In this document: positions 1 to 64,000 of the stretch, in pieces
Position numbering within the stretch: the stretch's first letter is position 1
Layout of the letters: the number at the start of each line of letters is the position of its first letter
NCBI RefSeq assembly: GCF_035084215.1
Contig: NC_090368.1
Location: forward strand, 4,712,001-4,776,000
Length of the DNA stretch: 64,000 bases
Source of the DNA: Heptranchias perlo
Lineage: Eukaryota
Direction of reading: 5' to 3'
The notes under the pieces: model-generated
Told to the model about the DNA's origin: nothing
What the model saw: the letters and a program-made list of their open reading frames with translations, nothing else
The model's database searches: none
Made by a program: the position numbers and the translations under genes

Positions 1-660
1 TACGGAGGCCCTTGTGGAGAGGCGCGCTGGATTGGCACCGGATTATGGTCAGATTGTTGCTGCTGTTCTGCATACGGAGGCCCTTGTGGAGAGGCGCGCT
101 GGATTGGCACCGGATTATGGTCAGATTGTTGCTGCTGCTCTGCATACGGAGGCCCTTGTGGAGAGGCGCGCTGGATTGGCACCGGATTATGGTCAGATTG
201 TTGCTGCTGTTCTGCATACGGAGGCCCTTGTGGAGAGAGGTGCTGGATTGGCACCAGATTATGGTCAGATTGTTGCTGCTGCTCTGCATACGGAGGCCCT
301 TGTGGAGAGAGGTGCTGGATTGGCACCAGATTATGGTCAGATTGTTGCTGCTGCTCTGCATACGGAGGCCCTTGTGGAGAGAGGTGCTGGATTGGCACCA
401 GATTATGGTCAGATTGTTGCTGCTGCTCTGCATACGGAGGCCCTTGTGGAGAGAGGTGCTGGATTGGCACCAGATTATGGTCAGATTGTTGCTGCTGCTC
501 TGCATACGGAGGGCCTTGTGGAGAGAGGCGCTGGATTGGCACCAGATTATGGTCAGACTGTTTTGGCTGCTCTGCATATGGAGGCCCTTGTGGAGAGATA
601 GGTTGGATTATTTCCAGATTATGGTCAGACTGTTGTTGCTGTTCTATATACTGAGAGCCT
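1..660. repeat. 72-bp coding minisatellite, about 9 copies
   Basis: tacggaggcc recurs at 1, 73, 145, 217 and onward. The period of 72 nt equals 24 codons, and units diverge toward 650. Confidence 0.95.
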
Positions 661-772
661 TGTGGTGAGAGAGGTTGGATCTGCCCCAGGTTACAGGCAC
701 ACTGTTGCTGCTCCCGAGACTGCGATGCACCTGGCGCGAGAGGTTGGATTTGTTGAACACTATGCTGAACCC
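1..772 (-). CDS. Array exon copy 1 (putative alternative last exon of POGZ), runs off the window edge; mostly a 24-aa repeat PYAEQQQQSDHNLVPIQHLSPQGP
   Basis: Acceptor TTTGTTCTGTAAG|GG at 772. Phase-1 reading (G)VQHSVQQIQPLAPGASQSREQQQCACNLGQIQPLSPQGSQYIEQQQQSDHNLE... stays open to base 1. Confidence 0.6.
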
Positions 773-1879
773 CTTACAGAACAAACAAAGAAAGAAATCA
801 CCTAAGTTTTGGTGCATCTAATTATCTATATAAATATATATATTATAATTTTTTTTAAATTGCGAGCCCCACTGGTCAGCCCGACCCATGCCTGTTGCTC
901 CATTCATTTCTAGACATCTGATTGGTCCTGGCTAGCCTTTTGAAAGTTCACATGATTAGCAGAGACCGACAACCTACAAGTCAACTTCAGTAGTCTCCTA
1001 CTTCAGCAACCAGGCTGCAGGTTTCACACAGACCAACAGGAGCCAAGGCAGTGCCACTGAGATTTCCTCCTGTTCTGGCACACTGAGACATAACCGCCTG
1101 GGATCTGAAGGACCAGAACTCCTGGAAGAGCCAGCCTCCAACGTGAGACTTGGACACTATTACTACACATCCTGCCCACAATTCAAATAGGCTGCCTCGT
1201 CTTCATTGTTGGACACTGTCTTCTCTGGCGGAATCATCATGCACCATGGCTGAAGTACTTGCAGCTATCCCACAGCCCAGGCTCAATTCTCGGTCTTCAT
1301 CACCCATGTCCCCTGTCTAGCCTTTGACCCCTAAATCTACTTGCTCCATCCCAGGCTCAGCCCAGTACCCCAATCGCCACCCACCCACACCCCCCCCCCC
1401 ACCAACCTATCTCGCCTCGAGTTTCTTTCCAATGATTGTCTGTTACACAGGATATGACAACACCAAGTAGAGCCACAGCTGGGAATTCATTGTATCATTC
1501 AGCCTACAGAAGGGCTGTATCCTGGCTAAGGGCCATTTTACTGCATTCGGTGGTCTTTATAAAAAGATCAAAGTTGAAATTTGAATCCAGCAGTGAAGGA
1601 TCATGTGCAAGAGGGGGGAGAAAAAAAGTGCACGTGAGACTTAGAGAGAGTGATGTTCAAAGACAAATGAAAACAAAAGGAGACTGTATGAGAGAAAGCA
1701 TGGCAGTGGGAAGAAAGAGAGATACAAAGGCCCGTGCATGCACAACTGAGTGGGACAGAAATGGAGGGAATGATGTAATTTTTTTCATCCGCTAGCAACA
1801 TAAGAGATCAACAAGTTTTTCTTTAAGACTTTTAGTTAGTTTTCTTCAGTTTCATTTCCCTTCTCTATTTTTGCCAGCA

Positions 1880-2511
1880 CTAGTCCAAACCACATGACCT
1901 CTAAGACTCTCACTACAGACACAGGCCTGTGCTCCTGTGAATGTTGGACTACTTCAAGACGACATTGGGGGTCACGATCTCTGGGTGCTCGGCTTGAAGC
2001 AGTGGCCAGCGTTTTTGAAGGCGCCAATCTCTGCTTCACCTGTGCCCCTGCCCCCCACCGATGGAGGTCCAGGATTCCAGACACCCTTTGGGTTGCGTTT
2101 GGCTCCTTTGAGAAAGTGCTGGGTAGCACGTTCCCCCAGGTGGTCGGCCTAAGTTTGTGCCATGAGCGTTCAGAGACACCAAGAGTGGCCACCCCCGCAG
2201 TCAAATGCATGCCCTTCTGGAAACACTCAGCTTCTCCAGAGAGAGGCTGATCACCACATTCCGGCGACTGCTCCCTTTCGAACTGTGCTACCCGCTTCGG
2301 GAAAGAGCAGGCTTGACTGCGCTTGCCCTGCTGTTGCACTTCAGTCAGAGGCTGACAGTTTTGGACCCTGATCATCCTTTTGCTGCTGCTCTTCAGACTC
2401 AGGGACCTTGTGGCAGGAGAGGTTGGATCTGCCCAGGATTACGAGCACACTGGCACTGTTACGAAAAACTGAGTATTAGAGGTCAGGTTTGTTGAACACT
2501 ATGCTGAACCC
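1880..2511 (-). pseudogene. Array exon copy 2, decayed
   Basis: Same acceptor (TTCTATAAG|GG GTT CAG CAT AGT GTT CAA CAA ACC TGA) but an early in-frame stop and later frameshifts. Remnant QPLTEVQQQGKRSQACSFPKRVAQFERE; poly(A) signal drifted to AATAGA (1864-1869). Confidence 0.65.
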
Positions 2512-3540
2512 CTTATAGAACAAATAAAGAATTCACCTAAGTTTTGGTACCTCTATCTGTATAAATAACAGTGCATTCATCCCAGTCAGCCCCTGCTCTG
2601 TCCAACCCTCCATTCCTTTCCAGACATCTGATTGTAACCTTTTGACAGTTTACTGTTTTATTGGTGAAATGATCATCAGGGGCCAACACAAACTGCAAGT
2701 CAACTTCAGTAGTCTCCCACTCTAGCCATTAGGCTACAGGTTTCACACAGTCCAAAAGGAGCCAACGCAGCATCACGGAGATTCAATCTTGCTTGGCTGC
2801 TGCGGGGGCTCACAGAGAAGAGGGACAATGGGCTGCGATCAGAGAGACCTGAACTCACGGAGGAGCCAGTCTCCAACAGGGGCAGTGAGACTCCGGCTCT
2901 GGTACTTCACACTGCTCAACCCTTGCCTGCAATTCAAACAGGCTCCCTCTTCATTGTTGGCCATTGGTTTCTCTTAAGGTGAACTAAACTTGCTGAAGAC
3001 CAGCTGCAATTGTTGGTCACCACCATCCATGTGCCCTTTCCAGCCTCTGGCCCCACAGCTACGCAGTCTCTCCAAGTTCCAACACCCCCCCCGCCACCCC
3101 CCCCCCCCCCACCCCAACCTAGCTGGTCTCCAGTTTTGTTCCAAGCACAGTCTGTTATACTGTGTATAGCAGAATCAATCAAGGCTACAGCTACGGATTC
3201 ATCAGAACAAGATCATTCAGTTCACAGAAGAGGTACATCCCAACTCGGCCATTTTACTGTACGAGGTGGCCTTTATAAAACGGTTAAAGATGAAGTTTGA
3301 ATCCGCAAGTAAAAAAACATGTGTAAGGAGGGGGGAAAAAAAGTGTGCGACTTACGAAAGAGTGACTGTCAAACAAATGGAAAGGGAGGAGAGAGACGGA
3401 CTGAAACACAGGGGAATGCTACTCTTTTTTAAAAAAATACGTTTGCAACACCATGGAAATCAACAAGTTTGTCCAGAGTAGATTTTTCTTATAATTAATT
3501 TTCTTAAGTTGCATTTCCCTTTGTTTTATTTTTGTCAGCA

Positions 3541-4803
3541 CTAGTCCAAACCATATGACTGCTGAGACTCACGTCGCGTCTGATCCTCTTCAGACAGAGA
3601 TGCTTGAAGTCAGGAAAGGGCAGGATCGTTTGCTATCCCGCATTTGCTGGTGTCGCCGCTGCTCATCGAGCAGAGTTGTACGCTTCCAGGAATGTTGGGC
3701 TAGTTTGAGACAACGGTGGGGAACATGTTCCTGCAGGTTCTCCGTTTGAATCCGTGCAATGTGCTTTCAGAAACGTCCGGTTCACTCTCGCGCACACCTA
3801 CTTCCGCTGCCGTTCCTCTTCAGACAAAGACTGTAGCTTCTGGGAAAGTTAGGCTAGTTCAAAGAGATGTTGGAGATCATGTTCCTGCAAGGACTTTGCT
3901 TGAATCTGTGCCACCCACTTTCAGGGACACCAAGGTAGAGTGTGCTGGATGCTCCCACCGTCACTCTTTAGTCAGAGGTACACGCTTTTGGAACTGTTGG
4001 GCCAGTTCACTAAGATGCTGGGACTCGCATTCCTGCGGGTGCTCCATTTGAATCCGTGACAAGTGCTGTGGAGGTGGCAAGCTCGCTGTTGTTCCCGCTG
4101 TTGCAGTCACCATCCCTCCACAGACGTAGGGCGTGCACTTCCGAAAACATTTGGTGAATTCAAGAGGACCCTGGGCCTTGAATCCTTGCCGCCCGCTTTT
4201 GGTGACGGCAGGCTCGTTACCGCTCGCGCCCCATCAGCCGCTGCTCATCTGCAGGTGGAGGTGCACGATTCTGGACGTGCTGGGCTAGTTCAATGAAATG
4301 TGCGGGGTGAAGATCATGCGCCTCCGGGTGTTGCGCATGAAATCGCTGCCACGTGCTTTAGGAGAAGCCAAGCTTGAATGCACTTGTGCCCCTGCTGCTT
4401 CCGCTGCTCTTCCCACTCTAACTGTGCTCAGACGCACATCCTTCGGAAAACGGAGCTTGCTCAGCAAGAGGCCGATCCTCACCTTCCCGCTGCTCCTCCC
4501 ACTAACTGTGCTGCCCTCTTTTGGAAACGACAGGCTTGCAACCTCTTGCACTGCCACTGCTCTTCAGTTGATGGCCCACCTTCTTCGATCTCTTGGTCAA
4601 TGGGCTCACTGCTCCGCCGCTGCTCTTCAGACTCGGCCCCTGGTGCTGAGAGAGTTTGGATTTGCCCAGGATTATGGCCACACAGCTGCTGTTGCTCTTC
4701 AGACTGAGGGCTCTGTGCTGAGAGGTTGGATTTGCCCCAGGCACCCAAGAGTGAGGTGCTCCCAGCACGAGAGGTTAGAGTTATTGAACATTATGCTGAA
4801 TCC
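3541..4803 (-). pseudogene. Array exon copy 3, decayed
   Basis: Acceptor TTCTGCAAG|GG ATT CAG CAT AAT GTT CAA TAA gives an early stop. Remnant modules SPQSEEQQQLCGHNPGQIQ and KRLQACRFQKRAAQ; AATAAA at 3525-3530. Confidence 0.65.
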
Positions 4804-5828
4804 CTTGCAGAATTTTTAAAAATCACCTAACTACTGGTGCATCTACTTACATTAAAATAATTGTGCCTGCCCTGTCTGTGGTTTCTCCAGTGTCCGTCAC
4901 TTCATTCATTTCCAGATATCTGGTTGGTCTTTGCTAACCAGGAAGCAGTTTGATGCATGACTGTTCAAATTGTTAGCAAGTGTCTGGTCACAACATTGAA
5001 GGGAAATTCAATGATTCCCTCCCTTGTGCAGGGTCAAGAGAACTAAGCCAGCTCTGCCAAAATTCCCTCGAGCTGCTGCAGCTCACCATGGAGAAGTGGT
5101 GGGATGAATTTGAGCCAGCAGATCGCAGGATAAGTCAACCTGCACTAACCCACACCCTGCCCCATTGATCAAATAGGTTTCTTCATCAACATCAGCCGCT
5201 GAATATCTCCACTCGTCCAACCCAGACTAAAATCGGGTTGAAGAAATGGTGACTATTACAGAGTCTGGCTCATTTCTCAGTCACTGCCACCCCTGCCCCC
5301 TTTCCAGCCCTTAGCCGACCTGCTCTAGGTCAGACCAAGCCCCACCCTTGCCTGCAGTCTCTCTCCAATTTGATACACAGGGAATGCCTGTACCAATCTG
5401 GGCCACAGCTACGAATTCACTTCAAGTCCATTCAACCTATGGAAAGGTTACAAGCCCGTTAAGGGCCATTTTTCTGTATCTGGTGGTCTATTGAAAAAAA
5501 AGGTCAAGGATTCAATTTGAGTACCTCAGTAAAAGGGACGTAAGTGAGTGGAAAAGAAAGAAGAATGCAAGACTTAAAGAAAGTGTGACAGTCAGAGATA
5601 TACAGAGGTGATAACAGGGGAAAGCATATGAGAGGGCAGAAAGGAAAGAGAAAGGGAAAAAGAGAGACAAAGTTAACATATAAGAAATAGAGTGGTACAA
5701 AATGCGGGGGTGCAGTTAAAGTGGGAGAACAAATTTTACATCGGTTAGCAACACCATGGAAGATCGACTAGTTTTTTCTGAACAGAGTTTTCGTTCAGTT
5801 AGTTTCTCTAAGATGTTTTTCCCATCAA

Positions 5829-5834
5829 TTTATT
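5829..5834 (-). terminator. Poly(A) signal AATAAA after array exon copy 4
   Basis: TTTATT on the + strand about 30 nt past the stop; same position in copies 3 and 6. Confidence 0.55.
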
Positions 5835-5866
5835 TTTGCCAGCACTTGTCCAAACTACACAACTTC

Positions 5867-6969
5867 TTAAGACTCACACTGCAGCTGGTCCTCTTGAGAT
5901 GTAAGTGCACGCTTCTGGAAACTTTGAGCTAGTTCGAGAAGACGCTGGGGATCGCGTTCCTGCGGGTTCTCCGCTTGAACCTGCGCAATGCGCTTTCGAA
6001 GACGGCAGGCCCGCTTGCTCTCGCGCATTTGCTTCCGCCGCCGTTGTCGCCGTTCCTCTTCAGACAGAGACGCACGCCTCCGGGAACGTTGGGCTAGTTC
6101 AATCAGACGTTGGGGATCACCTTCCTGTTGCAGCTCTGCTCGAATCCGTGCCATACGCATTCGGAGTCGGTAAGCTCGAGTGCGCTCGCACTGCTGTCGC
6201 CGGCGTTGTTCTGCGGATGGAGCTGGGCGCATCTTGGAGCGCTGGGCCAATTCGAGAAGACGCTGGGGATCACATTCCTCTGGATGCGCTGCTTGAATCT
6301 GTGACACGCGCTTTCGGAGACGCCAAGCTTGGGTGCGCTCGCGTCCCCGCTGCCGCCGCTGCTCTTCGGTCAGCGCTGCACGTTTTTGGAGACACTGGGT
6401 TGGCTCGGAGAGACACAGGCGCTCGTACTCCTGGACCTGCTCAGCTAGACGCAGACGTTCACGCTCCCGCTGCTGCTCAAACTGCGCCGCCCGCTTTCTA
6501 AGACGGTAAGCCCGGGTGCGCTTGCACTGCTGCCAACGCCGCTCCGCCTCAGACAGAGGTGCTCGCTTCCGGAGGCGTTGGGCTAGTTCGAGAAGACGCT
6601 GGGGATCGTGTTCCTGCGGGTTCTCTGCTTGAGCCAGCGCCATGCGCTTTCGGAGACGGCAGGCCCGCTGGCGCTCGCGGCCCCGTTGCCGCCGCTGCTC
6701 TTCGGTCAGGGGCAGGCGCTTTCGGATCCATCGGTCAATTTGCTTCCTGCTCTGTTGCTGCTGCTCTTCAGACTCGGGCCCTGGTGACGAGACAAGTTGG
6801 ATTTGGCCCCGATTATGGTCACGTTGTGCCTGCTGTTCTTCAGACTGAGGGCTTTGTGGTGATAGCAGTTGGATTTGCCCCAAATTATGGCCACACTGTT
6901 GCTGCAGCTCCCGAGGCTGAGGTGCACCTGGTAGGAGAGGTTGGATTTGTTGAACACTATGCTGAACCC
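5867..6969 (-). CDS. Array exon copy 4, intact (~367 codons): Q/P-rich modules plus five Arg-rich basic modules
   Basis: Acceptor TTTGTCCTGTAAG|GG at 6969. The phase-1 frame is continuous with ORF 5867..6883 to TAA. AATAAA at 5829-5834; CpG-rich. Confidence 0.7.
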
Positions 6970-7049
6970 CTTACAGGACAAATAAATAAAAGAAATCACC
7001 TAAGGTTTGGTGTGAAGAGAGAGAATAAATTAAAAGATTTATGTACAAT

Positions 7050-7540
7050 TTAGACTCCCCTGCCACCTCAGGAAGGACAATGTGGCTCTGGTGAAGTTGC
7101 AGAGAAGAGCAGCAAGGTAGATCCCTGGCCTGAGATCATCGAGCTGTGAAGATAAGACTTGATGCCTTGCAATTGTATTCACTGGAGAGACAGATTTAGA
7201 AGGATCTGATCCAAATATTTAACGTTATTAAAGGCATAGACAACATCAGGTAGATAATGTGTTTGAGGTGATGAGCTTCAGAGAACTAGGGGCCATCCAA
7301 TTAAACTGAGAAAGCAGGGCTTGAGGTTAGATCTCCAGAGGTTTTACTTTTCTCAGAGGGTGATTGACCTGTGGAACTGAGGACTGTCTCTTATACAGAC
7401 CTCCAAGAAAGTGTTGGATGAATTTTTGGAAAACACGATGATCACAGCATATGGAAGGCAAGACTAATTATCGTGGGAAAGTAACCAATGGGTTCGGGGG
7501 TTGCTTGATGGTCTTTCTCAGCCTGATTATGTAATATAGG
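7050..7540 (+). mobile_element. Old CR1-type LINE 3' fragment inserted just upstream of the copy 4 acceptor
   Basis: Decayed CR1 ORF2 C-terminal sequence (gaactaggggccatccaattaaactg; tttctcagagggtgattgacctgtggaac) interrupts the array spacer. Confidence 0.65.
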
Positions 7541-8419
7541 CTCATCGGTCTGATTTCTTCCAGACATCTGATTAGTTCCTATTAACCACATGATACTTTA
7601 AAATATTTGTCAAGTGCTTACTACGGACCAACCCAATCCTCAACCCAATTTCAGCAGTCTCCTGCTCTGTGAAATCCAGCAGGGGCCAAGGCAGCCCCAC
7701 CGATATTCCCTCCAGCTTGGCTGCTACAACTCTGAAGAAAGCACAACAGGTTGGGATTTGAGGGATCAGAACTGATGGGAGTATCTGGCCTCCCAAGAGC
7801 AACTGAGAGACTCGAGCTCCAACAATTCACACATTACCCAGGCCCATGCCCTCAATTCAAATATGCTCCCTTTTCATTAACAGTGGCCGCATTTCTCTTA
7901 TCATGCTGAAGAACTTGCGGCTGCCCCAGATCCCACGCTCAATTCTTGGTCACTGGCACCCATACCTTCTAACCAGCCACCAGCCCCAAACTACTTGCTC
8001 TATTCTGGATGGAACCCTCTCCCCCACCCCCGACCAAATTCTGGCTTCCAGTTTCTCTCATCCAAAGCTGTGACACTGGATATGTCAGAAGAAATCTGGG
8101 CCACAGCTATGGGTTCATCGCGACAAGACCAGTCAAGTCCACACACACACATCCCACTCGGGGCTATTTTAAACAAATCTTTAAACTTAAAGATGCAATT
8201 TTAGCTTAAAGAACACGCGTGAGAGGGAGAGAGAGCACAAGGCTTAGAATGTGACAGAGACAAATGGAGAGACAGATAGAATGAGTTCCAGAATGGGACA
8301 AAAAAAAGGACATGCTGAAGAGTGCAGATGAACAGAGCGATCTAAGGTTTCAACTACATAACTCCCACAGTGCACGTAGATAAAGCCATAAAAAAAGTCA
8401 ACAGCAATTTGGATTTTAT

Positions 8420-8890
8420 AAATAGGGGCAAAGAGCACGAGAGTAATGAATAATAAGTACTGGTTAGGCCACAGGTAGAAAATTGTGTGCCGCGTTAGAG
8501 AAAGGAGATTAAAGCCATAGAATGCCTACAATATAGATTCAGCAGGATGCAAAATTATCGTTATCAGGAGAAGACTCAGTGGAGATTTAATTATCAAGAA
8601 TTTTGATGATGTGAATTGGGAACAATTATTTTGTCCAGTTGGGGAATTATATACAAGGGGCCATCAATTTAAAATGGTCACGGAGCACGGAAAGATAGGA
8701 GACATTTCTTCATTGTTGGAGCATGGAAAGGTTTGCCACGGGGAATGGTTAAGGCAGAGTTCACTGCATCTTTAAAGCTAAAAGTGGATAAATATTTGAA
8801 GCCAGGCGGCTACAGGGGAAGAAAGCGAGTCAGTAGACCTCCTCCTGTACATGCTGTAAATGTACCGCCTTCTGTACGTGCTGTAAACAA
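8420..8890 (+). mobile_element. Old CR1-type LINE fragment at the 3' end of array copy 5
   Basis: ctggttaggccacag..; acaagggggccatcaatttaaaatggtc; aagtggataaatatttgaag. Confidence 0.55.
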
Positions 8891-8972
8891 CGGCAGTTCT
8901 AGGAGGGGAGATGCACAATATTTTTCAGCCATTGTTCTTCAGACATAGGCGCATGCTTCTGGGGCCATTGGG

Positions 8973-9556
8973 CTAGTTCAGGACGACACTGGAATCACGT
9001 TCATGCAGATGTTCTGCTGGAATCTGTGCTGCGCGATGTCGCAGACGATAAGCTCGGGCGCGCTCACGCCACCGTCGACGCTGCTCCTCTTCAGATAGTG
9101 GGGCGCGCTTTTGAGCTTGCACTCCTCCCTGCTGCTCCTGTTCGCACTTTACCGCCCGCTTTCGGAGGCGGCAGGCTCGCTGCCGCTGGCGCCCCCGCTC
9201 GCGCCTCCGCTCTGCATCCGATGCAGGTCCGCGCTTCTGGGCGCATCTGGCCAGCTCCAGGAGCCGCTGGGGATCGTGTTCCTGCGGGTGCTCCGCCCGG
9301 AGCCGCGCCAAGCGCTTTCGGAGACGGCAGGCTTGTTGGCGCTCGCACTGCCGCCGTCGCTGTTGTTCAGTTAAAGGTGGACGCTTTCTGTTTATCCGGT
9401 CAGTGTCCTCACTTTCCTGCTGCAGCTCTTCAGACTGAGGGGCTTGTGGTGAGAGAGGTTGGATTTGGTCCGGATTATGGCCACACTGCTGCTGCTCCTG
9501 AGACTGAGATGTACCTGGTACAAGAGGTTGGATTTGTTGAACACTATGCTGAACCC
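8973..9556 (-). CDS. Array exon copy 5 (~194 codons), three basic modules, frameshifted and truncated at the 3' end
   Basis: Acceptor TTTTGTTCTGTAAG|GG at 9556, in frame with ORF 8973..9311. A 1-nt shift near 8995 gives an early TAG, and the normal 3' end is replaced by a CR1 fragment. Confidence 0.55.
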
Positions 9557-9704
9557 CTTACAGAACAAAAAGAAAACACCTAAATTTTGGTGCATCCCTC
9601 TATATATAAAAAAAATTACATCTATCCCATCCATTGGTCTTTCCCCGACTGATTCCCCATTCATTTCCAGACATCCAATAGGTACTTGCTTACCAAGCAA
9701 CAGT

Positions 9705-10115
9705 TTTGAATCATAGTCATAGAGAGATACAGCACAGGAGGCCATTCAGCCCAAGATGCCTGTGCCAGCTCTTTGAAAGAGCTGTCCAATTAGTCCCACT
9801 GCTCTTACCCCAATAGCCCTGCAAATTTTTCCCCTTCAGGTATTTATCCAAATTCCCTTTTGAAAGTTATTATTGAATCTGCCCTTTCAGGCAGCGCATT
9901 CCAGATCATAACTCGCTGCGTAAATTTTTTTTCCTCATGTCGCCTCTGGTGCTTTTGTCAATTATCTTAAATCTGGGCCCTCTGGTTACCAACTCTTCTG
10001 CCACTGGAAACAGTTTCTCCTTATTTACTCTATCAAAGCCCTTCATGATTTTGAACACCTCTATCAAATCTCACCTTAACCACCTCTGCGCTAAGGAGAA
10101 TAACGCAAGTTTCTC
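9705..10115 (-). mobile_element. CR1/HER1-like LINE 3' fragment
   Basis: ggccattcagccc..gctctttgaaagagc..ccctttcaggcagcgcattccagatcataactcgctgcgt; same family at 47200 and 42720. Confidence 0.8.
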
Positions 10116-11014
10116 TAGTTTGATCCATTACTGGTCACGTAGTTGGCAAGTGACCAACCACAGCCTCCAAGGGAACTTAAACGTCCTCTTGCGCCATGCA
10201 GGTCAAGGGAAACAAAGGCAGTCCCGCCAAGGTTCGCTCATGAGCTGCTACGGCCCACAACAAAGGCATGTTGCATCAGGATTTGACCCACCAGAACCCA
10301 GGAGAAGGCGACACCCAATAACCCACCCTTCACACCCTCTTCATCAGTGGCCACTGTCATCTCCACAGAGAGACGACCCCAGACCAAAATCATAACGAAG
10401 GAATAATGACTTTTTCAGAAGTCAGCCTGCATCTTAGCCTCAGTCCCTGCCATAAACACTAGCATTCAGCACTCGTCTCCAAACTCGCTTCTATTCTTAG
10501 CCCTTGCCTCTGTCGTTTCCCAGACTGCAGCCTTCAGTTTCTCCCTCGCTCGTGCATGCTGCAGTGGCTCGCAGCTGTGTCAATACCAGTCTGGGCCGCA
10601 GTTCCAGATCCAGATACAACAATTGGAAAACCATGTGGCCCAGAATAAGGTACCTCCCAGCCCAGACCCCATCATATATTGCATGCCCTGGGATATATAT
10701 AAAAAAAGGTAAGAGATACAAATTGTGTAAATCAGTAAAGGAACGTGTGCAAGAGGCATACAGAGTGTGTGCAAGATATCCTGAGGAGAGTGAAGACAGG
10801 GTAAAGGAAAGACAAGTATGTGAGGGAAGAGAGAGAGAGGAGGAAAAGAGAGAAAACATGAATGAATTAGAGCGTGACAAAAGATGCAGATACAGTCACA
10901 GGAGGGGAGCATTATTACTTTTTTCATCCGTTAGCAACACCATGGAGATCAACTAGTTTTTCCGTGGTAGATTTTTCTTTAAATTAGTTTTCCTAAATTG
11001 TATTTCCCTTCAGT

Positions 11015-11020
11015 TTTATT
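11015..11020 (-). terminator. Poly(A) signal AATAAA after array exon copy 6
   Basis: TTTATT on the + strand, 12 nt past the TAA stop. Confidence 0.55.
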
Positions 11021-11032
11021 TTTTTGCCAGCA

Positions 11033-11835
11033 TTAGTCCAAAATACACAATTTTAAAGCTTCATGCTGCAACTGCTCCCCTTGAGATGTAGATGCACGCT
11101 TTTGCGAGAGCTGGACTAGTTCAAGGAGGCGCTGAGGGTCGTGTTCTTCGGGGTGCTCTGCTTTAATCTGTGCCAAGCGCTTTCGGAGACGGTAAGCTCG
11201 CTGACGCTCGCAGCCCCGCAGCCTCCGCTGCTCTTTGATCACAAGTGCGCGCTTCTGAGATTCTTCGGCCACACGCAGACACTCCCGCTCCTGGGCTTCT
11301 TTGACCAGACGCAGGCGCTCCTGTTCCTGCAGCCGCTCCCTTTCCAGCCTCGCTGCCTGCTTTCGGAGACGGCAGGCCCGCTGACGCTCACGCCCCCGCT
11401 CACGTTCCCGTTGCCGCCGCTGCTCAGGCGGGGGTACACACTTCTGGGCAGTTTGGGTTAGTTCAAGAAGACGCTGGGGATCATGTTCCTGCGGGTGCTC
11501 CGCCTGGAGCCGTGCCAAGCGCTTTCGGAGACGGCAGGCTTGTTGGCGCTCGCACTGCCGCCGTCGTTGCTGTTCAGTCAGAGGTGGTCGCTTTCGCATC
11601 CCTTGGTCAATGGACTCACTTTTCTGTTGCTGCTCCTCAGACAGAGAGCTTTGTGGTGACAAAGATTGCATTTGCCCAGGATTATAGTTAGACTGTTGCT
11701 GCCGCTCGTCAGACTGAGGGCTTTGTGGTGAGAGAGGTTGGATTTGGTCCGGATTATGGTCACACTCTTGTTGCTCCCGAGGCAGAGATGCACCTGGTAC
11801 GAGAGGTTGGATTGGTTGAACACTATGCTGAACCC
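11033..11835 (-). CDS. Array exon copy 6, intact (~267 codons), three basic modules
   Basis: Acceptor TTTGTTCTGTAAG|GG at 11835, in frame with ORF 11033..11671 (…LKLCILD*). AATAAA at 11015-11020. Confidence 0.7.
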
Positions 11836-13432
11836 CTTACAGAACAAATAAAGAAAACACCTAAATTTTGGTGCGTCTATCTATAAACACAAGTCTATAT
11901 ATTGTGTCTGTCCTGTCTGATAGTCCCTCCCACAATTTGTCCCTCAATTAATTATCTGATCAGTCCTTGCTAACCAAGCAACAGTTTGATGCATAACTGG
12001 TCACTTGGTCATTCAATGGTTTCAGGACAATGAGAACTAAGACAGCCCTCATGAGCTGCTGCAGACCGTAATTAAGGTATGATGGGCCAAGATTAGAGCC
12101 ACCAGAACCCAGAGAAAGTCAACCTCCAACAACAGTGGTGGCAGTGGCTCAGGCTCTTCACTGAAGGCCGCTGTCATCTGCAGTGGGGCCAACCTAGACC
12201 GAAATTAAGCTGCTGAAGCAGTACTGACTGCTCCACAGTCCCAGCCTGGATCTTGTCCCCTGCCCTGTCCAGCCTATATGCCTCCAGCCTTCTTCTCACT
12301 ACTTCCTCCTATTCTCAGCCTAGGCCTATATCCTTGCTCAAGCTGCAGTCCCCAGTTTCTCACTCACCCGCTTGTGGTGCAGGGGCCCCATGGATGTGTC
12401 AACACTGGTCTGGAAGACCATTTGGTCCAGAGTAGAGATCCCTCCCAGCCCATGCCCCATCGTGTATGGCCCTGGGCTTTTTTTTTAAAAAAAGGGGAAA
12501 TATACAAATTAGATCAATAAGAAAAGAACATGTGCAAGAGGCAAACATGAGAGATTGCAAGATATACTGAAGGGAGAGCAGACAGGGAAGAAGTGACAAG
12601 CATGTGAGCGCGCACGAGAGAGAGCAGAGACAGACAGAGAGAAAAAAAGATTCCCCCACCCCGTACAAACGATGGGAGACCAACTGATTTTTCCCTCATT
12701 CCATGCTGTATTTTTGTCACCGCTGTTTGACTTCCCAATTTATGTTTCATTTCTCCCTCAGTGATTCCCCCACTCTAACCCTGTTTTAGCTTATCTCCCT
12801 CGCTTCCCACAGTAATTTATTTACGAGTCATCTCCCGAGGAGAGAGTTAAAAGTCTAAGACTGGAAATGACACTACGCACTATTATCTTGCCAACACTTT
12901 ACGCCTTCGTATCGAATTTGTTTATCAGTTATTCGAGCCTGTTGACATGTTAATATTGCAGACCGTCATTTCTACACTGTGAAATTTCATTTAAAAAAGT
13001 GGTTAAAATTTTTTATTTTGGTTCGTTATGTGTGGTTCACTATGTCATTTGATGATTGGCACCAGTAAGGCCAAGGATTCGACTCAGCTACGTGACAAGG
13101 AGTAGGGGCTATGTAACAGATACTCTGACAGCTGATATCATCCAGCGTGATCAATATATTTATGGGTCCCTCAAGACACCTTTTTAAAAATATATACGAG
13201 TGGTGTTACACTCGGGGAGTAAAGATGGGTGAAAGCAGGGTTAAAGGACAGGGAATAATTGGCCAGGACACACAGACGTAACTCAGTCCCCATTTTAAAG
13301 TCATAGATTCTGCTCTTATTTTTATATAATGCTTTAATTTTACATTATTTCTAGGGAAGTAGCTAAATTCCTGGCATCTTGGGAAGCAGAATTGTTTGGA
13401 GCAGAGGAGTTTTTCAGAGAAGCCAGGAGACA

Positions 13433-13703
13433 AGGATTGCCAACTCTGGTTGGATGCATTCCTGAAAGTTTCATCACATGAATATCCGCTTCCAAACACC
13501 CTCCCCAGTCCAACAGCCTTCCCCACCAGCCATCTCCAATATTTTTATAAATAATAAACAGAAGTGTTCAAAGAAAATAGAAAAAACGTACAATTTTGTT
13601 TAATGCCCCAATGATTTTTCTCCTTGGGTTTTTTTTTTGCTCGCAGCAGTGTCCAGGAGATTAATCTTTAATTTAAGGGCAATCCTGGAGGGTTGGCACC
13701 TTA
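13433..13703. mobile_element. Decayed hAT-type MITE
   Basis: Imperfect terminal inverted repeats aggattgccaactct … agggttggcacct. Confidence 0.5.
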
Positions 13704-16034
13704 CGGGAGACTGAAAAACGAGGAGCTACAATACCATCACTGGCAGGTGGGTGTAATTACAGCGTGACAAGTTTACATAGGCAGTTTCCATTATAAAAGT
13801 GGACATAGGAATTTCTAATGGGAAAAAGTTGACACTTGGTGTGACAAACTATGACAAGAGGCAAAGTTTGATACACAGAAAGTGTGCACAGAAGCAAGGT
13901 TTTTAATATATTATAGGTTTGGACCTGCTTGTGGTTAAGATGCAACTCCTAACTTTTTTTTAAAACCTGATGTATTTGCTGCTCAATGGACGGCTGAAGG
14001 TAAACATAGTTCGTAGTTTTGCTGCCAATTGCCACCCTCAGGGTACCATAAAAAAAGTGTAGAAGATCCACAAGGTATTATTGAAAATCTCATGAAAAAA
14101 TATTTTACTTTTGTGCTTGAAAAAAACCCCTCAGAATAGATTTTTTTTTGAAGAATGTTTTTGTGTGCTATTCTAATAAGATTCAATTTTCAGTCCTCTA
14201 TCCTCATATGAAAGTTAATTGCTACCAATGGTTCCCTCGATAACATGAACAAAAATACATTTATCAGAACGGTGCGTGATAGAAAACTATTTAATCCCTA
14301 AAAGAATTCCTTTTGTTGAGCTTCACAATATAATAAATGGGTAGCAAATGTCCACACCTCTCAAAAAGCTAAATTTGGCAAAGTGATGGAAGTGCTTTGA
14401 GCACTTTGTTCTATTGCTCAACTTAGTCTCACATCTGGCGATCTATTTAAAGTTTTTTGCGCCTTGTGTGTGCCAATGGTTACTTTTGTGGTTGCCGATT
14501 AATTGATACTGATTAGCAATACCGTTGACCAATGAAGCGCACGAAGTGAGGGCAGAAGGGGCATTTGTCAGTATTTTAATTACAATAATTGCAACAGCCC
14601 CGAGATCCCTGAGCTCATCACCAACTCCAATGCTCTCCCTGGCTTTTGCCCCAGTCTCAAACCCATGCCTCTACCCCACCAGTATCACCATTTCCTTGTT
14701 CAGCCCCATCCTGGACAATGGTGGCAGCCTCTTGCTCCTGCTCTCCCAAGCACCAAACACTCGGCCCCCCACTCAGCACTGGGCCACCGTTTTAATGTCC
14801 TGCTGGGTGTCAAGAGGCCCAGGACCAGCCTCCCCCACCAATTCTGCAGCCAGCATCCTCACCGAGATGGCCCAGACTGAGTCAATTTCTGGGCCAGAAA
14901 GTCCCTCTATCTGCGGCTTGGCCTGTCCTGTCCCTCATCTCCTGTGTTCAACCTCACTTGGAGTAGGAGCTACACCCACACCAGCAACTCCAGCAACCAG
15001 ACCCAAACTACCTGCAGCACTGGTAAGAGAATCAGGCCAATCCTGAGGATATCAAATCGTAATATAACATTCACAGGACAATGACCAAATATAATTGATT
15101 GTAATGCACAACTGTAACCATAAAAATGACAGAAGAGCCCGTTACTGGGGTCCTCAGGGTAGTGCTAAAATAAACAGTCACATGAATAATCACGTTAATA
15201 ACACTATATAAATATTGAGAGAGACAGCCCACTCCTGTAGCAATAATATAAATACAGTTTTAATATATAAATAGAATATATACTAGTTAATCTCCCATGC
15301 TGTGGCTCACAGACAAAAAGAAAAACATTGATTTCTCCAAATAACTAAATCCCTACTCCTGTCCCTCCAATTCTACGTCTCTCTCTGTCTGTCTTTCACT
15401 CCATGTCTCCCTCATTCTCACCTTCTGCTGGGCTGAGACACTAAGGAAAAGCAAATCCAAGAACTCTGCGAGCTTGGGGCATACTAACCTCAGACTCAGA
15501 TTGGGTCTAATGAAGGAAATTAGATGCACAAATCAAAGCAATTATAAATTGAAATCCTTGGCCTCGGTTTAAAAAGAAAACCCTCAAGATATACATAAAC
15601 TCCAAAGAAATTTAGCAATTTGACAAACAGGCTTGCAGTTTTTGAAGTGCATAAAAATAGGTTTTTAGTCATGAATGGCTTCCGACCTGCCGGCAGAGGC
15701 ACACAATTAATGTAGCAAGTTCCCTACTCAAGCAGGAAAAAATTAAATAAACAATATTTCCGACCATCTGGCAGAGGCTGGCATCAGTACACAAGAAATA
15801 TAGTAAAACTGGTCCCAACGCAAGCAGGCAAATGATAACAAAATAAAAGCATTGCAAGGATGAACAGCTAAAGAGGATGCACAGCAAACAATTCTAAAAT
15901 AAATAACACAGCTTATATTTAATAAATTACAACTCCTGTCGCTCTTCACGCCCCAAACCCAGCCCTACCATATCTTGACCTGATCACTCAGTATATAAAA
16001 TCTATACCTGTCTTATCAGATGTCTTGAGGGAAT

Positions 16035-16530
16035 TACATAGAATGTAGAGCACAGAAACAGGCCATTCAGCCAAACTGGTCTGTGCTGGTGTTTATGCTC
16101 CACACGAGCCTCCTCCTCCTTCCCCTCTTCATCTCACCCTCTCAGCACATCCTTCTAATCCTTTCTCCCTCATGTGTTTATCTAGCTTCCCCTTAAATCC
16201 ATCTATGTTATTCGCTTCTACCACTCCTTGGGATAGCGAGTTCACATTCTAATCACTCTCTGGGTAAAGAAGTTTCTCCTGAATTCCCGATTGGATTTAT
16301 TAGTGACTCTCTTATATTTATGGGCCCCTAGTTTCGGTCTACCCCACAAGGGGAAACATCTTCTCTACGTCCACCCTATCGAACCCTTTCATAACCTTAA
16401 AGACCTCTACCAGGTCACCCCTCAGTCTTCTCTTTTCTAGAGGAAAGAGCCCCAGCCTGTTCAATCTTTCCTGATCATTATAACCTCTCAGTTCTGGTAT
16501 CATCCTTGTGAATCTTTTTTTGCACCTTCT
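16035..16530 (-). mobile_element. CR1-type LINE 3' fragment
   Basis: cacagaaacaggccattcagcc…cactctctgggtaaagaagtttctcctgaattcc; same family at 34560, 42130 and 51150. Confidence 0.8.
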
Positions 16531-19500
16531 CTACAGAGCTAGAGAGTGCCTTTGGGCAGATTGCAGAACCAGAGGCCACTGCCCCTTCAGCTAATCAAGA
16601 TATACTGACCACGGCCCGTCAGACATCTGTTTCTGCCGTGGGATTTCCAGGCTGAGCATCAGAGACTTCACATTTTGGACTTCTTACATCCCAGTTAGAA
16701 ACTGGTATATCCCCAGGCTCGCCGTGAGCAATGCGATGAGACGCAGTAATTAAGAAAGCTGGTATCCGGCACACCTGCAGGGCCATTTTTGTGAGTGCTG
16801 ATCGGTTCAAATGCAGACCATCACAATTTACATGTAACAATCATACTTCATGGACAGTGCTGCTAGAACAATAAGGATGGAGCTTAGACAAAAATGGAGC
16901 CCAGGGAAGGTACTCACAGAAATTTTTTTTTAAATGTACACATAATATGACAACTCCAAAACTCTAACCTCATCACCAAACCTGTTGCACTCACTGGCCA
17001 CCAACCTAGCCTCTGCTAGCCATCCCAACCCAAAGAACCCCTCTGCTCCTAACCTAACCCTCAAAAGCTTTTTTCCAATTCATACCCCACGACACAGCGA
17101 GATCCACCCCAGGCACCAGCTTTCCCAGACAGACCAACCCAGGCCCAGGACTTTCCCGCTCCCACTTGCTAGCCAGCGAGAGGGACCTCGCTCTCTCTGC
17201 TCTAAATCAGACACTACCCAAGCTCTCCGCCACCCCCCACCCCCACCACGTGCTCCTTTCCGTTGCTCCATGCCATGGTTCCCTCCCATTTCCTCCTAGG
17301 CAATCTCTGAGCAACACCACGGGAGATATGCTAGGATATAAAACATATAGCAATGCAATCGCACAATCGAGTAACCCACGACGCCACAGCAATGGCTGGC
17401 TAACTCTCAACTATACAATTTAGCCTCGGAACCACACTCCTTTTAAAATAAACTTCCTTGAGTAATCCAAAAATAGGAAGCTGAACACACTGCAATTGCA
17501 CAAAAAAAACAAGACTTTTCCCAAGTCTACAAAAAGCCTCACAGAAAAAGGTCACCAGTCAGCAACGACTTCTAACCTTCTGGCAAACACTGCAACACTG
17601 GCACCGAGAAGAGGCTACCAGGGACCAAAGACAGGGGAGATTTGACATTCACATGATTTTAACAGACCAAGCAAATCTCTAGCAATGGGCAGGCAGGTTT
17701 TAGATTTCTATTAAAAAGTAGGCATGTCACCATCTAACTAGTCATCAAAAGGGGGAAAACAGAGAGGGGGGAAAAAAAAGTCTAGATGAGGTTCACCATG
17801 CATCGAACATCAGCCACACAGACCGATAAAGTTCTAAATTCAATGCTCAATCTGTGCTGATTCGTTGATCTCAGCCAAAGCTGTGGTACAATTGGCGGCA
17901 GCACCCTCGCGTTGAGAGGGAGGGGAAAAAATGCAAGGGTTCCTACTAGTGATCACTAACAAGTGCGCTCGCATGGGCATTGGGGGAGGACAGGCCATAG
18001 ATGGGTTAGTGATGTCTCCAAATACAGTCGAATAGCAGGCTGAAACTTATCGTAAAGGCTCAGACATGAATAATGGCAACTGCATCTCAGCCAGAGAGGA
18101 GGGAAGAGAAAATAGGTGAGGAAAAGAAAAAGAGTTGCATGTTTTAAAGGGGAATGACATTCCAAGTGAGTTTGCTTACTATGCAACTTAATTTTCTTCC
18201 TGCATACCTTAATGCATTTATTGAAGGGTTAGGAGCATCACTATCCAACTCTCTTTGTTGCATCCTAATGGGTTTAGTGGGGTGGTAGTGTTGGCAGCTC
18301 CTGATATGCAGGTCCTAGCATTGCTCCTGGAAATCCCCCCACAACCGCTGGATTTGATGATGTCGGCTGTCAGGAGGAAAGGGTAGAAACGGATTTTCCA
18401 AGCTGCCTTAGAGAATCTGGCAAGTTCACTTTGAGGCCGTCTCGGCTATGCAAGAGCCACAAATTGGGAGCCACAGGCACTAGTGCCAGTACAAAGAGCG
18501 GCTAAATCAGGGTGGGCAAACAGGTCCTTTGAACCATCCAGTTGACATAGGCCACAGACTCTTTCTAAGCTGATCATCTATATTTTATCAGCAGGAGTAG
18601 CTAGTTTATCAATAATTGAATAGCAAATGAGTTAAGAGAACAATGAAAGGTTATAGCAGGAAATCAATTGCATTTTAACTACTTTTATGTAACATCCTTC
18701 CCCTTTATTGATGTACTATAGTCCTTGTTGGCTTAGTTGGAGAGTGTGAATGAATGTATGCTAATTGGCCTATTGGGTAATGCAGTTTTGTTAATGGTCT
18801 CTTTGAAATGCATTTTCGAAGGGAAAATAGTTCCAGTAATTCGAAGAGTCACATAAAGGACAATAAGTTCATCATCAATAAAGCCAGTACGAGACCAGGC
18901 ATTTACACCACAATGCCAGATAATGAAGGGCTTCAATAGGGTCCGATACACAAGAACCCATTGATGTCCCTCCCCTGTTCTCACAACTCCGACTCATGCT
19001 AGAGTATGATTCTACTGGCATCAAAAGGTTCTTTGGCTTGAAGTGGCCAATCTCCATGCATGAGCCTCGACGACGTTGGTGGGCTATTTGATCCTGGAGG
19101 ACGTCGCAGCCAAGCCCAATCCAGACCTTCCCCCCCTAATGTCCACACACGCACACTTTCCAGATGTCACTGGACAGCTAACCTTTGCTGACTGGATCAA
19201 CAAAAAGCAGGGGTTTTAAACTGGAACCAATATCATCACTGGCAGCAAGCGTGAAGGGAAGGTAAAACCTGGGAAATACGTGAGAGAGTCAGGTCACCAA
19301 ATCCTGAGGCTTTTTGTTTGAATTTTAAACTACAAACAACAAAAGTATTACTGTGGGCGGCACCACATCCCAGTGTGATCCGTCATCTCACAATCAAGGA
19401 ATAAGAGAAAACGTTGCTTATATCCAGATTTTAAAACATCAGGATTTACTATAGTAGTACCTATTATGCTAGGGATAATGAGATTTAATAGCAAGCATGC

Positions 19501-19545
19501 ATGAGATTTCATTCTATAACCTACCTGGTCCATTGCTCCACATAC

Positions 19546-19660
19546 CTGGCACTAAAGTCAAAGGTTTAGTTTGGTATGGGGCTGTTCCCTGACCACCCTG
19601 TACATTGAGCACGATCCCAACCGGATTCTGTACAGATCTCAGGTCTTTCACGGTGAAACC
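19546..19660 (-). CDS. POGZ: POGZ coding exon 4 ([38 protein letters not shown]), ends in phase 1
   Basis: TTCTCCTCAG|GGT…CCA G|GTATGT; 115 nt; resembles human [36 protein letters not shown]. Confidence 0.9.
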
Positions 19661-19909
19661 CTGAGGAGAAGAAACAGAACACAATGTTAATCCTCAAATA
19701 ACCTTAAAAAAAACACTCTTGAATCTGTGTAAAAAAAAAGTTTTACAAAGATTTAAAGGCAATGGTGCTAACAATGCAATAATAAAAATGCATAAAGAAA
19801 AAGCAAGTCCAACAGGAGTTGCTGTCTTTTCAAAGTCTTTACAAAATCTTTTAAAAAGTACTGGTGCCTGTCCCATTGCAATGCTCATGGTCAGTCAGAT
19901 AATACAATA

Positions 19910-20170
19910 ACAACTTGCATTTATACAGTGCCTTTAACGTAGTAAAACGTCCCAAGGCACTTCACAGGGACGATTATCAAACAGAATTTGACACCGAGCC
20001 ACATAAGGAGTTATTAGGACAGGTGACCAAAAGCTTGGTCAAAGAGGTAGGTTTTAAGAACCATCTTAAAAAGAGGTTTAGGGAGGGAATCCCAGAATCC
20101 CAGTATTACCACGATTGGCGGCCGTGCCTTCAGCTCCCTAGAGAGCTGAAGGCACGGCCGCCAATCGTGG
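19910..20170 (-). mobile_element. L2-type LINE 3' tail fragment
   Basis: caacttgcatttatacagtgcctttaacgtagtaaaacgtcccaagg…gaccaaaagcttggtcaaagaggtagg; family repeated many times in the window. Confidence 0.75.
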
Positions 20171-20817
20171 TAATACTGTAAAGTTTGTTGATGTGGTGAG
20201 AGACAGTAAACAGAGTGAAATGATTGGATCCTGGGACACGTGCTTTACACAAGACTTAACATATTAATATCTATATTAAAACTCTTGCACTTTGCATGTA
20301 ATTCCTGCTAATGCCACACTTACTTCCTGTAACACGTTCCCTGATTATGGTCATCAGCACCACTAGAGATCTTCCAGTATATATTTATATTATTCTTCAT
20401 ATTCATTTTTTAAAGCCACTAAATATAGAGTCCTCTTGCCTCAGTCACATCCTGCACGGAGCCCCCTTCGGCTCCGTTCAGGAATTGCAGGAAGAGCTGT
20501 CGACTATGGACCAGTCCAGGAGGCAATCCAGCACCACCCAAGCCCAAGAAACACATCAATGGCTGAGTGTGCACCCTACAGGTAGGGTAGTGTAGCTCAA
20601 ATTCTACCACTGCAAGTTGAGAAACTACATCAATAAATCCGGTAAATTGTAGGCTGGCACTGAAAAATGATTCCTAAAAACACTTCTGGTTCACTAAGAT
20701 CTCGTCATGTAACTGTAGTCCACTATATGGTTGATTCTGAAAGCCACTCAGTCATTAAAAAAAATCACTATGAAGAATAGTATATCATGGGAGCATCACC
20801 ACTGCAAGGACTGCAAT

Positions 20818-20943
20818 TTACCTGAGGAAGGAGGAAGCCTCCAAAAGCTTGTGAATTTAAAATAAAATTGCTGGACTATAACTTGGTGTTGTAAAATTGT
20901 TTACAATTGTCAACCCCAGTCCATCACCGGCATCTCCACATCA
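20818..20943 (+). mobile_element. Penelope-like fragment with a degenerate hammerhead motif, inserted in a SINE-like element
   Basis: cCTGAGGAaggaggaagcctccaAAAgcttgtg…ctataac..ggtgttgt; homologous to 56517-56650. Confidence 0.55.
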
Positions 20944-21556
20944 AGAAGGTTCATCACCACCTTTGCAGGGCAACTAGGGATGGGCAACAAACGTGGCCCT
21001 GCCTGAATCGCCACATCCCGAGAATAAATAAAAATACGCAGATGAATTTAACTTTCCAGGAACTAGCTGACATGGTGCAGAGGCTTAGGAATTGTGTATG
21101 GCAAAAGTCTGCTCTCAACACAGCAGTAAAACCAGCTACTTGGAGGCAGACAAATCCTCCCCAGGGCAACTCTCCCTCCGATTCCTCCCTCCTTCCACTG
21201 GGGAACATTCTGGCTTCCAGCCAACCCCTTCCCAAATCACAGATTCAATTTCAGCCTCGAGAGCCTTGCAAGGCATCTAACCTGTACTGTGCTGGTCCTG
21301 GGAGTGTTTGATGGGACAGTGCAGAGGGAGCTTTACTCTGTACCTAACTCATGCTGTAACTGCCCTGGGAGTGCTTGGTGCCAACAGTGAGTTCCTGACA
21401 TGGGACGAGGTACATTGGTACTCTTTGCTCTGGTGCCATCTTTCAAGTTAACATATTTGTGAAAGATGAACCTTCCTGTCATTAGATACCCCGTTCCCAG
21501 AATTCTCCGTGACAACTGAGGCACTAAAACCTTAAGGCGGCGGCATCTTTTCTTAC

Positions 21557-21738
21557 TTGAGTGGTGATCAAGATGGGCTGCCCCGACACAGTGCTGGTTG
21601 CCCCAGTCTTTGGATCCTGCAGTACTTGCACAGTCGTGGGCTGGTACATTGACGACACGGTCATTTGTGAACCAAGACCAGATGGATTCTGTGCTACAAT
21701 CAAAGGCTGACCGCCTGAATTCATCACAGGAGCACCAG
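21557..21738 (-). CDS. POGZ: POGZ coding exon 3 (AGAPVMNSGGQPLIVAQNPSGLG…SGQPILITTQ)
   Basis: TTTTTCAG|CT…CAA|GTAAGA; 182 nt; resembles human [24 protein letters not shown]…SQPIFITTQ. Confidence 0.92.
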
Positions 21739-23084
21739 CTGAAAAAGAAAGAATGGTTGTGAGCACTGAACTGATGATGAATTAAAAAGCATATTCAAAT
21801 TCTTGTTAACCGATCAAGAGGGAATAACCGATATTTCATATAAAAGTTCAACTTAAATTAACAATGTTAACATAGTATCACTGCTACGTGACAGCTCTGT
21901 TGCAACTCTCCTTTGCTGGTCAGCTTCCCATGAACTTTTATCACATGTCTGAATAGATGGCATCTCTTCGTTGTGGATGTCCTTGCAATTAGCACTGGTA
22001 AATATCAACTATCTAGCATGTTCTTTCCCTTTCTGAAGGCTATTCAACTCTAGGAACCATCCCACTTACATGTCCACAGACCTCAGCATTTTCCATGGGC
22101 ATTTTATTTGTGATACAGACTACTTTCCTACACAATACAATGTCAAATGTTCCAAAACATTGATTAGCGATATTATGGTCTAAAGCTACATTTTTATCTT
22201 TTTTTAAAAAAAACTTTCACAGTTACACAAATAAAAAAACAAAGCATTGCAAAGCCTCTTTGGAGAAGCAATCAGGTTTGCTGCAGTATCCTTGATTAAC
22301 CCTTTTAATCCTAATCTCAAGCTAGGTGTCATCCAACAGCAGAAACTTGCAATTGGCATCTGCAACCCAAGTTAGGGAGGGGAATATCATCAGCCAGGGA
22401 TCCCATTCTAATTGCCATCTAGCAGGTTGTGCTGCACGTACGGACGCAGGACGAGGCCAGTCTCTGCTGTGTTGACCCGCCCATGATGAGGGCTGAAAGT
22501 TAAATATATACGTAATCTGCAACTTAAATCTGACACCCAGACATGACAGAAATAACATGGACATGAGTGAGAGATATAGATAATACATCTGTAATCATGC
22601 AGGGTTTTTAACTTATACAGAACGAGTGTAGGTAATAAATTACTACTGCCATTTGGATTTAACACACCACATGGATTGACGCCTGAACAGCAATGGACTG
22701 AGACCCAATTTATGTTAGAAAGAAATGCGTAACCATCCCAAGGCTGCACACTGGTTTCACTTATGCCAACAAAAGCAATATCGCATTTTAAAATGAGATT
22801 ACAAAGCCACTGCTGTGCAATTCTATTTGGACAGGAGGGATTTTTGTACAGCTATTCACAAAATACAGGTAAGGGAGGCCTTTCAGTCCACTTTAACTGT
22901 CCAAAATGGAGCCTAGCTAACACATATCCCCCTCCCCACACACATACACACACCCCCATCATCACAGTATGCAAGGTTTCTTAAATGACTTCAGGTTTCA
23001 TTGCATGCAAATATTTTTGTAACTTTTTAAAACTCAAATATCTTGTTCCACTGCGAGTACACTGCAGCAGTGAAAGCGAAAGAA

Positions 23085-23457
23085 TTTGCATTTATATGGT
23101 GCTCTTCACAAGCTCTCAGCGTCCCAAAGCACTTCACAGCCAATCAACTACTTTTGAAGTGTAGGCACACAGCCAGGTCCCACAAACAGCAATGAGATTC
23201 ATGACCAGATATATGCTGGGGTTAGTTCAGGGATAAATATTGGCCAGGACACCAAGAGAACTCCCCTACTCTTCTTCAAATACTGCAGTGGGATCTTCTA
23301 TGTCCACTTGGGTCCGGGTTTAATGTTTCATCTGAAAGATAGCAACCCCTCAGCACTGCACTGATGCGTCAGCCTAGATTATAGGTCTAAGTCCCTGGAG
23401 TGGAGTTAAACCCACAACCTTCTGACTTTGAGATGAGAGCACTACCCACTGAGCCAA
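23085..23457 (-). mobile_element. Deu-domain tRNA SINE (SacSINE1-like)
   Basis: Reverse copy of ggctcagtgggtag…gggttcaagtcccactccag…ccaatatttatccct. Confidence 0.75.
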
Positions 23458-23979
23458 GTGCCCCTTCTTTGTACTGAAAGCCTTCAAGAGGGTGCTGGAC
23501 CGGTTCTGGCTGAGGCAGAGATCACATCATAAAGACGACAAGCGTCTTTCTAGAGAATACCTGGCCAATATGATCTCCTGAACTGGTTTCGATCGCCTGA
23601 GGGACTTGGAGAAGAATTTTCACAAGTATTTATTCCCTTATTGGCCCTGTTTTTTTTGCCTCTCCCAGGAGATTACATGGTGGGGGGTGGAGGGAGGTAG
23701 TGTTTTGTCTTGATGCTCCAGTCATCATGGTGTGGGGCAGGCTTGATGGACCAACAGTTCTTTTCCTGGCCATCAACTTCACATGTTCGAAAGCTGCCAT
23801 CTTGCCTGTAGCGGTAGTATCAGCACTGGCCAACTACACAGAAGGTAGGAATCGAAATACACCCCATGTTACATTCCTTTCCTCCTAGTTGAGGGGAATC
23901 GGAGGCAAGTACGCTAAAGTAGGAAACAAACAGTACTGATGAAATCCAGAAAGATTTTGCAAATGATCCCTGAACTTAC

Positions 23980-24078
23980 CATTGTTGTTTGAGGAAAGGA
24001 CTGTCAGCATAGCCTTTTTTCCAGCCTCATTGTTCTGCAGATCACCAATGCTTGCAAGAGCAAATCCAGGCTTAATAC
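23980..24078 (-). CDS. POGZ: POGZ coding exon 2 (GIKPGFALASIGDLQNNEAGKKAMLTVLSSNNN)
   Basis: TTCTCAAG|GT…AAT G|GTAAGT; 99 nt, phase 1-1; resembles human QNSDSTKKTLVTLIANNN. Confidence 0.8.
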
Positions 24079-24644
24079 CTTGAGAAGCAGAGAAAACATG
24101 TACTCTTTCAAAAACTACCAGTCATGATCTCCAGTACACTTTCAAAATGGGATCCACAGACCTCCAGGAGAGCCCTGGCTGTCATTTCTGTGCCCACAAG
24201 ATTAATGTATTTTGTTTGAATTAGTTCTCGATCAACTTTACTCGTAATGAAGTTTCGATCATTAAATCTGTGGCGTGAACACAGATCAACATGGAACAGA
24301 CCGGCATCCATAGAAACAGACACAACCTGCAAATTGACCCAAAGTTGAAACAAAACAAACTGAATCTTTCAATGTACCACTCGGTGATTACAAGGTAATT
24401 TAACACTGCAGTTGAAATGAAATTAATAGTTTTAAACCTTACAAGGTCTGCCGTCGCGGTTTCTTGATTTGATTACTACCTTCCTAACCCTATATACTAT
24501 TTCAATAATCCTGTGTCACCAAATCTTCCATTCCAAATGAAAACCAAGACCAATCCCACTCCACAAAACCACAGACTACTTCCTACAGCCTCAGATTTCA
24601 AACTGGAGTCTGTGACTGGATTCCAGGTAGCTTGCAAAATCATC

Positions 24645-25024
24645 ACGAGCAAATTCTCAACACTACATCTCCAGGAGAATGCAAATATTTGCAGGGGTAC
24701 GCGGAAAAACATTGATAGTTGAAGGGGGCCCCCGGGAGACAACTAGCGTTTTCCAGGAGGCCTTCGAGAGAAAGCCAGTATCTGCAAGGGGTTTGGGGGG
24801 GGGCGAGCTGATACGGGGAGAATGCCAATATCTTCACGGGGTTCTCCATGAGGATGCAAATATTTGCAGGGAGTCCCCGATATAGGGCCAGTATTTAGGA
24901 TGGGGATGTCCTCGGGAGACCGCCAATAGTTGCAGAGAGCCCCTGGGAGAATGTCACTATTTGCCAAGGGCCCTTGAGAATGTGTTATGAGCTGCAAACA
25001 CTGAAAAAAGTTTAAAAACCACTG
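24645..25024. mobile_element. Decayed hAT/Charlie-like MITE with internal ~27-bp subrepeats
   Basis: Ends aaaaagtttaaaaaccactg (reverse of CAGTGGTT…). Subrepeats resemble gggagaatgccaatatttgcagggg. Confidence 0.5.
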
Positions 25025-25505
25025 ACCGACAACTGGACAGAGCATCCCACATACTAAATGAACATATTTTCCCACCAATGTTGAAGTCAAATATATTCTT
25101 ATACAATTCCCAAACATTAGCCAGCACTGGCTGTTGAGGGGGGAGAATAGAGAATCTCAGTCCTAGGCTGAGCAGTCATCCCGGAGAGAGAAAAAGGGAA
25201 TTGTTTGCGGGTATAGTTATCAGGCACACTCTGGAACCTCACCCAAATGGCCAATCTTCATGTGTGAGCTTAAAGACAGTGACTGGCATGAGGCTACTTC
25301 ACCACTGTGGAGGGGCAACAACTGATCCCATCCACATGCACTTTCTAGCAGGGGGACACATAGTAATCAGGAGTGGGGACCAGAGCTCCTCTCCATAGGG
25401 TATGAGCACTGAAGCTATTTGTAGCTCTGCTATCATCGCCCCAATTCAGATCAGCTGATGCAACATGGATCAGTAATCAAACCAATGGCATTTTAAAAAA
25501 ATTAC

Positions 25506-25632
25506 CTGTACTGATGTTGGTTGCCGATAGCAACATCCCACCACCAGTATCGTCCACAACATCATCTTCTATGAGCTGCCACGGCTCCAGCTCCTCTTCC
25601 TCACACTCCATAAAAAGATCCGTGTCCGCCAT
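25506..25632 (-). CDS. POGZ: POGZ first coding exon ([28 protein letters not shown]…)
   Basis: Diagnostic POGZ N-terminus [19 protein letters not shown]; acceptor GTTTCAG| at 25643; donor G|GTAAT. Confidence 0.95.
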
Positions 25633-25689
25633 CTTTCTATCACCTGAAACAAAGCGAAAAGCCGATTAATTAAAAAAACCTGCGCTGAT

Positions 25690-26260
25690 ACATTTATACA
25701 GCGCCTTTAACCAAGGCCCAAAGAAGGAGATATTGCAACGGGTGACTAAAAGCTTGGGCAAAGAGGTGGGTTTTAAAGGAGGTTGAGAAACGGAGGGAGG
25801 GAATTCCAGAGTATGGGGTCTAGGTGGCTGAAAGCACAGCTGTTAATGTGGGGTAAAAGGGAGAGGTTGATACACAAGAGGCCAGAGTCAGAGGAATGGA
25901 GTTTTTGGGGGAAGTGGGATTGGAGGGCTGCAGAAGGTTACAGAGATCAAGAGGGCTAAGGCCGAGAAGGTATTTAAACACATGGATGAGCATTTTAAAT
26001 TTAGGGCATTGTGAGACCAGGAGCCAATGAAGGTCAGCGAGGACAGGATTGATGACCAAGTGGGACTTGGGGCAGGATAGGTCACAGGCGGCTGAGATTT
26101 GGAGAGTGGAGGATAGGATGCTGCCCAGGAGAGCATCGGAATAGTTGAGTCTGGAGGTGACAAAGGCATGGGTGAAGTCTTCAACAGAAGATGGGTTGAA
26201 GTAGGGGTGGAGGTAGGTGATGTAATGGAGATGGAAGTAGGCAGTCTTTGAAGCAATGTA
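25690..26260 (-). mobile_element. L2-type LINE ORF2 3' fragment
   Basis: Translation HAFVTSRLNYSDALL…INPVLADLHWLLV…FKMLIHVFK is typical of the L2 ORF2 C-terminus. Confidence 0.85.
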
Positions 26261-27509
26261 TAAGTGAATCAAATGTACAACTCACAGTAAAATACTTTGA
26301 CACTTCTGCTGGTGTCATCGGACTGCCAGACTTTATCACTCAATTTACCATGTCAGCCAATCAATGGGATTATATTTCAAGGTCTTCACAATTTTTCAAA
26401 GTACAGTCAATTTCTTAGTTTCCCTATTACTTTGATAGGCCAGAGGCTTTTCAGCACACTAATTTTGATCCCCCTCTAATACGCAAAAATAAGAGCCGCT
26501 TTGTTGCGATGGAAGTCAAAAATCTCCGCTGCCCACAAACGTAGGTACAGCCGGTCCTCCTGATTTCTAGTGCTAAAATCGGGTGTTCTGTGGCCCAGTG
26601 GTATCACTGGCTCCTCCCCCTACGGGCATACTCGGCAACTTCCCTCAAGTGGCCATTCATCACAAATAAGCCTGAACAGTCTATCTCGAGTGGCTTCACA
26701 GGCAAGGCACTTCCGATTTTCACTCAACCTCCACACTTGCTCATATTTTAGGAGGGATCACTGAATAGAAATCAGAAGCACAAAGCTGGCTAATTGTTTC
26801 CCTTCCCTCACCCAACTTATAAAAAGAGATGAATATGCCTTCAACATACTACTGATTGGCATTGGAACTTCCAATCTATTTTGCAATCCTCTGAACAGAT
26901 TCCCCCTCCAAGTATGATATATCCCTATCGAGTTAATGCTCGGTTAGTTCTGTTTGAGTCCAGTGTCTATATGCTCATTGTCAATTAAGTAATTACCTTC
27001 CAAGGTTAACTGCACCTTCACTTTAACCCTACAAAAAAGATATGCCTGGTTATGCTTGCTCAATCCTCATACACTACATTGGGACTGTATACGAAAACAT
27101 TTACTCCCCTCCAATTTGCTCCTTCCTATTTTTGCCTAATATTGCCTAATTTGGGGCTATGACACCAGGGGTGCTGGCCACCCTCTTGTACTTCACCCAT
27201 TACCATGCTCAAGCCCAGGCAATGAGCTTTGGCTGGATTAGTCGATCACTGAGGATGGGGTGGATCATCACTGCCAGGACCAGTCGTGTCTTCATCCAAC
27301 ATTCAAACACGTGCATTTTCCAGGATGGGTCACAGGTCAGTGACCAGGAGTATGAAAACTGGCTCATGGTTTTTTCCCCTTCCCTAACCTAACTGCATTG
27401 GCCTGTTTACCCTGCTGAGATCAACCAATTCAACACATCAGGGATCAATGTTGGAACATTCCTGGACTACATGGTTCAGTATTACACAGGACTGTACATG
27501 AGATAGGGG

Positions 27510-27850
27510 TAGTGATGTAGTGGTTATGGTACTGGACTAGCATAACAGAGGTTGAGAGTTCAAATCCAGCCAGTATGAAATGAAACTGAACTAACTGGTC
27601 ATTTTTAGCTTCCACTAGAAAAAAAATGACTGAAATTTGTCAGATCATCATAAAAATCCAGTTGGTTTACCTCGCCTTTCAGGGAAGGGAACCTGCCATT
27701 CCACACTAAGTGACTCTTAATGCCCTCTAAAGTTGCCTGGTAAGCCACTCTGTTGTGCAAACAATCGCCAAAAAGCCAGCCCATCATCTCCTCAGGGAAA
27801 CCAGGGAGGGCAAGAAATGCAGCCATGCCCATATTCCAAGAACAAAGAAA
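27510..27850 (+). mobile_element. SINE sharing its middle and 3' tail with the 59-62 kb LINE
   Basis: tRNA-like head (gagttcaaatcc), tttcagggaagggaacctgcc core and tail ..ccatattccaagaac. Confidence 0.55.
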
Positions 27851-29879
27851 GATACATTTTTCTGATATATTTTGGGGACAAACATCCTATTTTTATAATA
27901 ATCCAGTGCACCAGTGGAATTGGATTATCAAAGGATGCATTGACACAACTGTAGCATTAGCGCAAATCAGTTTAATTGCAGTTATAGTGCATTTACACTA
28001 TCACTGCAGTGTTTTGCTTTCTAACAACACTGCAATTGAAGTGTAAACGTAGCCCAAATCCCCAGTCAGGACCCGAACAGAGCAAAGTTCCCTGGAGGAA
28101 ACTACCTCAATCCATTTCATTTTGGAGTCAGTTCAGGCCTCAATGCCCAATTTATGCACTATGAGTTCCGTATCAGTACAAAACCACAATTGCTTCGTGA
28201 TGACGCTTAACTTGTAGTGTGGATGTACGAATGGACATTTTCAGCAATCTTCCCTCCCCTCTTGTTTTGCAGGTAGACAAAAAAGCCATTTTCTGATCAA
28301 AGGCTGATTTCTATCCCTCTTATTGCCAGTTTTCTCCCCTCTTCTGAAAGTGTTGACTCCTTGAAAGGGTATAATTGCACAGGTTCTCTGCTACCTTGTC
28401 CAGATGGTCAGTATTCATGTGCAAGCCTTGACAGTGAATATCGCAGGCTAGTCCACCATGGGGAACGTCACAGTAGCTCGCTCACCTGACATTCACACGT
28501 GTGCATTTCCAAAGGTCAATGAATGGTGATCAGGAGTGGGAACTCTTTTGGATTTTCCTCTTCCTGACTCAAGGCTGCTAAGGTCAAATGTACCACCCCC
28601 TGCCTCTGCCCTGGCTAAAATCAGGTAACTAAGGACAGATCAGGAGATTGAACCTGGGACCTTCCTGATGTGTATGCCTCAGCCATGTGGAGAAGATCAT
28701 AAATATAGTCAATATGAGCATGACATTTGCTCTGAAGTATTTAGCAAGCCAGATAACATAACTAGTGATTATTCTGTTTCCTTTCTCCATGAGCATGCTT
28801 TCACCCGAGTTTGCTTCGTGAGTGCAATGGTTGTTTTTTCTCCCCGCAGTATTTGCTCTCCCATATTGAATTATACAACAATGAATCGTAGACAAATTTT
28901 CAAAAGGTACCGAAGTAAAAAATGATTCATTCATAATTTCATGTATAAATACTTGCACCCTTTTAATTTAGGAGCACGTTTCCAGTATGGCAGCACCCGA
29001 GTAGAATCTGATCATTTGCAGGTTTTTAATCCACTGATACAGTAGTGCAAATGTTTCTTGGACTGCAGCCGCTTTAAATCCAAGCTACCGTCAAACATCC
29101 AGATTCCGTATCGTACTGTTCCTGAAAGATCACACAAGAGAATGGGAAATCGGAGCTATTTGCCGTCAGCGTCAATATACAAAATTATGCCCAGTGAACT
29201 CAAGTGCCAAGAGAGATCGGTGAGGGTGCACTTTAAAATGGACAAGATATAGCGGGACAACAACACATAGCACAACTCCGCCCCTTCCTGAACAATGTGT
29301 ATACCTGGCAATATACTGAAGGCAGCACACTTCACTAACTACTGATTGAGGCCATGAGCAGGGCTCTGTTACCTCACTCTGGCAATTTGACAGCCTTTAT
29401 TTTGTGAAGTGTTTTCCATGCTGTGGAAACATAGAATCAAACTTTTGTTAGAATTCTCTCTTAACCGAATGGACAGAACACACACATCACCCAATCCACC
29501 TGTGAACATTCACAATACGATGACTTCTTCTAACTCCACAGTTCTAAAAGCAGCATCCCAGAATTTTGGTCACTCCACTTTTCTGCCTAGAATGTCTTCA
29601 CTTTTCTTTTTCGCCGCATTTTTCAGCTTACCCTGTGGAGTTTTACAGCATCATTCTTTTCACACTTTTTTTGTGACTTTGGTTGAGGGCGGATTGTTGT
29701 TTGAGGGGGGATTGAGCGCTCTTCCCACAGGGAGAGCACTCCGCTCCTCTTCAAGCAGTGCTGTAAGATCTCGAACATCTACCTGAACAGCCAGACGGGA
29801 CATCGGTTTTACCTCTTATCGAAAAGATGGCACCTCTGACAACATAGCATTACCTCAGTACTGCATTAGAATGTGTGAT

Positions 29880-30140
29880 CGCTCCACCATTGGCGGCCGT
29901 GCCTTCAGCTGCCTGGGCCCTAAGCTCTGGAATTCCCTCCCTAAACCTCTCCGCCTCTCTCTCCTCCTTTAAGACGCTCCTTAAAACCTACCTCTTTGAC
30001 CGAGCTTTTGGTCACCTGTCCTAATATCTCCTTATGTGACTTGATGTCAAAATTTTGTTTGATAATCGCTCCTGTGAAGCATCTTGGGACGTTTTACAAA
30101 GTTGAAGGCGCTATATTAATAGCAAGTTGTTATTATTGTT
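29880..30140 (+). mobile_element. L2-type LINE 3' tail fragment
   Basis: ccaccattggcggccgtgccttcagc…cgctcctgtgaagc…gcaagttgttattattgtt. Confidence 0.8.
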
Positions 30141-30949
30141 GTATTCAAATTCTACAGTCCATGTGACATTTTTGTGAAAGCAAGGTTTATGAAACATGCC
30201 AAGTGCTTTGTATGCTCACACCTTTCCCAGTAAACAGCACAGCAGCACTTACTACATGGTTTCCAGCCAGTGAACTAAGTTTTGGTTGCAACTCCCACAT
30301 ACATATCATTTAATACAAATTACAATCGCTATGCAACAATATTAAGTACAATGGAATTACATGGCGTGATCAAATGCAAATTAGATTTGTAACGCTAATC
30401 AATCTTTGCGCGATTAAGCCTCTCACCTGCATCTTCATTTTGCTCTTCGTCTGAACTCGACTGAAGATACGAAAAGAATAATCTCCTGCTTTAGTTCAGG
30501 TGGCACAAAGGAAAGATCTTCACTCTCATACTCGCTCACCGACTGTTGTTGAGTTGTGCTCGGCAGGCATGAATCGACAAATGGCGTCACAGTCAGCAGC
30601 TATACTCGGCACAACTGACTGACAGTTTTTTTTTTACTTGGAGCCAAAGGTACCTTTCTAAAAGTTGTCTGTGGCTACCACAAAACTGGCATCAACTACT
30701 TTGGCACTAAATTCACCAATGTGGGGTGTTACTGGATTTGCCACTGGTAGTGGGTCCAATGTGCTAGATGATGATCCTTCAGGAAAATCAAATTTAATTT
30801 GATCTGAAAGGGTATAGGGGAAGTCAACCGCAGTTTGGACTAAAGCACCTGATGCCTGCAGATGTAAAATTTAAGATAGGTATATGAGTGAAAAGATCCA
30901 GTAATACTGAGCACTGACACATACCTGAGTCTTGCCAAACATGCCTACA

Positions 30950-31372
30950 ATCTGCTTCCACCACCCTTTCAGGCAGTGCATTCCAGATCATAACAACTCG
31001 CTGCGTAAAGCGTAAACATTTTTTTCCTCATGCACCTCTGGTTCTTTTGCCAATTACCTTCAATCTGAGTCCTCTGGTTACCGACCCTTCGAACAGTAGA
31101 AACAGTTTCTCCTTATTTACTCTATCAAAACCCTTCATGACTTTGAATGACCTCTATATAATCTCCCCATAACCTTCTCTGATCAAAGGAGAACAATCCC
31201 AGTTTCTGCAGTCTCTCCATATAACTGAAGTCTTTCATCCCTGGTACCATTCTAGTAAATCTCCTTTGCACCCTCTCTAAAGGCCTTGACATCCTTCCTA
31301 AAGTGTGGTGCCCAGAATTGGACACAATACTCCAGCTGGAGCCTAACCAGTGTTTTGTAAAGGTTTAGCATA
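30950..31372 (-). mobile_element. CR1/HER1-like LINE fragment
   Basis: Minus translation [25 protein letters not shown]…[14 protein letters not shown]…LGLFS. Confidence 0.85.
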
Positions 31373-32554
31373 ACTATGCGGAAGAAACATTTGCCGATAC
31401 TGGTTCCAGAGGTATTGTTGCATCCAGGCACAATACAAGTTAACATTTTGAGAAAAGCTTTCAGGGCATGCAATCTGGCTCTAGTATCTAAGATAATTCA
31501 ACAAAGTGTTATTTAATTTGATTACCACCGTTGTAATATAAACATCATGTGTAATAATCATGTAATATTGAGCACGATGCTAAGGCTTCACGCTCGACAA
31601 CCTTCCAAACTTAAATATCTGAAAAAAAGCTGCAAATGATCAGATCCAAGTCACAGGATAAACTCTTTGCTCTGACAAAAAGCTGACAGAACCTGTTCAA
31701 ACCAGTCTTCACTACAAGAATTCTTTTTTTTTAAAAAAAAAGAGCCAAAAGGCATTTTAAATATCTTTCCTTGCCCCCAAGCTCGGAGGGCACGTAATAA
31801 CCTGCTATCCTGTGCCTCGACAATGCTGCTTGCTAGGTGTGTGGAGAAAGTCCATGGTGATTCTCCCATGGCCTCCGTTTAATTGGCCTGTCCACATCAG
31901 CAGAACAGAGAATTGGAAACGCCGCATCTGCAGGATGAAGAGTGTTAACCTACATCCTGCTACTCCATGATGGGGAAATACAGTGTATTCCAGCTATGTT
32001 GATAATGGCATCAAGTGGGCCTCAGACTCCAGGTTCAGCTGCATTTGCACTATAACAGCAGAATTAGTGCGAAAAAAACCACTTTAAAAAAAAATAATCA
32101 ATTGGAGACATGAATATTCACATCTACACAAACCTATATATTCCACTGTACAAGCCTAGCAAAAAATATACAAAATTCTATTTGTTACATCTACATTATT
32201 TAGAATTTGATTCAGATTAATTCAGATCTAGGTCTTGAGGAAAATTGTAATTCACGGGTTTCAAAGAACCATCTTTGCTTGAAACCCTAGTGGTCAGACA
32301 TTACTTAGAATTTACAGCACAGAAACTGGCCATACGGCCCAACTGAATTAGGTTTTAAAATTAGGTTCTGACGCAAGGTCATTGACCTGAAACGTTAACT
32401 GTGTTTCTTTCTCCACAGATGCTGCCTGACTTGCTGAGTATTTCCAGCATTTTTGATTTTTATTTAAAATTAGGTTTATTTTTTGTATCTTTGCAATCTT
32501 GCCATGGAGAATAGTGAGAAGTAGTGGAAGGATTCACAGGCTGATTTTTAAAAA

Positions 32555-33070
32555 TTTGTTCATGGGATGTGGGCATCGCTGGCGAGGCCAGCATTTATTG
32601 ACCATCCCTAGTTGCCCTTGAGAAGATGGTGGTGAGCCGCCTTCTTGAACCGCTGCAGTCCGTGTGGTGAAGGTTCTCCCACAGTGCTGTTAAGTAAGGA
32701 ATTTCAGGATTTTGACCCAATGACGATGAAGGAACGGCGATATATTTCCAAGTCGGGATGGTGTGTCCTTCTAGGTGGCAGGTTTGGGAGGTGCTGTCGA
32801 AGAAGCCTTGGCGAGTTGCTGCAGTGCATCCTGTAGATGGTACACACTGCAGCCACGGTGCGCCGGTGGTGAAGGGAGTGAACGTTTAGTGTGGTGGATG
32901 GGGTGCCAATCAAGCGGGCTGCTTTGTCCTGGATGGTGTTGAGCTTCTTGAATGTTGTTGGAGCTGCATTCATCCAGACAAGTGGAGAGTATTCCATCAC
33001 ACTCCTGACTTGTGCCTTGCAGATGGTGGAAAGGCTTTGAGGAGTCAGGTGGTCAGTCACTCGCCGTAGA
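32555..33070 (-). mobile_element. 3' fragment of the 59-62 kb LINE family
   Basis: KAQVRSVMEYSPLVWM…IQDKAARLIG and the same 3' tail. Confidence 0.9.
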
Positions 33071-34559
33071 GTGACAGGACTGGGCTGAGTTGTGATGCCC
33101 CAAACAGCTGAATAGTCTACCGCATTCTGGTGCTGTGCATTCCACAGTAGCCCACACAACAATAACTGTACTTCAAAGTAGTTTATCGTACGTGAAACAC
33201 TGTTGCTTCTGAGCGACGTGATAAGGCGCTACACACAAGCACAAGGCTCCCTTTCTTTCACATTCTAACAACCCTTCATGTGGAGAAGTTTTCTCTGGAT
33301 TTGCTTTTTAACTGCCTTACTTGTAATTTTAAGATTACGTTCCCTTGTTCTGGGCTTTCCCTAGAAGATCGCCTGCTGTATTTCCAGACTGTCTCATTGT
33401 TTATCAACTGCAAATACTTTGGATTATCCAAAGAATAAACAAGCCTACTCCCTCATTGTTTATGCCATATGAAAATCAGGCCAGCTCAAGAACATTGCTC
33501 ATTACCCATCTGTCGCTGGGGGGTCGTAGCCAGGGGAGCAATTTAAGGCCATCACACAAGTAACGCATGATGCTGACTCTTCCTACAGTGCACTGATACC
33601 GCTCTCTATAATATTAAAAGTAATTCTTATGGTATGCAACACCACAATTTTCACAAACATGTCATAATCACTTAATTTGAAACCAAAAATATCACCAATA
33701 CTCACATAATACTTTGTAATAATTTCAATCACTCAACTACCTTACATTGGTGGCCCAGATTATATAGTGTTAAACATATCCTCTGAATCACCACTAGTTC
33801 TAAATAAACCCACTATGATCCATCTGCATTCCAAAAATGGTGCATATGCAGTACTTCCTGTCTGTTATACTTCAGATTTTGCACAATAATTCAAATTTCC
33901 ATGTAAATTATTAAAAAAACAAAGACAGTTGTACAAAAAAACTCTCCAGAAACAGAACATATCACAGCCACAATATCTACAGGCTCCTAATTGAGCTTTC
34001 CACAAAGGGCTCCAGCCTGAATAGCAGTTAAATTTTGAATGAACTCACCCAGTGTCTAGTTAACAGACTTTGTAGCCTTAAAGGGACACACATCCAGACC
34101 TCAGCAGCTGCAGAATACATAGTGTTTTATATGGTATAATGTCCCTGTCCTTATAAGGGTACATCCTCTGATTTACCTTGTCAGTGCCAGTGGAGGTTGG
34201 CTATTTGATAATAAAAACAGTAAAAGGTCTGTGCCAATTCTTGTCCACCATATCACACTTCCTGTATCACATTTAATTACAGGCAAATTTATTCTGGGCA
34301 AATTTCCTGCAGCTGATTAGCTCATGCAGAAATTTCTTCCAACTATTTTTTTTAAAAAGCCATTAATACTTTTTAAATCGTGACATTAAAATTTGAATTA
34401 CTGTATGAGATCTGAAGTGTGATGGACAGAAAGTGCTATATATGTAACATTTTTAGAATTCAGATGGATTGGATATAGTTAGTATTGTTACTAAGTTTAT
34501 TTAGCACTTTGAATCGCACAAAACGTTAATTATGGTGATTCAGAGAATATGTTGCTTCG

Positions 34560-35070
34560 AATTAAACAGCACAGAAACAGGCCATTTGGCCCAACTCCGT
34601 GTTTATCTCGCTTCCCCTTAAAACCATCTGCTATTCACCTCAACCACTCCATGTGGGAGCGAGTTCCACATTCTCACCACTCTCTGGGTAAAGAAGTTTC
34701 TCTTGAATTTCCTGTTGGATTTATTAGTGATTATCTTATATTTATGGCCCAGTTCTGGTCTCCCCCACGAATGCAAACATCTTCTCTACGTCTACCCTAT
34801 CAAACCCCTTCATAATTTTAAAAACTTCCATCAGGTCACCCCTCAGCCTTCACTTTCCTAGAGAAAAGAGCCCCTGCCTGTTCAGTCTTTCCTGACAGTT
34901 ATAATTTCTCAGTTATCATCCTTGTGAATCTTTTATTGCATCTTCTCCAGTGTGTCTATATCCTTTTTGTATTATGGAGATCAGAACTGTGCACAGTACT
35001 CCAAGTGTGGTCTAACCAAGGTTCTATGCATGTGTAACATAACCTCTCTGCTTTTCAATTCTATTCCTCG
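34560..35070 (-). mobile_element. CR1-type LINE 3' fragment
   Basis: Same family as 16035-16530. Confidence 0.8.
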
Positions 35071-37270
35071 AGAAATTAACCCTAAATGGAGAAAATGGAG
35101 TCAGGATATCTGTAACCTTTAACTTTAAAATTAAACTTAGCATTCAAATTTTTAAAAAGCCTGACATTTCATCCTGGATCTGACTTGCAGACTGGAGGAA
35201 TTAAGCTCTGACTGACTTCAACCCTACATTTCCCTCACAGTTAGACTGATTGACCCAAGATTAACAATTGAATGTTATGGGCCTAAAGGCACACAGTTTT
35301 GGTTTGGCATTACCATAACATATTCTGCATAGCATGGTATAATACTCATATGCTTATAAAACAATCAACTGACTTACCGCAAGCTTTATCACAAAGAGAT
35401 CTGCTATTATAAAACATTTTGCATCCTGCATACTTCTGTCACACACAAAAAAAAAGATTGGCGCAATCAGGAATCAATGGAAGCACAGTTCTACATTTTG
35501 ACCGCCCGGTTACATTTCAAACAATTTCCTCTCTCCTCATCAGTGCAATTATTATTTCCAGCTCACGCTAACCACCGTCACACTTCCTGTGTCACGCTTA
35601 ATTATAGGCAAATTTATTCTAGGCAAATTTCCTGCAGCTGATTATTCACTCCTGCAGAAATTTCTTCCAACAATTTTTTTTGTTAAAAAAGCCATTAGTA
35701 CTTTTTAAGTTGCGGCATGGAATAAAACTCTGTAGCCGACACCACGGGAGAATCACTAATTTTATAAGTCCAACAGAATGACACGCTCACCATTAAAAAA
35801 AACTCGATCCCCCACCTTAGAATGAGCAATGCCAAGGGAGATCCACTATCACATCGGTTCCTCTATTAAACCTGTTAATGTTTAACTGTAAACAAACTGT
35901 AAAGTTGTAACCAAGTTGACAGCCAAGCATTTTTACCTGAAAAACAATCAAGAGCTACCATGTGATTTGTTTTCTTACAATGTGAATGGATCCACAGAAC
36001 CAAGCTTGTGCCAAAATCAAATCTACTCAATCCACCATTTTGAAAAACAAAATGGTGGTTGTGAAATAAATGCAAATTACATTTTAAATAGAATTAAAAG
36101 TATGTAAATAAGCACAATCACAGATTAAATATTTATGAAGCATCTGATGCATATAAGAGTATCACAAAAAGTTAAAATGCTCCAGACACCAAAACGTTAC
36201 TAGGCTGCTTGACTATCAGATTGGGGGCTGGGGAAAGAGTTGCCTCCCATACAAATATGTTCAAGAAAGTTTCCTGCAGCCGATAATCGCCACTTTTCAG
36301 TCCTGCACTATTTTAAAGGGACTTTTGCATCCTAAACTCCCACTTCTCTACTGCACACATCTCAAAATTTACCAGCATTTCAGCAATACTTTTGCAGATT
36401 ACATCATTAACGAAACGACGCACGAATAATGCAAATTCCATCCTCCAGTACAAACATTATTATTCCACCCACTGGTTTACAGCGGCAGAATAAGTCACAT
36501 TCCGTTCCTTTAGTTCTCCAACCAGGATTTGGGGGGCCGCGTTGCGACAACTGCGCCCACTTTTCCGCAAAAAAAGCGCAACAACAACATTAAAAAAAAT
36601 GGCTCTTTCACAGGAATTGCAATCGCGAAAACATTTATGCAGCGCAAATTTTGCACGCGGTGAAATTCATTCAGAAGCAGAATCGTGAAGCGCAGAAAGA
36701 GGCCATTCTGCCCATCGTGCCTGTGCTGGCTCTTTGAAGGAGCTACCCAATTCGTCCCATTCTCCCCCACCGCCATTTTTTTTCCCTTTTCAAGTATTTA
36801 TCCAATTCCCTTTTGAAAGTTACCACTGACTCGCGTTTCCACCGTCCTTTCAGGCAGTGGAATTCCCGATCGTAACAACAGGCCGCATGCAACAAAAATT
36901 ATCCGCAAGCCGCTGCTTAAGAATAAAATGCACTCTTCTTGTCTTTTTGCACGGGTTGAGAAAACAACCTTTAAAAGTACTTCATCAGCAATGCACAAAA
37001 AATAACACTTTTATCCCCCCACCTCCCCAAACACTTTTGCAAAAAAAAAAGAGAATTAAAAAAGGTTCATTTAAAAATGCAAACACAAGTTGCTTTGCAC
37101 GGTCTCACAGAAACAATACAATTTTTAAAAAACACACAGATTTGAGGAGAGGTGGTGATGATAATGATGATGGAGAAAAAAGTACAGCTGCCTGAAAGGG
37201 GAAGGGGGGGGGGATCCATGCAATACAGGTTTACAAACAAAAAAAATAAATAAAAAAGAGAAGCATTTAC

Positions 37271-38208
37271 CTGCAGTTTGTGTTTTTGTGGCTCTTGTTT
37301 TTAGGTTTGATTTAAGAAAACAACAAAAGAAAGGGAAGGAGAAAGTATTTGCAGTTCAATAGGAATCGAGCTGGTCGCAGTCGGCCATGTTTATTTGATT
37401 AAAAAAAGGGAAAGAAGAAAAAAAGAGGGAGGGAGGGAAGGGGGAGAAAAGTGAGTTGAAATAAAATCTCACAGAAAATAGTCCCTGGATAACATGGAGG
37501 ATTCGGGCGCACGTTTGCAGCTCAACAAAAAAACAAAACAAAAAAAAATTGATTTTTTTTTTTTAAAAATCACTCCAATTTCAATAATAATCACCGAATT
37601 ATTTTAAAAGCTGACTAAAAGCCCAGGTGATTTTAACCATTTCTGTTATTATTCGCCTCTCTTTTCTTCTCCTCCTCTTCCCCCCCCCCCCCTCGGACTT
37701 TCTCGACCCCAAAATGGCGGCCGCGTTGTTGTCCATTTTCTTCATTTATTTTCTTTTTAAAAGATGATTTTTGAAAAAATGCATTCATCAAAATAAACAA
37801 TATTTTTTTGTTTGCTTTCTCGCTTCAAATTAAAAAGCATTTTTTCGAGGGGGGGTGGGGGGGGGAACAGGTTCCCCTGGTGGAAATATGCTGACAGGAA
37901 CCCCCCTCCCCTCATAATCGCCTCACTTACCCTCTGCCTCAATTAAAGGTCGAACTATTTTTTTTCCCCCCGCTCTTCTTTCTTTTCTTCTTTCTTTCTC
38001 TCTCTCTTTCTTCCTTTCTGGAATGTTCTCTCCCAATTTTCCTCCTCCCCGCCCCCCCCCCCCCCAACTCTTGGCCGAAGGCGCGAGAAGCCGAGGCAGC
38101 CCGCGCGCGCAGGCGCAACCAGGGGCGACCCACTTCCGGTCCCATCGCGCGCGCGGACCGCTACAACACACGGTGAGGTCACTTCCGGCCTGACCATTCC
38201 TCCCCCCT
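37271..38208 (-). promoter_or_regulatory. POGZ: POGZ CpG-rich promoter with one or two non-coding first exons
   Basis: CpG-rich. ETS/GABP sites CACTTCCGG at 38131 and 38180, NRF1-like GCGCAGGCGC near 38107, YY1 AAAATGGCGGC at 37711. Minus-strand donors GAGG|GTAAGT (37931) and GCAG|GTAAAT (37271). Confidence 0.7.
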
Positions 38209-38382
38209 NNNNNNNNNNNNNNNNNNNNNNNNNNNNNNNNNNNNNNNNNNNNNNNNNNNNNNNNNNNNNNNNNNNNNNNNNNNNNNNNNNNNNNNNNNNN
38301 NNNNNNNNNNNNNNNNNNNNNNNNNNNNNNNNNNNNNNNNNNNNNNNNNNNNNNNNNNNNNNNNNNNNNNNNNNNNNNNNNN
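38209..38382. other. Assembly gap (N run)
   Basis: Run of N characters. Confidence 1.
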
Positions 38383-38632
38383 TCCCTCTCTTCCCCCTTC
38401 TCTCTCTCTTTCCCCCTTCTCTCTCTTTCTCTCTCCTTCCCCCTCTCTTTCTCTCTCTTCCCCCCCTTCTCTCTCTCTCTCCCCCCTCCTCTCTCTCTCT
38501 TTCCCCCCCTCCTCTCTCTCTCTTTCCCCCCCTCCTCTCTCTCTCTTTCCCCCTTCTCTCTCTCTCTTTCCTCCCCTCGTCTCTCTTTCCTTCCCTCGTC
38601 TCTCTCTCTTTCCCTCCTCCTTCTCCTTTTCT
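38383..38632. repeat. CT-rich polypyrimidine microsatellite
   Basis: (CT)n interspersed with ttccccc. Confidence 0.95.
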
Positions 38633-40329
38633 TAGACTTGATCCCAAATTGAAGACAAGACCCCTTGACTTCAACAATGAGCCAACCTTTGAGGTTGGGG
38701 AGCAGGAAATTTGGTTGTGTTATCTATCATTAGTAGGTTCAGCACAGGAGGAGGACGTTCAGCCCATCCTTTCTGCCCTGGCTCTTTGGGTTGCAAATTT
38801 AACTAGAACTGTTTTCCCCTCCCAAACGCCACCCCCATCCATTTGATCTTCGCCAAAGCCAACTCTTGTTTGGGGGTGGAGGTAGCCTTTTTTTTTGCAA
38901 TCAATCCCTGACGTGGAATGATACGGCACAGAAGAAGGTCATTCGGCCCATTGCGCCCTGTGCTGGCTCTTTGAATGAGCCAGTCCACCTCTCCCCGCAC
39001 CCCCCTGCTCTTTCCCTGTAGCCCATAAAAAATTTTGCCCCTTCAAGTATCATCTGCTATCAAAAGAAGGAACTTCCATTTCTATTGCGCCTTTCAGGAG
39101 GACCCAAAGTGCATTACAGCCAATGAAGTACTTTTTGAAGTGCGGTCACTGCTGTAATGTAGGAAATGTGGCAGCCAATTTGCGCACAGCAAGATCCCAC
39201 AGAAAGCAATGCGATAGTGACCAGATCATCTGTTTTATTAGCGACTATCTTATATTTATGGCCCCTCGTCTTGGACTTCCCCATAACATCTTCACTCCGT
39301 CAACCCCTTCATAATTTTAAAGACCTCTATCAGGTCGCCTCTCAGTCTTCTCTTTTATAGAGAAAATCCATTATATTGTGACATTATATCAACAACAACT
39401 TGCATTTACGTAGCGTCCTTAATGTAGAAAAGATCTTACAGCACGTCATAGGGCATGGCATTATTGACATGTACCGTAATGATCATGAATAGAACATAAG
39501 GCATGGAAAACTGGCTTAAAAACAGAAGCAAACGTATATCCATAAATGAGAACTGTTCAGGGAGGATAACGGTTATATGCAGGATGTCCCAAAGTTCCTT
39601 TTTCGGACCTTGCTATTTTCAAGATATATATCAACGGATGTCCCATAAGCTAAGTCAGCGGACGCACTATTTTATAATGACAAGACTGCTGTACAACATA
39701 ATAACAAGGGGAATGTTCGCACCTTGACAGTCCTTCACTTAGAAGAAAGCTGTCTGCCTTTAATCACAGAATTTTACAGCACAGAAAGAGGCCAATCAGC
39801 CCATCATACCTGTGCCGGCTCTTTGAAAGAGCTATCCAGTTAGTCCCACTCTGCCCCTGCTCTTTCCCAATAACCCTGTGCTCGAGAAGTCATCTTGAGG
39901 TCACTTTTGTTAATTGTACCCAGGTGATTTATATCAATTAGTGTTAATTATATCAGGTGGTGGGTATCAAATGGGGACTCTCTTGCATCCATTTATAGGA
40001 GGGAGCTTATTTGGGGGGTGCACAATGTGTAAGGATGATCTCTGTGAATAAAGGCTTGGAAGCAACTGAAGATCAGGCTCCAGTATTCCATCCTTCACCA
40101 CCTGGCGATCCAACTTTTTACAATTTTGAGGGAATTCGCTGTTGCAGATGAAAGTTTGTCTGGTTTACACGGTCTTTAATAGTATAAATTTCCATGAATA
40201 AACAAAAACGATCTTATAAAACGCGGAGATGTCAACATTTGGTCCGTTTCCAAGCAGAAAAACAACCTTTAATTACCAAAAATTGTTTATTATCATTGTT
40301 CAGAGGAGGGAACTTTTTTTTTTAAGGCT

Positions 40330-40930
40330 GTATGTAGTGACATCACAAGTCCCAGTCAGAATGGAGATGATTGGGTAATTCCCCCGTCAATCACGCCTGG
40401 AGACCGCACGGCTGTAAGTGACTGGGATCGATTTTACGCACATTATTTGTATTGTGTGACTATCTGCATTTTGATGGAGAAATAATCCTGCTTTTGTCAG
40501 TAGGCTTTTGGCCATGAGTTCCGTTTGCTGTAGTTCATTGAGACTCTGTTTAAATAGACTCTGTTTGCTGATGGACTCTGTTTGCTGAAAGACTTTGTTT
40601 GCTGTAGTGTGTAGAGACTCTGTTTCAAATAGGCTCTGATGTTAGAATCATAGAAAGGTTACAGCATGGAAGGAGGCCATTCGGCCCATCGAGACCACGC
40701 CAGTTCTATGCAAGAGCAATCCAGCTAGTCCCATTTCCCCGTAGCCCTGCAAATTTTTTCCTTTCAAGTACTTATTTGCTGAGTAACGAGACTGGGTCTG
40801 CTGTACGTCCCGCCCCAATTCCAACTCATTGGCTGATACAGTGATGACAACATTGTGAGCTAAAATGAGGAGGGAAGGACTTGCTGTGATTGACGCGAAT
40901 GGCAGCCAATCAGGAGGGATAATTCAAATT
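40330..40930 (+). mobile_element. Unclassified interspersed repeat (other copies at 49620-49990 and inverted at 51400-51765)
   Basis: cccagtcagaatggagatgatt..gtaattccc..tcaatcacgcctggagacc..gtaagtgactgggat followed by ctctgtttgctgtag subrepeats. Confidence 0.75.
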
Positions 40931-41509
40931 CCTCTTCCAGATTAAGGTTAAATCACTTGAAAAAAATAAACTAAAGTACTATTCAACTTTTCTATTGAGA
41001 AAAATAAATCCATTCTCCATAAACTATCTTTCTGTTCCCAAAATGTTAAGAAAAGAAACCACAGATGCTGATAAGCATAAATGTTGTCTGACTGAAATAA
41101 AAAATAAGCACTTCATAATAGAAAAGGGGTTGTTATATTTTAAATTTGAAACTTGCCTGAACTAAAACTTTGAGAATTCAATTTGTTTCAAATTCCTTTT
41201 TTTAAAAAAAAAAGAAATCCTCACAGGATGAGGACAGACACCCTGATACTTCACTTCAGAGATAGCTACTGACGCTTGCTGGTAAATTGTGCAAACAGCA
41301 TATGCTCAGAATTCGCAGATGTGGTTGGTAATGACCTTCAACTGTTCAGGCGGAAAATATCCAGGTCAAAGCATTGGCTTTGAGACAGGCTGGGGCCTTG
41401 CAGGAAAAAGCTTTAATAAAAGGTATTAAAAGACAAAAAAAACAAATTAACAGATCGATTTAATCATGTTGTTGTGAAACACATAACTTTTGCTGATATT
41501 TTTATTTTG

Positions 41510-41582
41510 TTTCTCAGTAACTGAGATTTCCAATGTCCCAAAAAAGTTTTTTTGGACATTGGAAATCTCAGTTACTGAGAAA
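41510..41582. repeat. Inverted repeat with perfect 29-bp arms
   Basis: tttctcagtaactgagatttccaatgtcc / ggacattggaaatctcagttactgagaaa. Confidence 0.95.
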
Positions 41583-42149
41583 AAAAATGGCGCATTATTT
41601 TTTTTCCCCTCTTAAAGCATTTTGAGTGATTCCATTGCTTCACCTGTTTTTAATTGGTAGGTTCTCATGACTGGTCATTCATAAATTTTTCACTGGTAGT
41701 CTTTCGAGTCACTTCTCTAGCTTTTGATCTCCACATTCCTTACTTCTGATTTGCTGCTGTTCTACTTTGGGCCAATCAACAAAGTGTGATAGGGAATGTA
41801 TGATGGGGAAACTGTGATAGCAAATAAATGACACTTGCAAAAAGTGTATGGCATATGCAAAACTTTAATATATCATAAATCTATCTGTAATATATTTTTA
41901 AAAATCTACACACACTTATGATGCCCACATTTAAAATAGAAACTGCCTATGTACCACTATAATTACGTTCTCCTGCTGGTGATGGTGCTGTCATGCCTCA
42001 GTTTACGTCTCCCAGCCTGTACTGCAGAGAAACTCCTGTGCTCCAAGCAACACTACATCTCTGCTTCTCACAACATGGCAACTTTTGCTATTAAATTATG
42101 AATAATAATTTAATTGTGAATAATATCGACAGTGTTATGTAAAAATAAG

Positions 42150-42490
42150 GACAGATGGGGGTTTGATAGGGTAGGCGCAGAGAAGATGTTTCCGCTTGTG
42201 GGGGAATCCAAAACTAAGGACCATAAATGTAAGATGGCCACAAATAAATCCACTAAGGAATTCAGGAGAAACTTCTTTACCCAGAGAGTGGTGAGAATGT
42301 GGAACTCACTACCATATGGAGTGGTTGAGGCGAATAGCATGGATGTATTTAAGGGGAAGCTTGAGGAAGAAAGGAATAGGATATCCTGATAGGTGAGATG
42401 AAGTAGGGTAGAAGGAGGCTCGTGTGGAGCATAAACACCAACATAGACCAGTTGGGCCGAATGGCCTGTTTCTAGGCTGTAAATTCTATG
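42150..42490 (+). mobile_element. CR1-type LINE 3' fragment
   Basis: GFDRVGAEKMFPLVGESKTKDH…RRNFFTQRVVRMWNSLP. Confidence 0.85.
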
Positions 42491-42714
42491 AATGTATGCC
42501 TTTTAAATGAATAGCTCTTCACACCCTGGTCCAATTATCCCTTGCCCCCTGACCCCGCTTCACCTGAAGACTACACTTAATAACTTTGGGATCATGGGAG
42601 CAATCCAAACAATGAGTTTGCAGAGGCAGTGAGGATAATTTTAGGCACAAGGAATGTAAATAATGAGTCAAGTATAAAGACTAGAAGGCCGCTTAGTTGA
42701 ATTCTCAAAGATTA

Positions 42715-43480
42715 TGAAGTGGTGATGCGTTTTGAGAGAATGAGGAGAGGCAATATAAACTAAATGGTACAATTCTAAAGGGGTTGCAGGAACAGAGAGA
42801 CCTGGCAGTTTACATACAGAAATCTTTGAAGGTGGCAGGACAAGTCGATAAAGCTGTTTTTAAAAAGAAAAAGCACACGGGATCCTGGGCTTTACAAATA
42901 AAGGCACAGAGCACAAAAGCAAGGAAGTTATGTTAAACCGCTATAAATCGATGGTTAGGCCTCAGCTGGAGAATTGTGTCCAATTCCGGGCACCGCACTT
43001 TAGGAAGGATGTCAAGGCCTCGGAGAGAGGGTGCAGAGGAGATTTACCAGAATGGTTCCAGGGACGAGGGACTTCAGTTATGTGGAGAGACTGGAGAAGC
43101 TGGGGTTGTTCTCCTTAGAGAATAGAAGGTTAAGGAGAAGATTTAATACAGATGTTCAAAATCACGAGGGGGTTTGATAGACTAGTCAGGGAGAAACTGT
43201 TCCCTCTGGCAGAGGACACAGATTTTAAGACAATTGGCAAAATCAGAGGAGGAGATGAGGAGACATTTTTTACGCAGCGAGTTGTTATGATCTGGAACGC
43301 GCTGCCTGAAAGGGCGGTGGAAGCAGATTCAATAGTAACTTTCAAAAGGGAATTGGGTTACTTGAAAATTTGAACGGCTCTGAGGGAAGAACAGAGGGAA
43401 CTAAATGGAAAGCTCTTTCAAAAGGGCCAGCACAGGCACGATGGGCCGAATGGCCTCCTTCTGCACTGTATCGTTCTATC
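42715..43480 (+). mobile_element. CR1/HER1-like LINE fragment
   Basis: [24 protein letters not shown]…FFTQRVVMIWNALP. Confidence 0.85.
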
Positions 43481-44714
43481 ACTATCTGAAGGGAATTTAC
43501 AAAGATGACCCAGGCTAATTGTTCACTGTGATGAATGGCGCAAATCCTATGGGACACTAGTAAAAAAAAAATTAGGAGCAAGCAGAGATATCAGGCATAA
43601 CCAGAGGGCAATCACGCTATAGAGGAAATTACCGGTGTAAATGGGTTTTAAGAGGCCACTGGGTGTGTTTCTGGGGAAAGGGGAGATCGAAGGATCTGTT
43701 GGCAGACTATTCTACCATGGAGAGCATCGCCTGAGCTACATCCAAATATACGTACATACTTTTCACTGAATACTAATCCGACCCGTCTCCTCTCCAGCCA
43801 AGGGCACTGAGATCAGTTAACTCAGCACGACTAGGTAATTGAATCTAGTTGGATTTAATTGTCCGTGGTCTGGAATTGGTTTATTTTAATTGTAAGCTTT
43901 GGAATTCCCTCCCTTAACCTCTCCACCTCCTTTTAAGACGCTCCTTAAAACCTCCCTCTTTGACCAAGCTTTTGGTCACCTGTCCTAATATCTCCCTATG
44001 TGGCTCGGTGTCAAATTTTGTTTGATAAACACTGTGAAGCGCCTTGGGAATTTTTAACGACGTTAAAGATGCAAGTTGTTATTATGGTCTTGTATGATCA
44101 ACAGATCCAAGACTTCCATAACTTAAAAGCGAGGGAAATCCAGTTCTGACGCATCGAAGCTGTTGCATTTTCACTTCAATTTCCAAAAGATGATAAACAG
44201 AGTTTCTTGCGTCACCCAGATAAGGCTGGATTTAGCAGCGCCAACACCAGGAGACAGCTTATGGACAGTGGTCTCCCAGAAACCCAAATCGAACAGCACT
44301 TGTAGGTTGAACTGGAGACCCCCGTGGATCTGCTGTCTTTTATTCTAGTTAATTTTTAAAAGAGCTCCTGCCAGCCAAGAGGATCGATTAGCTCCCAAAA
44401 GGTTTCACCTCGTATCTCATTGCATTGCCACGAAGGTATCCGTTACTATTTGTGTTTTGTCTTGCGTTGCTGGATCAAATTACACATAGCATTTGTATTG
44501 TCCTTGTCCCCACCCCAAGGGGATTTCTACACCTGGGACTTTCCATTATACGTGGCTAAATTCAGCATTGCTGGCAGTGGAGCTCCTACTTTTTGTAGTA
44601 AGTTCTTTGTTCTCACGGTGCGGGCGATGCCACGTTTAATGCCAGTTCCTCCCATAATTAAGGCGACTCTGATCACATCGCCTCAGAGTTTGGGAGAGCA
44701 CAGCAACTTTTCCG

Positions 44715-45130
44715 GTCAGCTGTGGCTCAGTGGGCAGCACTCTGGTGCGATCCCCACTCCGGAGACTTGAGCCCATAATCCAGGCCAGCACTCCCAGTGC
44801 CAACACCGAGGGAGCGCTGTACTGTCGGAGGTGCCGTCTCTCGGATGAGCCGTTAAACCGAGGAGCTGTCTGCCTCCCTCAGGTGGATGTGAAAGATCCC
44901 ACGGCATGATTTGAAAAGCAGGGGAGCTCTCCCTGGTGTCCTGGCCAATATTTATCCCTCAACCAAAACCTGAAACAGGTGATCCGGTCATTATCGTATT
45001 GCTGTTTGTGGGATCTTGCTGTGCGCAAATTGGCTGCCTACATTACAACAGTGACTACACCTCAATTGGCTGAAAAGCACTTTGGGACGTGCTGAGGTCA
45101 CGAAAGGTGCTTTAGAAATACAAATCATTC
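44715..45130 (+). mobile_element. Deu-domain tRNA SINE (SacSINE1-like)
   Basis: gtggctcagtggg head; gtgccgtctctcggatgagccgttaaaccgagg core; ccaatatttatccctcaacc. Confidence 0.8.
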
Positions 45131-45146
45131 CTTCTTTGATGGCGTT

Positions 45147-45156
45147 TTTATTTATT
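45147..45156 (-). terminator. PSMB4 poly(A) signal (overlapping AATAAA)
   Basis: Minus strand AATAAATAAA about 160 nt after the stop. Confidence 0.7.
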
Positions 45157-45317
45157 GTTTGTTTTCTCCCTTATTATAAAACATGTACATCGCAGCAAAT
45201 ACAATTAGAAAGATTCAGAGGTGCAGTAGCAAGCGAACAATGGCTTTTACAGTCAGTGTGAAGAGAGGTTTCCGCCTCAGTCCCGTTGGTTCATCAGCTG
45301 TTCTGGTCTTCGTTGTT

Positions 45318-45330
45318 CTACTCAAACCCA
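45318..45330 (-). CDS. PSMB4: PSMB4 exon 8 (…SGFE*)
   Basis: TTTAATTTCAG|T GGG TTT GAG TAG. Confidence 0.9.
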
Positions 45331-46064
45331 CTGAAATTAAAGAAAAAAAAAATGGAACTGCCGTAAGATTAGGGATCGAGGACATTGAGAGGCACACCCC
45401 ACGGCCCTGTGGGTGAATGTACCGTGGGGTATGGTACTGAACTGTGCAAAGTAGGAAGGCCACAGTTCAAGAGTTTGTACAACTATGGGCCCCTGTGGCA
45501 GACCAGGCAAGACGCTCACCCACTTCCCCATATCAGCTCAATGGAGCAAGTACTGGGCCAACAGCTGGAGGACAAGAACTTTACTGAAGAAATTCATTAC
45601 ACTGTGGATTAGTATACTGGACAGATGTGCAGGAGGGAGTGAATTACACTGGGGGTTGGTATACTGGACAGGTGTCAAAGAGGGAGTGAATTTTGTTCTT
45701 CCCGCCAATACCCTCTGCAAAGGACTTTGATTTGAGGGAAAACAGTTGCCCTTGGCTAACTTGCTCATGTTTGACCTTTGATGGTGAATGTTGGGAAGCT
45801 ATTAGACTGTGGAGGGCATCACACCCAAGCCTAATCCCATTCTCAGCTAAAGTCCACACACCAGCATTTCCAGTAAGGGGTTGGGGGGGGGGGGGGGGGG
45901 AAGGGGTCACTGTATAGCAAGTAGGACCCTGAAAACCTGGCTGATAGTGCCCTGGCTCAGATAAGGGAAAGAGGCCAATGACAGTATCCATACTACTGTC
46001 CAGCAAACTCAACCCAGCATAAACCATGGATCAAACCCAGGACTGTCCTGATCTCTCTTAAAAA

Positions 46065-46668
46065 AAAATTCTTGGGATGTGGGCATCGTTGGCGAGGCCA
46101 GTATTCATTGCCCATCCCTAATTGCCCTTGAGAAGGTGGTGGTGAGCCGCCTTCTTGAACCGCTGCAGTCCGTGTGGTGAAGGTTCTCCCACAGTGCTGT
46201 TAGGAAGGGAGTTCCAGGATTTTGACCCAGCGACGATGAAGGAACGGCCGATATATTTCCAAGTCGGGATGGTGTGAGTGACTCGGAGGGGAACGTGCAG
46301 GTGGTGTTGTTCCCATGTACCTGCTGCCCTTGTCCTTCTAGGTGGTAGAGGTCGTGGGTTTGGGAGGTGCTGTCGAAGAAGCCTTGGCGAGTTGCTGCAG
46401 TGCATCCTGTGGATGGTACACACTGCAGCTGCGGTGCGCCGGTGATGGAGGGAGTGGGTGTTTAAGGTGGGGGATGGGGTGCCAATTGAGCGGGCTGCTT
46501 TATCCTGGATGGTGTCGAGTTTAGGGTATTGTTGGAACTGCACTCATCCAGGCAAGTGGAGAGTATTCCATCACACTCCTGACTTGTGCCTTGCAGATGG
46601 TGGAGAGGCTTTGGGGAGTCAGGAGGTGAGCCACTCGCCACAGAATACCCAGCCTCTGACCTGCTCTG
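46065..46668 (-). mobile_element. 3' fragment of the 59-62 kb LINE family
   Basis: IQDKAARSIGTPSPTLNTHSLHHRR…FKKAAHHHLLKGN and the 3' tail. Confidence 0.9.
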
Positions 46669-46788
46669 CATGGCTCGGAGACAGCGATCTCCCGTCAAGG
46701 CTGGTGGGAGGCTCATATTTCCAAACCCCAGCCCCGAGACAGAACGAAGATCACCCCCGTTCCCACCGTGACCCCTCAGCTCGCTCAC

Positions 46789-46877
46789 CTGATCATGTGC
46801 GCTATATCCCAGTTGGTTTCTGCAGACAACGGTCCCTCGATTTCTACCCCAGCCGCGGTTACGGTCGAGATCTCGTA
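46789..46877 (-). CDS. PSMB4: PSMB4 exon 7 ([29 protein letters not shown])
   Basis: CTCGTAG|TAC…ATC AG|GTGAGC; 89 nt. Confidence 0.95.
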
Positions 46878-47189
46878 CTACGAGGCAAACAACAAGCTTA
46901 AGTTACACCGCTGCTGCGATGAGGATTTAAAAGAAAAACATTTTTCAGGAAGGATAATTTCAAATAAATTCCGTTACAGCCGGCCTGCCCGAACCCTATT
47001 AGTTAGGAAACCATTTAAAGGGGAAGTCATTAATCAGCATTGCCACCAGGCTTTTAAAGAATGTCAGGCCTGTGTTAGGGCAAGTTATTGCCCATGGTGC
47101 AATTCCCACAAACTTCTACACTGACCACGTGCAGAGTCACTTGCTGTCTGAACACTGAATCTGACAAAAAATATTTTTGTTACTTATTT

Positions 47190-47618
47190 CATAGAATCTT
47201 ACAGCACAGGAGGCCGTTCGGCCCATCGTGTCTGTGCTGGTTCTTTGAAAGAACTATCCAATTGGTCCCACTCCCCCCTGCTCTTTCCCCATAGCCCCTG
47301 CAAATTTTTCCTTTTCAAGTATTTATCCAATTCCCCTTTTGAAAGTTATTATTGAATCTGCTTCCACCGCCCTTTCAGGCAGCGCATTCCAGATCAGAAC
47401 AACTCGCTGCGTAAAAAACATTCTCCTCATCTCCCCCCTCTGGTTCTTTTGCCAGTTATCTTAAATCTGTGTCCTCTGGTTACCGAGCCTCCTGCCACTG
47501 GAAACAGTTTCTCCTTATTTATTCTATCAAAACCCTTCATGATTTTGCACACCTCGATTAAATCTCCCCTTAACCTTCTCTGCTCTAAGGAGAACAATCC
47601 CAGCTTCTCCAGTCTCTC
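47190..47618 (-). mobile_element. CR1/HER1-like LINE 3' fragment
   Basis: ERLEKLGLFSLEQRRLRGDLIEVCKIMKGFDR…TRGHRFK. Confidence 0.88.
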
Positions 47619-48907
47619 ACCCCTATTTGTTTTTGGACTGTGGGCACAACTGGCAGGGCAGAATTCATTGCCCCTCTTTCGATGCCCTGTTGGTATTAAG
47701 AGCCCACCATGTAGTGTGGGAGTGGTGTCATCAGGTGGCGGGTCCCGTTCCTTAAAAACCCGGCAGCTTTCACCGTTGCTTTTCCTGCTGTTAGTCCACA
47801 AAATTACCAGACTTGTTATCTTGGCATGGGTGGGGATCTGAACTCAGGGCCTCCGGGGCTGTTAATCTGGTACCAGAACCACTAGGCTCCTGTACGCTAA
47901 CCCTAGAACGTCCCAGAGGCAGAGACGACGGCAGCTTACGAGCGAATCCGAAATCATTCGCCTTTGGTCCGACTCTCTGGAATTCCCCCGCCTCTCCACT
48001 TCTCGGCCCTTCTTTTAAAGCCGCAACCTTTGACGTGGCCTTCAGTCACCTCTCCGTGTCGTTCCACGTTACTATTTCTGTGCAAAGCACCCCGGGGAAT
48101 CTTGTACGTTTAAAGGCGCTTTGCCAGAGGCACCAGACACACTCCCGCCGGAGGTCCGGCAGCAATCAGGATTAAAAAAAAGAGTAGGGTGGGTCTTTCC
48201 TCTCTCCATTCGTGTTGGGGGGGGGGGAATGCCAAATCCAACTGCACAGACCAGGATCAGATGTGGAACCTCCCAGGACTGTACAGGTTCAGTTCTGCAC
48301 TGGCCCCCGTTTACCCACATAGTGAGACTGCACCTTAAGCCAGAGCTAAACAGCAAGCGGACTGAACGCAGACAACAGGTGCTGGTAATGGTTCTGCTGT
48401 TGCCATTTACACCTCCTCTGGACCCATCTTTTGTTTCTTTACTTGTCCCATTAGCAACCCCCCTTTTGCCTCGCACCATCAGCCCTTTAGTCAATGAATC
48501 ACTCCTGCCCTATCGCAGATCTGCCGTTAAACCGAGGGCCCCGTCTGAACCTCTCGGGTGGACGTTAAAGATCCCACGGCCACGATTGGAAGAGGGGCAG
48601 GGTGGAGTTCTCCCCGGTGTCCTGAGCAGATATCAACCAACATCACTAAAAACAGATCACATTGCTGTTTGTGGGATCTTGCTGTGCACAAATTGGCTGC
48701 TGTCTCTCCTATATTACGACACTGGGTGTAAAGCGATTTGGGACGTCCTGAGGTCCTGAACGGAGCTCTGTAAATGCAAGTTTTCTTTCCTCCCCCAGCT
48801 CTGTACTTGCTGATAAACTTTTAAATCTCTATCTTCGAATCATAGGAAGGTTGCAGCACAGAAGGAGGCCATTCAGCCCACCCGAGTCCACGCTGGCGGA
48901 CGACTTC

Positions 48908-48946
48908 CGGTTCTGACGAAAGGTCGTCGACCTGAAACATTAACTG
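48908..48946 (+). ncRNA. Minimal hammerhead ribozyme motif in a Penelope-like remnant
   Basis: cggtt CTGACGA a aggtc-gtc-gacct GAAA catt aactg. Confidence 0.5.
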
Positions 48947-49120
48947 TTTTTCTCCCTCCCCCCCCACCCCCCACAGATGCTACCTGACCTGTTGAATGTT
49001 TCCAGCATTCTCTGCCTTTATTTTAGTGTTAAAGCTGCTCGACCCGCCGCCAGTGACCTTAGCTGCCGCCCCCCGGCTCGGGTACCCGTGTTAACCCAGC
49101 ACCCCCCCCACCCCTCTTAC

Positions 49121-49237
49121 CCGGTTGTAGGAGCGCGCATCCCGGTAATACAGGACCTTCAGGCACCGCTCGATCAGCTGACGGGCCTCGTCTTTGGACA
49201 TCAGCGACTGGTTTTCAGCTACTTCCCTCATCAGGGG
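49121..49237 (-). CDS. PSMB4: PSMB4 exon 6 ([39 protein letters not shown])
   Basis: GTCCAG|CCC…CGG|GTAAGA; 117 nt. Confidence 0.96.
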
Positions 49238-49332
49238 CTGGACAGGTGGAAGAGGAACAGTGAGTACAGGGGCAGAAGGAATGAACGGAATAATTAAAAA
49301 GAGCGCACATCGTGCAAGAAAACAGGACTTAC

Positions 49333-49414
49333 CTGTGCCAGGTAAGCCCCGAAACCGGTTGCCACTGTCTGAGACTCGTAGGCAACGCCAAGCTTGTCCA
49401 CATAACCGAGGAAA
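49333..49414 (-). CDS. PSMB4: PSMB4 exon 5 ([27 protein letters not shown])
   Basis: TTCTGTAG|T…CAG|GTAAGT; 82 nt. Confidence 0.96.
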
Positions 49415-50237
49415 CTACAGAAGAAATTTGTTATCAGTTTTTAAAATAAAAATCTGCGTCTATTTGGGCATCTCAGCGTTAACCATTGATGTGTTATCGG
49501 CCACAGGGATCAATGCCAGTGGGCTGCCTCTCAGTGCACAGATCTGACTGGCTCTTGTTACTTCAGCACTGCTGACGACTGGGAGGGCAGGGCCTGGAGG
49601 TGGTGGGAAAGGGCTGCATATAGTCACACTGCTGTTCCCAGCCAGAATGGAGATGATTTGGTAATTCCCTCCTATCAATCACGCCTGGAGACCACACTGC
49701 TGTAAGTGACTGGGATTGATCTCACGCACATAATTCGTATTATGTAACTATCCTCCACTCACTGCATTTTGCTGGAGAAATAATCCTGCTTTGATCAGGA
49801 GAAGTTGCTGTAGTTTCAGTCACGAGTTCTGTTTGCTGTAGTTCGTAGAGACTTGTTTTAAAATGGACTCTGTAGACTGTCTAAATTGACTGTTTGCTGT
49901 AGCGCACTGTTTAATTAGACTGTTTGCTGCGAGTCCTGCCGTAAGTCCCACCCCGCCTCCAACTCATTGGCTGACACAGGTGGTGTCAAGCGACACTCTG
50001 GGTGGAGAAAGTGCATTAATGAACCAGTTGGACTTTAATGACAATCCAGCATCTCCCACAGTCATTGTGTGGTGCTAAATTATTGGATTCAATCTCACCA
50101 CGTGCCATAACCTCCCAACCCCAGTCCAATCCCTGTGCCCATGGCAGGTTGAGGGTTCGAGGCTGACCAATATGCCCTGGCCCTGCACGTTCCTTTTGAT
50201 CAGCGTGCATAGCTCCCCCTTTATTTGTTAAAATTAC

Positions 50238-50300
50238 CTTTCGCCGTTGCTCATTCCGCCGATGATAACCGTATTCCACAGAGGGTTCATCTTACACCTC
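50238..50300 (-). CDS. PSMB4: PSMB4 exon 4 (RCKMNPLWNTVIIGGMSNGE)
   Basis: TTTTACAG|G…AG|GTAATT; 63 nt. Confidence 0.93.
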
Positions 50301-50459
50301 CTGTAAAAAGGGAAAAAGACAGACTTGAACGAGGCAGCACAAGTTTGCAGCTCTTGGTCAGCAAGTAGGGTCTCCCGCCCCAGGAGACCCCACTCTCGTG
50401 CATCGACTGACCTACGTTCTCTGGGACAGAAACAATGTTCCGTTTAACATGGCTGCCGT

Positions 50460-50882
50460 CAACAACAACAACATGCATCTATATAGCGCCTTTAACGCAG
50501 TAAAACATCCCCGAGGTGCTTCACAGGAGCGATTATCAAACAAAATTTGACACTGAGCCACATAAGACGATACGAGGACGGGTGACCAAAAGCTTGGTCC
50601 AAGAGGTAGGTTTTAAGGAGGGGCTTAAAAAGGAGAGAGAGGCAGAGAGGTTTAGGGAGGGAATTCCAGAGTTTAGGGCCGAGGCAGCTGAAGGCATGGC
50701 CGCCAATGGTGGAGCGATGAAAAATCAGAGGATGTGCAAGAGGCCCGAGTTGGAGGAGGGCAGAGATCTATGAGGGGTGTAGGGCTGGAGGAGGTCACAG
50801 AAATAGGGAACGGGGAGGCCATGGAAGGAATTTAAAAATCAAGGAGTTGCCGGGCCGGGAGCCAATGTAGGTCAGCGAGCCA
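50460..50882 (-). mobile_element. L2-type LINE 3' fragment
   Basis: Reverse of the L2 tail; LADLHWLP motif. Confidence 0.8.
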
Positions 50883-51029
50883 CTGTAAAAGGAGAAAACG
50901 CTGCTGTGGCTGGACGCATAAAGCTACCCCACGACTCGGCCGTAAAAACCAAAGTGCTAGGGTGTCATGCACCAGACGTGGACACGATGGGGCTCGGGTG
51001 TGAGGGTCGACCTGCCTGCCAACACTCAC

Positions 51030-51113
51030 CTGTTGTACATGACTCTGGTCAGCCAGGAATGGATCGCTTTCGGACTGTAGCTGTGACCGTCTCCAAGAAG
51101 TTCTTCATCAATC
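51030..51113 (-). CDS. PSMB4: PSMB4 exon 3 ([28 protein letters not shown])
   Basis: TTCCTAG|G…AG|GTGAGT; 84 nt. Confidence 0.95.
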
Positions 51114-51879
51114 CTAGGAACAAACGCAGGAAATTACACACAATACTCAACACAGAAACAGGCCATTCAGCCCAACTGGTCCGTGCCGGTGTTTATGCTC
51201 CACACGATCCTCCTCCCACCCCTCTTCATCTCATCCTATCCCCATATCCTTCTATTCCTTTCTCCCTCTTGTGTTTATCCAGCTTCCCCTTAAATCCATC
51301 TACACTATTCGCCTCAACCACTCCATGTGGTAGCAAGTTCCACATTTTCACCACTGTCTGGGTAAAGAAGTTAAAAAAAAGACATCCTGTGCAACTGATA
51401 GCAACTCAGAACACAAAACACAGCACTACAGCAAACAGTCTAGAGTCTAATTAAACAGAGCACTACAGCAGTCTACAGAGTCTAATTAAACAGCGCGATA
51501 CAGCAAACAGTCTACAGAGTCTATTTAAAGAGTTCCTACAAAATAAAGCAAACAGAACGCACGACCGAAACTACAGCAATTTCTCCCGATAAAAGCAGGA
51601 TTATTTCTCCAGAAGAATGCGGGGAGTGGACGATACTAAAACAAATTATGTGCGCAAAATCAATCCCAGTCACCTACAGAAGTGCGATCTGCAGGCGTGA
51701 TTGATGGGGGAAATTACCCAATCATCCGCATTCTGGCTGGGAATAGAGGGTCACTATATGTAGCTGTGTTTTAATTGGAGGGTCTGTTTTGCTGCAGGTG
51801 CACACTTTCCACCATTAGAGGACCCAATAATGCCCCACGGGAGTGAATCAGCGATAGGCAGCACCGACCGTATACTTAC

Positions 51880-52086
51880 ATCATCTGCTCGATGGCCTGC
51901 TTGAGGTACTGGTAATCAGCGTAGTCACCCGATGCTCCCAGTATTGTGCTGTTGTTCACTTTCATCAGTCTGGATATGTTACGGAATCGCGCCATGGACC
52001 CGTAGGAGCCCAGCATGTCGGCAGCAAGAATGACCCCGCCATCGAACTTCACCCCGAGCACAGAGGTACCCGTCACCATGGGACTC
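51880..52086 (-). CDS. PSMB4: PSMB4 exon 2 ([39 protein letters not shown]…LKQAIEQM)
   Basis: TTTACAG|G…AT|GTAAGT; 207 nt; proteasome beta-7 (PSMB4) signature. Confidence 0.97.
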
Positions 52087-52109
52087 CTGTAAAGACAAGG
52101 CCGAGTTAG

Positions 52110-52475
52110 GAATATCGGAACAGGAGGAGGCCATTCAGCCCCTCCAGCCTGTTCTGTCATTCAATTCAATCATGGCTGGTCTGCATCTTAACTCCATTTA
52201 CCCGTCTTGGTTCTGTGACCCTTAATACCCTCACCCAACAAAAACCTATCAATCTCAGTTGTGAAATTTTCAATTGACCCCCCGGCCTCAACAGCTTTTT
52301 GGGGGAGTGAGTTCCAGATTTCCACTCCCCTTTGTGTGAAGAAGTGCTTCCTGACATCACCCCTGAACGGCCGAGCTCTAATTTTAAGGTTCTGCCCCCT
52401 TGTTCTGGACTCCCCCCACCAGAGGAAATAGTTTCTCTCTCTCTCGATCCTATCAAATCCTTTAATCATATTAAA
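52110..52475 (-). mobile_element. CR1-type LINE 3' fragment
   Basis: IKGFDR…ESRTRGQNLKIR…FFTQRGVEIWNSLP. Confidence 0.85.
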
Positions 52476-52499
52476 CATTGAAGAAAACCACCAATTAAT

Positions 52500-52893
52500 T
52501 TGCATTTATATAGTCCCCCTTCACGTCCTCAGGATGTCTCAATGTGTTGTACAGTCAGTGAATTACTTTTGAAGTGCAGTCACTGTTATTATGTAGAGAA
52601 TTGCACCACAAAATGAGACAAATGACCAGATAATCTGTTTTTAGTTGAGGGATAAATATTGGCCCAAGACACCCCTGCTCTTCTTCAAAATAGGGGCTGT
52701 GGGATCTTTTACATCCACCCGAGGGGCACAGACGGGGCCGCTCACTGAAAGACGGCACCTCCAACAGCGCAGCATTCCCTCGCGACTGCACTGGGAGTGT
52801 CGGCCTGGATTATGGGCTCAATTCGCTGGGGTGGGGGCTCGAACCCACGACCCTCTGACTCCGAGGTGAGAGTGCTGCCCACTGAGCCACGGC
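52500..52893 (-). mobile_element. Deu-domain tRNA SINE
   Basis: Reverse copy of the SacSINE1-like element. Confidence 0.8.
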
Positions 52894-53324
52894 TGGAGAA
52901 GGGGCAGGGGGAACTGGAAGAATTTTTGTTTAAGTGGTGACCCCAGCCAGGATGCCTTTATATCTTGTATTTCACACACTGAAGCAGGACCCAAACTAAA
53001 TGTTAAAGATCCAGCTCCAATTTATAACTTTATTAATGCTGTAAACTTACTACACTTATTTGGGGGGAGGAAAGAGGAGGTTCATTTACTGCAGAGACTC
53101 TGTACGAAGTGATCACACCGTTAAAGATAACAGACTCCACAGTCAAATAAGCTACAACTTGCATTTATACAGCGCCTTCAACATAGTAAAACGTCCCAAG
53201 GCGCTTCATGAGCGATTATCAAACAAAATTTGACACCGAGCCACATAAGGAGATATCAGGACAGGGAAGAGGTAGGTTTTAAAGAGCATCTTAAAAAAGG
53301 AGAGAGGTGGAGAGGTTGGGGCCG

Positions 53325-53613
53325 AAAAACAGAAAATGCAGGAAACACTCAGCAGGTGAGGCATCCTCTGGACCCATCTTTTGTTTCTTTATTATCACAT
53401 TACCACCCCCTTTTGTCCTGCACATCCTCCCTATTGTCATTTAATCAATCCTGCTCTCCACCCTATCAAAGGCCTTCCCCCCCCACTTTCCCACTTATTT
53501 AAAAACTGTTAAATCTCTAACTCCTTCCAGTTCTGATGAAAGGTCATCGACCTGAAAGGTTAACTGTTTCTCCCTCCCTCCCCACGGATGCTGCCCGAGT
53601 GTTTTCCAGCATT
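53325..53613 (+). mobile_element. Penelope-like remnant with inverted ends and a hammerhead motif (53528-53566)
   Basis: agaaaatgcaggaaacactcagc is inverted relative to gagtgttttccagcatt; cagtt CTGATGA a aggtc-atc-gacct GAAA ggtt aactg. Confidence 0.55.
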
Positions 53614-53859
53614 CGGCACTGCACACGAGCCAACATGCTCTAACAGCGGCACTGTACTCCGCTGCAGGCTGACGGTTTCGCAATGATGGAGGCAGAGCTG
53701 ACCCACACCGCCGAGCGAGAGTGAAACAATTCTATAACCCGGTGATTATAGTGGTTTCACTTTCACTCAGGATTATGGGTAAATGCAACCTCCATTAGCA
53801 GGAAGCTGTGGAGTGGTTTCCACTTTCCCTCAACAGCAAGGGCAGGATTTTTTCCCCCC

Positions 53860-54258
53860 CCGTTCGTTCTGGGGATGTGGGCGTCGCTGGCAAGGCCGGC
53901 ATTTATTGCCTATTCCCTGGTTCCCCTGAGAATGTGGTGCTGGGCTTTCTTCTTGAACTGCGAACTGTTTTGATACAACTGAGCAGCTTGCGAAGCCACT
54001 TTAGAGGGCAGTTGAGAGTCAACCACGCTTGGTTTGGGGACTGGAGTCACATATAGGCCCCAGACCGGGTCGGGACGGTGGGTTTCCTTCCCTAAAAGAC
54101 ATCAGTGAACCAGTTGGGTTTTAATGACAATCCGACAGCTTCACGGTCACATTTACTGAGACCGGTTTCTTCGTTCCAGATTTTTAAAACCGAACTCAAA
54201 TTCTCAAACTGCCGGGGTGGGATTTGAACTCACCTTCTCCGGATTATTAGTCTAGGCT
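53860..54258 (-). mobile_element. SINE with tRNA-like head, middle matching the LINE 5' UTR and a LINE-derived 3' tail
   Basis: Reverse complement matches 59065-59230 and 62090-62160. Confidence 0.75.
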
Positions 54259-54434
54259 CCTGGAGGCTGAGACAAGCAGGAGCAGGAGCCCTGGATGGCT
54301 CTCCACTCCCGAACGAACCCTGGAGTCCCGCTGCAACACCCCTGAGGAGATCGAGGAGCTCTGCAGAGATTGGGGATTGTGACGTGAGACTTTCCTAGCC
54401 TGCATGACTCAGCTACTTATTGGATAAACTGCAG

Positions 54435-54695
54435 ATTCTGGCCTCTTCCGCATCCCCGATTTCCTTCGCTCCACCATTGGCGGCCGTGCCTTCAGCTGTC
54501 TAGGCCCTAAGCTCTGAATTCCCTCCCTAAACCCCTCTCTCTTCCTTAAAACCTCCCTCTTTGACCAAGCTTTTGGTCACCTGTCCTAAAATCTCCTTAT
54601 GCGGCACAGCATCAAATTTAGTTTGATTACGCTCCTGTGAAGCGCCTTGGGACCTATTACTGCTTTAAAAGGCGCTGTTTAATGGCAAGTTGTTG
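54435..54695 (+). mobile_element. L2-type LINE 3' tail fragment
   Basis: Same tail as 29880 and 62400. Confidence 0.8.
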
Positions 54696-55199
54696 AGGTA
54701 GGAGAGATGGGGGTAAATAGAAAAAAACATTAAAAGTGAGAAAAAGTAAATAAAAAAGGTATCTTGACAAATTGATCTAGAGCAGAAAGAAAGAGACAGA
54801 CAACCTGCTTCCCAATTTGCCAGTAAGACATTAACCTAATTGTTAAGCGAGTTGTTTTTAGCAACGTAAACACCTGGACTCTGCAAGGACATCACTCTCC
54901 CGCAACCCAAACTACAGACACACCAAATCAAAGCGACTTAAAAAGGAAAAAAAGTCAAGTGCTACACACACTGGGTGGCATCATCTACTGTTAACACCAC
55001 TAAAATCAGAGAAACAACTCTGAATTACACTCCAACTTTATGTACCATTTAGTTAACTGCAGATAATCACCCGATAAATTAATAGCAATGACACTGCAAT
55101 TGTTAATCCCCACACCAGGGAGAGTGCACAGGCTCAATTATCTTCCATAACAGTCACTGGACTTCAAAGTAACTCATGTGTGTGTGTGTGTGTGAAGTA

Positions 55200-55590
55200 G
55201 GTCATGGGTTCAAACCCCACTCCAGCACTTGAGCCCATAATCTAAGCGGACACTCCAGTGCAGTACTGAGAGAGTGCTGCATTGTTGGATGTGCCGTTAA
55301 ACCAAGGCCCCGTCTGCCCTCTCAGGTGGGCATAAAAGATCCCACGGCACTATTTTGAAGATCAGGGGAGTTCTCCCCAGTATCCTGGCCCATATTTATC
55401 CCTCAACCAATATCACCAAAAAATAATGATCTGTTCATTATCTCACTGCTGTTTGTGGGATCTTGCTGTGCGCAAATTGGGTGCCGCATCTCCTACATTA
55501 CAACACTTCAAAAATATTTCATTGGCTGTAAAGAGCTTTGGGAGGTCCTGAGGTCATTAAAAGCGCTATATAAATACAAGTTCTTTCTGT
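55200..55590 (+). mobile_element. Deu-domain tRNA SINE
   Basis: gggttcaaaccccactccag…gttaaaccaaggccccgtctgccctctcagg. Confidence 0.8.
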
Positions 55591-55789
55591 CCATTGCTAT
55601 TTGTGGGATCTTGCTGTGTTCAAATCGACTGCAAAACAGTGATCACACTTCAAAGGTTACGCTGCCTGTGAAGGGGTCTGAGACGTCTCTCAGTTGGGAA
55701 GAGACACGAGCCAATTCTTTTCCGACCCAATTCAGACTGGTCAAATGCTATTCTCTCATGTCCGACTCCATTTGTAGCATCTCCTGATG

Positions 55790-56347
55790 GACATAACATA
55801 AGAAACAGGAGCAGGAGTAGACCATACGGCCCCTCGAGCCTGCTCCGCCATTCAGTAAGATCATGGCTGGTCCCCATATCCCTAGACCCCAAAAATCTAT
55901 CGATCTCAGCCTTGAACATTCTCAACGACTGAGCATCCACAGCCCTCTGGGGTAGAGAATTCCAAAGATTCACAATCCTCTGAGTGAAGAAATTCCTCCT
56001 CATCTCAGTCTTAAATGGCCAACTCCTTACCCTGAGACTGTGCCCCCTAGTTCTGGACTCTCCAGCCAGGGGAAACGATCGCTCAGCATCTCCCCTGTCA
56101 CGCCCTCTCAGAATCTCATATGTTTCAATGAGATCACCTCTCATTCTTCTAAACTCCAGAGAGTACAGGCCCATTCTACTCAATCTCTCCTCACAGGACA
56201 ACCCTCTCATCCCAGGAATTAATCTAGTGAACCTTCGTTGCACCGCCTCTAAGGCAAGTACATCCTTCCTTAGGTAAGGAGACCAAAACTATACACAGTG
56301 CTCCAGGTGAGGTCTCACCAAAACCCTGTGCAACTGCAGCAAGACTT
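55790..56347 (-). mobile_element. CR1/HER1-like LINE 3' fragment
   Basis: QRRFTRLIPGMRGLSCEERLSRMGLYSLEFRRMRGDLIETYEIL…FFTQRIVNLWNSLP. Confidence 0.9.
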
Positions 56348-56450
56348 CAAAGAGAAAGAAAGAGACAGGGAACAGACTCCCAGAGCAGCACCGCCTGGTC
56401 AGTCTGGAGATACGCTCCCTGAGCTGCGCCCCTTGCTGGATATTATGGGA

Positions 56451-56650
56451 CCAGGTTATAGTCCAACGGTTTTATTTGAAAATCACAAGCTTTCGGAGCT
56501 TACCTCCTTCGCCAGGTCATCTGACGAAAGGGGAGGTAAGCCTCCGAAAGCTTGTGATTTTCAAATAAAACTGTTAAGACTATAACCTGGGTGTTGTAAG
56601 ATTCCTTGCATTTGTCCACCCCAGTCCATCAGCGGCATCTCCGCATCATG
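56451..56650. mobile_element. Head-to-head Penelope-like fragments forming an inverted repeat (~65-bp arms) with hammerhead motifs
   Basis: ccaggttatag…gctttcggag…cgccag / ctgacga…ctccgaaagcttgtgattttcaaataaaa…ctataacctgg. Confidence 0.6.
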
Positions 56651-56669
56651 GGGACGGCAGGAGAAAGAG

Positions 56670-57330
56670 ACAGGCTGAGCCGCGACGCCTCCCACGGCCG
56701 AATAGCCGGGCCAGCACTCACTGCCTGGACTCCTCCTCTCTCCTTCAAGAGTGGCCCCGAGCAGGGAGGGGAGGAAAGAGAAACACGAACCCCACCCACC
56801 CACCGAAAATCAACCGGGCTCATATCGACTCGACTCCACTCCACGGGCGGATGAGACAGCACTGAGGCCTAGGCCGCAGGCTGTGGGAGTTTGAGGAGGG
56901 TTTTTTTCCACCGGCCCGAAATACTAACGCCGCGGCCCGGGCCCCGGCCCTTTACTCACAGTGTGTGTCTGACCGGATCCAGGCTGCTGCCCGGCACCGA
57001 GTAAAACCGCCCGGGCGCCGGCCCGCTGCCCCACATCCCCGCTCCCGGCCCGTCCAGCGCCGCCATTTCAACTCCAATGAATCCAGCGGCTGGTCCGGAG
57101 CGCACCACTCCCCGGGCAGAGGGGAGGCCACCCGCATCACGGCGCAATATTATCTCCTCGCACCCTCAACCCGAACGCCTCCCGCATCCGCAAATGAACC
57201 AACGTGATTTCACCGAGTGATTTAAATCACCAATGCTCCGCCGCTGAGGTGCCTTTGCTTATTTTTTAATGTGTTTTCTTAATGTGTTTACCTCGGAGCG
57301 AATGGAACAGTCCGTGTCAATCAAACGCTA
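56670..57330. promoter_or_regulatory. PSMB4 CpG island / promoter
   Basis: High GC and CpG density around exon 1. Confidence 0.65.
56960..57066 (-). CDS. PSMB4: PSMB4 exon 1 (MAALDGPGAGMWGSGPAPGRFYSVPGSSLDPVRHTL)
   Basis: Kozak GAAATGG; resembles the human propeptide GLWAGGPAPGQFYRIP…ITRT; donor CT|GTGAGT. Confidence 0.93.
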
Positions 57331-58049
57331 GAACGCACCACTCAAAGGGAGGGGAGAACCGGCACTCTACACCGTATAATTATAGCCGGGCAGCACAAAC
57401 ATTGACCTCCTTCATCCATATTTTGAAGACTAATACTCACTCAACCGATGCTAATTACTAATATGTTGCTAGTCAGATTTTTCTGCTGATTTGGAATTTG
57501 TTTTCCTAATGAGCACTACCTATTCATGTTTATGGAATAGTCCGGGCTTGGAGCCCCGGAATGGACCATTGAGAGGGGAATCCAGCACTCTATAATTGTA
57601 CAATTGTACACCCACAGCGCAGTTAATCACTTTAATGTTAATATTAAATGCGATAAATTCGTCAGTCAATTATAATGCCCGGTGTGCTGCTGATCACGCG
57701 TGCCTGATTACGTTTATATATTTTAGTTCATTGATCCCCTCCAAATATATGGTATAGTCTATCAGTCAATGCCGAGCCGGGTATTCCAGAGCGAACCATT
57801 TAGAGAAAAGGGAACTACTACAGCTCCTCATTTCACAATTATATCAGCCTCTTACAGAGAATTACTGTTTTATCTATGATTTAATTATACTTTTGAAGGG
57901 ATGTTTAGTTACCAAAGAAAAAAAAAATGCATCTGCTGGAAAGCTGAAACAAAACAAGAAAGTCCTGCAAAAACACTGCAGGCTGGTCAGCAGCGACAAA
58001 TAAATAAGTCAGATTAAAGTCCTGGGTACAAAATTTGGTCAGAACAGTG

Positions 58050-58862
58050 TTAGATGTGGCACCGCGGGTAGCACTTTTGCTTCTGAGTCGGCAAGTTGTG
58101 GGTTCGAGTCCCACTCCAGGGATTCGAGCGCATAATCCCCGGGCTGGCACTTCCCGCTGCGGTGCTGAGGGAGTGCTGCACTGTCGGAGGTGCCGTCTTT
58201 CGCGTGAGACGTTGAACTGAGGCCCCCGTCTGCCCCTCTCAGGTAAAAGATCCCGTGATGCTATTTCGAAGAAGAGCAGGAAAGTTCTCCCCGGTGTCCT
58301 TGGCCGGTATTTGTCCCTCAGCCAACATCCTGTGAAGCTGTTTCCCCCTGGCTGGAGAGTCTGGAACGAAGGGGGGCGCAGTCTCAAGGGAAGGGGTCGG
58401 CCATTTAGGACCGAGATGAGAAAAAATGTCTTCGCTCAGAGGGTTGTGAATCTTTGGAATTCTCCACCCCAGAGGGCTGTGGTCGCTGAGTCATTGAGTA
58501 TATTCAAGGCTGAGATTGAAAGACCTTTGGAATCTAGGGGAATCAAGGGATATGGGGATCAGGCAGGAAAGTGGAGTTGAGGTCGAAGATGAGCCATGAT
58601 CTTATTGAATGACGGAGCAGGCTCGAGAGGCCGTATGGCCTACTCCTGCTCCTATTATGTTATGTTCTTAACATCACTAAAAAACAGATGATCTGGTCAT
58701 TATCTCATTGCTGGTTGTGGGATCTTGCTGTGCGCAAATTGGCTGCCGCATTTCCTGCATTACAACAGTGACCACGCTTCTAAAGTGCTTCACTGGCTGT
58801 AAAGCGCTTTGGGACGTCCTGGGGTTGTGAAAGGTGCTGAAGGAATACAAGTCTTTCTTTCT
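58050..58862 (+). mobile_element. Deu-domain SINE interrupted by a CR1 fragment (58330-58669)
   Basis: The SINE resumes after the insert; AACATC is duplicated at 58324-58329 and 58670-58675. Confidence 0.8.
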
Positions 58863-59054
58863 TTCAATGACTAGCCTGCATTTATGGCATTTAAAAAGTA
58901 CTTGGATGTGCCCTTGAAGTGCCGTAACCTACAACATTATGGACCAAGAGCTGGAAGGTGGGATAGCCCTTTATCGACTGGTACAGACACGATGGGCCGA
59001 ATGGCCTCCTTCTGTGCAGTAAATTTCTATGATTAACTGCACCCAAGCAATCCA

Positions 59055-62000
59055 GGTGGCATTGAAACTACCGGATTGTCGTAAAAACCCATCTGGTTCA
59101 CTAATGCCCTTTAGGGAAGGAAGCCTGCCGTCCTTACCCGGTCTGGGCCTATAGGTGACTCCAGACGCACAGCAATGTGGTTGATTCTTAATCCCCCTCT
59201 GAAATGGCCAAGCAAGACACTCAGTTGTAAAATCTCACTAAAAAAAGTCATAATGAGAATAAAACCGGAAGGACCACCCGGCATCGGACCACTAGGCACC
59301 GGACATGACAAAAGCAAATCAAGCCCAGTCGACCCTGCAAGGTCCTCCTTACTAACATCTGGGGACTTGTGCCAAAATTGGGAGAGCTGTCCCACAGACT
59401 AGTCAAGCAACAGCCTGACATAGCCATACTCACACAATCATACCTTTCAGCCAACGTCCCAGACTCTTCCATCACCATCCCTGGGTATGTCCTGTCCCAC
59501 CGGCAGGACAGACCCACCAGAGGTGGCGGTACAGTGATATACAGTCAGGAGGGAGTGGCCCTGGGAGTCCTCAACATTGACTCTGGACCCCATGAAATCT
59601 CATGGCATCAGGTCAAACATGGGAAAGGAAACCTCCTGCTGATTACCACCTACCGCCCTCCCTCAGCTGATGAATCAGTCCTCCTCCATGTTGAACACCA
59701 CTTGGAGGAAGCACTGAGGGTAGCAAGGGCACAGAATGTACTCTGGGTGGGGGACTTCAATGTCCATCACCAAGAGTGGCTCGGTAGCACCACTACTGAC
59801 CGAGCTGACCGAGTCCTGAAAGACATAGCTGCCAGACTGGGCCTTCGGCAGGTGGTGAGCAAACCAACACAAGGGAAAAACTTACTTGACCTCGTCCTCA
59901 CCAATCTACCTGTCGCAAATGCATCTGTCCATGACAGTATTGGTAGGAGTGACCACCGCACAGTCCTTGTGGAGACGAAGTTCCATCTTCGCACTGAGGA
60001 TACCATCCAACGTGTTGTGTGGCACTACCACCATGCTAAATGGGATAGATTCAGAACGGATCTAGCAGCTCAAATCTGGGCATCCATGAGGTGCTGTGGG
60101 CCATCAGCAGCAGCAGAATTGTATTCCAGCACAATCTGTAACCTCATGGCCCAGCATATTCCTCACTCTACCATTACCAACAAACCAGGGGATCAACCCT
60201 GGTTCAATGAGGAATGTAGAAGAGCATGCCAGGAGCAGCACCAGGCGTACCTAAAAATGAGGTGCCAACCTGGTGAAGCTACAACTCAGGACTACATGCA
60301 TGCTAAACAGCGGAAGCAACATGCTATAGACAGAGCTAAGCGATTCCACAACCAACGGATCAGATCAAAGCTCTGCAGTCCTGCCACATCCAGTCGTGCA
60401 TGGTGGTGGACAATTAAACAGAGAAGGCTCTGTAAACATCCCCATCCTCAACGATGGCGGAGTCCAGCACGTGAGTGCAAAAGACAAGGCTGATGCATTT
60501 GCAACCATCTTCAGCCAGAAGTGCCGAGTGGATGATCCATCTCAGCCTCCTCCTGATATCCCCACCATCACAGAAGCCAGTCTTCAGCCAATTCGATTCA
60601 CCCCAGGTGATATCAAGAAACGGCTGAGTGCACTGGATACAGCAAAGGCTATGTGCCCCAACAACACCCCGGCTGTAGTGCTGAAGACTTGTGCTCCAGA
60701 ACTAGCCGCGCCTCTAGCCAAGCTGTTCCAGTACAGCTACAACACTGGCATCTACCAATAATGTGGAAAATTGCCCAGGTATGTCCTGTCCACAAAAAGG
60801 ACAAATCTAATCTGGCCAATTACCGCCCCATCAGTCTACTCTCAATCATCAGCAAAGTGATGGAAGGTGTCGTCGACAGTGCTATCAAGCGGCACTTATT
60901 CACCAATAACCTGCTCACCGATGCTCAGTTGGGGTTCTGCCAGGACCACTCGGCTCCAGACCTCATTACAGCCTTGGTCCAAACATGGACAAAAGAGCTG
61001 AATTCCAGAGGTGAGGTGAGAGTGACTGCCCTTGACATCAAGGCAGCATTTGACCAAGTGTGGCACCAAGGAGCCCTAATAAAATTGAAGTCAATGGGAA
61101 TCAGGGGGAAAACTCTCCAGTGGCTGGAGTCATACCTAGCACAAAGGAAGATGGTAGTGGTTGTTGGAGGCCAATCATCTCAGCCCCAGGACATTGCTGG
61201 AAGAGTTCCTCAGGGCAGTGTCCTAGGCCCAACCATCTTCAGCTGCTTCATCAATGACCTTCCCTCCATCATAAGGTCAGAAATGGGGTTGTTCGCTGAT
61301 GATTGCATAGTGTTCAGTTCCATTTGCAACCCCTCAAATAATGAAGCAGTCCGAGCCCGCATGCAGCAAGACCTGGACAACATCCAGGCTTGGGCTCATA
61401 AGTGGCAAGTAACATTCGCGCCAGACAAGTGCCAGGCAATGACCATCTCCAACAAGAGAGAGTCTAACCACCTCTCCTTGACATTCAACGGCATTACCAT
61501 CGCCGAATCCCCCACCATTAACATCCTGGGGGTCACCATTGACCAGAAACTTAACTGAACCAGCCATATAAATACTGTGGCCACAAGAGCAGGTCAGAGG
61601 CTGGGTATTCTGTGGCGAGTGACTCACCTCCTGATTCCCCAAAGCCTTTCCACCATTTACAAGGCACAAGTCAGGAGTATGATGGAATACTCTCCACTTG
61701 CCTGGATGAGTGCAGCTCCAACAACACTCAAGAAGCTCAACACCATCCAGGACAAAGCAGCCCGCATGATCGGCACCCCATCCACCACCCTAAACATTCA
61801 CTCCCTTCACCACCAGCGCACAGTGGCTGCAGTGTGTACCATCCACAGGATGCACTGCAGCAACTCGCCAAGGCTTCTTTGACAGCACCTCCCAAACCCG
61901 CGACCTCTACCACCTAGAAGGACAAGGGCAGCAGGCACATGGGAACAACACCACCTGCACGTTCCCCTCCAAGTCACACACCATCCCGACTTGGAAATAT

Positions 62001-62180
62001 ATCGCCGTTCCTTCATCGTCGCTGGGTCAAAATCCTGGAACTCCCTTCCTAACAGCACTGTGGGAGAACCTTCACCACACGGACTGCAGCGGTTCAAGAA
62101 GGCGGCTCACCACCACCTTCTCAAGGGCAATTAGGGATGGACAATAAATGCCGGCCTCGCACATTGCATGAACGAATTTT
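59055..62180 (+). mobile_element. Near full-length CR1/L2-superfamily LINE (APE endonuclease plus reverse transcriptase), disrupted
   Basis: APE motifs LLTNIWGL, VGDFNVHH, GRSDH; RT motifs NYRPISLL, LDIKAAFDQV, VPQGSVLGP, FADD. Frameshifts near 60420 and 60760; stops at 61556 and 61880. Confidence 0.95.
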
Positions 62181-62399
62181 TTAAAAAGGCACCGGACAAC
62201 CTGCTCCTATGTCTGCAATGATGGAACTGTTTTCCTTTGGGTAGGTGATGCTGTTCTTCAGAAGTTGGGATCTTTGAAGTCAGTGGAGTGTATAATTGCG
62301 CAGGGCGTAGAGCTGACGTCAGGCCCAAAGCGACCTGCCCCCGCTGGGCGGGTTGGTTTAAAATCGGGGTTTAAATGTAAGAGACTCAGGATAAAATTC

Positions 62400-62765
62400 T
62401 TATCCGTGGCCTCGCCCCTCCCTATCTCTGTAACCTCCTCCAGCCCCCACAACCCTCCGAGATCTCTGCGCTCCTCCAATTCTGGCCTCTTGCCCATCCC
62501 CCGATTTCCATCGCTCCACCATTGGCGGCCGTGCCTTCAGCCGCCCGGGCCCTAAGCTCTGGAATTCCCTCCCTAAACCTCTCCGCCTCTCTCTCCTCCT
62601 TTAAGACTCTCCTTAAAACCTCCCTCTTTGACCGAGCTTTTGGTCACCTGTCCCTAATATCTCCTTCTGTGGCTCGGTGTCAAATTTTGTTCGCTAATCG
62701 CTCCTGTGAATCGCCTCGGGGACGTTTTACTGGGTTGAAGGCGCTGGATAAAGGCAAGTTGTTAC
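62400..62765 (+). mobile_element. L2-type LINE 3' fragment
   Basis: ctctgcgctcctccaattctggcctcttg…ggcggccgtgccttcagc tail. Confidence 0.8.
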
Positions 62766-62996
62766 TGTGGAGAGCAGGAAAGCCATTTTCACCTAGATAT
62801 TTAGGCAGGGGAGGGGACGGGAGAAGGGTAGCAATAAAAAAACAGAACTACAGATGCCGGAAATCTGGAATAAAAACAGGAAAATAAAAGAAAGAATTTG
62901 AATTCATATGCGGTGCCTATCACGGCTTCAGGATGTCCCAAAACATTTTACAGCTAATAAAATAACTTTTTGAAGTGGAGCCACTGTTGTAGTATC

Positions 62997-63417
62997 AGCA
63001 GTGGCTCGGTCTGTAGCACTCTTACCTTCTGAAGGCAGTAGGTTGTGGGTTCAAGTCCCACTCCGGGGACTTAATCCCAGCTGACGCCCCTCGCTGCCAG
63101 TACTAAGCGAGCGCTGCACTGTCGGATGGCGCTGCGTTCTAGACGGGACGTTAAACTGAGGCCCTGCTTGCCCTCTAAGGTGGACGTAAGAAGATCCCAC
63201 GAAGAGTTCTCCCCGGGGCCAATATTTATCCCTCAACCAACATCACTTCAAAAAAAAAAAACCCCCAGATTATCTGACCGTCATCACGTTGCTGTTTGTG
63301 GGATCTTGCTGTGCGCAAATTGGCGTTTCCTGCATGACAACACTGACTACATTTTAAAAAGTACCTCATTGGCTGTAAATGAGGTCGTGAAAGGTGCTAT
63401 ATAAATGCAAGTTCTTT
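62997..63417 (+). mobile_element. Deu-domain tRNA SINE
   Basis: gtggctcgg…gggttcaagtcccactcc…gacgttaaactgaggcc…ccaatatttatccctcaacc. Confidence 0.8.
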
Positions 63418-63660
63418 TCCCTTTTTAAAGTAGGGAAATACACACCGTCTGATAAACATCAAACATTTTTTTTATTTCGTTTCCGCAGAACTGCTAATCT
63501 GCGCTGCAAAGAGTTAAAATGCATTGGGTGTTGGCTTAAAGGTTGATCTAATACTCCCACCGCTTATGCGTAACAGTTGAAGCCTCTTTTAAAGTTTGCA
63601 CTCTGGACTTTCAGCCTGCGAGTGTGTGCTTGCTGTGTTTCTCTCGCTCTCGTGCCTCAG

Positions 63661-63742
63661 TATTCCCAACACCTCCCTCGCCACGAGCTTTGCGGCGTCT
63701 GTCCAGCCCGCAAGAGGAAGGCTTTGTGCCGAACAAGGATGG
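63661..63742 (+). other. Candidate exon ending ATG G|GTGAGT; possibly the first coding exon of the divergent neighbour gene (SELENBP1 by synteny)
   Basis: Polypyrimidine tract plus ctcag acceptor at 63660 and aggATGG|gtgagt donor. Gene identity is inferred only from recalled human synteny. Confidence 0.3.
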
Positions 63743-64000
63743 GTGAGTCGGAAAAATTCTCTTTTTGTTCTTTAAAAAGGAAAGAATTCTCCCCCCTTTG
63801 CGCCCTTACCACAGAAAGGTCACAGCACGGAAGGAGGCCGTTCGGCCCATCGAGTCCGGGCCGGCTCCGCGCAACGTCCCGCTCCCCTGCTCTATCCCCG
63901 TGGCCCTGCAAATTTGTTTTCCTCTCGAGCACTTGTCCAGTTCCCACTCGAAGCCCCCCCTCGATCCGTCCCTGGTGTTTCGGAGACCTGCGGCATTGTG

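Follow-up and report, generated by a model that had tools for sequence, protein, structure and literature searches.

The POGZ Locus

We analysed a 64,000-nucleotide stretch of the genome of the shark Heptranchias perlo (the window), which carries the first four coding exons of POGZ and, to their left, a tandem array of duplicated exons that continues beyond the window (Table 1). Exons 1-4 together comprise 523 nt, end in phase 1 and encode a constant part of 174 aa, a low-complexity POGZ sequence that gave no match in a Pfam scan of exons 1 and 4 or in a protein search with exon 3. Exon 4 has two donors, 19546 and 19525, both in phase 1. The donors at 23980 and 25506, which the initial annotation considered as sources of additional splice combinations, are also in phase 1. 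Elsewhere in the genome, exon 1 matches only a ZNF280-like paralog, a separate locus on contig C37, where no tandem exon array was seen within 80 kb.

The canonical exon 5 (G000:C47:4702271, phase 1) lies beyond the left edge of the window, at a distance of about 9.7 kb, and is followed by the zinc-finger exons and a terminal DDE exon, which extends to about G000:C47:4683420 and matches DDE_1 (E 8e-12). An N-terminal acidic motif, a zinc-finger cluster and a terminal pogo DDE exon are thus found in one gene, identifying the locus as the POGZ ortholog; its protein shares 71–72% identity with catshark POGZ. The array resides entirely within intron 4, after coding exon 4, on the same strand as POGZ and ahead of about a dozen canonical exons (an approximate count). 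Full-length POGZ is kept as the distal splice choice and has not been replaced: the idea that the zinc-finger/CENP-B/DDE part had given way to the array does not hold, because the exons downstream of the array are open.

Table 1. POGZ exons and copies of the duplicated exon (window positions; the prefix G000:C47 marks positions to the left of the window)
Feature	Position	Strand	Description
POGZ coding exon 1	25506..25632	minus	phase-1 donor at 25506
POGZ coding exon 2	23980..24078	minus	99 nt, phase 1 to 1
POGZ coding exon 3	21557..21738	minus	182 nt, phase 1 to 0
POGZ coding exon 4	19546..19660	minus	last constant exon, phase-1 donor 19546
Exon 4 extension	19525..19545	minus	21 nt, adds 7 codons; second phase-1 donor CAG|GTAGGT
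Copy 1	11033..11835	minus	open, 267 aa, two repeat units, AATAAA 11020, in-frame internal acceptor 11793
Copy 2	8973..9556	minus	open, 194 aa, no Met, shortened by a frameshift near the 3' end
Copy 3	5867..6969	minus	open, 367 aa, four repeat units, AATAAA 5834
Copy 4	3545..4803	minus	decayed, stop at codon 8, frameshifts, AATAAA 3530
Copy 5	1885..2511	minus	decayed, stop at codon 10
Copy 6	1..772, continuing to G000:C47:4710980	minus	open, 597 aa, two repeat units
Copy 7	G000:C47:4710137-4709173		open, 321 aa, AATAAA right after the stop
Copy 8	G000:C47:4708219-4707762		open, 152 aa, diverged, no Met
Copies 9 and 10	starts G000:C47:4706611 and 4705000		both decayed

A Ten-Copy Exon Array in Intron 4

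The array consists of ten copies, six inside the window, which we name below by their start positions, and four to its left. Extension to the left, as the initial annotation had proposed, thus located four further copies together with canonical exon 5. Of the ten copies, six keep a frame of 152–597 aa that is open in the phase of exon 4; the other four have decayed. All six exon starts annotated in the window are preceded by AAG and a pyrimidine tract (52–83% pyrimidine), and the acceptors are preserved in each of the six open copies. All six are indeed duplicated exons, although two of them (4803 and 2511) run into a stop after 7 and 9 codons, respectively. The 5' ends of the copies share 49–89% DNA identity. 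We found no additional exon copy between 11836 and 19545 and no match between the array exons and the canonical exons of the same gene. Small repeat fragments, one of them inverted, occur near 13.2–13.8 kb and again in the spacer that follows copy 772; this copy also contains an internal 72-nt (24-aa) Gln/Pro tandem repeat.

The predicted phase-1 match between donor 19546 and the copies was borne out, with the in silico joins of exon 4 to the open copies reading ...PLTLVP-G-VQHSVQ[Q/P]IQPL... and no stop in any of the 14 donor-acceptor joins tested. A strong donor pattern is absent from all six open exons, and GTRAG occurs within 500 nt past the stop in two of them. AATAAA follows the stop in 3/6 open copies; for copies 9556, 772 and 8, the canonical motif is missing within 200 nt of the stop. 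The three signals first ascribed to the in-window copies exist, although the one at 3530 belongs to a decayed copy (4803).

The absence of an ATG of their own, as claimed initially, does not apply to all copies: the Met-bearing open copies have their first Met at position 56 (copy 11835) or at positions 110, 123, and 392. Copy 11835 is on record in NCBI/UniRef as a stand-alone 212-aa protein starting at Met56, as would be expected if the array were a nested cluster of genes, each consisting of a single exon with a promoter and an internal start codon of its own, the phase match being incidental. However, copies 9556 and 8 lack any Met and therefore need an upstream start, and the late first Met of the others also speaks against such genes, as does the preservation of the acceptors.

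Selection on the Tails

The five best-kept copies show purifying selection with dN/dS of about 0.3–0.55. Pooled across 11 repeat cores, dN/dS is 0.31, and pN is lower than pS in all 55 repeat-core pairs, which are not independent of each other. In alignments made from DNA only, differences at codon positions 1/2/3 amount to 0.24/0.24/0.34 between open copies, compared with 0.28/0.29/0.30 between open and broken copies and 0.26/0.27/0.27 in the spacers; the codon-position bias is restricted to open copies. Gaps in multiples of three account for 69/136, 65/212, and 89/361 of the gaps in these three classes, respectively. Codons 2–42, which precede any Met, are constrained as well (dN/dS 0.41), which speaks against internally initiated single-exon genes. 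In simulations, each open frame would survive neutral evolution with a probability of at most about 5% at 0.1 substitutions per site. Judged from these substitution patterns, selection acts on the tails in the protein frame.

One might suppose instead that the array is an attenuator, in which proximal splicing lowers full-length POGZ, the tails now matter little, the signs of selection date from the past and the array is being lost by decay. We consider this improbable. It would fit the loss of four of the ten copies, the truncation of another, and the near-neutral dN/dS (up to 0.83) of one open copy, as well as the low contig depth on the copies, although depth cannot rank expression. Yet an attenuator would require just an acceptor and a poly(A) site, whereas five copies retain frames of 194–597 codons despite dS of 0.6–2.0. 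The third-position bias also argues against an attenuator, as does the higher CpG retention of the open-frame copies (observed/expected 0.67–0.97 versus 0.41–0.60 in the two decayed in-window copies), with the exception of decayed copy 9 (0.87).

The Tail Module

The tails carry a basic helix–loop–short-helix repeat of about 52 aa with a unit spacing of 51–55 aa. Searches of the tails and units against Pfam, PDB sequences, Atlas and Foldseek returned no significant family, with no Foldseek match at E≤0.001. The best VIA match (Z 6.9, rmsd 2.2 Å over 50 residues) is within the range of common helical arrangements, and the candidates from VIA and Atlas (a small bacterial antitoxin, histone-fold halves, and coiled coils; Z at most 6.9) were set aside as such arrangements.

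The AlphaFold model of three units is unpacked (pTM 0.34). The single unit is predicted as an antiparallel homodimer with a score of 0.50, compared with 0.02 for the best control; at least 92% of contacts are shared between the dimer runs, with a pLDDT of at least 79. In calibration, the dimer mark was reached by 21/30 solved pairs and 0/23 single chains of microbial origin and by 17/29 pairs and 0/30 single chains of eukaryotic origin, the eukaryotic pairs including 7/16 animal pairs and 1/7 pairs without an older relative. The invariant residues Ala15, Leu18, Arg21, Leu38, and Leu41 fall in the modelled interface, where the contacts 18–25', 21–21', and 28–14' define the antiparallel orientation. 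It is possible, though somewhat doubtful, that the module self-associates via an antiparallel four-helix bundle with its Arg-rich arms binding nucleic acid.

Two known identities were dropped. bHLH proteins are defined by a match to the HLH profile and a parallel four-helix dimer; the HLH profile matches none of the 11 units at E≤10 and the modelled dimer is antiparallel. In STPR proteins, the tandem repeat is described as strictly 23 residues long and carries Glu1, Thr/Ser2, and Arg9 (PMC4856987). The period of the shark tails is 51–55 aa instead, and no STPR match was found in Pfam or PDB sequences. An STPR cluster in Atlas (0.75) and bZIP_1 (E 0.099) are weak leads only. None of the six open tails has a zinc-finger or FLYWCH match in Pfam.

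Transcript Contigs

The RNA data comprise contigs of four runs from one sample of one study, whose RNA class is an automated guess, and splicing was deduced from the geometry of contig breaks rather than from junction letters. The contigs show spliced POGZ exons. In run X4, record 32 (depth 50) covers exon 4 and stops exactly at donor 19525, with 449 letters incompatible with intron 3. In record 25 of the same run, the genome match ends exactly at the AG of acceptor 772; this contig is incompatible with donor 23980 and compatible with donor 25506. Copy 11835 has contigs in all four runs. Three of them leave the genome at 11790–11791, with 32 unplaced letters; their starts lie 30, 30, and 29 letters ahead of 11793, which is what k=31 forks at a splice junction would give. 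The break in run X3 is off the prediction by one base. The breaks would fit splice junctions into copy 11835, at the internal acceptor 11793, and into copy 772. The contigs point to the donor 19525 and the acceptor 11793, in place of the originally proposed 19546 and 11835.

Among the contig pieces listed, 13/32 lie mostly in spacers or introns, and decayed copies are also covered; therefore, cover by itself is no proof of splicing. Copy 6969 has contig cover, and one contig (5705–5928) extends 129 nt beyond AATAAA 5834, although contigs cannot reveal RNA ends. The region 17254–18531, for its part, has no cover in any run, which is uninformative. Single-exon genes would be in keeping with the contigs found ahead of copies 11835, 6969, and 4803 and with the one contig that crosses the 9556 acceptor unspliced. 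Since other contigs break at the acceptors, and given the constraint ahead of any Met, we regard that arrangement as very unlikely.

Confinement to the Locus

Searches at the DNA, protein and pattern level found no copy in the remainder of the 3.25-Gb genome, these genome counts being lower bounds. Within the same bounds, the genome-wide dispersal that would have spoken for a transposon was not seen. Rejected candidates include a match on C7 (E 5.4) inside an unrelated 440-aa frame and six scattered two-mismatch matches to the acceptor 20-mer, which is near chance (roughly 10 expected by our estimate). POGZ itself has been described as a transposase fusion (PMC7386202), which, together with the small repeat fragments noted above, might recommend locally amplified transposon or satellite remnants with noise mistaken for splicing. 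Their confinement, the absence of a transposon or transposase domain from the tails in Pfam, and a codon-position bias found only in open copies render such an origin extremely improbable.

No tail homologue from another species was found in the protein libraries searched. When the 367-aa tail was searched, the 212-aa ORF of this same locus was the one match in 8000 candidates scored; a six-tail profile run against 1.84 billion representatives gave the same outcome. A metagenome match (L034) proved to be a chance frame in a bacterial contig. In the length range used, the protein library holds just three shark POGZ models, all truncated at the N-terminus; therefore, the empty searches say little about other sharks. 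As these models lack the N-terminus and one copy is filed as a separate protein, annotation may have hidden the array. Our literature search, largely without subscription papers and supplements, returned no description of such an array, and the portions available of two POGZ preprints (10.1101/2025.11.25.690524 and 10.1101/2021.06.28.447216) contain nothing bearing on it.

A Probable Birth-and-Death Array of Alternative Last Exons

Our interpretation, to which we give a probability of about three in four, is that intron 4 of POGZ houses a tandem array of alternative last exons that evolves by birth and death. The reading put forward in the initial annotation, in which a constant N-terminal part of POGZ is joined to Arg-rich last exons that vary, is upheld because of the phase, the in-frame selection, the confinement to the locus and the indirect contig junctions. 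A unit of about 2 kb, comprising an acceptor, one coding exon, a stop, a 3' end signal, and a spacer, would have been tandemly duplicated to ten. From exon 4, either phase-1 donor (19546 or 19525) would splice in cis to one copy, where the transcript would end, presumably by polyadenylation at the AATAAA sites after the copies; alternatively, it would skip the entire array to canonical exon 5. The products, about 330–780 aa long, would begin with the 174 aa of the POGZ N-terminus, continue through a linker rich in Gln and Pro, and end in mostly 1–4 of the ~52-aa modules; the DDE region, the zinc fingers and the HP1-binding finger would all be missing. One gene can thus probably make a family of short proteins with a common POGZ start and different Arg-rich helical tails, which may retarget the POGZ N-terminus or lower full-length POGZ.

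The POGZ partners CHAMP1, HP1, and SETDB1 are described as binding the zinc-finger and C-terminal parts (PMC11832927). A bolder version, which we hold to be rather unlikely, makes the locus a cartilaginous-fish counterpart of lola, in which six or more functional last exons are chosen in a regulated manner; nuclear isoforms joining the conserved POGZ/ZNF280 N-terminal motif to an undescribed dimerising basic-helix module would combine in different pairs, associate with nucleic acid and act as competitors of full-length, HP1/CHAMP1-binding POGZ.

If the nested-array reading is true, the constant-start/variable-end design arose independently in a vertebrate, inside a conserved, dosage-sensitive chromatin gene, and the locus would offer a natural model for one donor choosing among many terminal exons. 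It would also point to a function for the POGZ N-terminus, as the isoforms lack the mapped partner-binding parts, yet their tails, a module with no match in the libraries searched, are kept in frame with its 174 residues.

Comparison with Known Systems

Constant-start, variable-end isoform systems are textbook knowledge in insect BTB genes; the vertebrate tandem exon arrays known to us mainly vary the first exon. Among these, the clustered protocadherins and UGT1A have variable-exon tandem arrays, pseudo-exons and constant exons. The shark array resembles them in its tandem variable exons, pseudo-exons included, joined to constant exons; they vary the first exon by promoter, whereas the shark array would vary the last by acceptor and poly(A) choice. 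CSB-PGBD3, LAP2alpha/TMPO and PML use intronic alternative terminal exons and retain the full-length form, likewise splicing the host N-terminus to a terminal exon inside an intron. They represent single captured exons or unrelated 3' ends, and the shark tails carry no transposase domain. The homologous terminal exons of human CAPZB form a pair. Such duplicated 3'-terminal exons in vertebrates have been described as serving as multiple poly(A) sites (PMC3228551). Unlike CAPZB, the shark array has ten copies, with exons unlike the gene's own canonical ones. At the protein level, the tails share tandem Arg-rich helices with STPR proteins (FMBP-1, ZNF821), bZIP basic regions and bHLH proteins, from which they differ by their period, the lack of a leucine zipper and the predicted antiparallel dimer.

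The closest architecture is that of Drosophila lola and mod(mdg4), to which the locus was originally likened: a constant N-terminal part is followed by one of many alternative last exons. For lola, 20 last exons are reported, of which 17 carry zinc fingers (PMC10551640), and both genes are reported to employ trans-splicing (PMC3228551). Their last exons each have their own 3' end, compared with AATAAA after half of the open shark copies. The comparison fails for the BTB domain and the zinc-finger tails, both absent from the shark products. Moreover, the shark copies are close tandem duplicates including dead members, and they are intronic, ahead of the canonical exons. All of them lie on the sense strand, and cis-splicing suffices. 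The likeness to lola is one of architecture only, and the shark array is not a member of the lola family.

An array of duplicated last exons within POGZ

On the minus strand, four coding exons of POGZ, bordered by GT-AG and 523 nt in total, run to a phase-1 end at 19546. The six exon starts of the initial annotation, each preceded by AAG and a pyrimidine tract (6/6), and their phase-1 fit to 19546 were borne out by the re-examined sequence and by in-silico joins to exon 4. Only four of these copies are open as tail exons; those at 4803 and 2511 have decayed. The AATAAA signals reported behind the copies are present, though that at 3530 belongs to decayed copy 4803.

The window forms part of our 3.25-Gb genome (C47:4712001-4776000), in which 120 kb to its left were also examined. 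This extension yielded four more copies and the remaining POGZ exons: canonical exon 5 and, as open frames, the zinc-finger exons and the DDE exon that ends the gene, so that the zinc-finger/DDE part is not lost, contrary to the proposed replacement. With these exons beyond it, the array is nested in an intron of 29 kb, and POGZ itself looks intact. The downstream exons match shark POGZ pieces at 49–98%, exon by exon with no full transcript assembled, and the DDE exon shares 71–72% identity with catshark POGZ, from which we take the host for a cartilaginous fish. A listing in PMC7386202 places cartilaginous-fish POGZ with pseudogenes; the locus here looks intact instead. Public shark POGZ models lack the N-terminal half in all three retrieved (P0002, P0003, P0004). 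The copies are spaced by 1.6–2.6 kb, and the spacers also align (69–81% over aligned parts), indicating that the whole unit was duplicated. The exon array is a real feature.

A 72-nt tandem repeat has enlarged in frame within copy 772. A block of the form AAACTAGTTGATCTCCATGGTGTTG follows the exon ends in 8/10 copies, including decayed ones, and is possibly part of a 3'-end signal. Four open copies carry an in-frame CAG/G acceptor 42 nt into the exon, gone in the other six, which resembles the exon 4 end (PLVP-G). The POGZ strand also carries, upstream of the gene, a proteasome beta subunit exon (Pfam Proteasome, E 0.064), which we take to be PSMB4-like; human PSMB4 and POGZ are neighbours but convergent.

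Coordinates of features in and around the POGZ locus (window positions; negative values, left of the window, are contig coordinates minus 4712000)
Feature	Position	Strand	Remarks
POGZ exon 4 donor	19546	-	phase 1
Second exon 4 donor	19525-19545	-	21 nt downstream, phase unchanged
Copy 1	11835	-	open, tail 267 aa
Copy 2	9556	-	open, tail 194 aa
Copy 3	6969	-	open, tail 367 aa
Copy 4	4803	-	decayed, tail 7 aa
Copy 5	2511	-	decayed, tail 9 aa
Copy 6	772, past left window edge	-	open, 597 aa (tail >257 aa in window only)
Copy 7	-1863		open, 321 aa
Copy 8	-3781		open, 152 aa, diverged
Copy 9	-5389		decayed
Copy 10	-7000		decayed, acceptor AG gone
POGZ exon 5	-9729		phase 1
Internal CAG/G acceptors	11793, 9514, 6927, 730	-	
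AATAAA	11020, 5834, 3530		
AAACTAGTTGATCTCCATGGTGTTG block, examples	10959, 5774, 3469, 1818		
72-nt repeat	1-752 and ~90 nt past left edge		24-aa Gln/Pro unit, ~11 copies
Shared repeat fragments	13228-13834; stretch L011, 8220-8851		upstream of array; spacer after copy 772
Proteasome exon	49091-49414	-	
LINE	59309-62147	+	frameshifted
Tail-repeat match	G000:C7:97202769-97202891 (L033)		E 5.4
ZNF280-like paralog	G000:C37:16579145 onward (L024-L032)		

Confinement to one locus

Genome-wide dispersal as a transposon, which the initial annotation had set against its reading, was not found: every significant match in DNA, protein and pattern searches of our genome fell in the POGZ locus (24/24 and 14/14; 17/18 in a further search; all 6 pattern matches with at most one mismatch; all counts are lower bounds). 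Beside this confinement, a transposon or satellite remnant is a very improbable source of the copies. The single exception is a frame of 440 aa, KANSL1-like in appearance, in which a basic helix weakly matches the tail repeat; this is probably due to chance, but a possible lead to the origin of the tail module. A ZNF280-like paralog carries the N-terminal acidic motif of POGZ and zinc-finger exons, with no exon array in 80 kb and no DDE match. Short repeat fragments shared by two sites around the array (76–90% over ~90 nt, one pair inverted) are possibly a small mobile element. The LINE, whose frames we take to be endonuclease- and reverse-transcriptase-like, has related fragments and SINEs scattered across the window.

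Selection on the tails

Pooled dN/dS was 0.31 for 11 ungapped 34-codon repeat cores (55 non-independent pairs, anchored on a conserved motif); for whole tails it was 0.28–0.55 among the five best copies and 0.39–0.83 for copy 8. In DNA-only alignments, free of protein-alignment bias, differences at codon positions 1/2/3 were in excess at the third position where both copies are open (0.24/0.24/0.34); the excess was small where one copy is broken (0.28/0.29/0.30) and absent from spacers (0.26/0.27/0.27). Gaps kept the frame in 69/136, 65/212 and 89/361 cases, respectively. An attenuator with decaying tails, to which the broken copies might be referred, seems unlikely beside this constraint on the open ones.

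Codons 2–42, ahead of any Met, have a dN/dS of 0.41, and two open copies are Met-less. In simulated neutral decay, at most ~5% of frames were still open at 0.1 substitutions per site, and the observed dS is at least 0.6. Taken together, selection, the constrained pre-Met codons, the Met-less copies and the persisting frames argue, at the sequence level, that the tails have been translated in POGZ phase from an upstream start. Copy 11835 is on record in the protein library as a stand-alone 212-aa protein; that the copies are independent small genes is, beside the Met-less frames, improbable.

Transcript contigs

The presumed RNA data comprise four runs of one sample, available as contigs, which contain 19–29% of the words of 5750-11900. 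Contigs were matched to 640-19800, with 32 pieces listed and 10,508 others behind them. Among those listed, record 32 of set X4 covers exon 4 as far as 19525, where a second GT donor keeps the phase of the first; a further 449 letters of the contig disagree with intron 3 and would roughly suffice for exons 1–3 plus UTR. Since this spliced contig has a depth of 50, 19525 may be a major exon 4 donor. The genome match of X4 record 25 breaks off precisely at the acceptor 772 AG; an upstream exon with AG at its end (19546, 19525 or 25506) fits this, and 23980 and 21557 do not.

Three contigs of copy 11835 (X2, X3, X4), each with 32 unmatched letters, start 30, 29 and 30 letters upstream of internal acceptor 11793. 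A junction from a GT donor to 11793 predicts a start at 11791 and 32 letters elsewhere; X2 and X4 agree with this, and X3 deviates by one base. A start at 29 letters implies that a sister path begins with G and continues with a letter other than T, as would the GG found at most acceptors of the array. The interpretation assumes a k=31 assembly and derives from contig geometry and a cut rule, not from junction letters. Other observations tell against it: 13 of the 32 listed pieces lie in spacers or introns, decayed copies are covered as well, and one contig runs 129 nt beyond AATAAA 5834. So does X2 record 13 (9483-9658), which runs unspliced through acceptor 9556 with 5 differences from the assembly and 36 unmatched letters, and is possibly a second allele or unassembled copy.

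The tail module

Tails consist of a Gln/Pro-rich linker of ~24-aa repeats followed by 1–4 units of 51–55 aa, none recognisable in copy 8. The consensus is RER-RA-RLRKR-A---AEHPQEHDPQRLLELAQ, with 11 invariant positions across 11 units, and tails have a net charge of +4 to +37. Pfam, PDB-sequence, Atlas and Foldseek searches gave no significant match. AlphaFold modelled the unit as a long helix joined through a short loop to a short one. A single unit is predicted to homodimerise (0.50 vs 0.02 for the best control; contact agreement ≥92%, pLDDT ≥79). In benchmarks, 21/30 solved microbial pairs reached the mark and 0/23 single chains; for eukaryotes these were 17/29 and 0/30, with 7/16 for animals and 1/7 without an older relative. 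In the dimer model the long helices are antiparallel, the partner's short helix packs against Ala15 and Leu18, and the interface includes five invariant residues; residues 1–10, most of them Arg or Gln, lie outside the confident contacts. The model supports a putative dimerising module with basic arms; from their charge, the tails might bind nucleic acids.

Proposed mechanism and comparison with known systems

We consider it most likely (roughly three in four) that exon 4 is cis-spliced to one of several competing array acceptors, where the transcript would end, or that the array is skipped to give full-length POGZ. Regions modelled and partly tested in PMC11832927 as binding CHAMP1, HP1 and SETDB1 would be absent from the short forms, which should therefore redirect any partners that the N-terminus recruits, and full-length output may also fall. 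The constant part is probably no BTB-like dimeriser, because the related ZNF280A N-terminus did not self-associate by yeast two-hybrid according to the abstract of PMC8382608, of which one text sentence states the opposite; the variable part may dimerise instead. That the locus makes a lola-like family under regulation, with a new module that dimerises and binds nucleic acids, is a tentative idea.

We found no description of such an array in the literature searched. The kind is already known, since vertebrates have duplicated homologous terminal exons, e.g., CAPZB (PMC3228551); its novelty here lies in the scale, the nesting, the pattern of birth and death among the copies, and the tail module. 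Of the proposed lola/mod(mdg4)-like system, the constant start with variable last exons is supported, and the POGZ array works in architecture like lola with its 20 last exons (PMC10551640), whereas membership of the BTB family fails.
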